64,000 bases of DNA from an uncultured Verrucomicrobiota bacterium. Its GTDB lineage: Bacteria > Verrucomicrobiota > Verrucomicrobiia > Limisphaerales > J093. The notes below the pieces were generated by a model. That model saw only the letters and a program-made list of their open reading frames with translations, had not been told where the DNA came from and searched no databases. Each line of letters starts with the position of its first letter. Positions within the stretch are counted from its first letter, which is position 1. Of this stretch, positions 1 to 64,000 are shown one piece after another. A program made the position numbers and the translations under genes. The stretch is from the NCBI GenBank assembly GCA_964472515.1, contig CAYYMW010000001.1, positions 33,528 to 97,527 of the forward strand. The letters run 5' to 3'.

Positions 1-28
1 TCAAGACCTCGTTCAGCAACTCGGACCA

Positions 29-595
29 ATGCAGCCAACGATACGTGCTGCGCAACTGAAGCGGTTTGAGCTGGCAGAAGAATTTTGGACTGACCGATGC
101 CTGGAGGAATTATTCTGTGATCTGTTTGCACAATACATCGGAGGCTGCGCCAACATTGTTTCGATGATTGACCTTTCAATGGCAAAAGGTCGCCCGACAT
201 ACGACATGGACAGCATGGATTATCCGCCTGACGCGGCCCGAGTGCGAGTATGCGCCGCGTCACTCACAACCTCCCAAGCAACTGAAGCCTCAACCGAGCT
301 TCTGTTGGCCGAATGGGAGGAATACGCGCAACAATTTAGCGACTCGCAATTCTATCGAGATGCGTGCGGGAACAATGTGCTCAAACAGCTTGGTAAGACG
401 GTAGTTGCCACTCTTGCGTCGGAAATGCCCAACCTTCCCAAAAACGAAGCGCCCCCGCCCGATGTTAAGGTCGCGTTCACACCAGCACAGACCCTGTCTT
501 TCGAGGATGCAATACAGCAAGGTTGCGCCGTCTTGGCTTGGAATCGCGATAATTTTGAATCTTGGTGGCAAGATGCACGCACGCGACTTGTATGA
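29..595 (+). CDS. hypothetical protein (possibly 5'-truncated by window edge)
   Basis: 188-aa ORF from the track. The frame stays open back to nt 2, so the true start may lie upstream. No motif recognised. Confidence 0.35.
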   Translation: MQPTIRAAQLKRFELAEEFWTDRCLEELFCDLFAQYIGGCANIVSMIDLSMAKGRPTYDMDSMDYPPDAARVRVCAASLTTSQATEASTELLLAEWEEYAQQFSDSQFYRDACGNNVLKQLGKTVVATLASEMPNLPKNEAPPPDVKVAFTPAQTLSFEDAIQQGCAVLAWNRDNFESWWQDARTRLV

Positions 596-608
596 AGGGC
601 AATCTGGG

Positions 609-2096
609 TCAGACCAATCGCCGTATCACGGAGAACCACTTTGCAACCGTCCCGTCTGACTCTAACGGCGGCAGGGTGACGCGGCGGAAGCCGCGTTCGC
701 AATGAACCAGGACGCACTCGTGGTCGCGGAGATTGCGCAGCTTGTGTGGCTTGATTTTGTGTTCCTCGGTTTCGGAGTAGTTGCTGCTTGCCCTTCCGGC
801 GCTGTAGCCCCACGAGCGTTTGACGACGCGCTTCTTGCCGAGGAAATCGGCGGCCTGAACGGCGTCGGCTTCATCGGCGGCGCGGAAGATGAGGCGGTTG
901 CGGAGGTTCAGCGTCAGCACCTTCGCCTTGTCGTTGCCGAGCGGGGGCACAAGTGAGGTCGTGCTCTGGGCAGCGGCGACGATGGTTGCGCCCGCTTCGC
1001 GGATCACGTCCACGCAGTTGTAATCGCTCGTGCCATCCTCGCTGGCGGTCATGAACCGCTGCGCTTCGTCGGCCCACAGGATGAGCAGGTTGTTCTTGGC
1101 GCGGTCGGCCTTGGCTTGGTCGAATCGGCGCAGGGCATGGTTGTAGTAGAGCAGTTTCAGGAACGTGTTCACGTAACGCCGCTCAGTCTGGAACTTTTGC
1201 GGCATCGTGGTGAGGATGATTCGGCCCTGGTCAATCGTGCTGAAGTGGAACGTGCTCTCGCCAGTGCAGAACACTTCTGCCACTTCGGGCGTGAGGAAGT
1301 ATTGGAGGTAATTGGCGATGGTTTCGCGGACACCGCCGAGTTGTTCGTCCGGTTGCGTGAGAAAGCGGTTGGCGAAGTGGGCGTAAACGGCTTCGCGGCG
1401 CGGCGTTTCCAGCAGCGATTCGAGGTTTTCCATTTCTTCCTCCAGCATCTCGCGGTCAGACAGAAGCTCAAACACGCCTTGCAGGGTCACCGGTCGGTTC
1501 AACTCGAACAGCATTTCCAGCGCATGGGCGATGTGCGTCTGTGCCTGACTCTTGAAGAATCCCTTGTCGCCGCCTTGGCCAAGACTTGTGGCAGTATCCA
1601 CGACGAACTTGGCGTAGGTCGTGAACGGGATGCTCCGGTCGCCGGTGAGGTTGTAGCGATGCGGCGGCGTCCACTGGCTATCCGCGTCGTTGGCGCGGAT
1701 TTGCAGATGGATCAGGTCGTGTTCCCGGCCGTAGTGCCGGGCCATCGCCGAGAGCGTCTCCCAATAGATCCCCTTTTCGTCGATGCACAGGCCGCCCCAC
1801 GTCAGCTCATTCCGGAAGACCTGGTGCGCGAGTTGGTTGATGCCGGAACTCGTCTTGCCTGACCCGGTGTCGCCGGTGATGAGCCAACCGCGACAAAACT
1901 GGTTTCGCCGCCACGTCAGCCCGCCCAGGCGCACGACAAATCCCCGCTTCGCTGGTGCGAACAAGAGCCACGCGGCTACCAGCGCCAATCCAAGCGCGCC
2001 AGCCAGCAGGAGGTATTGGGGCTGCCGGAGCATCAATTCCAGGTCCGGTGGGAATGCGATCGGACTGATTGGCATGAAATCCAGTTTCACGGCCAC
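609..2096 (-). CDS. type IV coupling protein (TraD/TraG/VirD4-family ATPase)
   Basis: 495 aa with an N-terminal hydrophobic segment. Walker A 'GDTGSGKTSSG' and Walker B-like 'LILWADEAQRF'. Overlaps the upstream gene by 10 nt. Confidence 0.85.
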   Translation of the reverse strand: MAVKLDFMPISPIAFPPDLELMLRQPQYLLLAGALGLALVAAWLLFAPAKRGFVVRLGGLTWRRNQFCRGWLITGDTGSGKTSSGINQLAHQVFRNELTWGGLCIDEKGIYWETLSAMARHYGREHDLIHLQIRANDADSQWTPPHRYNLTGDRSIPFTTYAKFVVDTATSLGQGGDKGFFKSQAQTHIAHALEMLFELNRPVTLQGVFELLSDREMLEEEMENLESLLETPRREAVYAHFANRFLTQPDEQLGGVRETIANYLQYFLTPEVAEVFCTGESTFHFSTIDQGRIILTTMPQKFQTERRYVNTFLKLLYYNHALRRFDQAKADRAKNNLLILWADEAQRFMTASEDGTSDYNCVDVIREAGATIVAAAQSTTSLVPPLGNDKAKVLTLNLRNRLIFRAADEADAVQAADFLGKKRVVKRSWGYSAGRASSNYSETEEHKIKPHKLRNLRDHECVLVHCERGFRRVTLPPLESDGTVAKWFSVIRRLV

Positions 2097-2449
2097 GCCC
2101 TCCCAATCAGGTAACCGGCCAGCAGGCTGGCGAGCGCCGCGAAGAATGCCGCCGTCCGGGTGATCCGGGCGGCAAGATGCGTCGAGGGCAGCTTCTTCAG
2201 GGCGTCCAGGAGAGTCGCCGACTGTGCCTGAAATGCCCGTGTCGTTTCCGCGAGCTTGGCGATGTCGGCCCGCACCAGTTCAAACGACGGCAATTCGCGC
2301 CGCCTCAAGTCATCCCAATGGCGCTGGTGGATGCGGAACAACTCGACCAGCAGCAACACCGCATCGTCCTCGCGCAGTCGGTAGCGTTCGCGCCAGTCGG
2401 CAACGGCCCGCTCGAAGTCGTCGTCAAAGTCCGGTTCGATGTTTGGCAT
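2087..2449 (-). CDS. hypothetical protein with C-terminal membrane anchor (transfer operon)
   Basis: 120 aa with an acidic N-terminus and hydrophobic C-terminus 'AAFFAALASLLAGYLIG'. Tightly packed between the ParA-like gene and the coupling protein gene. Confidence 0.5.
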   Translation of the reverse strand: MPNIEPDFDDDFERAVADWRERYRLREDDAVLLLVELFRIHQRHWDDLRRRELPSFELVRADIAKLAETTRAFQAQSATLLDALKKLPSTHLAARITRTAAFFAALASLLAGYLIGRAWP

Positions 2450-2452
2450 AGG

Positions 2453-3145
2453 CTACTTCGTTGGCAGAAGGAGTTCGGCGACTGATTCGATTTCCCCGTA
2501 GAGCTTGCGCTGCCACGTCTGGAGACGCTGCCGGTCGAGGAGACTGAACGCGGCGTGCTTGACCGCTGCGGTGATTGTGACGTTCTCAGCGTTGAGCATT
2601 TCGACGAGCCAATCCTGCAAGCGCGCCATCGCGATTTCGCGTCCGCCGAGCTTGTCCTTGAGCTGCGCCCGCACCTCCGAGGATTCAAACAGCGCGAAGC
2701 TGTCGCTGTGTGCCGCGTTGCGCACCACGACGTAACCGGACTGCTTGCCGAACTGGTCGGCGAGCCGCTGCACCTGGTCCACGCTGTCGGCCTCGTGATT
2801 CACCGGCATGACGAGCGTGAGTTGCGCACCCATCGCCGCGAGAACGGCGGGCAGGTCTATCTCGGCAAAGTATTCAATGAACAGGTCGGTCGAGGCCGCC
2901 CGGCAATCCATGACGACGAGTTGCGATTTCTCCAGCGCCGCAAAAATGCCGTCGAGTTCGCGGCGATTGTCCAGATCAAGAAACCGTGCGTCTGGATGAA
3001 ACCGCTTCAACGTCGAGTTCTCGTTGTCGGAATCAATCGCGACGTGCGCGATGCCCTTGTCCCTGAGGAACTGGACGAAGTTCACGGCAAAGAAGCTTTT
3101 GCCGACGCCGCCTTTGCCGTTGAGGATCAAATCAAGTCGTTTCAT
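2453..3145 (-). CDS. ParA/MinD-like P-loop ATPase (partition or transfer accessory)
   Basis: 230 aa with the deviant Walker A 'LNGKGGVGKSFFA' at the N-terminus, typical of ParA/Soj-type ATPases. Confidence 0.8.
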   Translation of the reverse strand: MKRLDLILNGKGGVGKSFFAVNFVQFLRDKGIAHVAIDSDNENSTLKRFHPDARFLDLDNRRELDGIFAALEKSQLVVMDCRAASTDLFIEYFAEIDLPAVLAAMGAQLTLVMPVNHEADSVDQVQRLADQFGKQSGYVVVRNAAHSDSFALFESSEVRAQLKDKLGGREIAMARLQDWLVEMLNAENVTITAAVKHAAFSLLDRQRLQTWQRKLYGEIESVAELLLPTK

Positions 3146-3564
3146 GTGGTTTGGGGTTTGAGCATCCGCACTTGGGCGATTCGCGGCCCGCGAGGGCGCG
3201 GCTGTTGGGAGTCGTCGCTGTTGCCATTGGCTGGTGGTTCGGCGGCTGGGAGTGCGTCCGGTGGCTGTTGTTGGACGGCTTCAGGGCTGGACACGCTGGG
3301 GACAACGGGCCGCTTGCGCCCGGGACGCCGGCGCGGACGAACGATTTCGCCCAGCACCTCATGACAGAACACGGCGACGGCCGTCTTGCTGGTCGGCAGG
3401 CAATGCTGCGTGAGCAGTTCGGCAATCGCGCGATACGATGCGCGCTTCTGCCGGAGTTCGGCGATGACTTCCTTGGCCGGGATCAGGTCCTGGAATTTCT
3501 CCGGACGGCGCGGCGTAAACTCCGCGACCGCCTGCCGGACAGTGGCTGGATCAAATGAGGTCAT
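3142..3564 (-). CDS. hypothetical protein, possible DNA-binding relaxosome accessory
   Basis: Internal ATG at 3564 chosen (MTSFDPATV...). The ORF track extension to 3711 is Arg/Pro-rich and looks non-coding. Contains an HTH-like stretch 'ASYRAIAELLTQHCLPTSKTAV' and a basic Pro-rich tail. Overlaps the ParA-like gene by 4 nt. Confidence 0.45.
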   Translation of the reverse strand: MTSFDPATVRQAVAEFTPRRPEKFQDLIPAKEVIAELRQKRASYRAIAELLTQHCLPTSKTAVAVFCHEVLGEIVRPRRRPGRKRPVVPSVSSPEAVQQQPPDALPAAEPPANGNSDDSQQPRPRGPRIAQVRMLKPQTT

Positions 3565-4019
3565 ACGCGGGAGTGTGGTGGATGTGGACGGGGAACTTCG
3601 TTGTCGGCGCAGTAGCCACGCAAAGGCGATGGAGCGCCGGTGACCGGGTCGAGGATGATTCCCGGTCGGCCCGCGGTTGCGGCCTGTTTGTGGACGCGGA
3701 CATTCCGGCATCCCGGACTAAACAGGGACAAATCGAAGACATGGCTTTTGCCTGACCTTGGCCGCTTTGGTCAGTTGCCGGTTCGTGGACACGGACAATT
3801 CGTTGCCACGACTGCGGGCGCGGAGAGAACGCAACTGCGGACTGCTCGCGTTCTGGGCTCTTGCGCGACTGTGCCCTGAACGTGGCCGAATCGGGTTCGC
3901 GGACAGGCCACTGCCGTGGCCGCAACGCGCTGCTGTTGCACGGCTGTTTCGCGGCCGCTCCGCGACTCATTCGCGGACGCAGAATCCTTGTGGCAACAAG
4001 GGGTAAGGCTTGTCCTGTC

Positions 4020-4274
4020 TTAATCATGATGTGAAACGCAATTCCTCTGTTGCTGGTTGAGTTCGTTGCGCCACTGCTCCAATTGCGCGGTCACGGCTTG
4101 AATGCGGGTAATTTGCTCGATGCTTACCACCTTCGCCCGCGCTTCCACGTGAGCGCCGAGTCGGGTCTCCGGCAGCTCAACGATGAGATTTGCTGCGTTG
4201 CGATTGATGTGTTCGCCAAACCGTTTCAGCACTTGGATGGCGGTTCGGATTTGACCGATCGTCGGTGTGTGCAT
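4020..4274 (-). CDS. hypothetical protein
   Basis: Internal ATG at 4274 (MHTPTIGQIR...) chosen within ORF 4020-4349. No recognisable domain. Confidence 0.4.
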   Translation of the reverse strand: MHTPTIGQIRTAIQVLKRFGEHINRNAANLIVELPETRLGAHVEARAKVVSIEQITRIQAVTAQLEQWRNELNQQQRNCVSHHD

Positions 4275-4276
4275 AA

Positions 4277-4555
4277 TCAGATGTGGATTCCGCGCGAAGG
4301 TTTGCGGCCGAGTTCGGGACGATGACTGTGCCGACGCTTGGGCAACCATTCGGCCCGTTGGACTTCCTCCGGGCGGACTGGATGTGCCCAGGGTTCACTG
4401 AATCCGAGACGTGCGGCGGCCTCCTCGGCGGCGAGCTTGGTGGGCGCTTCAACAACCGTGCGCAAAGGATCGCCCATGATGCGGGCGTGTTCCCGGTCCG
4501 TGTGGTAGATGCCCCAGAGTTGGTCGCCAGCCGCTACAGTCGTTCTCGTGCTCAC
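4277..4555 (-). CDS. hypothetical protein
   Basis: 92-aa ORF, adjacent to and co-oriented with 4020-4274. No recognisable domain. Confidence 0.4.
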   Translation of the reverse strand: MSTRTTVAAGDQLWGIYHTDREHARIMGDPLRTVVEAPTKLAAEEAAARLGFSEPWAHPVRPEEVQRAEWLPKRRHSHRPELGRKPSRGIHI

Positions 4556-4746
4556 ACCGTCAGTTCAGCACAAGGCGCGAGGGGGTGGATGTAGCATGAA
4601 CACAAAGTGCGCAATCAGTCCGATCCGTGTCCGGCTATTGGCCAGAGAATGCCTCGCGACGGGTCGGCAATCGTCCAACGTGCCTCCAAACACCTCCCCA
4701 ATCCCGCTTGTCATGTCGCGGGTCGCTGGAAACACTAGAACGCTCA

Positions 4747-5421
4747 ATGTTCAATATCATCAAAGGCTGGTTCGGCGAGAAGTTGACGACATTCGGCATG
4801 TGGTTGCGTCTGGATGAGGGCGTTTACCGGCGCATTGACGACATCATCCTTCCTTCGCCCAACGGCACGACGCAGATTGACCACGTGTTGGTTTCGACCT
4901 TCGGCATTTTCGTCATTGAAACGAAGAACATGCAGGGTTGGATTTTTGGCGGCGAGCAGGACGGCACTTGGTGTCAAAGCATCTACGGGCACAAGACCCG
5001 GTTTCAGAACCCGCTTCACCAAAACTTCCGCCATGTCGAATGTCTCGCTGGTTTCCTCCACCTGGACCGACAGGTGTTTCACTCCGTCGTCTTCTTCATC
5101 GGGGAATGCGAGTTCAAAAACCCCATGCCGCAAAACGTGCTTTGTTCGGGCTTGGGGAACTACATCAAGGGCTTCAACAAGACGTTGCTCGCGCAGCCGC
5201 AAGTGAACGACATCGAGGCCAGGCTTCGAGCAGTGAAAGCCAAAGGTGGACTCACCAAGGCGGACCACCTTGCATCATTGAACCAACGGCACGGGTCAAT
5301 GGACGTTTGTTTCAAATGCGGAGGGAGAATGGTCGCCCGCACGGCGAAAGCCAGTGGGAAGCAATTCCTGGGCTGTTCCAACTTCCCGAAATGCCGACAC
5401 ACCATCTGGCCGAAAGGATGA
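4747..5421 (+). CDS. NERD-domain protein with C-terminal topoisomerase-type zinc ribbon
   Basis: Start at internal ATG 4747 (MFNIIKGWFGEK...). NERD-like core 'IDHVLVSTFGIFVIETKN'. C-terminal 'CFKCGGRMVARTAKASGKQFLGCSNFPKCRH'. Confidence 0.75.
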   Translation: MFNIIKGWFGEKLTTFGMWLRLDEGVYRRIDDIILPSPNGTTQIDHVLVSTFGIFVIETKNMQGWIFGGEQDGTWCQSIYGHKTRFQNPLHQNFRHVECLAGFLHLDRQVFHSVVFFIGECEFKNPMPQNVLCSGLGNYIKGFNKTLLAQPQVNDIEARLRAVKAKGGLTKADHLASLNQRHGSMDVCFKCGGRMVARTAKASGKQFLGCSNFPKCRHTIWPKG

Positions 5422-6623
5422 ACACGCCGCGTTCTTCATCTCGCTGGCTCAACCGCACGGTGCTGGGCATCGGGTTGGCGTCATTGTTCAGCGATTGGTC
5501 GCACGAGATCGCCACCACGGTCATGCCGGCGTTTCTGGCGACGATGGGCGTGGCGGCGTTGTGGGTCGGTTTGATCGAGGGCGTGTCCGACGGGCTGTCT
5601 TCGTTCGCCAAGATGGCGAGCGGCTACTACACCGACAAGCTCGCCCGCCGAAAGCCGGTGGCGGTCATTGGCTATCTGGTCACGGCACTGGGAACGGCCT
5701 CCTTCGGGCTGGCGACGGCAGCCTGGCATGTCCTGATGGCGCGAGCATTTGCTTGGCTCGGTCGCGGAGTGCGGACGCCCGTGCGCAAGGCGTTGCTGGC
5801 CGGGGCAGTGACGAAGGAAACCTACGGTCGCGCGTTCGGATTCGAGCGAATGATGGACACTTTGGGTGCAATCGTTGGCCCGGCGAGCGCGTTCTTCCTG
5901 CTCGGGGTGTTCAATCACCATTACCCGACGCTCTTTGCGGTGACGCTCATTCCGAGTCTCATCGCGGTGGCGCTGATCGCGTTCGCCGTGCGCGAGAAGG
6001 AACGGAAGCCCGTGCCGCGTATTTCGTTTGGTGAACGGCTGCGATTGTTGCCGCCGCCTTTCCGGAAGTTCCTTGTCGCAGTCGGACTATTTGGCGCAGG
6101 TGACTTCGCGCACACTCTGCTAATTCTGCTGGCGACGCAAAAGCTCACGCCAGAGTTGGGCGCGGCCAAGGCGGCGAGCTTCGCGGTCGGGTTTTACGTG
6201 TTGCACAATGTCTTCTACGCCGGTTTCGCGTTCATCGCTGGCTGGCTGGCAGATCGCCTCCCCAAACATCTGGTGCTGGCAACGGGCTACGCGCTGGCGG
6301 CGGTGATGGCGCTGTCGATCATTTTCCTGCCCCTCACCGTCTGGACGCTCGGCGGAATCTTTGTTCTCGGCGGGGTGTATGTGGCCATCGAGGAAACGCT
6401 GGAGGACTCATTCTGCGCGGAACTTGTAAGCGAAGAACATCACGGCATGGCTTTTGGCACGCTGGCGACGGTGAACGGCGTGGGGGACTTCCTGTCGAGC
6501 ATCATCGTGGGTGCGCTGTGGACGGTCTTTGGGACAAGCGTGGCGTTTGGTTATAGCGCGGCGCTGTTTGCGACGGGAGCACTGCTGGTTGTGCGGTTGG
6601 GAAGCGGCGCTTCCAAAGGTTGA
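5418..6623 (+). CDS. MFS transporter
   Basis: Start at ATG 5418, giving an ATGA overlap with the NERD gene stop. About 400 aa with multiple hydrophobic helices. The 160-aa N-terminal extension in the track (from 4938) overlaps the NERD gene and is rejected. Confidence 0.8.
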   Translation: MNTPRSSSRWLNRTVLGIGLASLFSDWSHEIATTVMPAFLATMGVAALWVGLIEGVSDGLSSFAKMASGYYTDKLARRKPVAVIGYLVTALGTASFGLATAAWHVLMARAFAWLGRGVRTPVRKALLAGAVTKETYGRAFGFERMMDTLGAIVGPASAFFLLGVFNHHYPTLFAVTLIPSLIAVALIAFAVREKERKPVPRISFGERLRLLPPPFRKFLVAVGLFGAGDFAHTLLILLATQKLTPELGAAKAASFAVGFYVLHNVFYAGFAFIAGWLADRLPKHLVLATGYALAAVMALSIIFLPLTVWTLGGIFVLGGVYVAIEETLEDSFCAELVSEEHHGMAFGTLATVNGVGDFLSSIIVGALWTVFGTSVAFGYSAALFATGALLVVRLGSGASKG

Positions 6624-6638
6624 ATGTTGGAGTATCCC

Positions 6639-7223
6639 CTACAGCCATGCCTTTAGCCGCTCGCGAAGCAGATTGCGGGCGCGGTAGAGACGGGACTCGA
6701 CGGCCTTGGGAGTGGTCTGCAAGACGGCAGCGGCTTCGGCGACCGCCATTTCTTCCCATTCGCACAGCACGATGGCTTCGCGCATGTCGTTGGGGAGGTT
6801 CTGAACGGCGACGCGCACGGCTTCGGCGCGCTCGGTCGCAGCGGTCGCCTGATGTGGAGTCGCGATGCCGGATTGGAGCGTGTCGCCCAGGGTTTGTTCG
6901 GTGGTTTCGGATTCGGCGTCGAGCGAGACGGTTGGATGGCGGGAGCGCCAGCGAAACTGATTCCGCGCCAGATTGCCAGCGATGGTGAAAAGCCAGGTGC
7001 TGAACTTCTGGTCGGGCTTGTAGCTCTCGCGGGCGCGATAGACGCGGACGAAAGTGTCCTGCGCGAGGTCGTTGGCATCGTCCTCGTTTCCCAGCATCCG
7101 GCAGAGGAATCGAAATACCGCCGGGGCGTGCCGCTCCATGAGGTCGTTGAGCGCCGCATCGTGCCCGCCCACCAGCCTTGCCATGTCCGCCCGGTCCAGG
7201 GCTTCGGTGTTAGCGGTGTCCAT
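6639..7223 (-). CDS. ECF (sigma-70 family) RNA polymerase sigma factor, triad 1
   Basis: 194 aa. Region 2 'DLAQDTFVRVY...FSTWLFTIAGNLARN' and region 4 'AAVLQTTPKAVESRLYRARNLLRERL'. Last gene of an anti-sigma/sensor/sigma triad. Confidence 0.9.
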   Translation of the reverse strand: MDTANTEALDRADMARLVGGHDAALNDLMERHAPAVFRFLCRMLGNEDDANDLAQDTFVRVYRARESYKPDQKFSTWLFTIAGNLARNQFRWRSRHPTVSLDAESETTEQTLGDTLQSGIATPHQATAATERAEAVRVAVQNLPNDMREAIVLCEWEEMAVAEAAAVLQTTPKAVESRLYRARNLLRERLKAWL

Positions 7224-7704
7224 GCGGGTCGGTGGCGGCGGGAGACATGGTGCGCTCGATTTGCTCGTGGAATCCGAGCGTCAGGCGCTGCATCTCGGCG
7301 AGGTAGCGCCGGCCTTGCTCGGGCGGCATGATCTGACTGACTTCGCGAAAATGCTGGAGCATCGCCGCCTGGCACTGGGCGCGAACCGTTCCGACTTCGA
7401 TGAGCTTCTGTTCAACAGTGGCGGTGGCGTTGGTGGGCGAAACCAGCAACGCCTGCAACTCACGCTTTCGAGTGTCAATGCGTTCGCAGAACTCGCGGCA
7501 CTTGGGCAGATAGCCATCGTGGAGTTGGCGGACGCGGGCAAGCTCGACATCGTTCAGGCGAAACTCCAGGCGAAGCCAGGCGAGATCGTCCGTGGGGCGG
7601 GCCATGTGCTTGGCGCACCAGTAGGCCACGAGCCGCTGTCCGCCGAGGAACGCGGCAGCACCGGCCAGGAGCATGACGACGAGGATGAGCAGCGGGCGGC
7701 GCAT
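7210..7704 (-). CDS. membrane-anchored periplasmic metal-sensor-like protein (CnrX / CpxP-Spy-ZraP superfamily)
   Basis: 164 aa with an N-terminal TM segment and helical repeats. 'HFREVSQIMPPEQGRRY' resembles the CnrX/LTxxQ region. Conserved CxxxC 'CREFCERID'. Overlaps the sigma gene by 14 nt. Confidence 0.65.
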   Translation of the reverse strand: MRRPLLILVVMLLAGAAAFLGGQRLVAYWCAKHMARPTDDLAWLRLEFRLNDVELARVRQLHDGYLPKCREFCERIDTRKRELQALLVSPTNATATVEQKLIEVGTVRAQCQAAMLQHFREVSQIMPPEQGRRYLAEMQRLTLGFHEQIERTMSPAATDPHGHR

Positions 7705-7708
7705 GGGA

Positions 7709-8044
7709 TCAGTGCAAGATGTTGGGTGCGACGGTGGACAGGTAACGCTCTTGCGCCTGTTGCTTCACCACGTCGGCGCTGGAGACAAAGCCGGTCAATC
7801 CTCCCGCTACCAACAGCAGCGCAAGACCCGCCAGAGCGAAGCGCGGGAGAAGCAACCGCTCGGTCCAGCGTTGCAGCCACCCGACTGGGGATGCCATCGG
7901 GATGAGCGCGGCGTCCTCCTTTTCAATGCGCTGCCAGACGGATTCCTGGAAACGGGGCGGCAACTGCGCGACAGGCCTGGCTTCCAGGAGCAGGGCTCGC
8001 AGGCTTTCATCATCCATCTCTTGACGGTCGTCGTTCATAGTCAT
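7709..8044 (-). CDS. putative single-pass anti-sigma factor (CnrY position)
   Basis: 111 aa. Cytoplasmic 'LPPRFQESVWQRIEKED' followed by one TM segment. First gene of the triad, paralogous to 9990-10340. Confidence 0.55.
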   Translation of the reverse strand: MTMNDDRQEMDDESLRALLLEARPVAQLPPRFQESVWQRIEKEDAALIPMASPVGWLQRWTERLLLPRFALAGLALLLVAGGLTGFVSSADVVKQQAQERYLSTVAPNILH

Positions 8045-8272
8045 CGAATTGGCGGATCATCCGCCAGCAGAGGTTAAGGTTTTGCGACTCGGGTGGCAAT
8101 TGCATCAACGACGCATCAATAACGGAGTGTATCCCCGACGGGGGCGCTGGCACAACTCCGTTCACCGGAACGCGGAAGCTACCGCAAGGCCCAGAGTCAT
8201 GAACTGGCCTTTCCAACCAATCACAGTTTTGTTCGTTCAGCCATCGTTTCTGTCGCTGCTTGCCACTACCAG

Positions 8273-8300
8273 TTTACACCACGCCCGTCCGAATCCCTCA
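8273..8300 (-). promoter_or_regulatory. ECF-type promoter copy I (TGAGGGATTCG-N11-TGTAAA) facing triad 1
   Basis: Read on the minus strand. Same -35-like GAGGG block and 11-nt spacer as the other copies, but a weaker -10. Lies about 230 nt upstream of 8044. Confidence 0.4.
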
Positions 8301-8396
8301 AAGCTCCACTTCAATGTGTTCCACGGATTTTGCTGCTCATGGTCTGAATCCCTCGTGCGAGCGGGAATCGGAATGGTAGTCGATGTGGAACTTTTC

Positions 8397-8424
8397 TGAG
8401 GGTTTTCGACTGCCACGGCGTAAG
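8397..8424 (+). promoter_or_regulatory. ECF-type promoter copy A (TGAGGGTTTTC-N11-CGTAAG)
   Basis: Exact consensus copy, 51 nt upstream of ATG 8475 and divergent from copy I. Confidence 0.6.
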
Positions 8425-8474
8425 AGATGGACAGAACAACGCAGCGGACTCGCAGCACCATCAAAAGAGCCAAT

Positions 8475-8819
8475 ATGAAGAATTCAAAGACATTCTTGAT
8501 TATGAGCGCCATCGCGGTCGCTCTCTCATTCGCCGCCCAGGCAAACGCAGATGATAACGCGCTCCTGTCCCCCAAGGCGCGTCAATTGCAGGACAGTCTG
8601 CGCAGGCATCCGGGTGAAGATGTGGACATGCTTGACCGATCCGTGAAAGCTTTGTCGCCAAAACAGTTCGCATTGCAACAGTCACTGCGCCGGAGTTCCA
8701 CCCGCGAGAAGGACATGATTGTGAGGAACGCCATCTTGGGGAATGCACGGGGGCGGGCGAATAGCCGGACCGAGTCGCCCACGTGGGGATCACCTCGTTA
8801 TCTCGAGTCGGCCAGATAG
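8475..8819 (+). CDS. small secreted protein with two LSPK..LQxSLRR repeats
   Basis: Start at ATG 8475 gives the signal peptide 'MKNSKTFLIMSAIAVALSFAAQA'. The ATG at 8427 sits inside the predicted promoter/TSS region. Repeats 'LSPKARQLQDSLRR' and 'LSPKQFALQQSLRR' are reminiscent of LTxxQ motifs. Confidence 0.55.
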   Translation: MKNSKTFLIMSAIAVALSFAAQANADDNALLSPKARQLQDSLRRHPGEDVDMLDRSVKALSPKQFALQQSLRRSSTREKDMIVRNAILGNARGRANSRTESPTWGSPRYLESAR

Positions 8820-8888
8820 ATGCGACCGCATCACGTTCAAAGCCCACCGGAATACCCACAAGCTGGAGGCACATTACCGATACCAATC

Positions 8889-9329
8889 ATGGCAAAGATG
8901 ACGTTCAAGGTCGCCGGGCGTTCGGAAGCCCCGGCCCGCATCGCTGTTCAGGCGCGACAGTTCCAACTGGTGGTGGATGAACCCCCGGCGCTCGGTGGTG
9001 AGGACCAAGGGGCGAATCCGGTGGAATACATCCTGGCGGGATTCGCAGGCTGTCTCAACGTCATGGCGCACTTGATCGCCGGGGAAATGGGCGTGAAACT
9101 GCGGCGATTGGAGGTGGAGGCGTCGGGTGAACTGGATACGGACCGTCTTTTAGGGAAGTCCAAGAGCGTGCGGGCCGGTTTTCAGGAAATCAGAGTGGCA
9201 TTAAAAGTGGACTCAGATGCCGACGCAGCCACTCTGGCACGCTGGCTGGCGGCGGTGAAGGACCGCTGCCCCGTCTCGGACAACCTGACCAATTCCACCC
9301 CAGTGCAGATTGGTGTTGGCCATTGGTGA
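8889..9329 (+). CDS. OsmC/Ohr-family protein
   Basis: Start at ATG 8889 (MAKMTFKVAG...). 'GANPVEYILAGFAGCLNV' and the C-terminal 'DRCPVSDNL' carry the two conserved Cys typical of OsmC-like proteins. Confidence 0.8.
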   Translation: MAKMTFKVAGRSEAPARIAVQARQFQLVVDEPPALGGEDQGANPVEYILAGFAGCLNVMAHLIAGEMGVKLRRLEVEASGELDTDRLLGKSKSVRAGFQEIRVALKVDSDADAATLARWLAAVKDRCPVSDNLTNSTPVQIGVGHW

Positions 9330-9370
9330 ACGTGCCAACGGCGACCGAAGCTCACCCGTTCCACTTCTTC

Positions 9371-9398
9371 TGAGGGTTTTCACTTCCTCCGGCGTAAG
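9371..9398 (+). promoter_or_regulatory. ECF-type promoter copy B (TGAGGGTTTTC-N11-CGTAAG)
   Basis: Exact consensus copy, 61 nt upstream of ATG 9459. Confidence 0.6.
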
Positions 9399-9458
9399 CA
9401 GAGAGGATGGAAACCGCAGTGGTTTTCACCGTGAAACATTAAAAGCAAACAAGCCGAC

Positions 9459-9833
9459 ATGAACATTATGAACCACGTATTAAAACGACTCCTCCCCGCC
9501 GGTTACGCACTCGCGATGGCTGCTCTGCTGCCTCTGAGCGCGGCTCAGGCTGCCGAAGCCAAGACTGAGAAACCGAAGCCCTATCCGCTGAAGACCTGCG
9601 TGGTTTCCGGTGAGAAGTTCGGCGGCGACATGGGCGATCCCTATATTTTCACCCACCAGGGCCGCGAAATCAAACTCTGCTGCAAAAGCTGCCTGAAGGA
9701 CTTCAACAAGGAGCCCGCGAAATACATCAAGAAGCTCGAAGAAGCGGAAAAGGCGGCGAAAGACAAAAAGGCCGGCGGTTCAACAGCGCAGGGGCAGTCG
9801 GGACATGCGGGCCACGACGGGCACAAGCACTGA
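9459..9833 (+). CDS. secreted YHS/TRASH-like metal-binding protein with His-rich tail
   Basis: 124 aa with signal peptide 'LLPAGYALAMAALLPLSAAQA'. 'CVVSGEKFGGDMGDPYIFTHQGREIKLCCKSC'. C-terminus 'GHAGHDGHKH'. Confidence 0.7.
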   Translation: MNIMNHVLKRLLPAGYALAMAALLPLSAAQAAEAKTEKPKPYPLKTCVVSGEKFGGDMGDPYIFTHQGREIKLCCKSCLKDFNKEPAKYIKKLEEAEKAAKDKKAGGSTAQGQSGHAGHDGHKH

Positions 9834-9836
9834 AGC

Positions 9837-9858
9837 CCATCCTCCCCGGGGAGGATGG
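9837..9858 (+). terminator. GC-rich palindromic hairpin (candidate intrinsic terminator)
   Basis: 'ccatcctcccc' pairs with 'ggggaggatgg' as a perfect 11+11 palindrome, 4 nt after stop 9833. No U-tract follows. Confidence 0.4.
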
Positions 9859-9863
9859 CCGTC

Positions 9864-9891
9864 GGAGGGTTCTCGCCCGCGCTGGCGTAGT
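9864..9891 (+). promoter_or_regulatory. ECF-type promoter copy H (GGAGGGTTCTC-N11-CGTAGT) upstream of triad 2
   Basis: Variant copy with the same spacing, about 100 nt upstream of ATG 9990. Consistent with ECF autoregulation. Confidence 0.5.
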
Positions 9892-9989
9892 AGGGGATGA
9901 GCCTGACAATTCAGCGACCGGCGTTGGCGGTAGCCCAATCGGAAATCGTCGCCGGGTTGGCGGGCCGAGTCTGTGAACAGCGAAGACAC

Positions 9990-10340
9990 ATGAATTCAGA
10001 ACATTCAGTCAACGACGAGGATCTGAGCCGGCTGCTCCAGAGCTGGCGGGTGGATACGCCACTTCCGCCGCGCTTCAAAGAAGGGGTGTGGCGAAGGATT
10101 GAACGGGAAAACGCACCAAGCCCCAGCTTGTGGCAGCAGTGTTGGGAGGTGTTTGTGGGCCGCGCGGCCGGGGTGCTGCGTCAACCGGTGGGTGCGGCCA
10201 CCTATCTTTTGGCACTATTGATCGCGGGAGCAGGCATGGGCTACTGGAGTTCCGCCCGATTCGCGAACCACACGGAAGAAACGTGGCGCTCGGCCTATGT
10301 GCAGGCTGTGAATCCCTACTCCACCGCGCCTGAACGATGA
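9990..10340 (+). CDS. putative single-pass anti-sigma factor (CnrY position), triad 2
   Basis: Start at ATG 9990 (MNSEHSVNDEDL...). 'LPPRFKEGVWRRIERENA' followed by the TM segment 'ATYLLALLIAGAGMGYW'. ATGA overlap with the next gene. Confidence 0.55.
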   Translation: MNSEHSVNDEDLSRLLQSWRVDTPLPPRFKEGVWRRIERENAPSPSLWQQCWEVFVGRAAGVLRQPVGAATYLLALLIAGAGMGYWSSARFANHTEETWRSAYVQAVNPYSTAPER

Positions 10341-10843
10341 AACGCCCGTGGTTCATCACTTTGCTGGGATTGGCACTCGCACTTTCCACGACTGGCGTGA
10401 TCTACGTCAGCCGGACCGCACCGTATCGCGCATTGGAGGCGTCCTGCGGCCCCGATTTGGCCTGGATTCAGAAAGAATTCCACGTCGAAGGCCCCGCTTT
10501 CGATGGGGTGCGCGCGTTGCACGAGAAATACAAGGCGGCCTGCTTGGAACGATGCCGGCAGATTGACGAAAAGAACCGCGCGCTGTCGGCCCTCCTCTCG
10601 GTTTCAACCAACGTCACGCCGGAAATCGAGCAGTTGCTTACGGACGCCGAAGTGCTGCGGAAACAGTGCCATGTGGAGATGCTGGGGCACTTCTTCGAGA
10701 TCAGCCGCCTGATGGCACCTGATCAGGGCCGACGCTACCGCCAGTGGATGCAAGCGCAAACGCTGACATCCACTCATTCAACGATGGTTCCGCAAGCCGG
10801 TTCCAAGCTCTCCGATGACACCCGCACCCCCGAACACCGATGA
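10337..10843 (+). CDS. membrane-anchored periplasmic metal-sensor-like protein (CnrX / CpxP-Spy-ZraP superfamily), triad 2
   Basis: 168 aa, paralog of 7210-7704. Shares 'DLAW', 'CxxxCxxID', 'QC', 'ML.HF.E.S..M.P.QGRRY' and the terminal 'HR'. Confidence 0.65.
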   Translation: MKRPWFITLLGLALALSTTGVIYVSRTAPYRALEASCGPDLAWIQKEFHVEGPAFDGVRALHEKYKAACLERCRQIDEKNRALSALLSVSTNVTPEIEQLLTDAEVLRKQCHVEMLGHFFEISRLMAPDQGRRYRQWMQAQTLTSTHSTMVPQAGSKLSDDTRTPEHR

Positions 10844-11411
10844 TGCGGACCGGCAGGACATGGCCCGGCTGGCTGCCGGCTATGACGCGAGCCTCAACAA
10901 GTTGATGGACCGGCACGGGGAGCGGCTGTTTCATTACTTGCTGCGGTTGCTACGGAACGAGTCTGACGCCACGGACATCGCTCAGGAGAGCTTTGTCCGG
11001 GTTTATCAACACCGGGCCGAATTCGATGGCGAGCGCCGGTTCAGCACCTGGCTTTACACCATCGCGACCAACCTGGCGCGGGACCGCCATCGCTGGCGGG
11101 ATCGGCGCCCGGAAGTTTCTCTGGAGAATGAGAATGCCGAAACGGGGCAGAGCTTCCGGGATCGTCTTCCCGAGCCGAACGCTGATCCCAGCCAGAGTCT
11201 CGTCGTGAAAGAGCGCGGCGATCTTGTGCGACAGGCCGTAAGTGCCTTGCCGGAAGACTTGCGTGTGCCTCTGGTCCTGTCCGCGTATGAAGAACAGTCG
11301 CACGCAGAGATCGGCACGGTGCTCGGTTGCACCGCCAAGGCCGTCGAGATGAAACTCTACCGTGCCCGGCACGAGTTGCGAAAGCGCCTGGCTCTGGTGT
11401 TTGCGGTTTGA
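10815..11411 (+). CDS. ECF sigma factor, triad 2
   Basis: 198 aa. 'DIAQESFVRVY', 'FSTWLYTIATNLARD' and 'GCTAKAVEMKLYRARHELRKRL'. Overlaps the sensor gene by 29 nt. Confidence 0.9.
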   Translation: MTPAPPNTDDADRQDMARLAAGYDASLNKLMDRHGERLFHYLLRLLRNESDATDIAQESFVRVYQHRAEFDGERRFSTWLYTIATNLARDRHRWRDRRPEVSLENENAETGQSFRDRLPEPNADPSQSLVVKERGDLVRQAVSALPEDLRVPLVLSAYEEQSHAEIGTVLGCTAKAVEMKLYRARHELRKRLALVFAV

Positions 11412-11562
11412 CGGTTTCTCTCCTCGGCCCGCTGATCAAATCTGGGGCGTCGCGGCGGCGCGCATTCACGTGTATTACCGTGACTCGCCTGCCTACGGCT
11501 CCGCTTCCGCGTGCGGACACGTCCCTCGCCAGACTGACGGCATCCCGGAAACGCAGCGTGGC

Positions 11563-11590
11563 GGAGGGATTGAGCCGGCTGCTCCGTATT
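11563..11590 (+). promoter_or_regulatory. ECF-type promoter copy G (GGAGGGATTGA-N11-CGTATT), no convincing ORF downstream
   Basis: Same GAGGG block, 11-nt spacer and CGTA core. It is followed by about 200 nt without a credible CDS before copy K. Confidence 0.4.
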
Positions 11591-11793
11591 CAAGGGTGAA
11601 TCATGCGCGCAACTGCCAAACAGATTTCGCTACACAGTTGGACCAGCATTTCGTTTGAAGTGCCCGTGACGCTGAAGTCTGCCAGACATCACGCCTATGA
11701 AGAGGGTGGAGATGCCCGCTTGGTTGCAGATGGCTTCTGCGTTTCTAGCCGTCCCAATCGCAGAATCACAAAGCGATCAAGTCGCTGCGATTC

Positions 11794-11821
11794 CGAGGGG
11801 TTGCAAGGGGCAGCGCGTATT
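11794..11821 (+). promoter_or_regulatory. ECF-type promoter copy K (CGAGGGGTTGC-N11-CGTATT)
   Basis: Variant copy 91 nt upstream of small ORF 11912 and 282 nt upstream of the TRASH gene at 12103. Confidence 0.45.
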
Positions 11822-11911
11822 ATCTCATGAGCGCCGCCACACGAGACCTGATCGCGCAGCGTCCGCAAACACAGTGCGAATTGAATCGCAAACACTAAAA
11901 TGGACTGACCT

Positions 11912-12082
11912 ATGAGCAAGACCACCGAAGCCATCCTTGAAATCCTCCGTAACCCCAAGCACCTCTTCCGCAAGACCGATGCGCATGCTGCCAAGCGGCA
12001 TCGGAACCGTTATGAACGGCGCAAGCTCAAGGAATACCTGCACCGGAGCAACTGGCAGGATGCCCCACTCGGCACGCACTAG
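11912..12082 (+). CDS. small basic hypothetical protein (56 aa, below the ORF-track cutoff)
   Basis: Hand-translated as MSKTTEAILEILRNPKHLFRKTDAHAAKRHRNRYERRKLKEYLHRSNWQDAPLGTH. Downstream of promoter K and 20 nt before the next gene. Confidence 0.3.
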   Translation: MSKTTEAILEILRNPKHLFRKTDAHAAKRHRNRYERRKLKEYLHRSNWQDAPLGTH

Positions 12083-12102
12083 ACACACTCGGTCATCCGC
12101 AC

Positions 12103-12363
12103 ATGAGTCTGGGCATTGAAGACACGATTGGTTACCAGCACGAAGGCGAGTGCTGCGCGGTGTGCGGAAAAGCGCTCAAGCCCGGGGAGGCGTTAGCCAC
12201 GATGCATCGGAGTGGGAGCAAACTGCCCATCTGTTGTCCGCTTTGCTTTGAAGCATACCAACAGGATCCAAAGCCTTATCTGGAGCGATTGGCGCGACGG
12301 ACTCTTTTGCAGGAACTGCGCAACGTGGGTGGCAACACATCCGGGCAGAGCGACCGCAGTTGA
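12103..12363 (+). CDS. TRASH-type Cys4 mini-protein
   Basis: 86 aa. 'CAVCGK-x21-CCPLC' fits the TRASH spacing. Paralog of 25841-26071, sharing 'IEDTIGYQ' and 'DP.PYL.RL'. Confidence 0.7.
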   Translation: MSLGIEDTIGYQHEGECCAVCGKALKPGEALATMHRSGSKLPICCPLCFEAYQQDPKPYLERLARRTLLQELRNVGGNTSGQSDRS

Positions 12364-12411
12364 CGAGGAATCGTGGATGCCCGCACCCGCGCAGTCCCAT
12401 CACGGGGGAGG

Positions 12412-12747
12412 TCAGCTCACGGCGATCAGTGAAACCCGTTCCCCCTTCTCATTGCGAGCGGTGCCATGGGCGTTAGGGTCCAGCACCGGGACACCGTCCA
12501 CCAGAAACACGTATTGGTGATAGCCGTGATGCAGTTGGACATGGGCCAGCCATGATCCATCCGGTTGACGTTGCATCGGGGTTTCCCAAGGCTGCCAGCC
12601 ATTGAAGTCTCCGATCAGGGCAACCCAGGCGGCCTGTGGGGCGATGCAGTAGAAGTTGACTGGCTTGATGTTGTGCTTCGCCGAGTAGCGATTGGGTCGG
12701 ATCACGAAAGGCAACTCGTAGGTTGGTGTTTCCAGTTTACTCATCAT
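12412..12747 (-). CDS. stand-alone CBM48 / AMPK-beta glycogen-binding-like domain protein (copy 1)
   Basis: 111 aa. 'VALIGDFNGWQPWETPMQRQPDGSW...HGYHQYVFLVDGVPVLDP' matches the AMPK1_CBM/E-set pattern. No signal peptide. Confidence 0.7.
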   Translation of the reverse strand: MMSKLETPTYELPFVIRPNRYSAKHNIKPVNFYCIAPQAAWVALIGDFNGWQPWETPMQRQPDGSWLAHVQLHHGYHQYVFLVDGVPVLDPNAHGTARNEKGERVSLIAVS

Positions 12748-12801
12748 TCATCGCTCCAGTCTGTCTCTTTGGGCGGACATCCGCGCACCGTGTTCATTTT
12801 T

Positions 12802-12830
12802 ACTACGGCGCGGCGAGGCCTTCTCCCTCA
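12802..12830 (-). promoter_or_regulatory. ECF-type promoter copy F (TGAGGGAGAAG-N12-CGTAGT) facing CBM48 gene
   Basis: Minus-strand variant with a spacer one nt longer, about 55 nt upstream of start 12747. Divergent from copy E. Confidence 0.35.
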
Positions 12831-12925
12831 CGACCGGCACCATGCGCCGGGAACTGGGTGAATCTGACGCTGAGAAACGGCGGCAGGATCTCACTGGAAG
12901 CGAACGGTGATGCCGGCGGAAGTGC

Positions 12926-12953
12926 TGAGGGGTTTCAGCTTCCGGCTCGTAAG
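12926..12953 (+). promoter_or_regulatory. ECF-type promoter copy E (TGAGGGGTTTC-N11-CGTAAG)
   Basis: Near-consensus copy 135 nt upstream of ATG 13088. Confidence 0.6.
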
Positions 12954-13087
12954 CAGTTTGTGAAAGACATGAACACCGTCGCTCGATCACTCGACTCTTG
13001 GCCGGAGATGTTTCGGCACACTGGCCCACGCCGGTGCGAGTTAGTGGCGGCGGGTTCAATAAACCAACCAAAGGAAAGACACACCGT

Positions 13088-13537
13088 ATGAATACAAGAA
13101 CTGTTATCACAACGAGCCAGCGCCTCGCGCCGGGGGTGGCAATCGCCCTGTTGCTCTTTGCCGCAACGGGATTACGGGCAGCGGACTTTGAGAAGGGAGC
13201 CACACGGCTGATGCGGATGGGCCGGCCCGAACCGGTGCCGGAGAAATCGGATTTCAAACCGATGTCCTGTCAGAAATGCAGGGACGTGGTCACGCAGGTG
13301 CCCGACTGGAGCGCCAAGGGCGGGCAGATCATGATGGCCGGGGGGCGTCCGACCAAGCCAGTGGTGCGGCACCAGTGCGAAGGCTGCGCGACCACACTCG
13401 AAGTCGTGGGGCATGGGAAAGCCAAGACCCAGCTGGCAAAGCACACCTGCACCAGTTGTGGCAGCGAAAACGAGGGGTGCTGCTCGACCAGCAAGGCCAA
13501 GCCGACCCTCACCAAAGGCATGGAGAAGGCGAAATAG
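13088..13537 (+). CDS. secreted 8-Cys (3x CxxC + CC) protein, family A
   Basis: Start at ATG 13088 gives a signal peptide ending '...LLLFAATGLRA'. Motifs 'MSCQKCRD', 'RHQCEGCAT' and 'KHTCTSCGSENEGCC'. Paralog of 30288-30740. Confidence 0.65.
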   Translation: MNTRTVITTSQRLAPGVAIALLLFAATGLRAADFEKGATRLMRMGRPEPVPEKSDFKPMSCQKCRDVVTQVPDWSAKGGQIMMAGGRPTKPVVRHQCEGCATTLEVVGHGKAKTQLAKHTCTSCGSENEGCCSTSKAKPTLTKGMEKAK

Positions 13538-13555
13538 GTCCAACCGATTCCTCGA

Positions 13556-14215
13556 ATGAGTTCGCTCAATGTTTTAGACGCGGTTCACGCGAGCCCTGGA
13601 CGACCGAAGGTCCGACAACCCAATTCGGCAGCCGTGCCGGACGTGCCCGCTCCGAAGACCACACGCCTGGGTAACATTATCAGTCCCGACCGCCGCAACG
13701 ACGTTTCCGCCGCCGCACCCGGCGTGCGGCTGGTTCTGGCCCTTTCAGGCTATTCAGCGATCCATCCAATTCTCGATGCGTACGAGATGATCTGCCGCCA
13801 GCTTCAGCCGGAGTTCAGGGTGGAGGAGTCGTGGTGGAACTTTCACGCGCTGGCGCATCCCTCATTGCGCGATGTCACTGTGGCAGACGCGGCCCGGGCG
13901 GACATCATCCTGATTGCCCTGCACAACGCCTCCGACCCGCTGTTGATGCTGCGCGCCTGGGTGGATGCATGGTCCAACCGTCGAGAGGCGGATGAGGGTG
14001 CGCTCGTGCTGTTGCTGCCCACGCCGAGTGCGGAAGCCAGCAGCTTCGGCAGCATTGAGGTGTATCTGCGCGAGGCGGCTCGAATTGCCCCAATGGACTT
14101 CTTCGTCAATGCGCCGCCGATCTCGTTGATAGAACGAAGCCACGCATCGCGAAGGCTCGCCGCCAAGCAGCTTTGCTCGTCCGAATCCACCCGGTGTTGG
14201 GGCATCAATGAGTAG
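13556..14215 (+). CDS. hypothetical protein
   Basis: 219-aa ORF with coding-like composition. No motif recognised and the start is uncertain. Confidence 0.4.
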   Translation: MSSLNVLDAVHASPGRPKVRQPNSAAVPDVPAPKTTRLGNIISPDRRNDVSAAAPGVRLVLALSGYSAIHPILDAYEMICRQLQPEFRVEESWWNFHALAHPSLRDVTVADAARADIILIALHNASDPLLMLRAWVDAWSNRREADEGALVLLLPTPSAEASSFGSIEVYLREAARIAPMDFFVNAPPISLIERSHASRRLAAKQLCSSESTRCWGINE

Positions 14216-14425
14216 CAGGCCATGCCTATTGATACCGATATGCCGCCCGGCTCTGGGGAAACCTCGGTCGCCGCGCCGCCGCTCCACGCCGTGAAAATGC
14301 CTTTCGCCGGTGGGCGAACGACCCTCTCCCGGTGTTGCTCCTACGGGAGGAAACCGCAGTGCTCCGGCTGGTCCAGGAGACGACGCCAACCACGGCGGGT
14401 GGTGTCAACAAGGCTCTGACTCCCG

Positions 14426-15136
14426 ATGGTTGCCGCGCTCCAACCTTCCCGCGCCGTCCTGGACGCGGCCGATGCGGATGACATGAACCGCTTGACGGCG
14501 GGTGATGATGAGGCTCTTCGCCGGCTGATGCTTCGGCATCAACGCCCGCTCTTGGACCGATTGTCGCGCATGCTGGGCAATGCCACAGAAGCGGACGAAC
14601 TTTTCCATGAGGCTTTTCTCAGGGTGTATCGCCATCGCCATTCTTTCCGCCCGGGGGCGCGGTTTCAGTCCTGGCTCTACACCATCGCTTTGAACCTGGC
14701 GCGGAACTGCCTGCGCACCCGCCGCCGCCAGCCCACTATTGTCCCGCTGCCTGATGACGATGCAGGCAACGGCGTCGTGACCGCAGCCGACTTGCTCGAT
14801 GCGAGTCCGGCACCAGAGGAAGTCCTGGCGCGAGCCGAGTGGTTGGCGGGCTTGGACGCCGCCCTCGCTGCCCTGCCGCCTCAATTGCGCGAGCCACTGG
14901 AACAGTTCGCCTTCGAGGATCGCGGGCAGGCTGACATTGCGGCGGGTTTGGGCTGCACCACCAAAGCCGTGGAAGCCCGTGTTTATCACGCCCGGCAGCA
15001 GGTGCTTCACGCGTTGGAAAGCTGCGCAAGAAAGTCTGAGGGGTTTCATCTTCCCCGGCGTAGGCTCAAGAGGAAGCCGCCTTCTGTGGGCAAAGATGCG
15101 AGTGCCCCGGCAGGTTGCGAAACAGAAAGACCATAG
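14426..15136 (+). CDS. ECF sigma factor (third copy), with ~40-aa non-conserved tail
   Basis: 236 aa. 'ELFHEAFLRVY', 'FQSWLYTIALNLARN' and 'GCTTKAVEARVYHARQQVL'. The tail after about aa 195 overlaps promoter copy D. Confidence 0.85.
   Translation: MVAALQPSRAVLDAADADDMNRLTAGDDEALRRLMLRHQRPLLDRLSRMLGNATEADELFHEAFLRVYRHRHSFRPGARFQSWLYTIALNLARNCLRTRRRQPTIVPLPDDDAGNGVVTAADLLDASPAPEEVLARAEWLAGLDAALAALPPQLREPLEQFAFEDRGQADIAAGLGCTTKAVEARVYHARQQVLHALESCARKSEGFHLPRRRLKRKPPSVGKDASAPAGCETERP
15037..15064 (+). promoter_or_regulatory. ECF-type promoter copy D (TGAGGGGTTTC-N11-CGTAGG)
   Basis: Near-consensus copy 88 nt upstream of ATG 15152, embedded in the 3' tail of the sigma ORF. Confidence 0.55.
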
Positions 15137-15151
15137 ACGTAAAACAAACAA

Positions 15152-15700
15152 ATGAAACCAACGACACTGCTAATCGGAACCACAATTCTCATTGCCACTG
15201 CCACGGGGCTGCACGCCCAGGGATGTTGCAGTGCGTCTTCGGGCGCGACGGGGCACGCCGGACACGGCCAAGCCACGGCCAGCGCCCCCGCCAAGGCCGC
15301 CTTGCCGAAGCTCGACTTGAAAGGAGCGGCCAAACCCGTATTCGAGAACTACCTCGCGGTGCAGGCGTCTCTGGCCAGCGATTCGTTGGCTACGATCTCG
15401 TCCAGTGCTTTGGCTCTCGCTCTGGCCGTGCGCGAAGATACGGCGAAGAGCTTTCCTGCTGATGTGGCGACCCAAGCTGAGGCGCTGGCCAAGGCGAAGG
15501 ACCTGGCTGCCGCGCGGAAGGCGTTTCAACCCCTGAGCGAGTCGCTCATTCGCTACGCCAAGAATGGCAACATCCCGGCGGGAACGCTCTACGAGGTCTA
15601 TTGCCCGATGGCCAAGGCTGGTTGGCTGCAAGCCGACAAAACGGTGCGCAATCCCTATTTCGGGCAGGCGATGCTCGATTGCGGACAGATCAAGGGCTAA
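15152..15700 (+). CDS. secreted DUF3347-like metal-associated protein
   Basis: 182 aa with a signal peptide followed by 'GCCSASSGATGHAGHG'. C-terminal 'YEVYCPMAKAGWLQ...NPYFG..ML.CG' resembles the DUF3347 motif. Confidence 0.7.
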   Translation: MKPTTLLIGTTILIATATGLHAQGCCSASSGATGHAGHGQATASAPAKAALPKLDLKGAAKPVFENYLAVQASLASDSLATISSSALALALAVREDTAKSFPADVATQAEALAKAKDLAAARKAFQPLSESLIRYAKNGNIPAGTLYEVYCPMAKAGWLQADKTVRNPYFGQAMLDCGQIKG

Positions 15701-15924
15701 AGCGCATCCACTGGACGAAACCGCACGGAACATGTGGTCGAGCGGTGTAACATCCCGATTACAGCCTGTGTCCAATTCAGCCGTGCGCCTTTGGCGCGCT
15801 GGCAGTGCCGTTTCCCCACGGGGGTTTCCCCACCCCCGACCTCCCTGGCGGCCCGCCAGCGCGCTCCGACCTCGGACTCTGTCCAGCGATGTGCCGCTTT
15901 GGGCTGCCTTCGATCCCATTTTGC

Positions 15925-15952
15925 AGAGGGATGAAGGTGCGGCCGCCGTAAG
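15925..15952 (+). promoter_or_regulatory. ECF-type promoter copy L (AGAGGGATGAA-N11-CGTAAG)
   Basis: GAGGG block, 11-nt spacer and a perfect CGTAAG. It ends 16 nt before ATG 15968, so the leader would be very short. Confidence 0.45.
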
Positions 15953-15967
15953 CAAAGCAACCTGATC

Positions 15968-16438
15968 ATGCAACCCGCGCGTATTCTCGTGGTGGATGAC
16001 AATGCGCTTAGCCGCAGGGCGGTGGGCTTGTTCCTGGAGTGTCCGCGATACACCACGGTGTATGCGGCTGACGGGGAAACGGCGTTGAGCATTCTTCTTG
16101 GCCAGCCCTTTAACGCAGTGATCACGGATGTGGACATGCCCCGGATGGACGGCCTGGAACTGCTGCGCTACATCCATGATCGTTTGCCCTGGTTGCCGGT
16201 CATCATTGTCACCGGGAAGGACTCGGAGAACGTGCGTCAGGCGGCGTTTGCGTGCCACGCCGTTGCCGTGTTCAACAAGCCAGTGCGGCGGGATGCCTTG
16301 CTTGAAGCGCTCGCTCTAGGATTGCGGTGGGCGGCAGAGAGATCGTTGGAGCGTTGCCCGTCCGACCTTCCTGCAATCCTTCATTCCGTCGGCGAGTCTG
16401 AAAAGGTGACGGATTTGAACAGCCCCATACCAAGATGA
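15968..16438 (+). CDS. stand-alone response-regulator receiver domain protein
   Basis: 156 aa. 'ILVVDDN', 'VITDVDMPRMDG' and 'VIIVTG...FNKP' form the receiver signature. No output domain. Confidence 0.8.
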   Translation: MQPARILVVDDNALSRRAVGLFLECPRYTTVYAADGETALSILLGQPFNAVITDVDMPRMDGLELLRYIHDRLPWLPVIIVTGKDSENVRQAAFACHAVAVFNKPVRRDALLEALALGLRWAAERSLERCPSDLPAILHSVGESEKVTDLNSPIPR

Positions 16439-17778
16439 TCCGGTTTCCATGCGGCAAGACAGATACCGCGAGCAAAGCGCAGTCCTCGCAGCTCGTGCGG
16501 AATTGGCGGGCGTTCAGCTTCCTGGCCGTGATCGCCCTGGCGGCACTCTCGTTCTGGCAACCGGTCCGCCACTACGTGCTGACGGCGGGTATCCTTCGAT
16601 CCGACGCGCCTTCCGAATCCGCGCTGGCAGAGGCGGTCGAAGGCGCATCTGATCCAACTCAAGTCCTGCAATGTATCTGGCAAGCTGGCAGTCTCTCCGG
16701 ACGCGGTTTTGTGATCGGCTATTTGCAACGCAATCAGAAGCCCGATGCCTTGCTGGTCCGCCAAATGCAACCCGTGCTGGAGCAAGCTGCGTGGGATGCG
16801 GACCTCGACACACGGGAGGCTGCCTTCAGCGTGCTGGAGCAGCAGAAGAGCCCGTCATTGCGCCGCTGGTTGCGTCAGCAATTGAGTGACGCTGATCCGG
16901 CCGTGCGTGCCCTGGCGGTGCAGCACTTGTCACGCATTGCCAGCTCGAACGACGTGCCCGCAGTGGTCCGTCTGCTGGACGATCCTGATCCCAGAGTCGT
17001 GGCAGTCACCGGCACGCTCTTGAAGCGGGTTACAGGGCAAGATTTCGGTCTCAAAGCCACACAGGCGTTGCCCAAATTCGCCTGGCCGCTCTCGACACCT
17101 CCCGTCCCCGTGGACTGGGCGGGACTCAACCGTGGACGCGATGCCTGGCGGGAATGGTGGGCGGAGCACCAAGCCTGCTTCCCGTCCGAAGAGCACCCGG
17201 CCGAGTCAGCGCCTCACTTCTTCGCACGTCCGACGCCCGACTTTGCATTGGAGGACTTCGATGGAAGGCGTGTGCGGTTGACCGATTTTCGCGGCAAGGT
17301 AGTGCTCGTCAGTTTCTGGAATCTCACCAACGATCTCAGCACGGTAGATGAACCGGCTTTCCGCGCCTTGCTGCAAAATCGCGGCAACGATCTTGCCGTC
17401 CTCAGCATCGCCATAGACCCGGCCGTGTGGCCCGAGGAAAGTTGCGGTGACCATGGTGGCGGACACGGCGACGAACATGGGGATGCCCACGAACCCGCAC
17501 AGTCACATTGCCACAAAGCGCGGATGGACCTGGCCGGGACGAGAGCCGCAGCGCGTGCGCTCGCCGCGCGTCTGGCGGTGCGCCATCCGGTGCTCGTGGA
17601 TACGACCGCCGCGCTTGCACTCCGATATGCCGTCAACGATTTGCCCGCCTATGTGCTTCTGGACGCTCAAGGCAATTTGCGCCGCCGTGTGATTGGCAGC
17701 CGGACGGAAGCCACGTTTCGCGCGATGGTGGATAAGGTCGCGCCGACGGTTTTCCTGCCGACGTCAGGCAGGAACTGA
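16435..17778 (+). CDS. HEAT-repeat / thioredoxin-fold (TlpA-like) protein lacking the CxxC active site
   Basis: 447 aa with an N-terminal TM segment. HEAT-like 'DPAVRALAVQHL...LLDDPDPRVVAV'. Redoxin-like 'GKVVLVSFWNLTNDLS' sits where WCxxC is expected. His-rich insert 'CGDHGGGHGDEHGDAHEPAQSHCH'. Confidence 0.65.
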   Translation: MIRFPCGKTDTASKAQSSQLVRNWRAFSFLAVIALAALSFWQPVRHYVLTAGILRSDAPSESALAEAVEGASDPTQVLQCIWQAGSLSGRGFVIGYLQRNQKPDALLVRQMQPVLEQAAWDADLDTREAAFSVLEQQKSPSLRRWLRQQLSDADPAVRALAVQHLSRIASSNDVPAVVRLLDDPDPRVVAVTGTLLKRVTGQDFGLKATQALPKFAWPLSTPPVPVDWAGLNRGRDAWREWWAEHQACFPSEEHPAESAPHFFARPTPDFALEDFDGRRVRLTDFRGKVVLVSFWNLTNDLSTVDEPAFRALLQNRGNDLAVLSIAIDPAVWPEESCGDHGGGHGDEHGDAHEPAQSHCHKARMDLAGTRAAARALAARLAVRHPVLVDTTAALALRYAVNDLPAYVLLDAQGNLRRRVIGSRTEATFRAMVDKVAPTVFLPTSGRN

Positions 17779-17789
17779 AAAAGATTCTC

Positions 17790-17817
17790 TGAGGGTTTTC
17801 CCCCGCTGCGGAGTAAG
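17790..17817 (+). promoter_or_regulatory. ECF-type promoter copy C (TGAGGGTTTTC-N11-AGTAAG)
   Basis: Consensus -35 block, 112 nt upstream of small lipoprotein ORF 17929. Starts 12 nt after stop 17778. Confidence 0.55.
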
Positions 17818-17928
17818 CCCACTGTAGGGCGGAGCAACATCATCCCCCTGTGCTCTTCCGGCGGCTACGGTGGCCGTCCGTGGCGCACAACGACTCATTA
17901 CCAAAACAACGCAGAAAGAATCGAACGA

Positions 17929-18087
17929 ATGAACACCAGAAACATCTCGCGCAGTATCACCTTCGGTGCGGCGGCTGTCCTGATCGTCTTGGTCGGGTCG
18001 CTGTTCCTGGCCGGGTGCGCAAGTAGCGGTGACAGTGGCAGCGCTGGCAGCAGTTCCAGCCAGCCGAGCCAGCAGCACCACCACTGA
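17929..18087 (+). CDS. small lipoprotein with Ser/Gly-rich linker and C-terminal HHH (52 aa, below the ORF-track cutoff)
   Basis: Hand-translated as MNTRNISRSITFGAAAVLIVLVGSLFLAGCASSGDSGSAGSSSSQPSQQHHH. Lipobox 'LAGC'. Confidence 0.45.
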   Translation: MNTRNISRSITFGAAAVLIVLVGSLFLAGCASSGDSGSAGSSSSQPSQQHHH

Positions 18088-18123
18088 CGGCAAAGCGGTT
18101 GCGCAAACACAAGCGAGTCAGCC

Positions 18124-18435
18124 ATGAAGAAGCGAATCACCCACCAGCACGGCGCGGGCGCGAAAGCGCCGAGCGCTACTCGCTTTGAGTTGGTCTGCCC
18201 CGAAGCCCGCGCGGTTTTCCTGGCTGGCTCGTTCAATGACTGGCATCCCACCACATTCCCCATGATCGCCGGAGACGGTGGAAAATGGGTGAAAGAACTG
18301 GCCCTGCCGCCTGGCCGCTACGAATACCTGTTCGTGGTGGACGGTGTGTGGGTGGCGGATTCGGCCGCGTCGGAGTCTGTGCCCAATCCGCACGGGGGCG
18401 TGAACTCGGTCGTTGTCGCGTCGGCCACAACTTAG
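18124..18435 (+). CDS. stand-alone CBM48 / AMPK-beta-like domain protein (copy 2)
   Basis: 103 aa. 'VFLAGSFNDWHPTTFPMIAGDGGKWVKELALPPGRYEYLFVVDGVWVADS'. Basic N-terminus and no signal peptide. Confidence 0.75.
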   Translation: MKKRITHQHGAGAKAPSATRFELVCPEARAVFLAGSFNDWHPTTFPMIAGDGGKWVKELALPPGRYEYLFVVDGVWVADSAASESVPNPHGGVNSVVVASATT

Positions 18436-18453
18436 GGTGTTTGAACCAGCACC

Positions 18454-18954
18454 ATGAACCTCTCCTCGGAACATCTTCACGTCCTGCTCAACCACCTGCC
18501 CTTGGTGGGGCTGATGCTGGCAGCCGTGGTCTTGGTCGTTGCGCTCGCGCTCCGAAATCGTCCGACGATTGTTTTGGGCCTGGCCCTGGTTGGTCTGACG
18601 GCTGGGACAGCCTGGCCGGTGATCGAGTCCGGCCAAAGCAGCTATGTCCGGGTGCGGGAACTGGCCGACGAGGAAGGGAAGGCCCACTTGCGACACCACA
18701 TGGTGTTGGCGGAGCGCTGGGACAAGTTGTATTACGCAACGGCGGCGGTGGCTGTGCTGGGATTGCTGGCGGCATGGAAGTGGCCGCGCGGATTCCACGC
18801 GCTGGCTGTTCTGGCGGCACTACTCGCCGCGGCCAGCCTGGTGGCGGGCGCTGTCATTGCAGAAGCGGGTGGCAAGGTCCGGCATCCCGAGTTCCGCAGT
18901 GGCCCGCCTGCTCCGGAACATCACGAGGACGGCGATCACGACCACAGCCACTGA
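18454..18954 (+). CDS. polytopic membrane protein with His-rich C-terminus, family B
   Basis: 166 aa. 'LLNHLPLVGL', about 4 hydrophobic segments, 'GGKVRHPEFR', and tail 'PEHHEDGDHDHSH'. Paralog of the frameshifted 29336-29834. Confidence 0.65.
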   Translation: MNLSSEHLHVLLNHLPLVGLMLAAVVLVVALALRNRPTIVLGLALVGLTAGTAWPVIESGQSSYVRVRELADEEGKAHLRHHMVLAERWDKLYYATAAVAVLGLLAAWKWPRGFHALAVLAALLAAASLVAGAVIAEAGGKVRHPEFRSGPPAPEHHEDGDHDHSH

Positions 18955-18970
18955 CCGTCAAAATAAGGAG

Positions 18971-18998
18971 TTTAGTCCTTAAGCCGCTGTGGTATGAT
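18971..18998 (+). promoter_or_regulatory. possible sigma-70-type promoter (TTTAGT-16-TATGAT, TG-extended) before the cus-like operon
   Basis: AT-rich patch in the 91-nt gap before 19046. 'atgat-cct-atcat' forms a short inverted repeat over the -10. Confidence 0.25.
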
Positions 18999-19045
18999 CC
19001 TATCATCACCGGTGAATCACTATTTCCATGCAGTTCATCACAAAC

Positions 19046-20542
19046 ATGAGTAAGAGCAAATGGTATTGGCTCTTCGCCGGGGTCGGCACTGTTGCCGCAG
19101 CGATGCTATTTTCCGGCTGCAGGGGCCTCGCCGTTAAGGGCGAGAAGGAGGCGCGGCAGAAGGTCAAGGACGTCAGCGAGCAATACCGCCCGAAGGGCCA
19201 GAAGCCGGAACTGCCCGCTCTGACCAGCCAGTCCAGCCTCAGCAACTTCCTCACCTACGCGCTGCTGAATCAACCCAAGGTCGAGGCCTCGTACTTCGAC
19301 TGGGTCGCTTCAGTGGAGCGAATTACGGTGCAACGCTCCAAACCGGACCCGCAACTCACCTTCCAGATGGACATCCAGGACGTGGTCACCTCCCTCATGC
19401 CGGGCCTCATGATGAGCTTTCCGGGAATGGGCAAGCTCCGCGCCGCCGGAGCCGTCGCCGCGGCGGCCAGCCAGGGCGGTTACTTCACGTTCAGGGCAGC
19501 TTCACTCCAGAGCGCTTACGACGTGAAGCGGACTTACTACCGCCTCTATTTCCTGGATGAAAAAATTCGTGTCAACCGCGAAAACCTCGGCCTCCTGCAA
19601 GAGTTGGAGCGCCTGGCCCGCTCTCAAAATGAAGTCGGCAAGGCAACCTTGCAGGATGTCTTGCGCGCGCAAATCGAACAGGAACGCCTCAACAACGAGA
19701 TCGCCAACCTTGAGGATTCCCGCGCGCCCCTGCTGGCCCAGTGGCAGGCCGCTCTCGGCATCCAACCGAACGACCCGGCGCCTCCAGTCCCGACCCGCTT
19801 TGAATCCACCCCGCTCGACGTGGCGGCGGACAAGTGGCTGGAGCAGGCGCTGGCGGAGAACACTCGCCTCAAGGCTATGGCCGCCGACGTCCACGCCGCC
19901 GAGGCCGCCATCCGCCTCGCCTACAAGGCGCGCATGCCGGACACTAGCGTCGGTTTCATGGCCGACGCCAAGATGAGTCCGGTCCTCTACCGCCCGTGGG
20001 GCACCGTCAGCATCCCGTTGTGGCGCGACAAGCTCGCCGCCCAGGTGGCCGAGGCCCAGGCCAACAAGCGCGCGGGCGAGGCCCGCCTCACCGCGGAACA
20101 GATCGGCTTGGCCGTGGACGTCGCCGAACGCGCCTTTGTTTATCGCGAGACCACGCGCAATCTGAACGTCCTCCAGAAGACGTTGCTGCCCAAGCAGCGC
20201 CAGTCCCTGGAACTGGCCCGCTCGGCCTACCTCTCCGGGCAGGTGGACTTTCTGAATGTGACCGAAGCGGAGCAGACCTTGCTGAGATTCAACCTCGACG
20301 AAGTCGAGGCCCGCACGCAGCGGGAGCTGTCGCTCGCCGAGCTTTCCCTGATCATGCAGGGCATGCCCCCCTCCGGCGGAGGCGCCACGGGCATGGAAAT
20401 ATCCTCGCCGGGCATTGGCGCTGGCAAGAATATGGGCGGCGGGGCGTCCTCCAGCGGCATGGGTTCCAGCGGCGGCACCATGCTGCCCGGAAACTCCGCA
20501 CCGCCTCCGAAGAAGATGAACCAGGGAGGGATGAGCCAATGA
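19046..20542 (+). CDS. cusC: outer-membrane efflux lipoprotein (TolC/CusC family) with Met/Gly-rich tail
   Basis: Start at ATG 19046 gives the lipobox 'MLFSGC'. Two OEP-like repeats. C-terminal ~60 aa 'MQGMPPSGGGATGMEISSPG...GMGSSGGTM...NQGGMSQ'. Confidence 0.8.
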   Translation: MSKSKWYWLFAGVGTVAAAMLFSGCRGLAVKGEKEARQKVKDVSEQYRPKGQKPELPALTSQSSLSNFLTYALLNQPKVEASYFDWVASVERITVQRSKPDPQLTFQMDIQDVVTSLMPGLMMSFPGMGKLRAAGAVAAAASQGGYFTFRAASLQSAYDVKRTYYRLYFLDEKIRVNRENLGLLQELERLARSQNEVGKATLQDVLRAQIEQERLNNEIANLEDSRAPLLAQWQAALGIQPNDPAPPVPTRFESTPLDVAADKWLEQALAENTRLKAMAADVHAAEAAIRLAYKARMPDTSVGFMADAKMSPVLYRPWGTVSIPLWRDKLAAQVAEAQANKRAGEARLTAEQIGLAVDVAERAFVYRETTRNLNVLQKTLLPKQRQSLELARSAYLSGQVDFLNVTEAEQTLLRFNLDEVEARTQRELSLAELSLIMQGMPPSGGGATGMEISSPGIGAGKNMGGGASSSGMGSSGGTMLPGNSAPPPKKMNQGGMSQ

Positions 20543-22506
20543 GTGGGTTGAAGATTTTACCTATGAAGATTCGAATCCAAAGCGGCCGTGTGGCTGCATT
20601 TCTCGTGGCGTTGCTGCTGATCGGCGGCGGCGCGGGCGTGCTGTTGACCGGGTGCGGCGGCGATCACGGGACCGCCGGCCAGGCCAAGGCAGAGCAGCTT
20701 TACACCTGCGGCATGCATCCGCAGGTCATCCAGGACCATCCGGGCAACTGCCCCATCTGCGGCATGAAGCTCACGCCCGTGCGCAAGCAGGGCAGCGCGC
20801 CCGCGGCAACGCCCTCGGGCCAGCGCAAGGTGAAGTTCTACAAGTCCACGATGAATCCGGGCGAGACGAGCCCGGCGCCCGCCAAGGACAGCATGGGCAT
20901 GGATATGGTGCCGGTGTACGAAACAGAGGGCGGCGCGAGTGACTCCCAGATCATCAGCATTGAGCCCATGACGATGCAGGATATGAATATCCACACCGCC
21001 ACGGTCACGCGTGGCCCCTTGCGCCGTCTGGTGCGCACCGTCGGTGTGATTGATTACAACGAGGCCGGCCTCGCCGATGTCACCACCAAGTTCAAAGGCT
21101 GGGTCGAGAAGCTTTACGTGGACACCACCGGCCAGCAGGTTCATCGCGGTGAGCCGCTCTTCGAGATCTATTCCCCGGAGCTTTACAGCGCCCAGCGGGA
21201 ATATGTGCTCGCGCTGGAGGGCGCCAATTCCCCCGGCGGCGCCGCGCTCAAGGCCAGCGCCCGCACCAAGCTCAAGTTCTTCGACATTTCCGACGAGCAG
21301 ATCGCCGACCTCGAACGCACCCGCGAGCCCCGCAAGACGCTCCGCGTCGTCGCCCCGCAGGACGGTTTCGTGGTGGAGAAGCTGGTCGTGGAAGGCCAGA
21401 TGGCGGACGCCGGCATGAAACTCTACCGGCTGGCGGACCTCGGGCTGGTCTGGGCGCAGGCGCAGATCTACGAGCAGGATCTCGACTACCTGAAGCTGGG
21501 ACAGGAGGCGACGGTAACGCTTTCTTACCTGCCTGACCGCGAATTTCGGGGCCGAGTGACCTACATCTATCCGAGCGTGGATGAAAAGACCCGCACGGCG
21601 CGCGTCCGCATGGAGTTCCACAACCCCGGCTACTTCCTCAAGCCCGGCATGTTTGCCACCGTTCAGGTCCTCTCCGAACTCGCCCCTTCGGTCCTGCTGG
21701 TGCCCGACATGGCGATTCTGCGCAGCGGCGCGAAGAACACAGTGTTCCTCGCGCTGGAAGGCGGCCGGTTCGAGCCGCGCACCGTCGTGCTTGGACCGCA
21801 GGCCGAGAATGACACGTACCAGATTCTCAGCGGCTTGACCGAGGGCGAGCGCATAGTCACCTCCGGCCAGTTCCTCCTCGATTCCGAGAGCCAGCTCCGC
21901 CAGGCCATCCAAAAGATGAGCGGTCCCAAAGGCGCCGCAGCCGTTGCGACCGACGGCCATGAAGGTCACGGCACCATGGGAGTCACCGCGACAACCCCTC
22001 CGCCGCCAGCCATCGGCACCGCCGGCTCGCAAACTAACCTCTTCAAGTACATCTGCCCCATGCCCGAACACGTCTCCATCCAATACGACCACCCCGGCAA
22101 ATGTTCCATCTGCGGCATGGCCCTGGTCCCAGTCTCGGGCGCGGCCCTCCACAAGCTCCAACCCGGCGGCAAGCTGCTTTTCTACACCTGCCCCATGCCC
22201 GAGCACGCCGACGTTCACGAGACCAAACCCGGCAAGTGCCCCAAATGCGGCATGACTCTAATCCCGGTCATGGAAGCCCCGCCGGTCGCTCCCTCAACCC
22301 TCAACCCTCAACCCCCAACCACTCTGCTCTACACCTGCCCCATGGCGTCCGACGTGGACGTCGTCTCCGACAAGCCCGGCAAGTGCCCCAAGTGCGAAAT
22401 GGACCTCGTGCCGACCAGCACCGTGTCCCACGGCAAAATTGCGGAGGAGAACTGGCGCAAGCAGCATCCGCCCGGCGCGCCGCCGGCTCCCGAGCACCAA
22501 CACTGA
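20539..22506 (+). CDS. cusB: RND periplasmic adaptor (CusB-like) with four HMBD-type CxxC metal-binding modules
   Basis: Start at ATG 20539, with an ATGA overlap with cusC. N-terminal 'YTCGMHPQVIQDHPGNCPICGMKL' precedes the MFP core. C-terminal modules are 'YICPMPEH..PGKCSICGM', 'YTCPMPEH..PGKCPKCGM' and 'YTCPMASD..PGKCPKCEM'. Confidence 0.85.
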   Translation: MSGLKILPMKIRIQSGRVAAFLVALLLIGGGAGVLLTGCGGDHGTAGQAKAEQLYTCGMHPQVIQDHPGNCPICGMKLTPVRKQGSAPAATPSGQRKVKFYKSTMNPGETSPAPAKDSMGMDMVPVYETEGGASDSQIISIEPMTMQDMNIHTATVTRGPLRRLVRTVGVIDYNEAGLADVTTKFKGWVEKLYVDTTGQQVHRGEPLFEIYSPELYSAQREYVLALEGANSPGGAALKASARTKLKFFDISDEQIADLERTREPRKTLRVVAPQDGFVVEKLVVEGQMADAGMKLYRLADLGLVWAQAQIYEQDLDYLKLGQEATVTLSYLPDREFRGRVTYIYPSVDEKTRTARVRMEFHNPGYFLKPGMFATVQVLSELAPSVLLVPDMAILRSGAKNTVFLALEGGRFEPRTVVLGPQAENDTYQILSGLTEGERIVTSGQFLLDSESQLRQAIQKMSGPKGAAAVATDGHEGHGTMGVTATTPPPPAIGTAGSQTNLFKYICPMPEHVSIQYDHPGKCSICGMALVPVSGAALHKLQPGGKLLFYTCPMPEHADVHETKPGKCPKCGMTLIPVMEAPPVAPSTLNPQPPTTLLYTCPMASDVDVVSDKPGKCPKCEMDLVPTSTVSHGKIAEENWRKQHPPGAPPAPEHQH

Positions 22507-22521
22507 GCGCCAAGGACTACC

Positions 22522-25500
22522 ATGCTCAAAGGCATCATAGACTTCTCGCTCAAGAATCGGTTCATCGTCCTGCTGGGGACGCTGGCCCTGGTGCTGGGCG
22601 GGGTGTACGCGGTGAAGAACATCCCGCTGGACGCCATCCCTGACCTGTCCGACGTCCAGGTGATCGTTTACACCGAGTGGCCCGGCCAGGCACCGCAGAT
22701 TGTCCAGGACCAGGTGACCTATCCCCTCACCACCAAGATGCTCTCCGTCCCCAAGGCGAAGGTCGTCCGGGGCTATTCCTTCTACGGCTTCTCTTTCGTG
22801 TACGTCATTTTTGAGGACGGCACCGATCCCTATTGGGCGCGCACACGCGTGCTCGAATACCTCAGCGGCATGAGTGGCCGCTTGCCTGCCGGAGTCTCCC
22901 CCAGCCTCGGCCCGGACGCGACCGGCGTCGGCTGGGCCTTCATGTATTCCATCAATTCCACCAATCGCGACCTCGCCGAACTCCGCTCCATGCAGGACTG
23001 GTATCTGCGTTACCAACTGGCCGCCGTCGAAGGCGTCGCCGAGGTGGCCTCGATTGGCGGCTTCGTGCGCCAATACCAGGTGACCGTGGACCCAACCAAG
23101 CTCCGCGCCTACAACCTCTCCATCTCCGAAGTCGCGATGGCCGTGAAGCGCAGCAACGGCGAGGTCGGCGGTCGCTCCATTGAACTGGCGGAAAAGGAGT
23201 TCATCCTGCGCGTGCGCGGCTATGTCAACAAGCTGAACGACCTGCGCAAGGTCACCGTGGGCCTCGGCGACAAGGGAGTGCCGATTCTCCTGGGCCAGGT
23301 GGCGGACGTGCAGTTCGGCCCGGACATGCGCCGCGGCATCGCCGAACTCAACGGCCGGGGCGAAACTGTCGGCGGTGTCGTAGTCGTCCGCTATGGCGCC
23401 AACGCGCGCCAGGTCATCCTCGACGTCAAGAAGAAGCTCGATCAGGCCATGAAGGGCTTGCCCTCCGACGTGACCTATTCCATCGCCTACGACCGCAGCG
23501 CCCTCATCGAGCGCGCCGTCAAGACGCTGGAGGAGAAGCTCATCGAGGAAAGCATCGTCGTGGCGCTGGTGTGCCTCGCGTTTCTCATGCACCTCCGCAG
23601 CGCCTTCGTCGCCATTGTCATCCTCCCCATCGCCGTCCTCATCTCCTTCCTCGTCATGTTCGGCCAGGGCATCAGCTCCAACATCATGTCCCTCGGCGGT
23701 ATCGCCATCGCCATCGGCGCCATGGTGGATGCCGTCATCATCATGATCGAGAACGCCCATAAACACATGGAGCATGACCAGGGCAAGAAGCCCCATTGGG
23801 ACATCATCCGCGACGCGTCCGTCGAGGTCGGCCCGACGCTCTTCTACTCGCTGCTGGTCATCACCGTCTCGTTCTTCCCGATCTTCATGCTCACCGAGCA
23901 ATCCGGCCGCATGTTCAAGCCGCTCGCCTTCACCAAGACCTATTCCATGGGTGCGGCGGCCATCCTCTCCATCACTCTGGCCCCGATCCTCATGGGTTTC
24001 TTCATCCGCGGCAAAATTCCGGCCGAGGAGAAGAACCCGATCAACCGCTTCCTCATCTGGCTCTACCATCCGGTCATTGATTTTGTCATCAAGTGGCGCT
24101 GGGCGGTCGTCACGCTCGCCGCCGCGCTGATCGTCTGGGTCTTTTTCCCCTGGAACAAACTGGCGGCCCGGCTGCTGCCGGACGGTCCCGCCAAGGAGTG
24201 GGCCTTCAAGGTCGGCAAGATATTCCCCTACCAGAACCTCGGCTCGGAATTCATGCCGCCCCTCTACGAAGGCGACCTGCTCTACATGCCCACCACCTTC
24301 CCGGGCCTAGGTGTCACCGAGGCGCGGGCCATCCTCCAGCAGACCGACAAGATCATCAAGACGTTCCCGGAAGTGCACCACGTCTTCGGGAAAGTCGGCC
24401 GGGCCGAGACCGCCACCGACCCCGCGCCGATGGACATGATTGAAACCACCATCATGCTCAAGCCCGAGAAAGAATGGCCGGTCGTGGACATCAAGGACGC
24501 CGACGGCAAGGTCATCGCCCATCGCCGCCGCACGCCCGACGAGCTGAGCGACGCCATGAACGCCGCCATCCAGTTCCCCGGCCTCAACAACGCCTGGACC
24601 ATGCCGATCAAGACCCGGACCGACATGCTGGCCACCGGCATCAAAACCCCTGTCGGCATCAAGATCGCCGGCTCGGACCTGGCGGAGCTCGAACGCATCG
24701 CCTCCGAGGTCGAGGCCGTCGTCAAAACCGTCCCCGGCACCCTCAGCGCCTTTGCCGAGCGCACCATGGGCGGCAATTACATCGAGTTCAACATCGACCG
24801 CGATGCCATCTCCCGTTACGGACTCAACGTCGCCGACGTCCAGGACGTTCTTGAAGTCGCCCTCGGCGGCATGCCGCTCACCACCACGGTCGAAGGCCTC
24901 GAGCGCTACGGCGTGAACCTGCGCTATAGCCGTGACTTCCGCGAGAACCTGGGCGCCCTGCGCGAGATCGTTATCCCCACCCCCACCGGCGCGCAAATTC
25001 CTCTCGGCCAGGTCGCGAAAATCGAGACCGTTCGCGCCCCCATGGGCGTAAAGAGCGAAGGCGCCATCCCCAACGCCTGGATCTACGTGGACGTGAAGGG
25101 CATCGACGTCGGCACTTATGTGCAGATGGCCATGCGCGCCGTCAATGAGGCCGTCGCCAAGGGCGAGATCAAGCTCCCCAGCGGCTACAACATCTTCTGG
25201 AGCGGCGAATACGAATACATGCTCAAGGCCCAGCAGCGCCTCATGATCGTTGTGCCGCTCACCCTCCTCCTCATTATCCTGATCATTTACCTCAACACCC
25301 GCTCGGCCATCAAAACCGCGATTGTCATGCTCGCCGTCCCCTTCTCGCTCGTCGGCGCCATCGGCATCCTCGCCCTGCTTAACTACAACCTCAGTGTCGC
25401 CGTGTGGGTCGGCATCATCGCCCTGGCCGGGCTCGACGCCGAAACCGGCGTCGTCATGCTCTTGTACCTGGACCTCGCCTACGAGGACTGGAAGAAACGC

Positions 25501-25812
25501 GGCCTCATGGGCAACCTCGCTCACCTCCGGGACGCCATCTATCACGGCGCCGTCAAGCGTGTCCGTCCCAAGGCCATGACCGCCTGCGTCATCGTCGCCG
25601 GTCTCGCCCCCATTCTCTGGAGCCACGGCAGCGGCGCCGACGTAATGAAGCGCATTGCCACCCCGATGATTGGCGGTGTCATAACCTCCACCCTCATGGA
25701 ACTCCTCGTCTATCCTGCCATCTATTACATCTGGCGCTCCCGGACGATCCGGCATCAAACCCAACTGCCGCCAGCGGCAGCGACCGCGGCCCAACCGGAG
25801 CCGGCACATTGA
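22522..25812 (+). CDS. cusA: heavy-metal efflux RND pump, CusA-like
   Basis: 1096 aa. N-terminus 'NRFIVLLG...[38 protein letters not shown]' closely parallels E. coli CusA. 12-TM RND architecture. Confidence 0.95.
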   Translation: [1096 protein letters not shown]

Positions 25813-25840
25813 AACAACTCGACCTCAAATCCTGACTCAC

Positions 25841-26071
25841 ATGAGCATTGAAGACACCATCGGCTACCAACCGGACGTGCCGACGTGCGTGGTGTGCGGC
25901 AAGAATGTGCAGGGTGACCGGGGCTTCGCTCGCATCAACCACCACGGCACGATGCTCAATCTTTGCTGTCCGCACTGTCTGGAAACATTTCAAAGCGATC
26001 CTTCTCCCTATCTGGCGCGGCTCGTAAAAGTCGAATTCCAGGACGCGTTGAAAACGGCAGTGAAAAGCTGA
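25841..26071 (+). CDS. TRASH-type Cys4 mini-protein
   Basis: 76 aa. 'CVVCGK-x20-CCPHC' gives C-x2-C-x22-C-x3-C, matching the TRASH spacing. Starts 28 nt after the cusA stop. Confidence 0.7.
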   Translation: MSIEDTIGYQPDVPTCVVCGKNVQGDRGFARINHHGTMLNLCCPHCLETFQSDPSPYLARLVKVEFQDALKTAVKS

Positions 26072-26085
26072 GACGGCAACGAAAC

Positions 26086-26625
26086 TTAATGAGCCGACTT
26101 GTCGTCGCAGGTGCAGTCGAGGCAACCGTGTTTGCTGCACGCGCGGCAGTCGCGGGTGAGTTGTTCGCGAAGATGTTTGCGGGCGCGATGCAAGCGGACG
26201 GTGAGATTGTTTCTGGACACGCCAAGTTCGGCTGCGACCGCCGCGACATCTTTTCCGTCCAAGTCCACGCGTTGAAGCAATTCGCGGTATTGCTCCGGCA
26301 CGGCAGGCAATAACCGTCTGAAACATTGGCAGAGCAACCGCTCGTCTTGCGCGCTCGGGATTTCGGGCAATTCGCGTTGAACCTTTTCCAACGCACGGGC
26401 GCGGGCGTCATTGCGTCGGTAAAGGTCAATGATGGAACGGCGCAGAATCCGGTAGAACCACGCGACAGTGTCCTGTTCGCCGACCGGCTGGCGGGCTGAG
26501 GCCAGTGCCTTAACCAAGCTTTCCTGCACGACATCTTCCGCCAGATGCGGGTCGGCGAGCCGCTTTCTCGCGAATGCCACGAAGGTTTGCAGGTTCTTGA
26601 GGATCGCATCGGTCGCCGATTCCAT
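26086..26625 (-). CDS. CorE-like ECF sigma factor with C-terminal Cys-rich extension
   Basis: 179 aa. Sigma regions 'AEDVVQESLVKAL' and 'VSRNNLTVRLHRARKHLREQL'. Internal 'CQC' plus tail 'DCRACSKHGCLDCTCDDKSAH'. No adjacent anti-sigma gene. Divergent from copA. Confidence 0.75.
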   Translation of the reverse strand: MESATDAILKNLQTFVAFARKRLADPHLAEDVVQESLVKALASARQPVGEQDTVAWFYRILRRSIIDLYRRNDARARALEKVQRELPEIPSAQDERLLCQCFRRLLPAVPEQYRELLQRVDLDGKDVAAVAAELGVSRNNLTVRLHRARKHLREQLTRDCRACSKHGCLDCTCDDKSAH

Positions 26626-26759
26626 GGGGTTTAGTATAGCTTTCCGTCAACGAGACGGCAACGGAGTCGAGCCAGTGAAGATTTGGTGTAATGAATCCAA
26701 AGGTCGTGCGTTAGCTTGGATGAGGGCGCGAACGGAGCGTCCCCAACGAAAGACTGATT

Positions 26760-29300
26760 ATGGCAAAAGACCCAATCTGTGGCATGACGGTGGATGAATC
26801 CTCGCCGCTTCAAGCGGTGCGTGACGGACAGACGTTCTTTTTTTGCAGCGAGCATTGCCGCCAGACATTCCGCGCACAGAAACATGCGACAACATCCGCA
26901 CACGATGGCGAACTTTCTTGTTGCGATGGCGGCAGCCGCCATGAGCCAGAGCACGCTCACGAGAAAGAGGGACACTCTTGCTGCCACGGCAAGTCTGGCG
27001 ACCCGCACGCGATTCATCATCACCACCATCACGGCCACAAACACCCAGCGGTGACGCCCTCCGCCGCCGCGAAATACTTCTGCCCCATGTGCCCTGGCGT
27101 CGAGTCGGACCAGCCGGGCGATTGTCCGAAATGCGGCATGGCGTTGGAACGCAACCCCGCGTGGAAACCCGCGCCGAAAACCATCTACACCTGTCCCATG
27201 CACCCGGAGATCGAGCAGGATCATCCCGGCGATTGCCCCAAGTGCGGCATGGCGCTTGAGCCAAAAACCGTCGCCGCCGAGAGCGACGCGGAGGAGGACA
27301 ATGCCGAGTTGCGCGGTATGACCCGCCGTTTCTGGATCGGCACGGCGTTGACCTTGCCCGTGTTCATCGTGGCGATGGCGCATCTCATTCCCGCGTGGAG
27401 CCACGCCGAATGGTTGAGCGGCGAGATTTCGCGCTGGGGACAATTCATTCTCAGCACGCCAGTCGTCTTGTGGGCAGGCTGGCCGTTCTTCGTGCGCGGC
27501 GGACGTTCGCTCGTGAACCGCAGTTTGAACATGTTCACGCTCATCGCGCTCGGTGTCGGCGCGGCCTACGCCTTCAGTGCCGTGGCCATGTTCTTCCCGC
27601 AGGCATTTCCGCCCGCAGCGGGCCACAGCGGCAAACCGGCAATCTATTTTGAAGCGGCTGCCGTCATTACAGTGCTGGTGTTGCTCGGTCAGGTGCTGGA
27701 ACTCCGCGCCCGCCAGCGCACCAGCGGCGCGATCAAAGCCTTGCTCGGCCTCGCGCCAAAAACCGCCCGGCGCGTCACCGCAAACGGCGACGAGGACGTT
27801 CCGCTCGATGCCGTGCATCCGGGTGACTTGCTGCGAGTGCGTCCCGGTGAAAAAGTTCCCGTGGACGGTGAAGTAGTCGAAGGCCGCACGTCCGTTGATG
27901 AATCCATGCTCACTGGCGAACCATTGCCGGTGGAAAAGACCGTTGGCGCAAAAGTCTCCGGCGGCACGGTGAACACAACCGGCGGCATCGTCATGCGCGC
28001 TGAACGTGTCGGCAGAGAAACGATGCTCGCGCAAATCGTGAACCTCGTCGCCCAGTCTCAACGCAGCCGCGCGCCGATTCAAGCGCTGGCGGACAAGGTT
28101 GCCGGTTGGTTTGTTCCGACCGTGCTGGCGATTGCCGCGCTCACTTTCTTCGCGTGGTTCGTTTTTGGGCCAGAGCCGCGACTCGCCTTCGCCATCACCA
28201 ATGCCGTCGCCGTCCTCATCATCGCGTGTCCGTGTGCGCTCGGACTCGCCACGCCGATGAGTGTGATGGTCGGCATCGGTCGCGGCGCACAAATGGGTGT
28301 GCTGATTCGCAACGCCGAGGCTATCGAAAAGCTGGCTCTACTGGACACTCTCGCCGTGGACAAAACGGGCACACTGACCGAGGGCAAACCCAAACTGGCG
28401 CAGGTGTTGCCCGTTGGCGGGATTGATGAGCAGGAATTACTGCGTCTCACCGCTTCGCTCGAACAAGGCAGCGAACATCCGTTGGCTCACGCTGTCGTCA
28501 TGGCTGCTCGCGAAAAAGAACTTCCGCTCGAAGCCGCGAAGGATTTTCAGTCCACCACCGCAGGCGGCGTGGCGGGCACTATTACAGGCCGCAGAGTGCT
28601 GGTTGGCAAACCCGACTTCCTGCGCGAGAACGGAGTCACCGACATCTCAGCGCTCGAATCGCTCGCCGCTCCCCACCAGGCCGAAGGCGCGACGGCCATC
28701 TTTGTCGCCGTTGATGGCCGCGCCGCCGGAGTTTTGACCGTGGCCGACCCGGTGAAAGCCACCACTTCGCAGGCGCTTGCCGAATTGCATGAGCTTGGCG
28801 TGAATGTCCTGATGCTCACCGGCGACAATCCGCGCACCGCCGAAGCCGTTGCGCGCAAGCTCGGCATTGCTGATTTTCAAGCGGGCGTCACTCCGCACGA
28901 CAAACACGAGAAAGTCAAAACGCTCAAGGCAGCGGGCCGGATCGTCGGCATGGCTGGCGATGGCATCAATGACGCGCCCGCCCTGGCCGCCGCCGATGTG
29001 GGCATTGCGATGGGCACGGGCACGGACATCGCGATGGAGAGCGCCGGTGTCACGCTCGTCAAAGGCGACCTGCGCGGCATCGTGCGAGCGATCAAGCTTG
29101 GCCGCGCCATGATGGGCAACATCCGGCAAAACCTTTTCTTCGCGTTCGTCTATAATGCGCTGGGGGTTCCCGTCGCGGCGGGCTTGCTCTATCCGTTCTT
29201 CGGCCTGCTGCTCAGTCCCATCATCGCGGGCGCTGCCATGAGCTTGAGTTCGGTTTCTGTAATCAGCAATGCTCTGCGCCTACGCCATACGCGGTTGTGA
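26760..29300 (+). CDS. copA: Cu(I)-translocating P1B-type ATPase
   Basis: 846 aa. N-terminal TRASH/YHS 'DPICGMTV...FFFCSEHC', a His-rich stretch and two HMBD modules. '[10 protein letters not shown]', 'DKTGTLT', 'GDGINDAP', TM 'YN' and 'MSLSS' point to the P1B-1 class. Confidence 0.95.
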
Positions 29301-29335
29301 AATGAAACCCGGTAGAACTTAACGTAAATGACCTG

Positions 29336-29834
29336 TTGCAAAAGCCCGGATACGCTCATGCTCTGTTGAACCACCTGCCCATCATCGGGCTGGCGGTCGC
29401 CGGGTCGGCGCTCGTCGTTGCGCTCGCCTCCAGGAACCGCGGGACGGTATTGGGCAGCTTGATGCTCGTGGCGGTGATGGCAACCTCGGTCTGGCCGGTG
29501 ATCAAGTCCGGCGAGTCCGCCTACAACCGCATTCGCGCCATCTCGGACTCCGAGGGCGCGTCGCTCTTGAAACCGCACATGCTCATCGCAGATCGCTGGG
29601 CGTGGCTTTACTACCTCGTGGCCCCTGGCTGCGGCCGTGGCCCCTCTGGCGGTATGGAAGCGTCCTGAGAAACTGCGGTGGTTTGGAATTCCCGTTGCCT
29701 TGCTGGCCGCGGCCAACCTGATGGCGGGCGGGGTCGTGGCCAAACTGGGCGGCGAAGTCCGGCACCCGGCATTCCGCCTCGGCTCGACGCTTGTGCCTCC
29801 AGATCTGCCGACGAACCACGACCATGAGCCATGA
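29336..29834 (+). pseudogene. family-B membrane protein interrupted by an apparent +1 frameshift
   Basis: ORFs 29336-29668 and 29637-29834 together align to all of 18454-18954. Removing one C from the CCCC run at 29622-29625 restores the frame, giving 13 residues between 'YY' and 'WK' in both paralogs. Confidence 0.55.
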
Positions 29835-30148
29835 GCATGAGCACGCGCACTGAAACTACTGCGCCACACTGCTCAGTTATGTCAAAACAACCTGCCAACC
29901 AACCCGGGAGCAGACCGCTCCCGCTGCTGGCCGTCGGATTCTTCATCGGTGGCCTGATTACCAGCACCATCGTGACGCTCGAAATCGTTCCCGCCATATA
30001 TTCCCTCTGGCGCGGGCGGCAGGTGGAATGGGTGAAAGGCCCAAAACCCCCTCACAAGAAGTGGGAGGATTTGAGCATGCAATTCATGGAGTGGGAGAAA
30101 CAGGCGTACAAGGAGTCCTTGCCGGCTCAAGCCGAGTCAAGGTCCTGA
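29831..30148 (+). pseudogene. CusA C-terminal (TM12-like) relic or small derived membrane protein
   Basis: 'AVGFFIGGLITSTIVTLEIVPAIYSLWRGR' parallels the CusA end '[27 protein letters not shown]' at 25660-25750. The ORF is only 105 aa. ATGA overlap with the preceding ORF. Confidence 0.45.
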
Positions 30149-30194
30149 GCGGGTGATCGGCGCAGGCGCTTGCCTCAATCTCGGCCAAAAAGTT

Positions 30195-30222
30195 TGCGGG
30201 GAAACACCCGCTGCGGTGTAGG
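30195..30222 (+). promoter_or_regulatory. degenerate ECF-type promoter copy J (TGCGGGGAAAC-N11-TGTAGG)
   Basis: Same spacing as the other copies. Spacer ACCCGCTGCGG matches the copy C spacer CCCCGCTGCGG at 10 of 11 positions. Lies 66 nt upstream of ATG 30288. Confidence 0.3.
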
Positions 30223-30287
30223 CAGTAACGAAGGCGGCCACGGCGGCTGCCAGTGAAACCAGAAAACAAATTGAAAGAGACCATCGT

Positions 30288-30740
30288 ATGAAGAGCATCA
30301 AGAACATTGGCAACTACCTGACCCGTGGAACACTCATCGTGGCCGTGGCCGGCCTCACCCTCCTGGCCAACAGCGCTGTGGCCCAAGAGAAAGGCGGCGA
30401 GCGCATGATGAAGCTGCTCCGCCTCAATACTGCGGCGGACGTGCAGAAGGTGGAAGCGGGCGACACCATCGTCATGTCCTGCCCGAAGTGCAAGGACACC
30501 TGGGTGAAAGTTGTTCAGCCGATGGGCAAAGGCGGGCGGCAGGAGACGGCGAACATCCAACGACACGAATGCCCTGGCTGCGACACGAAGATTGTGACCG
30601 AAGGCGTGGGCAAGCAGGCCAAGAGCGTGGTAAAGCACACCTGCAAGCAGTGCGGCAGCGAGGACATGTCCTGCTGTGTGATGAAGAAAGGTGCTGGCCC
30701 GACCCCAGGCATGGACGAGCACAAAGGGCATCAACATTGA
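30288..30740 (+). CDS. secreted 8-Cys (3x CxxC + CC) protein, family A
   Basis: 150 aa with a signal peptide. 'MSCPKCKD', 'RHECPGCDT' and 'KHTCKQCGSEDMSCC'. His-rich end 'DEHKGHQH'. Confidence 0.65.
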   Translation: MKSIKNIGNYLTRGTLIVAVAGLTLLANSAVAQEKGGERMMKLLRLNTAADVQKVEAGDTIVMSCPKCKDTWVKVVQPMGKGGRQETANIQRHECPGCDTKIVTEGVGKQAKSVVKHTCKQCGSEDMSCCVMKKGAGPTPGMDEHKGHQH

Positions 30741-30761
30741 CAGCGTGATCTCCCCAGCGTT

Positions 30762-30790
30762 TTGGACATCAAACCAATCCATGATAGTGT
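30762..30790 (+). promoter_or_regulatory. possible sigma-70-type promoter (TTGGAC-17-TAGTGT, TG-extended)
   Basis: AT-rich 62-nt gap before ATG 30803. Hexamers read by eye only. Confidence 0.25.
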
Positions 30791-30802
30791 ACACGCATTC
30801 TT

Positions 30803-31816
30803 ATGCACATACAGCAATCTCGGTCCAGTATGAGTGCAGGCACAACTCACTTCCGGCCAGCGATGGCGACGCTGTTGCTCGCTCTGGCCTTCACGATATC
30901 GGCGCACGGCCAGAACTGGATGACGAATGGTCTGGTCGCCCACTACCCCATGCATGGCGATGCCACTGATGTCAGCGGCCATGGGATGCACGGGAGGATC
31001 ATGGGGACGCCGATGATGGTCACCAACCGGTTTGGAGAGCCAGGCCACGGCATCGCTTTCGCCGGGGGCATGGACGCGATCATGCTCACCAACCTGAACG
31101 TGAACATGGTCACGAACAGTCAGAACACCGTCTGTCTCTGGATGCGCTGGGACGGTGGGGTCAACGGAAGCACGAATCCTGTTGCCATGCCGTTTGGCTG
31201 GGGGAACACAAATCAGAATTATTGTTTGCTCTTCCAGCAGGAAGGCAACGGCCGATTTGGATTCAGCGGGGGCATGGCCGATGTCTATGGCACGGATTAC
31301 GGCCCGATGCTCTCGAACCACTGGGTTCAGGTGGCGGCAGTTTTCAACAACGGGAACATGATGAACTCCGGGCTTTACATCAATGGGCAGCGGATGACGG
31401 GTTCGATGACGGTCGGCGGGATGCCGATGGGCATGGGGATGATGGTGCAGCGGAGCGCACATCCGATGGCGTTCCTCGGGGGATTCGGCGGGCAGGGATC
31501 TGTCCCGTATCAGTTCTTCGGGGCAATGAGCGACGTTCGCATCTACAACCGGGCGCTTACCGCCGAAGAAATCACGGCGCTATTTGGGATGGAAGCCGCT
31601 CCCTCCCTCCGGATGATGGCAGGAAGCACGGCAGGCACTGCAAATCTGGAGTTCAGTTCGATGATGATGGGTTGGCAATTCCAGATGCAGTCCTCCAGCG
31701 ATCTGACCCACTGGACGAACTATTCCGATATGTTCATGCCCACTCCAGGCACGATGGTTCGCACGGTCAATTCAGGAGGGCCACACATGTTCTGGCGGTT
31801 GCAGGCCAGCCCATGA
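30803..31816 (+). CDS. secreted Met-rich LamG/concanavalin-like lectin-fold protein
   Basis: 337 aa with a signal peptide. LamG-type 'MSDVRIYNRALTAEEI'. By my count 38 Met (~11%), in clusters such as 'GGMPMGMGMMV' and 'HGMHGRIMGTPMM'. C-terminal beta domain ends 'MFWRLQASP'. Confidence 0.7.
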   Translation: MHIQQSRSSMSAGTTHFRPAMATLLLALAFTISAHGQNWMTNGLVAHYPMHGDATDVSGHGMHGRIMGTPMMVTNRFGEPGHGIAFAGGMDAIMLTNLNVNMVTNSQNTVCLWMRWDGGVNGSTNPVAMPFGWGNTNQNYCLLFQQEGNGRFGFSGGMADVYGTDYGPMLSNHWVQVAAVFNNGNMMNSGLYINGQRMTGSMTVGGMPMGMGMMVQRSAHPMAFLGGFGGQGSVPYQFFGAMSDVRIYNRALTAEEITALFGMEAAPSLRMMAGSTAGTANLEFSSMMMGWQFQMQSSSDLTHWTNYSDMFMPTPGTMVRTVNSGGPHMFWRLQASP

Positions 31817-31881
31817 ACCAGAACTGATCCTGCCCTGGTGTTCACTCTACCCTGACGATCCGGGCATCGCTTCGCACCAAG

Positions 31882-33519
31882 ATGAAGACAAACCGCAGAC
31901 AATTCATTGGGCGCACAGCGCAAGGCGCGGCGATGGTCGCGGCGGGGATGCAGTTCCTGCCGCTTACCCGGTTGCGGGCGCAATCCGTGCGTTCGGGCAA
32001 TCCGTTGCGATTCCCCGCTGACTGGGCTGGCGGCTCGTTGACCGTGGCCCGCGCCAATCTCGCCATCTGGCCCGGCTATTCCACGGCGGTATCTGCCATC
32101 AACGGGGGAGTCCCCGGCCCGACGATTCGCGTCCGACGCGGCGAGGAGTTTGCGGCGCGCGTCCAAAACAACCTGGGCGAACCCTTGGTGCTCCATTGGC
32201 ACGGAGTGTTAGCCCCGGAACGGATGGACGGTCACCCGCGCGACCAAGTCGCCGCTGGGCAAAGCTACGAAGTCCAATTTCCCGTCCGCCAGCGCGCCAG
32301 CACTTGCTGGTATCACGCGCACACGGACCAACTGACGGCAGAGCAGGCTTACGCGGGTGTGGCCGGTTTCTTCATCATCGAAGACCCGGCGGAAGTGGCC
32401 TTTGGTTTGCCTTCGGGCAGCCATGATGTGCCGCTCGTGTTCATGGACAAGCGGGTCAGCGCCTCTCGTCAACTGGTCTATGCGCCGTCCATGATGGACG
32501 TGATGAGCGGCTATCTGGGAGACGTGATGCTCGTTAACGGCACGCCTGACCCTTGGCTGTCAGTTGACCGCGGCCTCTACCGGCTCCGGCTGTTGAACGG
32601 CTCGAACGCCCGCATCTACAAAGTGGCGCTGAGCGATGGCCGACCGTTTCACCTCATTGCTACGGATGGCGGCCTGCTGGCCGCTCCCGTGTCCGTAACT
32701 TCGGTAATGCTCGCGCCCGGACAGCGTTTGGAAGTCCTCGTGGATTTCTCGGTTTACGCGGTTGGTGCGTCGGTTGTGCTGAAGAGCCTCAGCTTCCCTG
32801 GTGGCGGAGGCATGATGGGTGGTCCGCAGCAGGGGACGGAGATGGACTTGTTGCGCTTCTACGTGGATAGCGCCGCGACCGGCAATGCAACCGTTCCGGC
32901 GACGCTGCAACCGTTCACGCCCCTCAACCCGGCACAAGCCCGCCGCACGCGTGTCTTCACGCTGGCCATGTCCGGCATGGTTCACACCATCAACGGGCAG
33001 CTTTTCAACATGCAGCGGACCGACTTCAGCGTTCCGTTCGGTGACGTAGAGATTTGGGAATACCGGAACACCGGCACTGAGCCCCATCCGATGCACGCGC
33101 ACGCGGCGCTTTGCCAAGTGTTGAGCCGCAGCAGCGCGGCGACGCTGCCGCCCGAAGATGCCGGCTGGAAAGATACTGTGCTGGTGAATCCGAGCGAGAC
33201 GGTGCGCGTCCTGACGCGCTTCGACACCCATTCCGGATTGTTCGTGCATCATTGCCACAACCTCGAACACGAAGACTCGGGGATGATGCAGAACTTTGAG
33301 GTGCTCCCTCCGCCCACGCTCGCCGTCCAACGCGACGGAACAAGTGTGACCCTCTCGTGGCCGGAAGCGGAACAAGGTTGGCGATTGGAATCGTCCGCTG
33401 AGACGAGTGGCGCGGCTTGGGATTTGGTGGCCCAGAACCCCACCCTGGTCGGCGGTCGCTGGACGGTGACAGTCAGCGAGACAACGGGCCGGCGTTTTTA
33501 TCGGCTGGTCAAGCCATGA
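31882..33519 (+). CDS. multicopper oxidase (CueO/PcoA-like), Tat-exported
   Basis: 545 aa with Tat motif 'NRRQFIG'. Copper-site motifs 'HWHG', 'WYHAH', 'HPMHAH' and 'HCHNLEHEDSGMM'. An extra C-terminal ~65-aa domain ends 'RFYRLVKP'. Confidence 0.9.
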   Translation: MKTNRRQFIGRTAQGAAMVAAGMQFLPLTRLRAQSVRSGNPLRFPADWAGGSLTVARANLAIWPGYSTAVSAINGGVPGPTIRVRRGEEFAARVQNNLGEPLVLHWHGVLAPERMDGHPRDQVAAGQSYEVQFPVRQRASTCWYHAHTDQLTAEQAYAGVAGFFIIEDPAEVAFGLPSGSHDVPLVFMDKRVSASRQLVYAPSMMDVMSGYLGDVMLVNGTPDPWLSVDRGLYRLRLLNGSNARIYKVALSDGRPFHLIATDGGLLAAPVSVTSVMLAPGQRLEVLVDFSVYAVGASVVLKSLSFPGGGGMMGGPQQGTEMDLLRFYVDSAATGNATVPATLQPFTPLNPAQARRTRVFTLAMSGMVHTINGQLFNMQRTDFSVPFGDVEIWEYRNTGTEPHPMHAHAALCQVLSRSSAATLPPEDAGWKDTVLVNPSETVRVLTRFDTHSGLFVHHCHNLEHEDSGMMQNFEVLPPPTLAVQRDGTSVTLSWPEAEQGWRLESSAETSGAAWDLVAQNPTLVGGRWTVTVSETTGRRFYRLVKP

Positions 33520-33637
33520 AGTCGGCGGGACTCGTGGAGCGTTGATTCAAACCTGTTTGGAGTCGAGAAAACCGTTCAGAACCTTGGATTTGCGAATAAA
33601 GTTTGCACGATTCCCGCCGTGGTGTAGTCTATCCGCC

Positions 33638-34021
33638 GTGAGCAAGCTCACCAAAATTGCCGCGATGTTGGCGCTGGTCCTCTATGGACTGGCGTCAATG
33701 CACTGCATTTTGGAGGGCGTGCCCGGTTTTGATTTCCTCAAGACCTGTTGCTTCGTGGACTCAGGGGCTTCCAGCCCGAAGGATTGCGAAAGCGATGAGT
33801 GCGTTGTCGAGAGCGGAGATTACCGGGCTGAAGAACAGTCTGTCTCCGCGCCCCAACCGCTGCTCCTCCTCGCCCTGCTTTCCTCGGTGATTGAAGTTCC
33901 GCTGCCTGAGCCTCCTGTCGCATCGTTGGTTGCTTCGGAATCTCCGCCGGAACTTCCCAAAGGCTGGCAGTTCTCCCATCGCACGGCCCTTCCTCCCCGT
34001 GCGCCTTCCATTGCTTCCTAA
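33638..34021 (+). CDS. small membrane protein preceding the RND operon, family C (start uncertain)
   Basis: ORF opens at 33542. GTG 33638 or ATG 33665 gives the N-terminal TM 'MLALVLYGLASMHCILEG'. Pro-rich C-terminus ends 'PPRAPSIAS'. Paralog of 47193-47618. Confidence 0.4.
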   Translation: MSKLTKIAAMLALVLYGLASMHCILEGVPGFDFLKTCCFVDSGASSPKDCESDECVVESGDYRAEEQSVSAPQPLLLLALLSSVIEVPLPEPPVASLVASESPPELPKGWQFSHRTALPPRAPSIAS

Positions 34022-34138
34022 GTAGTCCCGTTCGGGACTCTATCTCCGTCGTGGTGTGATCTCACGCCGCGCACTCTCATTTGCCGTTCTCCAGTCGTTT
34101 TGTGTTGGTCGTTCGTGTCGGTGTCTTGTTTGAAATTT

Positions 34139-35467
34139 ATGAAGCAAAGAATTGATTCAACAGTTTTGCGTTCCTTGGCCTGCTCGCTGGCATTCAGCGG
34201 CGGCTGCTTCTTGGGATTCGCTGCCCAAGCGGCTGATTCGCCCGCACCACCGCCACCGGTGAGTTCGGCGACCAATGTCCTGACGCTGGACGGAGCGGTC
34301 GGCCTCGCGCTGGAGAACAATCCTGAACTGCGCGCGTCCAGCGGGCGCATAGATGCGGCCACCGGACGCGCCTATCAGGCCAAGCTCTGGACGAACCCGG
34401 AATTGACCCTGAGCGCGGAGGATTGGCCCACGAGCGGCGGGGGTTTCTCCGATGCCAAGAAGCTGGTGGGGGTGGCGCAGACTGTGCCGTTTCCCGGCAA
34501 GAAGAAGCTCGACCGCCAGATCGGCGTGTCCGGCATCCGATTGTCCGAAGCGGAGTTGAGCCTCCGGCGCGTCGAACTGGTCCGCGACGTAAAGACGACT
34601 TTTTATCAGGTGCTCGCGGCGGAGCGATTGGTGGACGTGGCCGGTGAGTTGGTGAAAGTGGCGGAGTCCTCCGCCACCACCGCCCGCAAGCGGGTGGCCG
34701 CCGGAGCGGCTGCTGACCAGGAACAGTTGCGGGCGGAGATCCCGCTGGAGCAAGCCCGGACCGAACTTTCGGGTTTTCAACGCGAGTTGGTGACAGCTCG
34801 GCAGACCTTGGCGTTGCTCCTCGGGCGTCCGGACCTGAGCGAAACTCCCGTGGCGGGTTCGTTGGCGGAAACCGCCAACCTGAACCTGCTCGAACACGGA
34901 CCTGAGCAATGGCTCGCAAATCATCCCAGCGTGGTCGCGGTGAAGAGCAGTCGTGACCGCGCCGAACTGGAACTGCGCCGGTCTCGGCTCGAACCGTATC
35001 CTGACGTCAGATTCGGCCTCGCAGGTGGACGAGAGTCTGGTCCGGCCGGTGGGGGCATCGTGCAGTTTGGTCTTTCCGTGCCACTGCCAATCATTGACCG
35101 CTCGAAAGGGAAGAAGCAGGAGGCGCAGGCAAATGTTCGCATCGCGGAGGCCGACCAGGTCGCCGTCGAGCAACGGCTGTTGCGCGAGTGGGGCACGGCG
35201 AGCAAACGGTTTCGCACCGCCGTGGAGCAGGTCGCCAGCTACCGCGAACGGATTCTGCCCAAGGCGGACGAAGCCTTGCGGCTGGTGCAGGCCGGCTTCG
35301 AGCAAGGCAAGTTCGGCTTCATTGACCTGCTCGACACGCAACGCACCACCGCCGAAGCGCGTCTCGCGTATCAGCAGAAGCTGCTCGAACTGAGCGTCGC
35401 CCAAGCCGAACTGGAGTCGCTCGCAGCGGGAGGCATTCAACCGCAACCAGGCAAGACTCAACCGTGA
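34139..35467 (+). CDS. czcC: outer-membrane efflux protein (TolC/CzcC family)
   Basis: Start at ATG 34139 gives a signal peptide. Two OEP repeats with typical 'NPEL...' and 'LL..QR' segments. Confidence 0.85.
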   Translation: MKQRIDSTVLRSLACSLAFSGGCFLGFAAQAADSPAPPPPVSSATNVLTLDGAVGLALENNPELRASSGRIDAATGRAYQAKLWTNPELTLSAEDWPTSGGGFSDAKKLVGVAQTVPFPGKKKLDRQIGVSGIRLSEAELSLRRVELVRDVKTTFYQVLAAERLVDVAGELVKVAESSATTARKRVAAGAAADQEQLRAEIPLEQARTELSGFQRELVTARQTLALLLGRPDLSETPVAGSLAETANLNLLEHGPEQWLANHPSVVAVKSSRDRAELELRRSRLEPYPDVRFGLAGGRESGPAGGGIVQFGLSVPLPIIDRSKGKKQEAQANVRIAEADQVAVEQRLLREWGTASKRFRTAVEQVASYRERILPKADEALRLVQAGFEQGKFGFIDLLDTQRTTAEARLAYQQKLLELSVAQAELESLAAGGIQPQPGKTQP

Positions 35468-35480
35468 AAGGGAGGACACC

Positions 35481-35819
35481 GTGCGCATCATAACGAGACA
35501 TACCTTCATTGCTCTGGCGGTTCTGTTCCTCACCATGATGGCCAGCCCAGCATGGGCGCGCCTGCCGAGGCCCATTCAGGCGACGGGCACTGCGGTTTTT
35601 GTGGACCACGACACGCAGTCGCTGGTGTTCAAAGCTGGGAAAGACAAGAAGCCGCTGGTGCTCGATTGGAACAAGGACACCGATTTCCTCAAAGACGGCC
35701 AGGCTACTACCGCCGCACAACTCAAGAGCGGCATTTCCGTCTCGATTCACTACCGCAAGCCCACCTTTGGAAGACCCTTGTTGACCGAAGTCTTTTGGAA
35801 TTCTCAAACGACACACTGA
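35481..35819 (+). CDS. small secreted protein, family D
   Basis: 112 aa with a GTG start and signal peptide '...MMASPAWA'. 'FVDHDTQSLVFKAGKDKKPLVLDWNKDTDF'. Paralog of 41694-42029. Confidence 0.55.
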   Translation: MRIITRHTFIALAVLFLTMMASPAWARLPRPIQATGTAVFVDHDTQSLVFKAGKDKKPLVLDWNKDTDFLKDGQATTAAQLKSGISVSIHYRKPTFGRPLLTEVFWNSQTTH

Positions 35820-35849
35820 ACCCCTTAACACACTGACTCGAATTTTAGC

Positions 35850-36062
35850 ATGAAGACGAAAATGACTCTGAAACTCGCCGCGCTGGCGAGTGTTGTGGCC
35901 GTGGCGCTGTTCGCCGGTTGCAAGAAGCAGGAAACCCATAGCGAGCATGATGGTCATGACCACTCCGGCCATGCTCCCGCCAAAACCAACTCGCCCGCCG
36001 CAGATGATCATCAGGGCCATAACCACGGCCCGGGCGAGCACGCTCCTGCACCCGCCAAGTAA
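35850..36062 (+). CDS. His-rich small lipoprotein
   Basis: 70 aa with lipobox 'LFAGC', followed by 'HSEHDGHDHSGH...DDHQGHNHGPGEH'. Confidence 0.6.
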   Translation: MKTKMTLKLAALASVVAVALFAGCKKQETHSEHDGHDHSGHAPAKTNSPAADDHQGHNHGPGEHAPAPAK

Positions 36063-36087
36063 ACAAGTGAACGACAAACAAAAGACT

Positions 36088-37365
36088 ATGACAACACTGA
36101 CGATTTCCAAGATGACCGTTCTGCCGCTGGTGGCGGCGGTGACTCTACTGACGGCCTGCTCCAAGCAGAGTGAACCCGCAGATGACGGACACGGGCACGG
36201 CGCAGGCGGACATGGCGAGGCCAAAGCCCATGTCGAAACCAAGGATGGCGTGGAGATGTGTACCGAGCACAACGTGCCGGAAGCGCAATGCGGCATCTGC
36301 AAACCGCAACTGGCGGGGACACTGAAACCTGGCGAGTCGGCGAAGGTGCGACTGGCCGCCAAAGACTCGGCCGCCATCGCCGGCGTGCAGACGGACACTC
36401 CGACCGTAGGGACGATTGCCGACGCGGTGGAGTGCTACGCCGAACTGGCGTTCAATCAGAACAAGCTGGCCCAGATTGCCGCGCCGGTGGGCGGTATCGT
36501 GCAGGCCGTGGAAGTGGACCTCGGCAGCAAGGTCGAGGAGAAGCAGTGCGTGGCGAACATCTGGTCGGCGGCCATTGCGGAAGCGGTGGCCAAATCGGTG
36601 CTGACGCATCAGACGCTGGACCGCGAGCGCAAGCTGCGCGCCGACCGCGTGACCTCGGAGAAAGACTTGCAACAAGCCGAGGCGGAACATCGCTCCGCCT
36701 GCCAGCAAGCGCGCACGTTCGGTTTCAGCGAGGAAGACATCAACCGGATGGGGGGGAAGCCCAATGACCCGGTGTATCTGGAAGTGCGCGCGCCTTTTGC
36801 GGGTGAAATCGTCGAGCGCAACGTCGTGCGTGGTGCGCTGGTGGAAGCCGGCAAATCGTTGTTCACACTGGCGGATCGCTCCACCATGTGGGCGATGCTG
36901 AACCTTCCTGAGTCGGCGTTGGCCCGCGTGAAAGTAGGGCAAACGGTGGAACTGAGGGTGGAATCGCTGCCGGGCCAGATGTTCACCGGGAAGCTGACGT
37001 GGATCGGGGCGGAAGTGGACGAGAAGAGCCGCATGGCTCGCGCTCGCGCCGAGGTGGCGAACCCCGATGGGTTGCTCAAGTCCAGGATGTTCGCCCAAGC
37101 CCGCATCCTGACACGCAACGCGGAGGGCGCACTGTTGTTGCCGTCCTCGGCCATTCAGCGCATGGAAGGGAAGAGCTATATCTTCGTGAAAGTGGAGGAC
37201 GATTTATTTGACGCTCGCGCGGTCCGTCTCGGGGCCAAGTTCGACGGCAAGGTGGAAATCGTCGAGGGCCTGAAGGCGCAAGAAGTGGTGGCGGTGAATC
37301 ATGCCTTCCCGCTCAAGTCCGCCTTCCTCATTTCCCGGCTGGGCGCGGGTTGCGCGGATGACTAG
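36088..37365 (+). CDS. czcB: RND periplasmic adaptor (CzcB-like)
   Basis: Start at ATG 36088 gives lipobox 'LLTAC'. His-rich 'DDGHGHGAGGHGE' and 'CTEHNVPEAQCGICKP' precede the MFP core. The track extension from 35890 overlaps the previous gene. Confidence 0.85.
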   Translation: MTTLTISKMTVLPLVAAVTLLTACSKQSEPADDGHGHGAGGHGEAKAHVETKDGVEMCTEHNVPEAQCGICKPQLAGTLKPGESAKVRLAAKDSAAIAGVQTDTPTVGTIADAVECYAELAFNQNKLAQIAAPVGGIVQAVEVDLGSKVEEKQCVANIWSAAIAEAVAKSVLTHQTLDRERKLRADRVTSEKDLQQAEAEHRSACQQARTFGFSEEDINRMGGKPNDPVYLEVRAPFAGEIVERNVVRGALVEAGKSLFTLADRSTMWAMLNLPESALARVKVGQTVELRVESLPGQMFTGKLTWIGAEVDEKSRMARARAEVANPDGLLKSRMFAQARILTRNAEGALLLPSSAIQRMEGKSYIFVKVEDDLFDARAVRLGAKFDGKVEIVEGLKAQEVVAVNHAFPLKSAFLISRLGAGCADD

Positions 37366-37399
37366 GCCGAGAGCGACCATCACCTGAAAGACCTATACC

Positions 37400-40300
37400 A
37401 TGCTTAACTGGCTCATCAAGACCTCGCTCAAGAACCGTCTGCTCGTCGCCATCCTGGCGTCGGTGCTCGTCCTGGTGGGCGGGCGCTCGCTCACGAACCT
37501 GCCGATTGATGCCTTCCCGGACACGACGCCGGTGCAGGTGCAAATCAACACCACGCTGCCCTCCCTCAATGCGGAGGAGGCGGAAGCACAAGTCACCATT
37601 CCGGTGGAACTGGCCATCAGCGGCCTGCCCGGCCTGAACAACATCCGCTCCGTGTCGAAGTTTGGCCTGTCGCAAGTCGTGGCCACGTTCGACGATGACA
37701 CGAGCATCTTCCGCGCGCGGCAGCTAATCACGGAGCGGCTGCAAACCATCGAGTTGCCGCCGGGCATTGCGCGACCGCAGCTTGGCCCCATCTCCACGGG
37801 GTTGGGCGAGGTGTTCCATTACGTGGTCCGCTCGGACAACACCAACCGGACGCTCCTGGAATTGCGCGAGATTCAGGATTGGGTGGTGAAGCCGCAGTTA
37901 CGCAAGGTGCGGGGCGTGGCGGAAGTCAACACCTGGGGCGGATTCGAGAAGCAGTTCCACGTCATCACGGAGCCGCAACGGCTGGTGAAATACGGTCTGA
38001 CGCTGGAACAACTCTTTGAGGCGCTGGAGGCGAACAACCAGAACGTGGGCGGCGGCCAGGTGGTGCGCAGTGGGGAATCGCTCCTGGTGCATGGTTTGGG
38101 TCTGACCACGAACGTGCAGGAAATCGGCAGCATCGTCATCGCGTCGTACGACGGGACGCCGGTGCGCGTGCGCGACGTAGCCGAAGTAAAGGTGGACCAC
38201 GAAATCCGGCGCGGAGCAGTCACGGGCGCGGGTAAAGGGGAAATCGTGCTGGGGCTGGGCTTCATGCTCATGGGCGAGAACAGCGCGGTGGTCACGCATG
38301 GCTTGAAAGACAAACTCGCCGAAGTGCAAAAGACGCTGCCCAAAGACGTGGTGGTGGAGGTGCTCTATGACCGCACGGAACTGGTGGATAACGTCATCGA
38401 AACCGTCAAACACAACCTGCTGGCGGGTGCGTTGCTGGTCATCGCCATCTTGTTTGCCTTCCTCGGCAATCTGCGGGCCGGCTTGGTGGTGGCAGCGTCC
38501 ATCCCGCTCTCAATGCTGTTCGCCGGTGATTTGATGTTGCAGGCCGGCATCTCGGCCAGCTTGTTGAGCCTGGGTGCGGTTGACTTCGGCCTCATCGTGG
38601 ATGGCTCGGTGGTGATGGTCGAAAATGCCATGCGTCGCCTGGCGATGCGCCAGCATGAACTGGGACGTCTGCTAACCAAGGAGGAACGCGAGGAAACGCT
38701 GACCAGCGCGTCTCTGGAAGTGGCGCGGCCTGTGGCGTTTGGCGTCGGCATCATCCTCATCGTGTTCCTGCCCATCCTCGCGCTGGAAGGCGTGGAAGGA
38801 AAACTGTTCAAGCCGATGGCGCTGACGATGATTTTCGCGCTGGCCGGTTCGCTGATTCTGGCGCTGACGCTCACGCCGGTGCTGGCGGCGTTGTTTCTGC
38901 CCAAGCAGGTCAAGGAGAAGGAGCCGTGGCTGGTGCGGCTGTCGCATCGTCTTTACGAGCCGGCGCTGGGACTGGCGCTGCGATTCCGCGCGCTCGTCCT
39001 GGTGGGCGCGCTGGCGCTGCTGGTGGGCGTGCTCCTTCTGGCCTCACGCATGGGCGGTGAATTCCTGCCCAAGCTGGGCGAGGGCGCCATCGTGGGCACC
39101 ACCGTCCGGCTGGCGGGCGTCTCGGTTGAAGAAGCGGTGGCCTACAACACCCGCATTGAAAAGCTGCTGCTAGCCGAGTTCCCTGACGAGATCACCAACA
39201 TCTGGTCGCGGCTGGGCAGCGCGGAAATTGCCACCGACCCGATGGGCATTGAACTGACGGATTTCTTCCTGGCACTCAAGCCGCGCGCGCAATGGAAAAA
39301 AGCCCGCACCCAGACGGAGTTGGTGGATAAGATGCGCGAGCTGTTTACCAAATTTCCCGGCATGACGGTGGCGTTCAGCCAACCGATCGAGATGCGCTTG
39401 AACGAAATGATTGCGGGCGTGCGGTCGGATGTTGCCATCAAAATCTATGGCGACGACTTGGAGACGCTCCGCCGCCTCTCCGACGAGGTGCAAGCGATCT
39501 TGGGCGGCATCTCCGGGCGGGGCGAAGTGACCGGCGAACAACTCGTTGGTCAACTCATTTTGCAGGTGCGGGTGGACCCACAAGCCATCGCCCGCTATGG
39601 CGTGCCCACGCGCAACGTGCTCAACGTGGTGGAAGCCGTCGGCAGCCGCAAGGTCGGCGAAATCCGTGAAGGTCAGCGCCGCTTTTCTTTAGTGGTGCGG
39701 ATGCCGGATCGGCAACGCACCGACCCCGACGCGCTCGCGGCCACGCTGATTCCGACGGCGACCGGCTCGGTCCTGCCGCTCAACCAAGTGGCGCAAGTGG
39801 TGGAAACGGAGGGGCCGTCCACCATCAACCGCGAGTGGGGCCGGCGCCGCATCACCGTTCAATGCAACGTGCGCGGGCGTGACGTGGGCAGCTTTGTGGC
39901 CGAAGCACAGAAGAAGATAGCCGACCTGGTGAAACTGCCTGAAGGCTACAGCATCGAATGGGGCGGCCAGTTCGAGAACATGCAGCGGGCCAACGCCAAG
40001 CTCATGTTTGTGGTGCCGATGGCGCTGGGGCTGATTTTCGTGCTGCTCTACTTCAGCCTGAAATCGCTGCGCGACGTATTCATCGTGGCCACGGGCATTC
40101 CCTTGGGCGCGGTGGGCGGCGTGCTGGCGTTGTGGTTGCGCGGGATGCCCTTCACCGTGAGCGCCGCCGTCGGCTTCATCGCCCTCAGCGGTGTGGCCAT
40201 TCTCAACGGTTTGGTGCTGGTGACGTTCATCAAACAGAAGCTCGATGCGGGCGAACCGCTGGAGCAGGCCGTGCGGGAGGGATGTATGGTGCGCCTCCGT

Positions 40301-40537
40301 CCAGTCCTGATGACGGCGCTGGTGGCAGCGGTGGGCTTCATCCCAATGGCGGTCAATGTGGGTGTGGGCGGTGAAGTGCAACGCCCGCTGGCGACGGTAG
40401 TCATCGGCGGCATCTTCACGAACACGTTGCTGACCTTGCTGGTGCTGCCGACGCTCTACACGACGTTCCGGCGCAAGAAGCCCGCTGAAGTGCCAGCCGA
40501 GCCGCAGACCCTGACCCCGGAGAACTCAATAATATGA
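37400..40537 (+). CDS. czcA: heavy-metal efflux RND pump, CzcA-like
   Basis: 1045 aa. N-terminus 'NRLLVAIL...PIDAFPDTTPVQVQINT' is of the CzcA type. 12-TM RND architecture. Confidence 0.95.
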   Translation: MLNWLIKTSLKNRLLVAILASVLVLVGGRSLTNLPIDAFPDTTPVQVQINTTLPSLNAEEAEAQVTIPVELAISGLPGLNNIRSVSKFGLSQVVATFDDDTSIFRARQLITERLQTIELPPGIARPQLGPISTGLGEVFHYVVRSDNTNRTLLELREIQDWVVKPQLRKVRGVAEVNTWGGFEKQFHVITEPQRLVKYGLTLEQLFEALEANNQNVGGGQVVRSGESLLVHGLGLTTNVQEIGSIVIASYDGTPVRVRDVAEVKVDHEIRRGAVTGAGKGEIVLGLGFMLMGENSAVVTHGLKDKLAEVQKTLPKDVVVEVLYDRTELVDNVIETVKHNLLAGALLVIAILFAFLGNLRAGLVVAASIPLSMLFAGDLMLQAGISASLLSLGAVDFGLIVDGSVVMVENAMRRLAMRQHELGRLLTKEEREETLTSASLEVARPVAFGVGIILIVFLPILALEGVEGKLFKPMALTMIFALAGSLILALTLTPVLAALFLPKQVKEKEPWLVRLSHRLYEPALGLALRFRALVLVGALALLVGVLLLASRMGGEFLPKLGEGAIVGTTVRLAGVSVEEAVAYNTRIEKLLLAEFPDEITNIWSRLGSAEIATDPMGIELTDFFLALKPRAQWKKARTQTELVDKMRELFTKFPGMTVAFSQPIEMRLNEMIAGVRSDVAIKIYGDDLETLRRLSDEVQAILGGISGRGEVTGEQLVGQLILQVRVDPQAIARYGVPTRNVLNVVEAVGSRKVGEIREGQRRFSLVVRMPDRQRTDPDALAATLIPTATGSVLPLNQVAQVVETEGPSTINREWGRRRITVQCNVRGRDVGSFVAEAQKKIADLVKLPEGYSIEWGGQFENMQRANAKLMFVVPMALGLIFVLLYFSLKSLRDVFIVATGIPLGAVGGVLALWLRGMPFTVSAAVGFIALSGVAILNGLVLVTFIKQKLDAGEPLEQAVREGCMVRLRPVLMTALVAAVGFIPMAVNVGVGGEVQRPLATVVIGGIFTNTLLTLLVLPTLYTTFRRKKPAEVPAEPQTLTPENSII

Positions 40538-40842
40538 AAGAGATCAAAGCCATCATTCAACCGTTCATGCTGGAGCGGGTGATTAACGCCCTGCATCAAA
40601 TCAAGGGCCTGCCTGCCGTGACGATTTCGGCGGCGCACGGCTTGTCCGTCGAGCGCGGTGCTTTCGACCAAGTGGCCAAGACCAAGCTTGAAATCATGGT
40701 GCCGGACGAGCAGGTCGAGCAACTCGTCGAAGTCATTCAGAAAGCCGCGCATACCGGCAATCCCGGCGACGGGCGCATCTTTGTCCTGCCCGTCGAGACG
40801 ACGGTGAAAATCCGCACCGGCGAGCGAGGCGCGTGGCGCTGA
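40534..40842 (+). CDS. PII-like signalling protein with shortened T-loop
   Basis: 102 aa. 'MKEIKAIIQPFMLERV' and 'GNPGDGRIFVLPVETTVKIRTGERG' match GlnB/GlnK. The T-loop region 'AAHGLSVERGAFDQVAK' is about 10 aa shorter and lacks the Tyr51 context. ATGA overlap with czcA. Confidence 0.8.
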   Translation: MKEIKAIIQPFMLERVINALHQIKGLPAVTISAAHGLSVERGAFDQVAKTKLEIMVPDEQVEQLVEVIQKAAHTGNPGDGRIFVLPVETTVKIRTGERGAWR

Positions 40843-41092
40843 GAGCTATGGACCGCAACTCGACCATGCAACGGCCAGTCCGCGAGCCGCCTCGCTGGGC
40901 GATTCCGATTGAGTTCGACGACGATTTGTCCTTTTGCGTTGTCCTCGCACTCATGTCGAAGCAGAGCGCTGCCCGGACCCTTTCCCCAGCACTCCAACCG
41001 CGCACTTTCGTTCGGTTCGAGAGGAACCGAGGTCGCGGCGGGTGTTGGGGACCATTGAACCTCCAAAGAAAGGACTGAACACGGCCAAGAAA

Positions 41093-41380
41093 GTGAGAAC
41101 CAACCGCACACAAACCCAAATCGTCCGCCTCGAGTTCCAGCGCGAGGGCGCCCAAGCGGTGTCCATCGCCGGAACCTTTAACGATTGGCGCCCCGACGCC
41201 ACGCCGATGATTGCGCTGGACGACGGACGCTGGGTCAAGGAATTGGCCCTGCCGCCCGGTCGTTACCAATATCAGGTCGTGGTGGACGGCGCGTGGCGGC
41301 ACGATCCGGCGGCGGTCGGGCAAGTGCCCAATCCGTTTGGCGGCTTCAACTCCGTGCTTGTGGTGGCAACAATACCATGA
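41093..41380 (+). CDS. stand-alone CBM48 / AMPK-beta-like domain protein (copy 3; start uncertain)
   Basis: 'VSIAGTFNDWRPDATPMIALDDGRWVKELALPPGRYQYQVVVDGAWRHDP'. GTG 41093 was chosen by analogy with paralog N-termini. The ORF opens at 40934. Confidence 0.6.
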   Translation: MRTNRTQTQIVRLEFQREGAQAVSIAGTFNDWRPDATPMIALDDGRWVKELALPPGRYQYQVVVDGAWRHDPAAVGQVPNPFGGFNSVLVVATIP

Positions 41381-41697
41381 AAAGGCACTTCCGCATACAT
41401 CACCCGCCGTCAGAAGTGCAGATGAATTCACTGAACATCCAACTCCAATCCATTTTGAAGTGCCCGAACTGCGGCTTCCGCGTCGAGGAGACGATGCCAA
41501 CAGATGCCTGCGTCCATTTCTACGATTGCCCGCGGTGCGAGACACGGCTCAAGCCAAAACCCGGCGACTGCTGCGTCTTCTGCTCCTATGGAACGGTCAC
41601 GTGCCCGCCCCACCAGGCTAACGAGGATTGTTGTGGGGCAGGTGGTGCGAGGGAAGAAGCGAAAAAGGAAATGAGTCAACGAGGCCATGATTTATGA
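41377..41697 (+). CDS. GDCCVxC-motif Cys-rich protein
   Basis: Start at ATG 41377, with an ATGA overlap. 'CPNCGF...CVHFYDCPRCETRLKPKPGDCCVFCSYGTVTCPP'. About 106 aa with 12 or more Cys. Confidence 0.65.
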   Translation: MKRHFRIHHPPSEVQMNSLNIQLQSILKCPNCGFRVEETMPTDACVHFYDCPRCETRLKPKPGDCCVFCSYGTVTCPPHQANEDCCGAGGAREEAKKEMSQRGHDL

Positions 41698-42029
41698 AGA
41701 CGACCGCCACTTCCAGAGTTGTGGTTGGAGTGTTGCTGAGCGCCGCCTGTCTGGCATCGCCCTCGGCATCCGCAATACAGCCTCGCGCACGACCAGCAGA
41801 GGGAAAGATTTTGTTCGTGGACCACGACACCCGGAGCTTTGTTTTCAAACCGGACAAGAAACGACCGCTGGTGCTGGACTGGACCAGGAACACCGTGTTC
41901 GTCCACAACTGGCAACTGACCAACGCCCTCGCCCTCCGGGAGGGCTTGTCAGGCACAGTCTATTATCACTCGCCCCTGTTCGGAAAGCCGTATGTCACAA
42001 AGGTCATCTGGGAGAACGGCAAGAAGTGA
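41694..42029 (+). CDS. small secreted protein, family D
   Basis: 111 aa with a signal peptide. 'FVDHDTRSFVFKPDKKRPLVLDWTRNTVF'. ATGA overlap with the upstream gene. Confidence 0.55.
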   Translation: MKTTATSRVVVGVLLSAACLASPSASAIQPRARPAEGKILFVDHDTRSFVFKPDKKRPLVLDWTRNTVFVHNWQLTNALALREGLSGTVYYHSPLFGKPYVTKVIWENGKK

Positions 42030-42048
42030 AGCACAAGTGTTGAACTGC

Positions 42049-42384
42049 ATGAAAACAAACAGGAAGTCCAAACAGAAGAAAGACGGGGTAGTCCCACAGA
42101 GAATCCGAATCGAGTTCCACGATGAGCACGCCCGGCAGGTGAGCTTGGCGGGCACGTTCAACGAATGGCGGCCGAATGCCACGCCTATGCTCACGCTAGG
42201 TGGCGGTCGCTGGGTGAAAGAACTGGTGTTGCCACCGGGCCGCTACGAATACCTGTTTATTGTGGACGGCGAATGGCAGTCGGACCCGGCTGCGGTGGAA
42301 GAAACGCCGAATGTTTACGGCAGCCTCAATTCGGTGTTGAACGTGCCGGGGTCTGCGCGGGGCACGAAAGGGACTGAACCATGA
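42049..42384 (+). CDS. stand-alone CBM48 / AMPK-beta-like domain protein (copy 4)
   Basis: Start at ATG 42049 (MKTNRKSKQKKDG...). 'VSLAGTFNEWRPNATPMLTLGGGRWVKELVLPPGRYEYLFIVDGEWQSDP'. Confidence 0.75.
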   Translation: MKTNRKSKQKKDGVVPQRIRIEFHDEHARQVSLAGTFNEWRPNATPMLTLGGGRWVKELVLPPGRYEYLFIVDGEWQSDPAAVEETPNVYGSLNSVLNVPGSARGTKGTEP

Positions 42385-42755
42385 AAACCGTCCTTTCACT
42401 CAGTGTGCTGCTGGCGCTACTGGGGGTCGGCTGCGCCTCGCTCCGACCACTCGCGTCCACACCTCCCGCTGCCGTGATCGAACTTACGGAGCCAATGACC
42501 ATCCGCTACATGCTCCAAGGGGATACGATTCTGCCGGCGGGGGAATACCGGGCAACGCTGGAGGACAACGGCGGTTATTACTACGCCGCACCGGCAAAGC
42601 TCATCAGGAACGACACAGTGGGCTGGCAACTCGATGGGGGCTTGTATCTGAAGAAAGGCGCTCAGATGCCAACCCACTATTACGTCGTCGGACAACACCA
42701 CGCGACCGGCCTTTATCGCCTGAAGACGGAGCCGCAGTTCAAGCTGAAGCCCTGA
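42381..42755 (+). CDS. hypothetical lipoprotein
   Basis: 124 aa with lipobox 'LLGVGC'. ATGA overlap with the upstream gene. No recognisable domain. Confidence 0.55.
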   Translation: MKTVLSLSVLLALLGVGCASLRPLASTPPAAVIELTEPMTIRYMLQGDTILPAGEYRATLEDNGGYYYAAPAKLIRNDTVGWQLDGGLYLKKGAQMPTHYYVVGQHHATGLYRLKTEPQFKLKP

Positions 42756-42765
42756 AGGTAGGAAA

Positions 42766-43188
42766 GTGACAACGACTACAATGAACGCGCCTCCCCAGCG
42801 GGAACGGAATCCAAGACGCCGTGCTTGCGTGCTCTACGCAGAGGATGATCGCCTGACCTCGGCGGCCATCGTCCGGTTGCTCACCATCAAGGGATTCAAA
42901 GTCGAATCTGCGGCCAATGGACAGGAAGCACTCGCAAAACTCTTGTCGCAGCCTGCTGCATACGACTTCATCATCACCGACCAAGCCATGCCCTTGCTGA
43001 CGGGCGAGGAGTGGCTCAAAGAAATCCGTGGAAGCGGCTTTTCCGGCAGGATCATCGTGTATGCCGCTTCCCTGCCAGGCGACTTGGAGCGTCGCTTGCG
43101 GGAATTAGGTGTGGAGAAGATCGTCCAGAAGACGGAGAGCCTTCAATCACTCCTGGACGCGCTTGAGGAACGGCTGGAAACTCCGTGA
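42766..43188 (+). CDS. stand-alone response-regulator receiver domain protein
   Basis: 140 aa. 'VLYAEDD', 'IITDQAMPLLTG' and 'IIVYAAS' form the receiver signature. No output domain. Confidence 0.75.
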   Translation: MTTTTMNAPPQRERNPRRRACVLYAEDDRLTSAAIVRLLTIKGFKVESAANGQEALAKLLSQPAAYDFIITDQAMPLLTGEEWLKEIRGSGFSGRIIVYAASLPGDLERRLRELGVEKIVQKTESLQSLLDALEERLETP

Positions 43189-43462
43189 AGACTCTACTCC
43201 ACGTCACATTCTTGAAACCGGAGGCGTTCCAACCGCCGATCCGACGCCTCGCCCTCCTTACTCAGAACGGGCGGACCTATGTTCCCCCACGCAAGCTTGC
43301 TCCACCAGTTCTCCTGGCACAACGGTGGTGCAGGCAATGGGCAGATGTGTCGCATTACCCTCAACCACCCGGTGACGCTCCGTTCTTGCGCGGAAAATGC
43401 ACGCGAAGTGCCGACGGCTGGGAATCTGCAATGGACGGTGTATTCAAAACGCCGATACCTCG

Positions 43463-43735
43463 ATGAGCCGATGGATGTCACCCGAAAAAGCCGCCAAGTG
43501 CGCCGCCCGCGCCGAGAAGGATGCCGAGCAAAAGCGCCGGCAGAATCGGAACAGTTGGCGGATCGTGATAGGGCTTGTAGTGTTTTGGGTTACGTTTGGC
43601 ATTGCCGATTATTTCTGGTTGCGGCATCAGGCGAAACAGCGGCACGAGCAGCGTTACCATCGAGCCGGAAGGACCAACGCTCCTGTTTCCACCCCGCTGG
43701 ATGGCGGACAGAACCACACGGCCAACCATGACTGA
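43463..43735 (+). CDS. small single-pass membrane protein (tentative)
   Basis: Internal ATG of ORF 43397-43735. Lys/Arg-rich region followed by the TM segment 'WRIVIGLVVFWVTFGIADYFW'. Its end overlaps the next start. Confidence 0.3.
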   Translation: MSRWMSPEKAAKCAARAEKDAEQKRRQNRNSWRIVIGLVVFWVTFGIADYFWLRHQAKQRHEQRYHRAGRTNAPVSTPLDGGQNHTANHD

Positions 43736-44363
43736 AAAGTGCCACAATTGCATGAGACTCACCCCGTTTGTGTTTGTGTTCGGCGTAGCGGCACTGGTCC
43801 TGAGTGGCTGCACCACAACGTCCACGCCATCTGAGGCAGACAATGCGTTTGAAGAGTTCCGGAAGCGGATGATGGCTAGTTACCCCTCGGTCACTTCGAC
43901 CCAAGCCCAGAGATTTGCCACAAAGAATAGCTTCAGCCAGACCAACCAAGCAACTATCGCCTTTCCGCCGCCCTTCCTCCAATTGCCCGAACAGAGAACC
44001 GCGCGCGAAGAAGTGGAAAAGAGCGGCGTCTCGCCCGCCCTCGTTGAGAAGATGTTGCAGGGCCAGATTCTCACCCTGGCCGAAATCCAGGAACTCGCTC
44101 AGCACAAGATGAGCGACACGAATCTCGTGAAATACCTGCGCTCGACCGGTGGGGTGTACGCACTGACGACAAAGCACATTGATGAACTGCGCACGGCGTC
44201 CGTGAGTGACGAAGTGTTGGACTACCTCCTCGCGACGCCAACGCTGCGGCGCAGGTCACTCTACTCCCCATTTTCCTTCTACCACCCTCATTCCTCATTG
44301 TGGGACGATCACTACTACGGCCTTCACCACTACGATCATCATTTCGATGTTCATCACCATTAG
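43728..44363 (+). CDS. lipoprotein with His-rich C-terminus
   Basis: Start at ATG 43728. Lipobox 'VLSGC'. C-terminus 'HPHSSLWDDHYYGLHHYDHHFDVHHH'. Confidence 0.55.
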   Translation: MTEKCHNCMRLTPFVFVFGVAALVLSGCTTTSTPSEADNAFEEFRKRMMASYPSVTSTQAQRFATKNSFSQTNQATIAFPPPFLQLPEQRTAREEVEKSGVSPALVEKMLQGQILTLAEIQELAQHKMSDTNLVKYLRSTGGVYALTTKHIDELRTASVSDEVLDYLLATPTLRRRSLYSPFSFYHPHSSLWDDHYYGLHHYDHHFDVHHH

Positions 44364-44369
44364 GCCGCT

Positions 44370-46592
44370 ATGAAAGACGCCTCCGAGCCGCATTGTTGTT
44401 CAGCGTGTCAGGCGCAAGCTCCGAACTCTCCCAAAGAAGTTCAGGGCACTCCACCGCATTCGCCTGTTCAAGCTGAGAACCAAACCGTCTTTCGGGTAGC
44501 CGGCATGGATTGCGCCGATGAAGTCGAGACGGTGGAACGCGCCCTCAAGCCGCTGCCCGGCGTCCGGGATGTGCGCGTGAATCTGATGGGTGGCAAGGTC
44601 GTCGTCGCGCACGACGCCACGATCACGCCCGAACAACTCATCGCCGCCATCGGCAAGGCAGGGTTGACGGCATCGCCCGACCAGATTGAAGCGCACGAGC
44701 CTGCCAATGCTCAACGCTCGCGGCTCATCTCAGTGGCGGTGTCCGGCGCGCTTACCGGCGTCGGACTTGTGGCGCAATGGAGCAACCTCGCGCCCGTGCC
44801 CGTTCGCATCGGATTGTTTGCCTGCGCCATCGTCGCGGGCGGCTGGTTCATCTTCCCCAAGGCGCTCGGCGCGGCGCGGCGGCGCTCCCTCGACATGAAC
44901 GTGCTGATGTCCGTCGCCGTGGTCGGCGCGGCGGCGATTGGCGAATGGAGCGAAGGCGCGGCGGTGGTGTTTCTGTTCGCGCTCTCGGAGTTGCTGGAAT
45001 CGTTCAGCCTGGCACGGGCGCGGCGTGCGATTCAATCGCTGATGAAGCTCGCGCCCGAAACCGCGCTGCTCAGGCGGGGCGAGCAGTTCGAGGAAGTGCC
45101 GGTTGCCCAGGTTGCCGTTGGGAGCATCATCGCCATCCAGTCCGGAGCGCGCGTGCCGCTCGATGGCGAAGTGCTCACCGGCAATTCCGCCATCAACCAA
45201 GCGCCCATCACCGGAGAATCCATGCCGGTCGAGAAGCAGCCCGGCGACACCGTGTTCGCCGGAACGATCAACGGCGAGGGCGCGCTCGAAGTCCGCGTCA
45301 CCAAGCCCCACACGGACACTACGCTCGCGCGCATCATTCATCTCGTCGAGGAGGCGCAATCGCAGAAAGCGCCATCCCAGCGGTTCGTGGACACGTTCGC
45401 ACGCTACTACACGCCTGCCGTGTTCGCTGTGGCGTTGCTCGTCTGGCTCGCGCCGCCGCTGCTGGCGGGCGGGGTGTGGACCGTCTGGACCTACCGCGCT
45501 CTCGTGTTGCTCGTCATTGCCTGCCCGTGCGCGCTTGTCATCTCCACGCCCGTTTCAATTGTCTCTGGCCTCACGGCGCTGGCCCGGCGCGGCGTGCTCA
45601 TCAAAGGCGGCGCGGTGCTGGAAGCCGTCGGCAAACTCACCGCGCTCGCGACGGACAAGACCGGCACAATCACCGAAGGCCGTCCGCGCGTGACGCAAAT
45701 CATCCCGTTCAACTCCAAGTCCGCCGGGGAAATCCTGCGCGTGGCTGCCGCCATTGACACCCATTCGCAGCACCCGCTCGCGCAAGCCGTGGTAGCGTTC
45801 GCCACGGAACAGAAAGTTGCGTTCCCGCGCGCGGAGAATTATCAGGCCCGCAATGGCCGGGGCGCGGAAGGCGAACTCGACGGGCATCATTACTTCGTCG
45901 GCAACCATCGCTTCGCACACGAACTCGCCGTCTGCTCTCCGGCACTCGAACAGAAGCTCGCCGAGATCGAAGCGCAGGCGCAATCCGTGATCGTGGTCGG
46001 GCACAAGCCGCACGCGGATTGCCCCGGCGAAGTGCTGGGCGTGCTCGCAGTCGGCGACGCCGTGCGCCCGAATGCGGCCCAGGCGGTCCGCGCCTTGCAC
46101 GACGCGGGCATCCGACAGGTCGTGATGCTGAGCGGCGACAATCAGCGCACCGTGGACGCCATCGCGGAGCAGGTCGGAATTGATCAGGCCCACGGCGATT
46201 TGCTGCCCGAGGACAAGGTGCAGCGCGTGCGCGACCTCATGGCTCGCCACAAACACACGGGGATGATCGGCGACGGCGTGAACGACGCGCCTGCAATGGC
46301 TGTGGCGAGTGTGGGCATCGCAATGGGCGCGGCGGGCACGGACACCGCCATTGAAACGGCGGACATGGCGCTGATGCAGGACGACCTGAGCCAGGTCGCC
46401 GAGGCCATCCGCATGGGCCGTCGCACCGTGCGCGTGATTCAGGCGAACATCGCCTTCGCGCTCGGCGTGAAGGCCGTTTTCTTAGTGCTTGCGTTGACTG
46501 GCCACACGAGTCTCTGGCTGGCGATTCTGGCCGATACCGGAGCGACGTTGGTGGTCATTGCCAATGCACTTCGACTCCTGAAACCCAAGTGA
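44370..46592 (+). CDS. Zn/Cd/Pb-type P1B-ATPase (ZntA/CadA-like)
   Basis: 740 aa. N-terminal 'CCSAC' and an HMA fold 'FRVAGMDCADEV'. 'CPCALVISTP', 'DKTGTIT', 'GDGVNDAP' and TM8 'LADTGATL' point to the P1B-2 class. Confidence 0.9.
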   Translation: MKDASEPHCCSACQAQAPNSPKEVQGTPPHSPVQAENQTVFRVAGMDCADEVETVERALKPLPGVRDVRVNLMGGKVVVAHDATITPEQLIAAIGKAGLTASPDQIEAHEPANAQRSRLISVAVSGALTGVGLVAQWSNLAPVPVRIGLFACAIVAGGWFIFPKALGAARRRSLDMNVLMSVAVVGAAAIGEWSEGAAVVFLFALSELLESFSLARARRAIQSLMKLAPETALLRRGEQFEEVPVAQVAVGSIIAIQSGARVPLDGEVLTGNSAINQAPITGESMPVEKQPGDTVFAGTINGEGALEVRVTKPHTDTTLARIIHLVEEAQSQKAPSQRFVDTFARYYTPAVFAVALLVWLAPPLLAGGVWTVWTYRALVLLVIACPCALVISTPVSIVSGLTALARRGVLIKGGAVLEAVGKLTALATDKTGTITEGRPRVTQIIPFNSKSAGEILRVAAAIDTHSQHPLAQAVVAFATEQKVAFPRAENYQARNGRGAEGELDGHHYFVGNHRFAHELAVCSPALEQKLAEIEAQAQSVIVVGHKPHADCPGEVLGVLAVGDAVRPNAAQAVRALHDAGIRQVVMLSGDNQRTVDAIAEQVGIDQAHGDLLPEDKVQRVRDLMARHKHTGMIGDGVNDAPAMAVASVGIAMGAAGTDTAIETADMALMQDDLSQVAEAIRMGRRTVRVIQANIAFALGVKAVFLVLALTGHTSLWLAILADTGATLVVIANALRLLKPK

Positions 46593-47062
46593 AGACCAAT
46601 GGGATGACTTGCGAATTGCCTCTGAGACATCGCGCCACACAGGCTGGGGTCGCAATGGGGTTGATTGGATTGCTCCTTGTCGCCGGCGGCTGCGCCTCCT
46701 GGAAGATGGAACGGGTGAGCGTGCCGACAGAAGCCAAATCCAGCGGCGGCATTGAGGTGACCCCGCCGCGCGTGTATCGCGATGCAAATGGGTTTCTGGT
46801 GGCCGGGAATCTTCTCGGGTGGGGCATTGGCGCGCATCATCCCGGTCCGGGCCATTTGCACGCGCAAACGATGGACGCGGAAGGGCGCGTCATTAGCGAC
46901 ACCAAAACCGCCGCACCCTACATCCGCCATAACCGCCACAGTTCCCGTGAATCGGCGACCTACACGCTTCGTTTGGAAAATCTCCCGCCAGCGGGCGGGC
47001 GGCTGCGAATCGTGTTGCACCGCGTTCCGCTTAAGAAATGCATGGGATTGGACAGCTTGTGA
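46589..47062 (+). CDS. hypothetical lipoprotein (start uncertain)
   Basis: 157-aa ORF overlapping the ATPase stop. 'LLLVAGGC' lipobox. His/Gly-rich 'GAHHPGPGHLH'. Confidence 0.45.
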   Translation: MKTNGMTCELPLRHRATQAGVAMGLIGLLLVAGGCASWKMERVSVPTEAKSSGGIEVTPPRVYRDANGFLVAGNLLGWGIGAHHPGPGHLHAQTMDAEGRVISDTKTAAPYIRHNRHSSRESATYTLRLENLPPAGGRLRIVLHRVPLKKCMGLDSL

Positions 47063-47128
47063 AGGTCTTCCCCGCAAGAGCATGGCGTGATCCAGAGCGG
47101 CCGGCCGGCAATTTGACGGTCGCCCAGT

Positions 47129-47157
47129 TTGACAGCCGCAGGGCTGTCGAGTATTAG
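47129..47157 (+). promoter_or_regulatory. sigma-70-type promoter candidate (TTGACA-17-TATTAG)
   Basis: Perfect -35 hexamer with a 17-nt spacer. -10 at 47152-47157, 36 nt before ATG 47193. Confidence 0.4.
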
Positions 47158-47192
47158 CTTTGCGTTCAGTTTTGGCCGACAAGCAGCGATTG

Positions 47193-47618
47193 ATGATGCA
47201 GAACAACCAGACAGCCCGGCGACGCCGCACCTTCTTCAGGTGTTGGTGGATGCGCTTCTTCGGGCTGCTGCTGTTTGTGTATGGGGTGAATTTTGCCCCG
47301 GTGCATCTGGCGCTGGAGTCGCACCTGGGCGATCTGCCAGCTCAAGCGCTGAGCGTCGGCGTGGAGGCATCCTTGCTGTCCGCGACCGGGCAGGCGGCTG
47401 ATTCGCACCACGATCCGCATCTGGCGTCGGATCACTCGTTGCGGTTGGCAACCCAGGCCCAGGTCAGCTTCGTCTCTTTCGACTGTTACGCGCCATCCGC
47501 CACGGTCGAGATTTGCCGCCCGCAACTTCTGCTTCCCCTCTTTCTGACGGAGCGACAGAATCCACCCGGGCTGCCTCCGCCCGATCCGCTCCAGCCCCGC
47601 GCTCCTCCGCTCTCCTGA
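47193..47618 (+). CDS. small membrane protein preceding the RND operon, family C
   Basis: Start at ATG 47193 (MMQNNQTARRRR...). TM segment 'FFGLLLFVYGVNFAPVHLALES'. Pro-rich end 'PDPLQPRAPPLS'. Confidence 0.45.
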   Translation: MMQNNQTARRRRTFFRCWWMRFFGLLLFVYGVNFAPVHLALESHLGDLPAQALSVGVEASLLSATGQAADSHHDPHLASDHSLRLATQAQVSFVSFDCYAPSATVEICRPQLLLPLFLTERQNPPGLPPPDPLQPRAPPLS

Positions 47619-47751
47619 CCCTTCTTCCGGTTCTTCGCGCCATTCTTCGGCGAGCTTGGCCCGTCTCTGCCTGAACGCCTCACAGGCGGAATCTCAATCC
47701 AATCCGGGCACATTTACTTTGGGGCAAAATCCATGTCGGTGGTCAGTTTGT

Positions 47752-49359
47752 ATGAAGCGAATTCAATTTCAATTTGGTCGGTTTGGTCAAGTGGGGCTGG
47801 GCTTGGTGGCCTGCCTCGGTTTGGTAGTGTTCTCGGGATGTAAGGGCGGCAACAAGGCCGCCCATGACGATGCCCATGCTCACGAGGGCGAGGTCAAAAC
47901 AGTGCAAATCACCGTGTTTGGCGAGCGCCACGAAATCTTCGCGGAACACCGTTTGGTGGTGGCCGGCACGGAGACGAAGTTCGTGACGCATGTCACCGAC
48001 ATAAAGACGCTGGAACCGCGCCGGGATGGTCCGGTGCGATTTCAGATGCGGCTTGGCCAGGATGCCCCCATCGAGCAGGTCGAAAAGGCCCCCTCGCGGG
48101 CGGGCATCTACGAGGCCATGCTCACTTTCCCGAAAGCGGGCGAATGGAGTGTCGCGTTGGTAGTGCCCACGGATGACGGCGAGAAAAGCGTTCCTTTCCC
48201 GCCGGTGAAGGTCTTCGCCAACGCGCACGACGCCGAACACGCCGAGGTTTCGGAGCCTCCGTCGGGCATCAGCTTCCTCAAGGAGCAGCAGTGGAAGATT
48301 CTTGCAGGGACCGAAGCCGCCGCAAAGCACCGGGTGGTCGAGCGCGTTCGCGTAGCCGCACGCGTGCGGGCCAAACCAGGATTCAGCGCCGCCATCGTAG
48401 CGCCGGTTTCCGGACAACTCGTGGCGCCGTCCGGCCAGGCGTTGCCGCAGCCGGGCAAACGCGTCGAGGCGGGCCAGTTGCTTGCACTACTGCGTCCGAA
48501 CTTTTCCGAGGCAGCGGCGCGGGTGGCCGAAGCGGATGGCGAATTCAACACCGCCAAGGCCGCGCTTGACCAGGCTGAAGCCGCCTACACGCGCACCAAG
48601 AAGCTCGCCGCCGAGCAGGCAAAATCGCCGCGCGAGTTGCAGGAAGCGCAACTCGTTTACCAGTCCGCTAAGGCGCGTTACGCCGCCGCCGCCGGGTTGC
48701 TGGCCACGTTCAAACAAGCCGGTGGCGTTTCGTCGCCCGACGCGCCGCTGCTGATGGAACTGCGCGCGCCGATTGCGGGCGTGCTCAACTCGATGGCCGC
48801 CGGCCCGGGCGAAGTGGTGTCCGCCAATCAACTGGTGTTCACCGTCCTGAATCCGGAGTCGGTCTGGATTGAGGCGAGCATTCCGGAAGCCAGCATCGCG
48901 CGCTTGAGCACGGGCAAAGACGCTTCGGTTGAAATGCCGGGGCAACCGGGCCAGTTCCTTTCCATCACTGGGGACGGGCGCGGCCAGCTTGTGTCGTTCG
49001 GGCTGGAAGTGGACCTTGCCACGCGCACGGTGCCGCTCATCTACGAACTGAAGAATCCTGACAGCACACTGCGCGTTGGTCAGTCGGTGAATCTTCACGT
49101 CGAGACCGCCCGCGCGGAAGAGACCTTGGCCATCCCGAGCGCAGCCATTGTCGAGGAAGATGGACGGCCCATCGCGTTCGTGCAGGTGGCGGGCGAGACA
49201 TTTGAGAAGCGCGACCTCACCCTCGGCATCCGGGATGGCAACTGGGTGCAGATTCTCTCCGGCGTCACAGCGGGCGAGCGCGTCGTCACCAAGGGCGCGT
49301 ATGCCGTCCGGCTTGCCTCGGTATCTTCGGCAATTCCGGCGCACGGTCACGTTCACTAG
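47752..49359 (+). CDS. RND periplasmic adaptor with ~170-aa extra N-terminal domain
   Basis: Start at ATG 47752 gives lipobox 'VVFSGC'. 'HDDAHAHEGE' and a beta-rich domain precede the MFP core ('RVEAGQLLALL', 'LRAPIAGVL'). Confidence 0.85.
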   Translation: MKRIQFQFGRFGQVGLGLVACLGLVVFSGCKGGNKAAHDDAHAHEGEVKTVQITVFGERHEIFAEHRLVVAGTETKFVTHVTDIKTLEPRRDGPVRFQMRLGQDAPIEQVEKAPSRAGIYEAMLTFPKAGEWSVALVVPTDDGEKSVPFPPVKVFANAHDAEHAEVSEPPSGISFLKEQQWKILAGTEAAAKHRVVERVRVAARVRAKPGFSAAIVAPVSGQLVAPSGQALPQPGKRVEAGQLLALLRPNFSEAAARVAEADGEFNTAKAALDQAEAAYTRTKKLAAEQAKSPRELQEAQLVYQSAKARYAAAAGLLATFKQAGGVSSPDAPLLMELRAPIAGVLNSMAAGPGEVVSANQLVFTVLNPESVWIEASIPEASIARLSTGKDASVEMPGQPGQFLSITGDGRGQLVSFGLEVDLATRTVPLIYELKNPDSTLRVGQSVNLHVETARAEETLAIPSAAIVEEDGRPIAFVQVAGETFEKRDLTLGIRDGNWVQILSGVTAGERVVTKGAYAVRLASVSSAIPAHGHVH

Positions 49360-49368
49360 GAGCCAATC

Positions 49369-52300
49369 ATGATTGACGCCTTGATTAGTTGGTCGCTGCG
49401 TAATCGCGCGGCGGTTCTGGTGATGGCCGCCCTGTTGCTGGTCATCGGCGGTTACACGGCCCTCAAGATGCCGGTGGACGTATTCCCGGACCTGACTGCC
49501 CCCACCGTCACGGTCATTACTGAAGCGCGGGGCATGGCTCCGAGCGAGGTGGAAAGCCAAGTGACGTTTCCCATTGAAGCTGCCGTGAATGGCGCGTCGG
49601 GGGTGCGGCGCGTGCGCTCGGCCACGGCGGTGGGCCTCTCCATCGTCTGGATTGAGTTTGACTGGGGCACAGACATCTACGCCGCCCGACAGATTGTGAG
49701 CGAGAAGGTGAACGTGGCGGCGGGGGAACTACCGCCGGAAGTGGACCGCCCGGTCCTCGCGCCGGTTTCGTCCATTATGGGCGAAATCCTGTTCATCTCG
49801 CTCACCTCGGACAAGCACACGCCCATCGAACTGCGCACCACAGCGGACACGGTGATCCGCCGTCGCGTGCTTTCGGTGCCGGGCGTGTCGCAAGTCACTC
49901 CCATCGGAGGCGGGGTGAAACAGTTTCAGGTTCTGCTCTCTCCGGCCAAGCTGCAAGCCCACGGGCTCTCACTGAACCAGGTGACTCGCGCACTCTCGGA
50001 AGGGAATGAGAACGTTTCGGCCGGTTTCATCAACGAACGCAGCTCTGAATGGCTAATCACCGGCGTCGGGCGCGTGCGCTCGCTCGAAGACATCGGCGAT
50101 ACCGTCGTCATGGCGACGAACGGCATCCCCACGAAAGTCGCCGACCTCGGCGACGTCGTGATCGGGGAGGAACCGAAGCGCGGCGAAGGATCCACACGGG
50201 AAAAACCGGCGGTGATTCTCGGAATTCAGAAACAGCCGGGCGCGAACACGCTCATGTTGACCAAGGAACTGGATGCCGTGCTCGATGACATCGCGGCCAA
50301 GCTGCCCGCCGGGATGACGATTGATAAACGCATCTTCCGACAGGCGGACTTTATCCAGATTGCGATTCACAACGTGCAGTCCGCCCTGCGCGACGGCGGC
50401 CTGCTGGTGGTGATCATTGTGCTGCTCTTTCTGGCCAATGTCCGCGCCACGTTCATCACGCTCACGGCCATTCCTCTCTCGCTGGTGACGACCATCCTGG
50501 TGATGAAATCCTTCGGTGCGACCATCAACACGATGACTCTCGGCGGCATGGCCATCGCCATCGGGGCGCTGGTGGATGATGCGGTGATTCTGGTGGAAAA
50601 TGTTTTCCGCCGGTTGCGCGTCAACACCCTGCACCCGGAGGAGAAGCGCAAGAAGACGATGCAGGTCATCTTCGACGCCAGCATTGAAATCCAGAAATCC
50701 ATCGTCTTCGCCACGATCATCATCGCGATGGTGTTCCTGCCGATCTTTTTCCTGAGCGGGGTCGAGGGACGGTTGCTCAAGCCGCTGGGGTTGGCGTATA
50801 TCGTGTCGCTGGGCGCTTCCCTGCTCGTGGCGCTGACGGTGTCACCCGTGCTGTGCTCGCTCCTGCTGCCCAAGAGCCGCGCGGTGCTCACCGGCCACGA
50901 GCCGAAGGTGGTGACCTGGCTGAAATCGCACTACGCGAAAATCCTGACCCCCGTGCTGGCGCATCCGTGGCGCGTCACGCTACCCGCTGCGGTGGCGTTG
51001 GTGCTGGCGCTGGGTTCGACGTTCTTCATGGGTCGCTCCTTTCTCCCCGAGTTCAACGAAGGCACGCTCACTCTCAGCGCAGTCACGCTGCCCGGCACTT
51101 CGCTTCCACAGGCCAACGAGTATGGCAACCTCATCGAGCGCACGCTGCTCTCACATCCCGAAGTGACCGGGGTGGCGCGCCGCCAGGGACGCGCGGAATT
51201 GGACGAGCACGCCCAAGGGGTGGAGTCCTCGGAGATTGATGTGTCGTTGAAGATGCAGAAGCGGACCAAGAAGGAACTGCTCGAAGCGTTGCGGCGCGAT
51301 TTCTCGTTGATTCCCGGCATGAACGTCATCATCGGCCAGCCCATCTCGCACCGCATTGACCACATGCTTTCCGGCACGCGCGCCAACGTGGCGGTGAAAA
51401 TCTTCGGCGACAATCTGTATCAGTTGCGCCTGCTGGCCAGCCGCGCCCGCAAGGAGATGGAGACCGTGCCCGGCGTGGTTGACTTGTCCATAGAACAGCA
51501 AACCGATGTGCCCATCCTCCGGGCGCACTTCGACCGCAACGCCATTGCGCGTCACGGCCTGACCGTGCGCGAAGTGGCCCAGACAATGGAGGCGGCTGTC
51601 AAGGGGGTGACCGTCTCACGCGTGCTGGAAGGCCGCAACTCCTTCGACTTGGTCGTGCGCCTGACCGGACCCGAAGGCTGGCAGCTTGGGGACATCGGCG
51701 AACTGCTCGTGGACACTCCGGCGGGCGCGAAGGTGCCGCTGAAAAGCCTGGCGGACATCCGCAAGGAAACCGGACCCAACTACATCAGCCGCGAGCAAGT
51801 GGAACGGAAGATTGTGGTCATGTGCAACGTAGCCGGTCGCGACGTTACTTCCGTTGTGAACGACTGCAAGAAAGTGGTGGACCCTCTCGTGGCGGAAATG
51901 CCGGGTTACCGGGTGGACTACGGCGGCCAGTTTGAGAGCGCGGCCGAGGCCGGGAGAATCATCGCCCTGCTCGGCATCGCAGTGGTGATTGGCATTGGCT
52001 TCCTGCTGCACCTGGCGTTTGGCTCGGCACGCGACGCAGCGCTCATCATGCTCAACCTGCCGCTGGCGCTCATCGGCGGCGTGGTGGGCGTCTTTGTGTC
52101 GGGCGGCGTGCTAAGCGTGGCGTCACTTATCGGCTTCATCACCGTGTTCGGCATCGCCACACGCAACGGCATCATGCTCGTCTCACACATCAAGCACCTG
52201 GAAGAACATGAGGGGGTGACGGACTTCCGCGAGGCCGTTTTTCGGGGCGCGATGGAGCGGCTCGCGCCCATCCTGATGACCGCACTGGCGGCGGGACTGG

Positions 52301-52461
52301 CGCTGATTCCGCTGGCGCTGGGCGGGCACAAGCCCGGCAGCGAGATTCAAACTCCAATGGCCATTGTCATCCTTTTTGGCCTGCTGTCTTCGATGTTGTT
52401 GAACATGATTGTCGTCCCGACGCTCTACCTGCGTTTCGGGCGGCCGGTGGAAGTGGATTGA
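49369..52461 (+). CDS. heavy-metal efflux RND pump (CzcA/CusA family)
   Basis: 1030 aa. 'NRAAVLVMA...PVDVFPDLTAPTVTVITEARGMAP'. 12-TM RND architecture. Confidence 0.95.
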   Translation: MIDALISWSLRNRAAVLVMAALLLVIGGYTALKMPVDVFPDLTAPTVTVITEARGMAPSEVESQVTFPIEAAVNGASGVRRVRSATAVGLSIVWIEFDWGTDIYAARQIVSEKVNVAAGELPPEVDRPVLAPVSSIMGEILFISLTSDKHTPIELRTTADTVIRRRVLSVPGVSQVTPIGGGVKQFQVLLSPAKLQAHGLSLNQVTRALSEGNENVSAGFINERSSEWLITGVGRVRSLEDIGDTVVMATNGIPTKVADLGDVVIGEEPKRGEGSTREKPAVILGIQKQPGANTLMLTKELDAVLDDIAAKLPAGMTIDKRIFRQADFIQIAIHNVQSALRDGGLLVVIIVLLFLANVRATFITLTAIPLSLVTTILVMKSFGATINTMTLGGMAIAIGALVDDAVILVENVFRRLRVNTLHPEEKRKKTMQVIFDASIEIQKSIVFATIIIAMVFLPIFFLSGVEGRLLKPLGLAYIVSLGASLLVALTVSPVLCSLLLPKSRAVLTGHEPKVVTWLKSHYAKILTPVLAHPWRVTLPAAVALVLALGSTFFMGRSFLPEFNEGTLTLSAVTLPGTSLPQANEYGNLIERTLLSHPEVTGVARRQGRAELDEHAQGVESSEIDVSLKMQKRTKKELLEALRRDFSLIPGMNVIIGQPISHRIDHMLSGTRANVAVKIFGDNLYQLRLLASRARKEMETVPGVVDLSIEQQTDVPILRAHFDRNAIARHGLTVREVAQTMEAAVKGVTVSRVLEGRNSFDLVVRLTGPEGWQLGDIGELLVDTPAGAKVPLKSLADIRKETGPNYISREQVERKIVVMCNVAGRDVTSVVNDCKKVVDPLVAEMPGYRVDYGGQFESAAEAGRIIALLGIAVVIGIGFLLHLAFGSARDAALIMLNLPLALIGGVVGVFVSGGVLSVASLIGFITVFGIATRNGIMLVSHIKHLEEHEGVTDFREAVFRGAMERLAPILMTALAAGLALIPLALGGHKPGSEIQTPMAIVILFGLLSSMLLNMIVVPTLYLRFGRPVEVD

Positions 52462-52472
52462 ACGAGGTGCTT

Positions 52473-53720
52473 ATGAAGAAACAATTCGCAGCTCTGTATC
52501 TGGTGTTTGCGTTTGGCAGCGTCGCCGCCATGGCGGCAACCAACACGCCCGTGCCACCCGGCAAACAGGTGGAGAATCTGACTCTCGACCTGGCATTGGA
52601 CATGGCCGAGAATCTGCAACCCCAAATCGCCGAGGCCAAAGCGCTGGTCGAGGCCGCCGAAGGGCGGGCCAGACAGGCCGGCGCATTTCCCAATCCCGAA
52701 GCCATCGTGGGCGCACAGCAGCTTCCGCTTTCGGGCAACCAACCCAACGAGAAAGAGTATGTGGCTGGCGTGGGACAAACCATCCCGCTCAGCCGCCGTC
52801 TCTCGACGGCGCGCGAAGCGGAACTCCTGGACCGCGAGGTCCGGGCGCGTGGTCTGGAGGTAAAGCGGCGGGAGATTCGGAGGCGGGTTCACAACGCCTT
52901 CGCGACCGCGCTCTACCAGGAGAAAGCGTGGCAGGCGCAAAGCGACATTCAGCAGAACGCGGCAAAGGCCGTGGCGGCTACGGGAGCGCGTGTCGAGGCT
53001 GGGGACACCGTGAGGGACGACCTGGCGCGCGTGGAGATGGAACTGGCCCGGGCCAAGGTCGAGTTGCAACGAACGGAGTCATTACGCGCGCAAGCGCTGG
53101 TCGGGTTGGCCTCAGCCATCGGCGATGCCACACTTACGGTGAAGTCGCTCGCAGGGGCGCTGGACGCCACGTTCGAGATTCCAGCCCTCGAAGGTCTGGT
53201 GGCTAACCTTTCGGCCCAGCCGGAAAGTGCGCAGGCGGATGCGGACATTCGCGCGCGGGTGGCGCGGGTGGATTTGGCCAAAGCCGAGCGGATTCCCGAC
53301 GTGAAGGTGGAACTGCTCTATCACCGTCTGGAGGCGAGCAGCGCCAATACATTCGACGTGGGCCTGAGCATTCCTTTGCCGCTGTTCAATCGCAACCAGG
53401 GGAAACTGCGCGAAGCCCGAGCCGAACAGGCGGCGGCCGAGGCGCGGGCGCGCATGACTCAGAATGAACTGAGCGCGCGGCTGCGCGAGTCTTACCTGCA
53501 ACTCACGGCGGCGCTGGCCAACAGTCAGACCTTGAAGACGGAAATCCTCGGTCGGGCCGACACCGTCCTGAAGACGGCCGAAGCCCGCTATGCTGCCGGG
53601 GATATCAACCTGACCGAAGTCCTACCAGTTCGCCGCGATTGGGCGGCGGTTCAGTTGAGCTACCTGGAATCGCTGCGCGAGGTAATGCAGGCGTGGGCGG
53701 AAGTGAAGAGCTTTCAATAA
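52473..53720 (+). CDS. outer-membrane efflux protein (TolC family)
   Basis: ATG 52473 gives the signal peptide 'MKKQFAALYLVFAFGSVAAMA'; TTG 52458 is an alternative start. Two OEP repeats. Last gene of a B-A-C-ordered operon. Confidence 0.85.
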   Translation: MKKQFAALYLVFAFGSVAAMAATNTPVPPGKQVENLTLDLALDMAENLQPQIAEAKALVEAAEGRARQAGAFPNPEAIVGAQQLPLSGNQPNEKEYVAGVGQTIPLSRRLSTAREAELLDREVRARGLEVKRREIRRRVHNAFATALYQEKAWQAQSDIQQNAAKAVAATGARVEAGDTVRDDLARVEMELARAKVELQRTESLRAQALVGLASAIGDATLTVKSLAGALDATFEIPALEGLVANLSAQPESAQADADIRARVARVDLAKAERIPDVKVELLYHRLEASSANTFDVGLSIPLPLFNRNQGKLREARAEQAAAEARARMTQNELSARLRESYLQLTAALANSQTLKTEILGRADTVLKTAEARYAAGDINLTEVLPVRRDWAAVQLSYLESLREVMQAWAEVKSFQ

Positions 53721-53725
53721 CACAC

Positions 53726-54682
53726 ATGAACATTGATCACCTGCAACACTCGCACGACTACGCAGTGGACTCCTCGTCCGCTGAGCGACGCACCCGCTTT
53801 GTCATCGCCATCACCGCCACCATGATGGTGGTCGAGATCGCGGCAGGCATTGTCTATGGCTCAATGGCGCTGCTGGCTGACGGCTGGCACATGAGCACGC
53901 ACGTCGCCGCCTTCCTCATCACAGCGATGGCTTACAACTTCAGTCGGAAACACGCGAAGGATGCGCGTTACAGTTTCGGCACGGGCAAGATGGGAGTGCT
54001 GGGTGGTTTCGCCAGCGCCGTGGTGCTGGCGGTGATCGCGCTCCTCATGGCCGGGGAGTCCGTCCACCGGTTCTTCGCGCCTCAGCCAATTCACTTCAAT
54101 CAGGCCATTGGGGTGGCGATCATCGGGCTCGTGGTCAATCTGGTCTGCGCCTGGCTGCTCAGGGATGAGCCTCACCACCACAGCCACGCGCACGGACATG
54201 AACATGGCCACGACCACGGGCACGGGCATGGCGACCTGAATCTGCGCGCCGCCTACATTCACGTCCTCGCGGACGCCCTCACTTCCGTGACGGCCATCGT
54301 CGCCTTGACCGCCGGCAAGTTCCTGGGTTGGAACTGGCTCGACCCGGTGATGGGCATCGTCGGAAGTGTCATCGTTTCCGTTTGGGCCTACGGATTAATG
54401 CGCGACACCAGCGGCATCCTCCTGGATCGCACACCGGAATTCTCCGACCTGACACAGGAGATTCGCCGCGCGGTCGAAAGCGATGGCGATTCGCGCATTT
54501 GGGATCTCCACATCTGGCAGGTGGCATCGGGCAAGTTCGCCGCCATCGTCTGCATCGTGGCCCGCGACGCGAAGCCCGTGGAGACTTACCGCGAGTTGTT
54601 CCGCGAGCACGAGGAACTTGTTCACATCACCGTTGAAGTCCAACGCTACAAGGAGCATGAAGCGTCTCCAGCAAGGGCTTGA
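53726..54682 (+). CDS. czcD: cation diffusion facilitator (CzcD/ZitB-like)
   Basis: Start at ATG 53726. 'LLADGWHMSTH', a His-rich loop 'HHHSHAHGHEHGHDHGHGHG' and 'HVLADALTSV' are CDF signatures. Confidence 0.9.
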   Translation: MNIDHLQHSHDYAVDSSSAERRTRFVIAITATMMVVEIAAGIVYGSMALLADGWHMSTHVAAFLITAMAYNFSRKHAKDARYSFGTGKMGVLGGFASAVVLAVIALLMAGESVHRFFAPQPIHFNQAIGVAIIGLVVNLVCAWLLRDEPHHHSHAHGHEHGHDHGHGHGDLNLRAAYIHVLADALTSVTAIVALTAGKFLGWNWLDPVMGIVGSVIVSVWAYGLMRDTSGILLDRTPEFSDLTQEIRRAVESDGDSRIWDLHIWQVASGKFAAIVCIVARDAKPVETYRELFREHEELVHITVEVQRYKEHEASPARA

Positions 54683-54847
54683 CGGTGAGGTTGGCTAGCG
54701 ACCTGCCGGCGAGCGCGCCCGACTGGACCAATTTGTAGTGTCCGCCCTTTAGCTCAACGTCCTTTACCCGGTTCGGGCATTGAGCTGGCGGCGGCACTGT
54801 GTTCCACCTACACCGCATGAGGGAGTGGACTGCGCAGTATTCGGTTC

Positions 54848-57700
54848 GTGGTCACGGCCAAGACGCAATACAACCTCAAGAATGCGCGGCAATACTTTGA
54901 GGAACACCTGTGTGTCGGCGACTACTATGACGAGGGGCAGCGCGTTTCCGGCGAGTGGCAGGGTTTGGGCGCGGCGCAGCTTGGGTTAGTTGGTCGAGTT
55001 CGTGCGGATGATTTTCTTCGCCTGTGCGAGAATCAGCATCCCGCTACGGGCGAAACACTGACCCAGCGACTGAACACCACACGGGCTGATGGCGACGGCA
55101 ACGCAGCGAACCGAAGGATATTCTACGACTTCACTTTCTCCCCACCGAAGTCGGTTTCACTGGCTGGATTTCTCGGCGAGGACACGCGCGTGCTGGAAGC
55201 TCATGCTCGGGCGGTGAAGTCGGCATTGCGCGAGTTCGAGGCCTTCGCCGCCACGCGCATCCGCGCAGGCGGTGAACATTCCGACCGGCGCACCGGGAAC
55301 TTTGCTGCCGCCTTGTTCGTTCATGACACCTCGCGAGCACTCGATCCGCACCTGCACACCCACTGCATCGTCTTCAACGCCACCTTCGACGCTTCCGAGA
55401 ATTGCTGGAAGGCGCTTCAGAATTACGAACTTCTGCGCGCCCGCAAGTTCGCCGAGAATGCCTACTACCATGAACTCGCCCGTGAGTTGCGCGGTTCCGG
55501 GTATCGCATTCGCAATCTGTCCCGTGGGGATTTCCAGATTGAGGGCATTCCCGTTGAACTGTGTGACCGCTTTTCCAAGCGTGACGCTGAGATTGATAAA
55601 GCTCTGGCGAAGCTGCTTGCGGACAAGCCCGAACTGGCGGGTTCAAACATCGCCGAACTGCGGGCGCGGCTGGCGACGGAAAAACGGACGCGAAAGCAGA
55701 AGGATCTGAGTCGCGATGAGCTGCGGTCGTTATGGAGCGCTCAATTGAGTCAGGCTGAACGTGAACTCTTGCGCGGGTTGACCAAAGCCGTGACCGAGGG
55801 TGAGAAACGACGCGCGTCCAATTCGGTTGTCGAGGCGGTTCAGTGGGCGGAGGAGCATCTGTTTGACCGCAACTCGGTCGTGCTGGAATGCCAGGTGTGG
55901 CAGGAAGCGTTGGGCCGGGCGCGCGGCGAGGATTTCTCCTTGGCTGAACTCAAGCAACTCACCGAGCGGCGTGGTTACATCCGTGACGCAAATCGTCCCG
56001 GTGAATTGACCAAGCGCGACGTGCTGTTGCGGGAGTGGGAAATTGTTCACACTGCCAAGGAAGGTGTCGGTGACTGCTGGCCGCTCGTGCCCAATCCCCA
56101 GCCCGCCAATCCAAAGCTGGATGACGAGCAGCGCAAGGCGCTTGATGGATTGCTCGGGTCGACGAATCTGGTTTCTGTCTTTCGAGGCGGCGCGGGCACA
56201 GGGAAGAGTTTTGTGCTGCATGAGTTGGCCCAACAAATCCAGCAATCGGGACGACCCGTGGCTGTTCTCGCACCGCAGCGTCAGCAAGTCGTGGATATGG
56301 AAAAGGCGGGGTTTCCGCCCCCGGCGACGGTCGCCAGCTTTCTCACCAAGGCTGAATTGCCGGAGCGCGCCGTAATCGTCGTTGATGAAGCCGGGCAGAT
56401 TGGCGGGCGGCAAATGCTGGCTTTGCTCCGGCTCGCCAAGGAACGGAATGCGCGCGTCGTCCTTTCTGGCGACACCCGGCAGCACGGTGCGGTGGAAGCA
56501 TCGGACGCGTTGCTCGCCATCGAGCGTCATGCGGGTGTGAAGCCGGTGGAGTTGCATACAATTCGCCGCCAAGACCCCGGCCTTGGTCGCGACAACAGCG
56601 AGCGCGCCAGCATCAAGCGGTATCGAAAAGCGGTTGAATCGGCGGCGGCGGGAAGATTGGCGGAATCATTCAAGCGTCTCGACCAGATGGGCGCTGTCGT
56701 CGGCTGTAGCTTGGGCGAACAAGCCGACAAGCTCGCCGACGAATACGTTCGTCTCGCGGAACAGAGCGCCTCGGCGGTCGTGGTGTCCCAGACCTGGGGT
56801 GAAGTGCATCGCGTGAATATGCGCGTGCGCGAAGCACTCAAGGCGAAGGGATTGCTCGGCGCGAGTGATACCACGGTTCAAGCGCTCGAACGCGTGGACC
56901 TGACCAATGCGCAGAAGCGCGATGAACGATTCTACCCGCAAGACGCGGTGATCGTATTCAACCAGAAGGTGCGCGAAGCCGACGCCGGGGCGAAAGGCAA
57001 ATTGTCTGGAATCCTCAAAACCGGGCTGCTCGTGGACGTCGGCGGACGATTCGTCACCGTGTCGAACAAGATGCTCGACCGCATTTCGGTCTGTCAGATG
57101 CTCGAAGTTGCGATTGCCCCCGGCGACCGGCTGCATCTGAAGGCTAATCGGAAGCTGGCATCCGGTGGCCGCGTTACGAACGGAGAGTTGGTCGCGGTGA
57201 AATCTGTTCGTGGCGATGGCGGCATCGAGCTCGCCGACGGTCGGGTCTTGGACGCGAACTTCCGCGAATTCCTGCCGGGCTACGCTATCACGTCCTATGC
57301 TTCACAAGGCAAGACAGTGGATTACGTCTTGTTTTCCGACTCCACCATCAAGGCCGCTACGAATGCGCAGCAATGGTATGTGACCATTTCGCGCGGTCGG
57401 CGCGGCATCCAAATCTTCACGCCGGACAAAGAGCAGTTGCGCGAGAATGTGACCCGCTCTGGACATCGCCTCTTGGCAATGGAACTCGCGGCCGGGTTAA
57501 CTCCTCGTTCCGGCGTGCTCCTATGGGATCGGCTGCACGGCTATATGTTGCGCTTTGGCCGTCGTGCCGCTGACAGCTTCTGTCGTCTGAGACTTTCCCG
57601 TCGTCGTCATCAACCCACTGAAACCCATGAGCACGAAATCACCCGAATGTTGGGCGAGCGACCCGAACGCTCGCGCGGTCAAAATCGAAGTATCGGCTGA
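54848..57700 (+). CDS. MobF/TrwC-family conjugative relaxase with RecD-like helicase domain
   Basis: 950 aa. N-terminal 'ARQYFEEHL..GDYY'. His triad 'HDTSRALDPHLHTHCIVFN'. Helicase Walker A 'GGAGTGKS'. Confidence 0.9.
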   Translation: MVTAKTQYNLKNARQYFEEHLCVGDYYDEGQRVSGEWQGLGAAQLGLVGRVRADDFLRLCENQHPATGETLTQRLNTTRADGDGNAANRRIFYDFTFSPPKSVSLAGFLGEDTRVLEAHARAVKSALREFEAFAATRIRAGGEHSDRRTGNFAAALFVHDTSRALDPHLHTHCIVFNATFDASENCWKALQNYELLRARKFAENAYYHELARELRGSGYRIRNLSRGDFQIEGIPVELCDRFSKRDAEIDKALAKLLADKPELAGSNIAELRARLATEKRTRKQKDLSRDELRSLWSAQLSQAERELLRGLTKAVTEGEKRRASNSVVEAVQWAEEHLFDRNSVVLECQVWQEALGRARGEDFSLAELKQLTERRGYIRDANRPGELTKRDVLLREWEIVHTAKEGVGDCWPLVPNPQPANPKLDDEQRKALDGLLGSTNLVSVFRGGAGTGKSFVLHELAQQIQQSGRPVAVLAPQRQQVVDMEKAGFPPPATVASFLTKAELPERAVIVVDEAGQIGGRQMLALLRLAKERNARVVLSGDTRQHGAVEASDALLAIERHAGVKPVELHTIRRQDPGLGRDNSERASIKRYRKAVESAAAGRLAESFKRLDQMGAVVGCSLGEQADKLADEYVRLAEQSASAVVVSQTWGEVHRVNMRVREALKAKGLLGASDTTVQALERVDLTNAQKRDERFYPQDAVIVFNQKVREADAGAKGKLSGILKTGLLVDVGGRFVTVSNKMLDRISVCQMLEVAIAPGDRLHLKANRKLASGGRVTNGELVAVKSVRGDGGIELADGRVLDANFREFLPGYAITSYASQGKTVDYVLFSDSTIKAATNAQQWYVTISRGRRGIQIFTPDKEQLRENVTRSGHRLLAMELAAGLTPRSGVLLWDRLHGYMLRFGRRAADSFCRLRLSRRRHQPTETHEHEITRMLGERPERSRGQNRSIG

Positions 57701-57959
57701 ACAAAGCCTGCTTCTGCCTTTCGATCAGTTCGCCTTCGCTGAACTCAAGAACGAAGGGAAGGAGCAGCGTCTCCGATTGGTCTTCGCCACGCACGAGGTC
57801 TTGATTCGCGGCCACTCCCTGCGCCGCATCGAAACCGGGATGCAGCGGATGGAACTTTCCTTCCTCATGGCGCTGCCAGCCAATCAACGGTCACTCGTGC
57901 CGGACGGTCAGCCCGTAGTTCGTGAGATCGTGGTCACCGAAGCCGAGAAGGAGCGGTAG
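57627..57959 (+). CDS. hypothetical protein
   Basis: 110-aa ORF overlapping the relaxase 3' end by 74 nt. No recognisable domain. Confidence 0.35.
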   Translation: MSTKSPECWASDPNARAVKIEVSAEQSLLLPFDQFAFAELKNEGKEQRLRLVFATHEVLIRGHSLRRIETGMQRMELSFLMALPANQRSLVPDGQPVVREIVVTEAEKER

Positions 57960-58002
57960 CGACCTGCAAGCGGCTCGGAATGATCCGTCCGCCGAACACA
58001 AT

Positions 58003-58021
58003 TCCTCAAATGCTTTGAGGA
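58003..58021. terminator. hairpin between convergent genes (candidate bidirectional terminator)
   Basis: 'tcctcaaa'-tgc-'tttgagga' forms an 8-bp perfect stem with a 3-nt loop. It lies between stop 57959 (+) and stop 58074 (-). Confidence 0.4.
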
Positions 58022-58073
58022 TTGATGTGCCATGAGGATGAAAATGGCTTCCAATTGCGGAAGCCGAGGGCGG

Positions 58074-58619
58074 CTAGCTGTAAAAGTAGCCAAGACTGCG
58101 AAGACTGGTGTGGTTTGGGTTTCCAACAACGATGTGATCGAGAACTTCGATTTTGAGAAGTTGGCCCGCTCGAATGAGGTCACGGGTGATTTTGATGTCG
58201 GCCTCGGATGGAGTCGGCTCGCCGCTCGGATGATTGTGCGCGATGATGATTGCGGCGGCGCTCGCCATGATGGCTAAACGGAATACCTCCCTGGGATGAC
58301 AGAGAATGGTATCCATCGTTCCAATGGACACCAGGTAGTGGCCTTTGATACGGCGGCGGGTGTTGAGGATGAAAACCACCAAACATTCACATTCAGAATT
58401 GAAGTAAGGATGGGTCGCGATGTGCGCTTTCCAATAGGCGGCTGCCTGATCCGGTGTTTCGCACTGTTGCATAGTATCGGGCGTGGGACATTCCCGCAGT
58501 GAAACGATTTTCCATTCCTGCGGTTGAGCCGGGAATTTGATCGGCTTGACGATGCTGTTCGTGGGTTGTGGAGCGATTACAGGGCATCCAGTGGAGATGA
58601 GGTTTTCCGTTGTGTTCAT
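58074..58619 (-). CDS. radC: RadC-family JAB/MPN-domain protein
   Basis: Start at ATG 58619 (MNTTENL...). 'IIIAHNHPSGEPTPSEADIKITRDL' is the JAMM motif typical of RadC. Confidence 0.85.
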   Translation of the reverse strand: MNTTENLISTGCPVIAPQPTNSIVKPIKFPAQPQEWKIVSLRECPTPDTMQQCETPDQAAAYWKAHIATHPYFNSECECLVVFILNTRRRIKGHYLVSIGTMDTILCHPREVFRLAIMASAAAIIIAHNHPSGEPTPSEADIKITRDLIRAGQLLKIEVLDHIVVGNPNHTSLRSLGYFYS

Positions 58620-58975
58620 GTTTTGCGTTTCGTTCTGAAGGAGCGGGACTGCTCTCTTCACCTGCCCCGAGAGAGCAGCCCCGCTCCTGGCGAAACGCAC
58701 CCGCCTGTGCCCGTGCCGCCGGGCGGCGGAGCATCAGCAACGAAGTGACAGCGGGCGAAAAGATGTTTCGACCGCTGGCGCGAGGTTGCGCGGAGCAACC
58801 AGAGGCGCGGGCACGGGCGGGATGAACACGACGGATTACCTCATCGGCGGATGCCAGGCATGCGCTGCATCCTCTTCGGCGAATCTGACACTCTGACCAT
58901 CACTGAAGCAATGTTGCGAGGTTGCAGACGCATCTTGCAGGCTTGCCCTGATTTCACGTGGTTTCGGAGGGTTTT

Positions 58976-58998
58976 AGTGCCAGCAAAAGTGCCAGCAA
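58976..58998 (+). repeat. two direct copies of AGTGCCAGCAA spaced 12 nt start-to-start
   Basis: 58976-58986 and 58988-58998 are identical. A further GAGTAAT x2 pair lies at 59034-59040 and 59045-59051 (11-nt phasing), in the AT-richer gap between radC and int. Confidence 0.5.
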
Positions 58999-59206
58999 CG
59001 TCTCACTGAACGGGTTGTTTCCTCCTAATTGTTGAGTAATGGCAGAGTAATCAACGACTTGACGAAACGCTCAGGAAAGGGCCATTTTACAGGCGATTTC
59101 GCTGCCTGTCAGGCGATGGGCCTGAGATTGCGGGAGTTGTGATTGGACGGTGTGTTGGGACTGAAAGCACCAATTCCTGTCCGATCCCGACCTCCGCCTT
59201 GTCCAA

Positions 59207-60760
59207 TTAAACTCCGATTTTGACCCCGTTATTAAAGTCGTTGTTTGTTCTGCGGTTCTGCGCCGGAACCTCCGCCTGGTTGGGGACGATTTCCGTGGTT
59301 TGGTCAGAGAGTAGATTCCCGACAGGAAGAGCTGCACGTTGGCGTGGGTCGGTGTAATGGCTGGCCGTCATTTGAATCGTTGAGTGTCGGAGTTGAGCAC
59401 TGCCGGCGAAAATGCCGTTTCGCTTAACGATGGCATCGCCAAAAAGTTTCCGCAGTTCGTGGACTTTTTTCCTGGCGGAGATGCCGTTGGTCTCCAGCCA
59501 GCCGAGCAGGACCCGCCAGTGTGGCTCACATCGATATCGCTGATACATCACCGGCTTCCAGCCGCGCGTTGAGTTTACCACAAAGGCTTCCGAGTCCTGC
59601 ATCTTGAAGCTCAACAATTCCTTCATGAGCGGCGGATCGACATACACGGTCCCGCCAGAGCCGTGTTTGGGTTCAATGAACTCGTTGGCTTCAATGCGAA
59701 TAGAATTGTCCTCGGAGCTTAACTGGGTCCAGAGGCAAACATCCGCCTCGGCCCGGCGAAGGCCAGCACATAGGCACAACAAGAACAGCTTGTAGGCTTC
59801 GGGATGGTTTGTGCGAAGCTCAGTGCGGGCGTTGGTGACGAGCTTTTCGTAAGTGACACCGGCAGGAGTCTGGAACTTCATTGAACCCACTCGCTCGAAG
59901 TCCACAGTGTCGAACCAATACGCCTCCCGTTCCCCGAGTTGGCCGTCTGGCACTTTGAACCTGGGAACCTTAACTGCGAAGTTCGGTTTGTTGATGATCT
60001 TCGAACTGAAGAGGCTCTTGCAGTGGCGCAACGCACTGTTGAAAGACCGATTCACCTCAAGTTTGCGGCGGGGGTCACTACCGGCGCGCCGCAAATAGGC
60101 AATCTTCCAATCGGCTACGGCGGCCGGCGTGATGGCTGAAAGAGGTATGGCATCCACTCTCTCCCGCCAACTGGTCAAGCCGCCGCCGTAGTAATTGTAG
60201 CGCGAGGCGTCCGTTTTCACTCCCTGAATGTGAGCCGCCAGCATCCGGAAGTATTGGGCATAGCGACGGAATGTTTTCGTCTTGAGATTCGATGTTCTCT
60301 CGACCTCAGCGATGAAGTTTCCCACGGTTGGACCGACTTCGCTACGCACGGCCTCGACAACAGACTTCGGGGCGAGTTCCGCCAGAGTCGCTGACCAACC
60401 TTTGGCGACAAGTGACAAGTAGATGTCACGCGCTTTCAATGCGGCTTCTTCTTTCAACGCTGTACCAAGGGCCAGCCGCTTTCTGATTCCCCCGAACTTC
60501 ATCCGAACCGAGTACTCGGGCACCTCCAGGGTTTTCCCTTCGTACTCGTAGGTCCTCCGTTCGACGCGCGCACGCCAGAAGGCAACGTGGGTCTTGGGGA
60601 CAGAATGAGGGCGCACCACTTCATCACCACCGCGCGATTCATTTCGGTCGGTGCTTACGTCGCCGGGGCGAAGCTTGGGAATTCTCGCCGCGTTCATGTT
60701 CTCAACACTTACCGCCGAGAGCATGTGACTTATGGCGACTCGCGTTGGTGTAGCTAGCAC
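59207..60760 (-). CDS. tyrosine recombinase / integrase
   Basis: 517-aa ORF. The GTG start is uncertain; internal Met candidates exist. C-terminal catalytic motifs 'VHELRKLFG' and 'LRHSTIQMTASHYTD'. Confidence 0.85.
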   Translation of the reverse strand: MLATPTRVAISHMLSAVSVENMNAARIPKLRPGDVSTDRNESRGGDEVVRPHSVPKTHVAFWRARVERRTYEYEGKTLEVPEYSVRMKFGGIRKRLALGTALKEEAALKARDIYLSLVAKGWSATLAELAPKSVVEAVRSEVGPTVGNFIAEVERTSNLKTKTFRRYAQYFRMLAAHIQGVKTDASRYNYYGGGLTSWRERVDAIPLSAITPAAVADWKIAYLRRAGSDPRRKLEVNRSFNSALRHCKSLFSSKIINKPNFAVKVPRFKVPDGQLGEREAYWFDTVDFERVGSMKFQTPAGVTYEKLVTNARTELRTNHPEAYKLFLLCLCAGLRRAEADVCLWTQLSSEDNSIRIEANEFIEPKHGSGGTVYVDPPLMKELLSFKMQDSEAFVVNSTRGWKPVMYQRYRCEPHWRVLLGWLETNGISARKKVHELRKLFGDAIVKRNGIFAGSAQLRHSTIQMTASHYTDPRQRAALPVGNLLSDQTTEIVPNQAEVPAQNRRTNNDFNNGVKIGV

Positions 60761-60861
60761 ACAACCGGTCGCTGCTCACGGCCAGCAACGCTGGGGGTGA
60801 TGGCAGGATCAGATGTGAGAGGCGGCGCGGGAAGGAGGGGAACAGGGTCGGCTTTAGAAGT

Positions 60862-60883
60862 TTCTGGGCCACTTCTGGGCCAC
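60862..60883 (+). repeat. perfect tandem duplication of TTCTGGGCCAC (2 x 11 nt)
   Basis: 60862-60872 equals 60873-60883. Lies between the int start (60760) and the tRNA fragment (61034), where arm-type recombinase sites would be expected. Confidence 0.5.
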
Positions 60884-61033
60884 TTTTTCGGTCGTGGTCA
60901 GTTGTGATGAGTTGCAGCGAGAGAACGCCGCGTTTTCAAGAATCGTCAAAAACCATTGATACCATTGGGGTTACCGCAACCCAGCGCAACTGAAGACAAC
61001 TGCCCGAAACTCCTTGTTCCCCCCGGTTTTCAA

Positions 61034-61079
61034 ACTCATAATCGCTTGGTCCTCGGTTCGAATCCGAGTGGGCCCACCA
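61034..61079 (+). other. 3' fragment of a tRNA with CAU anticodon (Met or Ile2); putative att junction
   Basis: 'ACTCATAATCGCTTGGTC' covers the anticodon loop CTCATAA, 3' stem and variable loop, and is identical to my recollection of E. coli ileX. It is followed by T arm 'CTCGG-TTCGAAT-CCGAG', 'TGGGCCC', and A-CCA. No matching 5' acceptor, D arm or 5' anticodon stem lies upstream. Confidence 0.6.
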
Positions 61080-61128
61080 TTCCGCGGGCGTCCGTCATAG
61101 CGCCGCCAAGGGCGCAACACGAATTCGG

Positions 61129-62280
61129 TTGCGAACGGAGCCATTTGAACGCTTACTGGCACCCAGCATGCGCTCGCCCAGTCGAACCCGTAGTGGCTTC
61201 TGGCCCGCCGCCGGACTCGCGGTGGTCGCGGCCTGGCTTTGTGGCTGCAACAGCAAGCCCGCCGCCCCCCCGAAGGCTGCCTCGGAACCCACGGTGACCG
61301 TCACGGTCGCGAAGGTGGAACGCGTCGCCTGGGATCGCGCCATCCCCGTGGTCGGCACGCTTTTTCCCATGGACGAAGCCGCGACCAGCGCCGAGGTCGA
61401 GGGCACGGTCCAGCAGACCCTGGTGGACTTTGGCGATCGGGTGAAGGAGGGACAGGTATTGGCGCGCATCGACACCGCGGCCTATGAGGCGCGTCGACAG
61501 CAAACGGCCGGGGTGCTGGCCAAGGCGCAGGCGAACCTGGCCAACGTGGAGCAGAACCTGCGGCGGGTGCAGGAACTCAGCCGCGATGGCATCGCCTCGT
61601 CGAGCGACCTCGACCAGGCCACCGCGCTGGCCGCGCAATGGCGCGCCGAGGTGAAGGCCGCCGAGGGCTCGGCCGCGGTGGCCGAGCTGGACTTCGCCCG
61701 CTCGGAGGTCAAGGCCCCCTTCGACGGAGCCATCGGGCAGCGGATGGCGTCCAAGGGGGACTTTGTGCGGGTGGGTTCGCCGCTCTTTCAGGTGGTCAAC
61801 GACGCCGTGCTCAAATTCATCTTCCAAGTGCCCGAGAAGTACGGGTCCGAGGTGGCCAAGGGCATGGTGACTACCTTCTCGGTGGACAACTATCCCGGAG
61901 AGGTCTTTGAAGGGCAGGTGTACCTGATCAGTCCCGCCGTCGAGGTCGATACCCGGGCGTTCAACGTAGGCGCCAAGGTCGCCAACGCGCAGCTCCGGCT
62001 CAAGGCGCGCACGTTCGCCCGGGGGCAGTTGGTGGTGCAGCGCGCCGCTCCCACGTTGACCGTTCCTTTGGAATCGGTGGTGAGCTTTGCCGGGGTGACC
62101 AAGGTGTTCGTGCTGGAGCAAACGGCGGCGCGGAGCCGCACCGTGCGGGTCGGCCGCGTTCAGGCCGGCCGGCAGGAGATCATCGAAGGAGTGGAGGAGG
62201 GCGCGGAGGTGGTGGTGACCGGCCACTCCAAACTCCAGGACGGCACCAAGGTGGTGGTGCGGGAGACCAAAAGCACCTGA
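61129..62280 (+). CDS. efflux RND periplasmic adaptor subunit (chromosomal flank)
   Basis: 383-aa ORF; ATG 61168 is also possible. Lipobox 'WLCGC'. MFP core 'VKEGQVLARID' and 'VKAPFDGAIGQR'. Confidence 0.8.
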   Translation: MRTEPFERLLAPSMRSPSRTRSGFWPAAGLAVVAAWLCGCNSKPAAPPKAASEPTVTVTVAKVERVAWDRAIPVVGTLFPMDEAATSAEVEGTVQQTLVDFGDRVKEGQVLARIDTAAYEARRQQTAGVLAKAQANLANVEQNLRRVQELSRDGIASSSDLDQATALAAQWRAEVKAAEGSAAVAELDFARSEVKAPFDGAIGQRMASKGDFVRVGSPLFQVVNDAVLKFIFQVPEKYGSEVAKGMVTTFSVDNYPGEVFEGQVYLISPAVEVDTRAFNVGAKVANAQLRLKARTFARGQLVVQRAAPTLTVPLESVVSFAGVTKVFVLEQTAARSRTVRVGRVQAGRQEIIEGVEEGAEVVVTGHSKLQDGTKVVVRETKST

Positions 62281-62586
62281 AGCCGCGCCGGGCCGGGAGC
62301 CTGGACGGCGAGCGTCGGCAGAATCGGCTTATTCCATCGTAAAGCGCTTCTACGCAATGGTTTGCCCAACTGGAGTTATGGTGTCTGCGTGCCGATGCCC
62401 GGGCGGCTTGGCCTGGGGCCGCACGCCCAGTCAGGGATTTCCGTCATAACTTCCCGCCACCATCTCAAGCTGCTGTGGGACTTTGGTTTGTGAGGTTCCC
62501 TGGCGGGAGGGCTCTAATCCACAAAGGCTTTTACAAGGGCGGAGGGAGTTGTTAGCCTCGCCCCTCTAAACAGTGCATCGGGATTT

Positions 62587-64000
62587 ATGAAAAGACTACA
62601 GATGGGCATCATCTGCGTGCTGGCTACGGTTTTGTTGGGAGTGCTGCTCTGGCGTTCGCACCAACCGGCGCCGAAGGTGGCGCCCGCCCACGCTGGCGCG
62701 GCGATTCCGCCCGCCGCGGGGACCTCTCTGCTGTCGCTGAAGGCGCTGACCCAGGCGCCGCCCGGCCGGGTGCCGACGGCGCCGGCCGCCGTCCCCGCCG
62801 TCCCGGTTGCCGCCAAGGCCACCATCCCGCCCGCGGCGCCCCAAGGGGCTTTTCTGGCTTGGGCCGAGTCGTATGTGGCCGCCGCCCAGCAGGGCGCCCT
62901 CCAGCCCAACATGCTGACGGAGGGCAAGACGCTCGCCGCCGCCCGGCGGGAACAGATGAAGGAGACCATCCGCGTGAACCCCAAAGCCGCGCTGGCCGCG
63001 CGGGTTCCCTGGCGCGTGCGCCAGCAACTGCCGGCCGAAGTGCAGGCGTTGCTGGAGCAGGAAGTGTCCGGCAAGGCGCGCTATATGGTCTACGCCATGA
63101 GCCCCGCGCCCGGCGCCCCGCGCCCCCGCGAGACCGTCTTTCGTGAGGTTACCCTGAACGGCGTCACCTACGAAGCCTATGTCTACGGGCGCCGTTTGCG
63201 GCAGATCAGCCGTTCGAGCATCCAATTGCATGGCATCGCGGTCGATAACGTCATGGCCGTGCATGAGGACGCGGGACGCCTCCTTGACCCCGAAGAGGCC
63301 CAGGCCCGCTGGGCCGGGGTGGTCGCGGCTTCCCCCGGCGGAACGGCCCATTGCCAGGTCTGCGGCGCCACGGTGTCCGGCGCCGCCGCCGGAACCGTGA
63401 TCGACACGGGGGCGTCGCTTCTGGCGGCTTGCGGTGCGCCGCACGCGGCCACTCTGAACCGGACGCTGGCGTTGGCCGAAACCTCACGCAGCGCCACGGC
63501 CGCTCCCGGCGCCCAGCCGGTGCCCGAGGATCCCGTCTGGACCATCGGCACCAAGCGCGTGCTGTACCTGCGCGCCGCCTTTCCGGATGACCTCACGGAG
63601 CCGATCACCGAGGCCGAGGCGATCGATGACATGCACAAGGTCAACGATTTCTACCTGGAGTCCTCCTACGGCAAGCTCTCGATGGTGACCACCGTCACCC
63701 CGCTGCTGGTGCTCGACAAGCCCAAGCTCACGTACATGGCCATGGGGCCTGGCGGCATCTTGGGCGACGCGATCTACGCCGCGTTTCTGGCCGGCATCGA
63801 TGTCGAGAGCTACGATCTGCACATCGTGCGCTTCATCTCCATGCCGGGCCAGGCCTTTGAAGGCTGGGCGGGACTCGGGGCGGTGGGCGGCAGCGGCACC
63901 ATGCTCCAGGCCTCCGGGCCGGGTGTCACCGCCCATGAGTTGGGGCACAACATGGGCCTCATGCACGCCAACTTCTGGAAAACGGACATTGCCACGCGGG
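62587..64000 (+). CDS. secreted zinc metalloprotease (HExxH), 3'-truncated by window end
   Basis: Not in the ORF track because no stop is reached. Hand translation from ATG 62587 gives MKRLQMGIICVLATVLLGVLLW... and stays open to nt 64000. 'TAHELGHNMGLMHA' lies at about 63930-63970. Confidence 0.6.
   Translation, partial: MKRLQMGIICVLATVLLGVLLWRSHQPAPKVAPAHAGAAIPPAAGTSLLSLKALTQAPPGRVPTAPAAVPAVPVAAKATIPPAAPQGAFLAWAESYVAAAQQGALQPNMLTEGKTLAAARREQMKETIRVNPKAALAARVPWRVRQQLPAEVQALLEQEVSGKARYMVYAMSPAPGAPRPRETVFREVTLNGVTYEAYVYGRRLRQISRSSIQLHGIAVDNVMAVHEDAGRLLDPEEAQARWAGVVAASPGGTAHCQVCGATVSGAAAGTVIDTGASLLAACGAPHAATLNRTLALAETSRSATAAPGAQPVPEDPVWTIGTKRVLYLRAAFPDDLTEPITEAEAIDDMHKVNDFYLESSYGKLSMVTTVTPLLVLDKPKLTYMAMGPGGILGDAIYAAFLAGIDVESYDLHIVRFISMPGQAFEGWAGLGAVGGSGTMLQASGPGVTAHELGHNMGLMHANFWKTDIATR

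Follow-up and report, generated by a model that had tools for sequence, protein, structure and literature searches.

Four stand-alone AMPK-beta-type CBM48 modules encoded in or beside metal efflux operons of a verrucomicrobial conjugative element

Described CBM48 proteins and accessory proteins of efflux operons

The CBM of the AMPK beta subunits (PF16561; PDB 1Z0M, 1Z0N, 2F15 and 4YEE) is a cytoplasmic glycogen-binding module that additionally packs against a protein partner, and the subunit has a C-terminal alpha/gamma-binding domain. A related N-terminal CBM48 or 'isoamylase early set' domain (PF02922) is found in GlgB, GlgX, TreZ and pullulanases, all of which carry a GH13 catalytic domain. 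Metal-efflux operons can also encode small beta-rich periplasmic metallochaperones of the CusF and CopC type, secreted proteins with defined Met/His/Trp metal sites. Non-enzymatic CBM48 proteins of the PTST/FLO6 type are present in plants and bring a partner to alpha-glucan, binding of which requires two conserved Trp residues (PMC4339375). Heavy-metal RND operons are also accompanied by PII-NG, a small protein of the cytoplasm that is not itself a transporter and for which a sensory or regulatory role is presumed in the account given by PMC7726332 (citing Sant'Anna 2009).

Four genes (A to D) located within or adjacent to efflux operons for copper and zinc were examined in a 64,000-nt stretch of DNA (the window) from an uncultured Verrucomicrobiota bacterium. 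All four lie on the same conjugative element, and their products are small, probably cytoplasmic proteins that each consist of only an AMPK-beta-type glycogen-binding module. The domain is known; its stand-alone form and genomic context are new, and no description of such mini-CBM48 proteins in this setting was found in the literature. The AMPK beta CBM was the best match to A-D in both sequence and fold, and B-D keep the equivalents of its Trp100, Trp133 and Asn150. As the C-terminal alpha/gamma-binding domain is missing, A-D are not AMPK/SNF1 beta subunits, from which they further differ in being bacterial, stand-alone, multi-paralog and encoded in transporter operons, with no kinase nearby and without conservation of Lys126. 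PTST works on plastid starch and binds its partner through a coiled-coil domain, whereas A-D have only a basic tail of ~20 residues and a putative partner. All four belong to the same Pfam family as the N-terminal domains of the GH13 enzymes, and a Fontisphaera homolog is named 'isoamylase early set domain-containing protein' by NCBI, but at 103-112 aa they have no catalytic domain. Unlike the CusF/CopC type, A-D are without a signal peptide and B-D without a conserved ligand set.

The modules and their glucan-binding site

When all six frames were searched by profile, the window proved to contain exactly four stand-alone CBM48/AMPK1_CBM genes and no fifth copy (Table 1), in agreement with an earlier note on this DNA that had reported four such mini-proteins. 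Its coordinates held for A, B and D and for the end of C at 41380, whereas no ATG is present at 41093, where it had started C. The start of C is uncertain, with the public gene call using the GTG at 41042 and the mechanical ORF running from 40934.

Table 1. Positions of the CBM48 genes and associated features in the window
Feature	Position	Strand	Remarks
Type IV coupling protein (TrwB/TraG)	609..2096	-	Marks conjugative-element context
A	12412..12747	-	Stand-alone CBM48 mini-protein, 111 aa; sugar-site-degenerate 'A-type' subfamily; Pfam matches above threshold; modelled fold that of AMPK beta CBM
HEAT-repeat/thioredoxin-like protein (AhpC-TSA, ResA/TlpA-like)	16435..17778	+	Recurrent upstream partner of CBM48 genes
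Promoter-like motif CTGAGGGNTTTC-N11-CGTARG	17789..17817	+	307 nt upstream of B
Uncalled lipoprotein-like ORF	17929..18087	+	Putative gene, 52 aa; between motif and B; LAGC lipobox, C-terminal QQHHH
B	18124..18435	+	Stand-alone CBM48 mini-protein, 103 aa; heads Cus-type OEP-MFP-RND operon; Pfam; sugar-site residues intact
Downstream gene set of B as a whole	18454..25812	+	
His-rich membrane protein	18454-18954	+	18 nt after B
OEP	19028-20542	+	Downstream of B
CusB with HMBD repeats	20539-22506	+	Downstream of B
Cus-type RND	22522-25812	+	Carries motif GGIAIAIGAMVDAVIIMIEN
Czc-type operon (OEP, periplasmic unk112, CzcB, CzcA, P-II)	34139..40842	+	Upstream of C and D
unk112, periplasmic	35481-35819	+	Paralog of unk111
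CzcA	37400-40537	+	Carries DFGLIVDGSVVMVEN
P-II	40534-40842	+	Overlaps czcA stop
C	41042..41380	+	Stand-alone CBM48 mini-protein, 112 aa if GTG 41042 is the start; Pfam; 199 nt 3' of czcA-linked P-II gene
GDCCVxC-domain Cys-rich protein	41377..41697	+	106 aa; NF041374, 98.5 bits against cutoff 40
unk111, small secreted protein, family not known	41694..42029	+	Signal peptide; 46% identical to unk112
D	42049..42384	+	Stand-alone CBM48 mini-protein, 111 aa; Pfam; model pLDDT 85; fold as 1z0m/1z0n/4yee
Lipoprotein	42381-42755	+	Start overlapped by D stop
Receiver-only response regulator	42781-43188	+	With lipoprotein ends C-D gene string (42381..43188)
TrwC-type relaxase/helicase	54848..57700	+	Marks conjugative-element context

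All four proteins exceeded the gathering thresholds of both PF16561 AMPK1_CBM (41-49 bits against 26.8) and PF02922 CBM_48 (26-35 bits against 22.4), confirming by HMM the identity proposed earlier, and the closest sequence match was the AMPK beta2 CBM (E = 1.7e-16). Structures were modelled with AlphaFold for A and D, with pLDDT values of 84 and 85, respectively, and a core pLDDT of >94 in both. These two models superimposed on the AMPK beta1 and beta2 CBMs (1z0m, 1z0n, 4yee and 4yef) with an rmsd of 1.3-1.9 A and a target TM-score of 0.88 for the AMPK beta1/beta2 CBM and of 0.8-0.9 over these entries, the predicted fold being that of the AMPK-beta module. No further Pfam domain was detected outside the CBM of A-D at E <= 1, and the proteins end 5-15 residues past it. 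The N-terminal tails are basic, as the earlier note had stated (in D-type relatives a median of 18 residues with 6 K/R and 1 D/E). A hydrophobic signal segment was absent from A-D, whose maximal 12-residue hydropathy was at most 1.4 as compared to 2.6-2.8 in neighbouring secreted proteins, and a hydrophobic N-terminus was likewise absent from 61 D-type and 112 A-type relatives. A cytoplasmic location, presumed before, is thus probable for all four. D exhibited identities of 52%, 47% and 28% to C, B and A, respectively, indicating that the paralogs are old and not recent duplicates. Domain dN/dS values of 0.13-0.25 at dS 0.7-1.2 point to purifying selection on A-D, and homologs are present in several phyla; as judged from these comparisons, A-D are real genes.

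The glucan-binding site was assessed using the residue roles established for AMPK (PMC9788615 and PMC4339375). B, C and D retain equivalents of AMPK Trp100, Trp133, Gly147 and Asn150, which include the Trp-Trp-Asn platform of AMPK beta1, and these residues do not vary among the nitrate-clade sequences (14/14), the Mqn-clade sequences (13/13) or any non-A members of the metal clade. From their sequences, B-D would therefore be expected by default to bind glucan, which goes halfway to refuting the non-carbohydrate role suggested in the earlier note. Affinity or specificity may differ from that of AMPK, since the Lys126 position is variable in the family (Leu, Arg or Gln) and an aromatic residue replaces Leu146. 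No conserved Cys/His/Met cluster was found in B-D or their clades, in which conserved Cys or His residues are absent and only one Met is conserved, making the previously suggested metal-binding Ig-like fold unlikely for these three proteins.

The carbohydrate-site residues retained in B, C and D are degenerate in A. The sequence pattern ascribed to all four proteins fits the other three, whereas A has LHHGYHQY for LPPGRYEY and Pro for the second Trp. Pro at the Trp133 equivalent and Val at the Asn150 equivalent are common to the whole A-type subfamily, so that A lacks the canonical glucan platform though the family fold is present. An alignment of A-type sequences (A2) exhibited a near-invariant RYSAK motif, near-invariant Cys34, His74 and His77, a conserved C-terminal SLIAVS motif and, often, extra His residues in LHHGHH; AMPK beta likewise has His at the position of His77, which may therefore be structural. 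The A-type is the most conserved subfamily (mean column identity 64%), and its genes were outside metal-efflux operons in all three other genomes looked up. By sequence, A falls into a distinct, widespread and highly conserved subfamily in which half of the glucan site is gone, and its ligand is probably something other than glucan.

Gene neighbourhoods in the window and in other genomes

The mobile-element context is supported by the coupling protein and relaxase genes and by a ParA also encoded in the window, and the reported placement in metal-resistance operons was borne out by the Cus-type surroundings of B and the Czc-type surroundings of C and D. Orthologs of B in loci L016 and L028 exhibit the same order of HEAT/redoxin, CBM, His-rich membrane protein, OEP, MFP and RND genes, and the HEAT-redoxin gene precedes the CBM gene in L014, L016, L020 and L028, with gaps of 188-351 nt. 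The CTGAGGGNTTTC-N11-CGTARG motif occurs in 5-6 copies, all on the + strand (six matches, a number reached in 0/100 shuffles), and we infer that it acts as a promoter. At least two of the genes had been placed behind regulon promoters; a position downstream of the repeated motif was evident for B alone, and A is divergent from an opposite-strand copy.

B, C and D are on the strand of the pump genes and are tightly spaced or overlap with their neighbours, except for the gap between P-II and C. ATGA overlaps of 4 nt join C to the GDCCVxC gene, the GDCCVxC gene to unk111, and D to the lipoprotein gene, and D begins 19 nt past unk111. The GDCCVxC gene, which was called in L005 and is missing from the ENA record, is thus translationally coupled on both sides. 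The tight packing reported for the czcA tail is supported by these overlaps, although 199 nt separate P-II from the start of C. Relatives of unk111 adjoin CBM genes in L021, L023, L026, L089 and L090.

In Verrucomicrobiota, the B/C/D lineages were found repeatedly at the head, tail or interior of heavy-metal RND efflux operons, often adjoining a czcA-linked P-II gene and genes for small Cys-rich cytoplasmic proteins (TRASH, GDCCVxC). The order RND-PII-CBM of the window recurs in L009, L089, L090 and the cultured Fontisphaera persica (L088; D-type gene in CP116615 near 1.183 Mb), while others were RND-CBM-PII (L015), CBM-PII-OEP-MFP-RND (L013), CBM-OEP-MFP-RND (L019, L021, L022 and L023), OEP-MFP-RR-x-CBM-TRASH-PII-RND (P0018, on 21 contigs) and RND-PII-x-CBM-x-P1B ATPase with integrases alongside (P0030). 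At least six differing gene orders argue against simple inherited synteny. An RND-system gene was present within 10 kb in 13/22 C/D- and B-clade loci as compared to 0/32 nitrate and Mqn clade loci (Fisher p = 4.5e-7), and at least one metal-island gene was near 23/27 genes; since the metal-island genes were identified through their resemblance to proteins of the window, these linkage figures partly treat related islands as independent observations. The neighbourhood survey proposed in the earlier note thus gave a strong, clade-specific link to RND systems in the lineages to which B, C and D belong. The same position of B, C and D relatives in many genomes suggests, from gene order, an accessory role beside metal efflux.

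A P-II gene 3' of the czc genes is the described PII-NG arrangement, according to PMC7726332 (citing Sant'Anna 2009), and PII-NG directly adjoins C and many C/D-type relatives. PII-NG and the mini-CBM48 proteins differ in fold and ligands, and PII-NG is near-constant in the operon: among 80 loci centred on relatives of the window's P-II, nearly all had an RND gene directly upstream of P-II, whereas only one had a CBM48 gene within the flank, with the loci counted as lacking CBM48 including one whose P-II and CzcA are 97% and 92% identical. Near-identical operons lack C or both C and D; in L006 and L007 it is C that is missing from an otherwise near-identical locus. CBM48 is a facultative, dispensable part of this czc-P-II operon type. 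Other clades of the family are located inside nitrate ABC-transporter operons and beside mqnA and tadA, indicating that the family-level function is generic and that the metal link may be one of regulatory convenience. The sister lineage of B is directly upstream of an alpha-glucan phosphorylase gene in L069 and L085, and the same holds for L017.

Possible roles of the mini-proteins

In the best reading, held tentatively and at somewhat below even chances, B-D would serve as accessory adaptors that bind glucan and are expressed together with the pumps, with the repeated ECF-type promoter motif driving B and the translationally coupled gene string accounting for C and D. The Trp/Trp/Asn platform would bind cytoplasmic alpha-glucan (glycogen) while another face or the basic tail would contact a partner from the same operon, such that either the efflux apparatus or the sensor proteins serving it in the cytoplasm could be tied, optionally, to a putative glycogen store, by analogy to the CBM in AMPK and to PTST for starch synthase. 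Simultaneous binding of glucan and protein by CBM48 has precedents in the AMPK holo-enzyme structures among the fold matches and in PTST (PMC4339375). A rather doubtful alternative is that the mini-CBM48 proteins are passenger glycogen-metabolism proteins, which bind or modulate glycogen (granule shielding, phosphorylase recruitment, general stress) and ride on metal islands without acting on efflux. The intact sugar site, the proximity of some genes to alpha-glucan phosphorylase, the several non-metal contexts of the family and the optional state of CBM48 in czc-PII operons, including natural loss of C alone, are all consistent with passengers. However, passengers would not readily explain the clade-specific RND linkage or its survival of at least six gene orders, the intra-operon positions with stop/start overlaps, even between MFP and RND, or the retention of four old paralogs on one conjugative element.

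The adaptor function might instead be independent of glycan, with the conserved Trp residues of the Ig-like module contacting protein or another ligand and the module regulating transporters (RND, P-type ATPase, nitrate ABC) as one of their subunits. The absence of an effector domain, the recurrence in three kinds of transporter operon and the non-conserved Lys126 fit this proposal, as does the high conservation of the A-type despite its lost Trp133 and Asn150 equivalents, which indicates that selection can act on the fold for reasons other than canonical glucan binding. We consider it unlikely, as the invariant exposed residues of the standard type are exactly the AMPK glucan contacts and the nearest matches, in sequence as in structure, are CBMs that bind glucan and whose structures were determined with cyclodextrins. 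A metal-binding beta-sandwich, acting as a cytoplasmic metallochaperone or sensor, would suit surroundings saturated with metal genes, the frequent coupling to TRASH or GDCCVxC proteins and the near-invariant Cys and His residues of the A-type; it is very improbable given the single conserved Met and lack of conserved Cys/His in the B, C and D clades, the possibly structural His77 and the location of A-type genes in the three other genomes. The DNA has a high G+C content and contains many spurious ORFs, and some relatives bear the public names '1,4-alpha-glucan branching enzyme' or 'glycoside hydrolase family 13', which would accord with mis-annotated branching-enzyme fragments. These names are over-annotations: no GH13 catalytic region is beside any of the four copies, and matches to the GlgB models (NCBIfam) are local, extending over ~60 N-terminal residues and scoring 11-32 bits where the cutoffs are 460-1284. 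Chance or fragmentary origin is refuted by these partial matches, by purifying selection and by homologs numbering in the hundreds, which are full-length, stand-alone and conserved in their starts and stops.

Four CBM48 mini-proteins and the element that carries them

The four short reading frames described in the earlier note as CBM48 mini-proteins (A-D) are all present in the window; for C the proposed end held but no ATG occurs at the proposed start (41093), and the start is uncertain. All four scored above the gathering thresholds of PF16561 (AMPK1_CBM; 41-49 bits versus 26.8) and PF02922 (CBM_48), bearing out the domain assignment. A profile built from relatives and run against the six-frame translation of the window recovered exactly these four copies and no further ones. 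A profile of D-type relatives matched the AMPK beta2 CBM (E = 1.7e-16), and AlphaFold models of D and A (pLDDT 85 and 84, respectively, with cores >94 in both) superimposed on the AMPK beta1/beta2 CBM at 1.3-1.9 Å. A-D are therefore CBM48/AMPK1_CBM members by profile and fold and, for B-D, by binding-site residues. The polypeptides stop 5-15 residues past the module and hence lack both the AMPK-beta C-terminal domain and a catalytic domain, so that identities as AMPK beta subunits or as GH13 enzymes were rejected. A-D carry basic, non-hydrophobic N-terminal tails, a feature shared by 61 D-type and by 112 A-type relatives, whereas neighbouring secreted proteins have hydropathies of 2.6-2.8 on the same measure; A-D are thus probably cytoplasmic, as had been proposed. 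D shares 52% identity with C, 47% with B and 28% with A; judged by sequence, the paralogs are old. The dN/dS of the CBM48 domain was 0.13-0.25 at an informative divergence (dS 0.7-1.2), using distant pairs in place of the nearest orthologs (93-95% identical), which carry too few substitutions to be informative.

DNA related to the window came mostly from Verrucomicrobiota, largely Limisphaerales. Besides three OEP-MFP-RND sets and two P1B ATPases, the latter with YHS/HMBD or HMA domains, the metal-resistance block includes a CDF transporter, a multicopper oxidase, DUF3347 and three ECF sigma factors. A coupling protein with ParA and a relaxase flank this block, which supports a conjugative-element context and agrees with the mobile setting claimed previously. 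A tblastn search of PLSDB plasmids with D returned no match. The public minus-strand call of a family-less gene at 14405-15049 is probably wrong, since a clear ECF sigma factor lies opposite on the plus strand. HMBD domains form tandem repeats (three copies in CusB and two in a P1B ATPase) that are visible as DNA direct repeats of 66-85% identity.

Coordinates of features in the window
Feature	Position	Strand	Remarks
TrwB/TraG coupling protein and ParA	609-3145		flanks metal block
CTGAGGGNTTTC-N11-CGTARG copies	8396-8424, 9370-9398, 9863-9891, 12925-12953, 15036-15064, 17789-17817	+	
ECF sigma gene	10815-11411		
TRASH-type Cys-rich gene	12103-12363	+	
A	12412-12747	-	CBM48 mini-protein
ECF sigma gene	14426-15136	+	Sigma70_r2 and r4_2
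52-aa ORF	17929-18087	+	uncalled
B	18124-18435	+	CBM48 mini-protein
HMBD repeats in CusB	22048-22416		
TRASH-type Cys-rich gene	25841-26071	+	
ECF sigma gene	26086-26625	-	
HMBD repeats in P1B ATPase	27075-27270		
Laminin_G_3 (concanavalin-like) protein gene	30803-31816	+	directly upstream of multicopper oxidase gene, downstream of P1B ATPase
unk112	35481-35819		between OEP and CzcB genes
czcA	37400-40537		Czc-type RND
P-II	40534-40842		
C	41042 (public GTG start)-41380	+	CBM48 mini-protein, 112 aa by public call
GDCCVxC Cys-rich protein gene	41377-41697	+	NF041374, 98.5 bits; ATGA overlap at each end
unk111	41694-42029		precedes D
D	42049-42384	+	CBM48 mini-protein
TrwC relaxase	54848-57700		flanks metal block
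RadC-like JAB-domain gene	58074-58700	-	near relaxase

B is preceded by a gene for a HEAT-repeat/thioredoxin-like protein and followed by a His-rich membrane protein and a Cus-type OEP-CusB(HMBD)-RND operon, whose RND carries the motif GGIAIAIGAMVDAVIIMIEN. C starts 199 nt downstream of P-II, and P-II itself overlaps the stop of the Czc-type RND (motif DFGLIVDGSVVMVEN). From C onward the genes are tightly packed (i.e. C, GDCCVxC protein, secreted unk111, D, a lipoprotein and a receiver-only regulator) with ATGA overlaps at three junctions, so the location within metal-resistance operons and tight coupling claimed previously hold for C and D. The GDCCVxC gene, missing from the ENA annotation of the contig, is annotated in a Logan assembly (L005). 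A stands alone on the minus strand and converges on a TRASH-like gene. The two TRASH-type genes of the window share 72% nucleotide identity over 61 nt, and in several other loci (L013, L016, L017, L020, L025 and L178) small genes of this type are found no more than about 150 nt from a CBM48 gene, the two overlapping by 4 nt in L178. The small secreted proteins unk111 and unk112 are paralogs with 46% identity and no family match; their relatives recur adjoining CBM48 genes in RND operons (L021, L023, L026, L089 and L090).

The repeat CTGAGGGNTTTC-N11-CGTARG occurs in five good copies and one weak copy, every one on the plus strand, and none of 100 shuffles reached six matches. This repeat resembles an ECF-sigma regulon signal and looks promoter-like. 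Regulon promoters had been suggested for at least two of the CBM48 genes. One copy does lie 307 nt upstream of B; no repeated element was detected upstream of C. The copy near A serves the opposite strand, with A diverging from it. As only the copy at 17789 precedes a CBM48 gene, a shared promoter for all four was rejected. Scans for sigma-70 promoters and terminators around C and D gave background levels only. Between the 17789 copy and B, the 52-aa ORF encodes a signal peptide and an LAGC lipobox, with QQHHH at the C terminus.

Genomic neighbourhoods of mini-CBM48 genes

Cluster-level searches identified 70 relatives of D and 376 of A, nearly all stand-alone proteins of 100-120 aa. Pattern scanning, with each species represented by one genome, produced at least 583 coding matches, from which the best 79 loci (101 genes) were kept; these derived mostly from Verrucomicrobiota, with some from Acidobacteriota, Myxococcota, Omnitrophota and Geobacteraceae. 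Neighbouring ORFs were clustered and annotated with Pfam, and the clades of a neighbour-joining tree were found to track genomic context. Neighbours of the C/D and B clades were OEP/MFP/RND, multicopper oxidase, P1B ATPase, TRASH and HEAT-redoxin genes. An RND-system gene was present within 10 kb in 13 of 22 C/D and B loci versus none of 32 loci in the nitrate and Mqn clades (Fisher p = 4.5e-7), and 23 of 27 genes had at least one metal-island gene nearby. The linkage to metal genes for which the earlier note had wanted a survey is thus evident in the C/D and B clades. Gene order varied: RND-PII-CBM in the window, L009, L089, L090 and cultured Fontisphaera persica (beside an integrase); RND-CBM-PII in L015; CBM-PII-OEP-MFP-RND in L013; CBM-OEP-MFP-RND in L019 and L021-L023; OEP-MFP-RR-x-CBM-TRASH-PII-RND in 21 contigs; and RND-PII-x-CBM-x-P1B ATPase beside three integrases. 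As the link persists through so much rearrangement, inherited synteny alone is unlikely to explain it. The association of CBM48 with efflux is solid and unexpected.

Two further clades occupied other settings. In the 13 loci of the nitrate clade (L031, L035, L041, L044, L046, L047, L050, L052, L053, L054, L056, L059 and L072), the CBM48 gene lies between the permease and ATPase genes of a nitrate/cyanate ABC-transporter operon (i.e. NMT1-type binding protein, permease, CBM48, two ATPases, cynS, porin, MFS, Fe-S protein and reductase), and no RND gene was found nearby in any of the 13. In the 19 loci of the Mqn clade (among others L024, L029, L032, L038, L039, L040, L043, L064, L066 and L079), the gene is immediately upstream of mqnA (VitK2_biosynth/MqnA-like, menaquinone biosynthesis) amid housekeeping genes (UvrD, PNPase and a GFO/IDH oxidoreductase). 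An apparent tie to heavy-metal P-type ATPases, seen at L048 and L076 (Myxococcota and Geobacteraceae), was discarded; judged from their N-terminal sequences only, these ATPases do not look like the P1B type and were left out of the metal evidence. One 20-kb Limisphaerales MAG locus (L020) is denser than the window, with six mini-CBM48 genes accompanied by ECF sigma, P-II, TRASH and HEAT-redoxin genes. An exhaustive profile search returned 20,470 cluster representatives among 1.8 billion, yielding no context information as the top of the list was dominated by multi-domain proteins. These strongest matches (P0071-P0220) had 3-20 tandem domain copies, a common class being ~480 aa with four copies.

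The constancy of the link was examined reciprocally in 80 metagenome loci (L091-L170) around relatives of the window's P-II (47-97% identical). An RND gene was directly upstream of P-II in nearly all 80 loci where upstream sequence exists, in agreement with the PII-NG class, whose position after czc genes is described in the passage of PMC7726332 that cites Sant'Anna 2009. CBM48 is much less regularly present: it was found in one of the 80 loci, essentially the window itself, and an obligate P-II/CBM48 pair was therefore rejected. L091, with CzcA 92% and P-II 97% identical to those of the window, lacks both C and D, and the near-identical L006 and L007 (P-II 100% identical) lack C whilst keeping GDCCVxC-unk111-D. 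CBM48 is thus an optional add-on which, where present, stays close to P-II and the pump.

The sugar site and the A-type subfamily

Trp100 and Trp133 of AMPK beta1 provide the stacking surface for cyclodextrin, which is also hydrogen-bonded to Asn150 and Lys126, with Leu146/Thr148 alongside (PMC9788615), and in PTST both Trp residues are needed for starch binding (PMC4339375). Equivalents of Trp100, Trp133, Gly147 and Asn150 were invariant in the alignment of the nitrate clade (14/14), the Mqn clade (13/13) and all non-A members of the metal clades, B-D among them. Variation is seen at the Lys126 position (Leu, Arg or Gln), and an aromatic residue replaces Leu146. The four invariant residues favour retention of alpha-glucan binding by B-D. 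Whether the sugar-site residues persist had been raised previously, and the answer is split: they are intact in B, C and D but replaced in A.

The A-type subfamily has a mean column identity of 64%, with Pro in place of Trp133 and Val in place of Asn150. Near-invariant features are RYSAK before the domain, Cys34, and His74 and His77 within LHHGHH; SLIAVS forms a conserved C-terminal motif. In three other genomes examined the A-type gene was solitary and in no case within a metal-efflux operon. A convergent tadA-like deaminase gene was adjacent in two of these, and in the third the gene had VWA and NRPS genes in its vicinity and a weak DUF3347 match ~3 kb away. A-type and standard-type genes (i.e. 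those keeping the Trp/Trp/Asn site) occur within a few kb of each other in L016, L057, L062, L067 and L078.

Possible roles in metal efflux

Accounts of heavy-metal RND operons usually list pump genes, periplasmic helpers and two-component or ECF regulators. In Verrucomicrobiota, small cytoplasmic genes recurrently attached to these operons encode P-II, TRASH, GDCCVxC, a receiver-only regulator and CBM48. The last is the least expected since, to our knowledge, the only known activity of CBM48 is storage-glucan binding. Tentatively, we favour a reading in which B-D would bind a cytoplasmic glycogen-type glucan and also contact a partner encoded in the same operon, and so may act as optional adaptors or regulators through which the glucan store is coupled to the efflux apparatus or to the sensory proteins that serve it in the cytoplasm. 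The AMPK CBM, with its dual role in contacting glucan and a protein partner, is one model for such action and PTST a second. Genes and sugar-site residues are conserved, operons are packed, and linkage to heavy-metal RND systems, P-II and small Cys-rich proteins is clade-specific but facultative, a distribution that leaves room for a modest role.

That B-D are passengers concerned with glycogen only is unlikely, if a serious contender: in L017, L069 and L085 the gene that directly follows CBM48 encodes an alpha-glucan phosphorylase (PF00343), the second and third of these loci being the sister lineage of B, and this is the sole direct genomic tie to glycogen metabolism found, set beside the recurrent proximity to pumps. 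A protein adaptor acting independently of glycan is rather more doubtful; recurrence inside transporter operons would suit it, and the invariant sugar site speaks for glucan. An improbable scheme casts the mini-proteins as single-domain glycogen sensors paired with the P-II-like adenylate sensor of czc operons, which would gate energy-costly transport by carbon/energy reserves; other clades would serve nitrate ABC importers or P-type ATPases, and the A-type would be a derived branch with glucan binding swapped for another ligand, possibly metal at Cys34/His74/His77. AMPK likewise pairs a glycogen-binding beta module with a nucleotide-binding gamma module, the proposed bacterial counterpart being CBM48 plus P-II without a kinase. 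A metal-binding beta-sandwich, close to the metal-binding Ig-like fold floated previously, is very improbable and credible for A only; the alignment of B-D has no conserved Cys/His/Met cluster, which makes the suggestion unlikely for these three. An artefact can practically be dismissed.

If glycogen is indeed linked to efflux, carbon reserves would be connected with metal homeostasis, and the non-catalytic, signalling use of CBM48 could be studied in a tractable bacterial model; the same family inside nitrate-assimilation transporter operons suggests that the principle may extend beyond metals. Literature searches turned up no account of bacterial CBM48 proteins that stand alone, nor of an association of such proteins with metal efflux or nitrate transport. 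One homolog is named 'isoamylase early set domain-containing protein' by NCBI. NCBIfam branching-enzyme models matched ~60 residues of A-D at 11-32 bits against cutoffs of 460-1284, so that the source names 'branching enzyme' and 'GH13' for relatives are over-annotations, a misnaming that extends to thousands of database entries for mini-CBM48 proteins.

Follow-up and report, generated by a model that had tools for sequence, protein, structure and literature searches.

A CorE-like ECF sigma factor with a Cys-rich tail, divergent from copA, as a predicted copper-responsive regulator in a Verrucomicrobial heavy-metal island

CorE-like (ECF44) sigma factors carry a C-terminal Cys-rich domain (CRD) and a CxC motif, both essential, and act without an anti-sigma factor (PMC3107203, PMC4937300, PMC6851896, PMC8999054). 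The founding member, CorE of Myxococcus xanthus (MXAN_3426, YP_631623.1), is a copper-dependent ECF sigma factor whose targets are the P1B ATPase genes copB and copA and a multicopper oxidase gene. CorE2 (MXAN_5263, YP_633415.1), an ECF44 sigma factor of the same organism, is Cd/Zn-dependent and, instead of copA, controls a CDF pump and a Kelch/glyoxal-oxidase protein. The CxC motif of CorE is Cys120/122, and mutational work found this motif to be essential in CorE as well as in CorE2 (PMC4937300). The CRD cysteines of CorE stand at positions 181, 184, 189, 192, 194 and 206 (PMC3107203, PMC4937300), four of which (181, 184, 192 and 194) never vary within the family and give the signature C-x2-C-x7-C-x-C; Cys189 is the residue most important for copper activation and is found mainly in members that lie within copper-gene neighbourhoods (PMC3107203). 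Cys184 is required for inactivation, the C184A variant of CorE being constitutive, and Cys206 is dispensable. The CorE2 tail reads C173-C-x3-C-x2-C-x-C, in which Cys174, just after the second CRD cysteine, is the Cd/Zn determinant, a position at which CorE has Ala185 (PMC4937300, PMC6851896). Published CRDs span 21–50 residues and the expression of both corE and corE2 is largely metal-independent (PMC6851896), corE being partly autoregulated. CorE sites in M. xanthus have AAC at −35 and a conserved G 16–18 nt downstream (PMC3107203).

Casas-Pastor et al. (2021) merged ECF24 and ECF44 into ECF238, which is defined by a short C-terminal extension that contains Cys (PMC7826278); the CxC motif is missing from about 85% of its members (PMC8999054). 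The 2011 CorE paper lists two Verrucomicrobial members and names Verrucomicrobium spinosum DSM 4136 (among 21 CRD sigma factors), Phenylobacterium zucineum and Roseobacter litoralis as hosts (PMC3107203). In the literature we searched, no study deals with CorE-like sigma factors of Verrucomicrobia. A different ECF clade contains OrbS of Burkholderia cenocepacia, which also senses metal through an on-board C-terminal Cys cluster without an anti-sigma factor, but has the spacing C-x2-C-x3-C-x5-C and is inhibited by Fe(II) (PMC9023288). Here we describe a sigma factor gene encoded next to copA in a 64,000-nucleotide stretch of Verrucomicrobial DNA (hereafter the window), a host lineage unlike that of CorE.

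The sigma factor and its cysteine scaffold

The sigma gene (26086–26625, minus strand, stop codon included) was delimited from the ORF listing, Pfam and its homologues, and its product is 179 residues long. Pfam places a Sigma-2 domain at residues 10–73 (26407–26598, minus strand; PF04542 Sigma70_r2, E = 3.6e-12) and a Sigma-4.2 region at residues 100–152 (26170–26328, minus strand; PF08281 Sigma70_r4_2, E = 2.8e-12), and gives no domain beyond these two; the sequence of region 2.2 contains a normal AED core-binding motif. A CxC motif, C99-Q-C101, lies at the boundary between the linker and sigma-4 (26323–26331, minus strand), as located by residue position, and is invariant in two alignments. 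Residues 160–179 (26089–26148, minus strand) form a Cys-rich domain with the sequence DCRACSKHGCLDCTCDDKSAH, in which the conserved cysteines are spaced C160-x2-C163-x4-C168-x2-C171-x-C173. The sequence-only reading of this stretch had proposed a CorE-type ECF sigma factor of 179 residues with normal sigma-2 and sigma-4 regions, an internal CQC and a tail of this same spacing. The ORF and the Pfam matches bear out the first part of that description, the cysteines fall at 99/101 and 160/163/168/171/173, and the family call agrees with a CxC and tail spacing identical to CorE by residue number and with homologues that align through the tail.

Compared by published residue numbers, not by alignment, the cysteine scaffold is that of CorE. 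The distance from the CxC motif to the tail is 61 residues (99 to 160), equal to that from Cys120 to Cys181, and the tail offsets of 0, 3, 8, 11 and 13 are those of Cys181/184/189/192/194; the tail also fits the CRD string Cys184-x4-Cys-x2-Cys-x-Cys given for CorE (PMC9023288). All four family-invariant CRD cysteines are present (C160, C163, C171 and C173) and C168 corresponds to Cys189. As in CorE, the residue directly after the second tail cysteine is not a cysteine: the Cd/Zn-type Cys of CorE2 is absent and Ser164 stands there instead, where CorE has Ala185. The equivalent of Cys206 is absent as well, leaving five tail cysteines against six in CorE, and the tail is shorter, about 20 residues against 38. 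Counted from the first cysteine to the C-terminus the length is 20 residues, which places it at the lower edge of the published 21–50 or just short of it, and from the end of Sigma-4.2 it is approximately 23–27, depending on the domain start taken. The scaffold of CxC plus CRD is equally that of CorE2, in which both elements are essential. The OrbS-type cluster C-x2-C-x3-C-x5-C (PMC9023288) is not matched by the tail.

Close relatives retain this scaffold. A word-indexed search returned 1376 homologues at E ≤ 1e-5, and those of the top matches that bear names come from Verrucomicrobia. All seven cysteines are invariant in 31 relatives of 65–84% identity, and an additional C-terminal HCH occurs in many close relatives. 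A profile search over 1.84 billion cluster representatives (50% identity) yielded 214 clusters at E ≤ 1e-30. Among the best 150 representatives, the signature C-x2-C-x7-C-x-C occurs in 125, nearly all with a CxC motif exactly 61 residues upstream. Since the pattern is invariant in relatives and kept in cluster representatives, it is not due to chance. Most of the 125 representatives have Ala at the specificity position, the next most frequent residues are Ser and Thr, and just two have Cys. In species-representative genomes a scan identified 365 coding stretches, the best 80 of which come almost entirely from MAGs of Verrucomicrobiota (Limisphaerales, Pedosphaera, Luteolibacter, Chthoniobacterales and others); together with the 214 clusters, this marks the family as large in Verrucomicrobiota. 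Within the window, searched in all frames, there is no second CorE-like sigma factor and no other C-x2-C-x7-C-x-C stretch.

The V. spinosum sigma factor WP_009960598.1 is 53% identical over 176 residues and aligns over its full length, tail included; it shares both the CQC and the C-x2-C-x4-C-x2-C-x-C tail, but has Ala after the second tail cysteine where the window protein has Ser. Alignment through the tail also extends to sigma factors on plasmids of P. zucineum, R. litoralis and Ca. Manganitrophus, the first two being sigma factors from organisms listed in PMC3107203 and matched by host name. Across this V. spinosum/plasmid alignment C99, C101, C160, C163, C171 and C173 are invariant, and C168 is present in most sequences, as PMC3107203 describes for Cys189.

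The generic ECF model TIGR02937 (sigma70-ECF) is passed with 80 bits against a cut-off of 42.9. The best specific NCBIfam matches are SigZ models, and these fall far under their cut-offs: 94.4 bits against 168.65 in the SigZ equivalog test (TIGR02959, E = 6.5e-27) and 86.1 against 212 for NF007215. SigZ of Bacillus subtilis has only two C-terminal cysteines, compared with five in the present tail, and as the best NCBIfam match it points to ECF238, of which SigZ is a member (PMC7826278). Because Verrucomicrobial members have already been listed and the ECF group is recognised, the protein belongs to a known family, and its sequence supports a solid assignment to the CorE family (the original ECF44, now within ECF238).

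No PDB entry covers the tail, the best match, SigH, aligning to residues 18–157 only. An AlphaFold2 model built from 31 sequences shows ordinary ECF helices (pTM 0.44) with tail pLDDT of 53 and 39 in the last two residue blocks and, given these low values, is silent on a joint metal site of CxC and tail.

copA and the genes around the sigma factor

Divergent from the sigma gene lies copA (26760–29300, plus strand), the predicted target gene. Pfam and the NCBIfam copper P1B-ATPase model TIGR01511, in which it scores 584 bits (cut-off 397), identify its product as a Cu(I)-type P1B ATPase. Its Pfam domains comprise an N-terminal YHS domain and two HMBD, together with a His-rich stretch. Convergent with the sigma gene, after cusA, is a gene for a 76-residue TRASH/YHS-type metal-binding protein (25841–26071, plus strand; PF24273, E = 3.5e-6), which recurs close to the sigma gene in many related loci. 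This small protein is not an anti-sigma factor: Pfam finds no anti-sigma domain in it, in the divergent copA product or in the small ORFs after copA, and no anti-sigma gene was found in the related loci inspected. The earlier claims that the sigma gene shares a divergent region of 134 nt with a Cu(I) ATPase gene, and that no anti-sigma candidate flanks it, therefore both hold, the region being confirmed at 26626–26759 by the ORF listing and alignment and the flanks consisting of the TRASH protein and copA. The lack of a linked anti-sigma factor and the location in a copper island are further features in common with CorE, and the adjoining copA recalls the P1B ATPase genes among the CorE targets.

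This arrangement recurs. Window proteins were mapped onto 86 related loci, a few of them redundant and almost all from Verrucomicrobiota; in about 64, copA directly adjoins the sigma gene. The two genes are divergent in about 55 loci and co-directional, sigma gene first, in nine; these nine come from a subgroup with sigma factors 50–55% identical. The Verrucomicrobium loci L064 and L066 have the sigma gene adjoining copA, as in the window, and the subgroup of V. spinosum WP_009960598.1 is co-directional where the window is divergent. Recurrent in the vicinity are genes for TRASH proteins, Cus-type RND systems, multicopper oxidases and a secreted Cys/His-rich protein of 150 residues. In the window the neighbours include copA, cusBA, the TRASH protein and a multicopper oxidase.

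No MerR/CueR or CusRS gene occurs near copA among the window ORFs scanned; the other regulators found in those ORFs are a lone receiver domain (42766–43188) and an ordinary ECF sigma factor (10815–11411). The window as a whole is a heavy-metal island whose genes encode three RND systems, a CDF transporter, a multicopper oxidase and two P1B ATPases, with genes for a relaxase, an integrase and RadC alongside. Compared with two sibling loci it is a mosaic: DNA identity is 92–94% from 27026 rightwards, and across cusBA, the TRASH and sigma genes, both promoters and the 5′ portion of copA it is about 73% or the sequences cannot be aligned.

Two predicted promoters in the intergenic region

The 134-nt region contains a predicted promoter in each direction. 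Toward the sigma gene, a consensus scan and conserved columns in the intergenic alignment mark a sigma-70-type promoter, TTGCCG-17 nt-TATACT (26633–26661, minus strand), whose −10 element ends 7 nt before the ATG. Of 51 upstream regions (50 related loci and the window), 38 have an equivalent element 4–10 nt ahead of the start codon, and no ECF-type motif faces the sigma gene in the divergent arrangement. The position of the −10 element implies a leaderless or nearly leaderless sigma mRNA. We infer from these elements that the sigma gene is transcribed constitutively by the housekeeping sigma factor. Such a promoter fits the largely metal-independent expression of corE and corE2. As predicted for the window protein, CorE2 acts on an adjoining metal-efflux gene. 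In contrast to the partly autoregulated corE, the window gene appears not to be autoregulated.

Toward copA, alignment of 30 distinct sigma–copA intergenic regions revealed two conserved blocks, (G/C)TGTAA(T/G) and TGCGTT(T/A)GC, followed by a conserved GGTGA. The window has a −35-like element TGTAAT (26687–26692, plus strand), of which TGTAA is invariant in the 30 distinct sites, and a −10-like element GCGTTAGC (26708–26715, plus strand), which contains CGTTAG at a fixed gap and shares the invariant GCGTT. CGTTAG stands 16 nt downstream of TGTAAT, and the gap from TGTAA to CGTT is 17 nt in all 38 sites in which it was measured. The pattern TGTAA-N15-17-CGTT has 65 matches in 747 kb of loci, spread over 60 of the 86, where about four would be expected from the chance rate in the window (0.33 per 64 kb), and some 58 of the 65 lie at the same relative position, directed toward the gene adjoining the sigma gene. 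On this evidence TGTAAT-N16-CGTTAG is predicted to be the cognate promoter of the sigma factor at copA.

The sequence-only reading had offered GAATCC-N10-CGTTAG as a target promoter, with low confidence. That string is present (26693–26714) and its CGTTAG is the conserved −10, but GAATCC (26693–26698) falls in non-conserved spacer columns and was rejected as the −35. Pairing it with CGTTAG would also imply a spacing of 10 nt, and we know of no ECF promoter that uses one.

The motif follows the sigma gene into other arrangements. In the co-directional subgroup the sigma gene is directly preceded by TGTAAT-N16-CGTC, implying autoregulation of the sigma–copA operon there. TGTAA(C/T)-N16-CGTC adjoins CorE-like sigma genes on plasmids of Alphaproteobacteria and Nitrospirota. 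In loci with no neighbouring copA the motif is found just past the sigma stop codon, preceding a Cys-rich, metallothionein-like ORF of 42–50 residues and an ICMT-like membrane protein; the window contains no metallothionein-like small ORF of this kind. Overall the motif can be written TGTAA(T/C/G)-N16-CGT(T/C), and its geometry is compatible with that of the M. xanthus CorE sites, an AA(C/T)-type −35 being followed 16–18 nt downstream by a G-containing −10. The motif and its conservation across phyla appear to be new, although with some uncertainty. Also apparently new are the two sigma/copA arrangements, the expression of the sigma gene from a sigma-70-type promoter on a leaderless mRNA, the alternative target resembling a metallothionein and the size of the Verrucomicrobial clade.

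A scan of the window found no copy of the motif at cusBA or the multicopper oxidase gene of the island. Since these copper genes are without it, the regulon in the window may consist of copA alone, and other regulators must then exist. A second exact match (59066–59091, minus strand) is flanked by genes for an integrase and RadC, and no plausible target lies within about 150 nt of it. At least two matches turned up in 5 of 100 shuffles, and this one is probably due to chance.

Proposed copper sensing and competing explanations

We consider it likely, with a probability of roughly 0.75, that the sigma factor is a CorE-type metal sensor and transcription activator in one protein, copper-responsive, driving copA and working without an anti-sigma factor. 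Both the sensing of copper and the control of copA are inferred. The sigma-70-type promoter of its gene would supply the protein constitutively through a leaderless mRNA, and in this state the protein would be inactive. When cytoplasmic copper rises, C160, C163, C168, C171 and C173 of the tail and C99-x-C101 of the linker would bind metal together, and the bound metal would bring sigma-2 and sigma-4 into a conformation able to work with RNA polymerase. The holoenzyme would then start transcription at TGTAAT-N16-CGTTAG (26687–26714), about 45 nt upstream of copA, switching on the Cu(I)-exporting ATPase and probably also the small membrane-protein gene directly after it; an anti-sigma factor would play no part. 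Copper is favoured over Cd or Zn as the inducing metal because the partner is a Cu-type ATPase, Cus-type and multicopper-oxidase genes are neighbours, the equivalent of CorE Cys189 is present and the CorE2-type Cys is not.

This proposal would supply a regulator for copA in an island without nearby CueR or CusRS genes. Experiments or biosensor designs could draw on its parts, namely a sensor-activator of 179 residues, an approximately 30-bp promoter and the Ser, Ala, Thr and Cys variants that occur naturally at the specificity position. We see its value in a solid annotation and a useful experimental handle, and not in surprise.

Three other explanations together retain a minor share of the probability. 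One, which we regard as rather unlikely, is a CorE2-type sensor whose tail binds Zn(II), Cd(II) or a further thiophilic metal, for instance Ag(I), with copA forming part of a broader metal response. CorE and CorE2 have their Cys scaffold in common and differ in specificity through a single residue (PMC4937300), and position 164 is Ser, neither the Ala of CorE nor the Cys of CorE2. Ag(I) affects CorE activity (PMC3107203), and the second P1B ATPase, the CDF transporter and the two further RND systems of the window may handle Zn, Cd or Co. However, the Cd/Zn-determining Cys that is missing here is also rare in the family at large, with 2 of 125 representatives carrying it; the conserved partner in about 64 of 86 loci is a Cu-type ATPase (TIGR01511), the immediate neighbours are Cus-type and multicopper-oxidase genes, and C168 occupies the place of the copper-activation residue.

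It is similarly improbable, in our estimate, that the sigma factor is not activated by copper at all, its cysteines forming a structural Zn site, a thiol redox switch of the ZAS type or a metal-inhibited tail like that of OrbS. The CRD and CxC have been called reminiscent of ZAS motifs (PMC6851896), the authors of the CorE study raised thiol modification as a possibility (PMC3107203), and copper stress is hard to tell apart from thiol oxidation. The C-terminal Cys cluster of OrbS does mediate metal-dependent inhibition, but its C-x2-C-x3-C-x5-C spacing is unlike that of the window tail (PMC9023288), and a metal-inhibited sigma factor in front of a copper exporter would harm the cell. In both family members studied, moreover, deletion of the CRD or mutation of the CxC inactivates the protein and does not activate it (PMC4937300), and it is a Cu exporter and a metallothionein-like ORF, rather than genes of thiol repair, that are conserved as targets.

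Very unlikely is an ordinary ECF sigma factor with an incidental Cys tail, held by an anti-sigma factor encoded elsewhere: sequence alone is compatible with such a factor, a point also made by the CorE authors (PMC3107203), and a second ECF sigma factor with possible partner genes exists at 10815–11411, but seven invariant cysteines across hundreds of clusters point to function, neither the neighbours here nor the related loci inspected yielded an anti-sigma domain, and CorE stayed inactive when overexpressed in the absence of copper, a result that speaks against titration of an anti-sigma factor (PMC3107203).

It is conceivable, although we think it doubtful, that the Verrucomicrobial clade represents a minimal, self-contained and mobile copper switch that is mechanistically unlike CorE of M. 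xanthus, characterised by the 20-residue tail with five cysteines, the Ser at the specificity position and constitutive leaderless expression. Activation in such a switch may occur directly by Cu(I), in place of the cycle of CorE, which Cu(II) turns on and Cu(I) turns off. The sigma gene, its promoter and the 5′ part of copA, which encodes the metal-binding region, may then recombine as a cassette, an idea suggested by the drop in DNA identity to two sibling loci inside copA at about position 27026.

Expression of the sigma gene and distribution of its motif

The CorE-like ECF sigma gene has a sigma-70-type promoter at window positions 26633–26661 on the minus strand, whose −10 element ends 7 nt before the ATG. 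Most relatives share this layout, often with GTG as the start codon, and it indicates that these sigma genes are probably expressed from leaderless mRNAs.

The predicted CorE-like-dependent promoter motif, TGTAA(T/C/G)-N16-CGT(T/C), takes different positions in related loci holding CorE-like sigma genes. Where the sigma gene lacks a divergent copA (the Cu(I)-type P1B ATPase gene), the motif lies directly after the sigma stop codon and precedes a Cys-rich ORF of 42–50 aa (example ...CQCGGSCSCEQGGCNCTPCTCKG) that resembles a bacterial metallothionein (L039, 5556–5783; L028, 5558–5805; also L015, L025, L032 and L033). An ICMT-like membrane protein comes after this ORF. In the subgroup L061–L083, in which sigma identity is 50–55%, TGTAAT-N16-CGTC is found approximately 12 nt ahead of the start codon of the sigma gene (for example, L064 at ~4950–4983, L066 and L081), with CGTC in place of CGTT as the −10 element, and copA directly follows the sigma gene. 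We regard this arrangement as a predicted autoregulated operon version of the sigma–copA module.

TGTAA(C/T)-N16-CGTC also occurs beside CorE-like sigma genes on plasmids from Phenylobacterium zucineum, Roseobacter litoralis and Ca. Manganitrophus (L087, 3195–3220, minus strand; L088, 5592 and 9041, plus strand; L089, 5423 and 5479, plus strand); on the P. zucineum plasmid it precedes a gene for a universal stress protein. The motif thus appears to characterise the CorE-like sigma family as a whole.

A second exact match in the window, TGTAAA-N16-GCGTT, is located at 59066–59091 on the minus strand, in the interval separating the integrase gene from the RadC gene. Downstream of it, no plausible ORF was found within approximately 150 nt, and two or more matches were obtained in 5 of 100 shuffles. 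This match may be due to chance or may represent an orphan promoter.

Mosaic structure of the island

Compared with the sibling loci L055 and L060, window DNA is 92–94% identical across positions 27026–31583. The segment comprising the Cus-type RND genes cusBA, the TRASH gene, the sigma gene, the promoters and the 5′ portion of copA that encodes the metal-binding region shows only ~73% DNA identity to these loci or is unalignable. The island is mosaic relative to L055 and L060. The change in identity at ~27026, inside copA, together with sigma proteins that are 59% identical, suggests a recombination breakpoint between the CopA N-terminal metal-binding region and the CopA core.

Metal resistance genes and neighbouring small proteins

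The window (features at 19996–57700 and 58074–60760) constitutes a heavy-metal resistance island, with three RND efflux systems (19996–25812, 35890–40537 and, with an outer-membrane factor, 47656–53720), two P1B ATPases (26760–29300 and 44370–46592), a multicopper oxidase (31882–33519) and a CDF transporter (53639–54682). Relaxase-like (54848–57700), RadC (58074–58700) and integrase (59207–60760) genes adjoin the metal genes, and the island is probably an integrative mobile element.

Directly after cusA, a 76-aa TRASH/YHS-type protein is encoded at 25841–26071 on the plus strand; it is conserved close to the sigma gene in many related loci, and its role in the Cus operon may be that of a small cytoplasmic copper chaperone or copper-binding protein. 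The small gene that follows copA is separated by a 620-nt gap from the gene for a 150-aa Cys/His-rich secreted protein. This gap contains a 105-aa ORF (29831–30148, plus strand) ending ...GGLITSTIVTLEIVPAIYSLWRGRQ..., which by eye resembles what is left of the C-terminal part of a CusA-type RND pump. The 150-aa protein (30288–30740, plus strand; related copy at 6579–7028 in L001) gave no Pfam match; its N-terminus resembles a signal peptide, its end is rich in His and Met, and it has several CxxC pairs. In several related loci its gene is the immediate downstream neighbour of the sigma gene, in convergent orientation.
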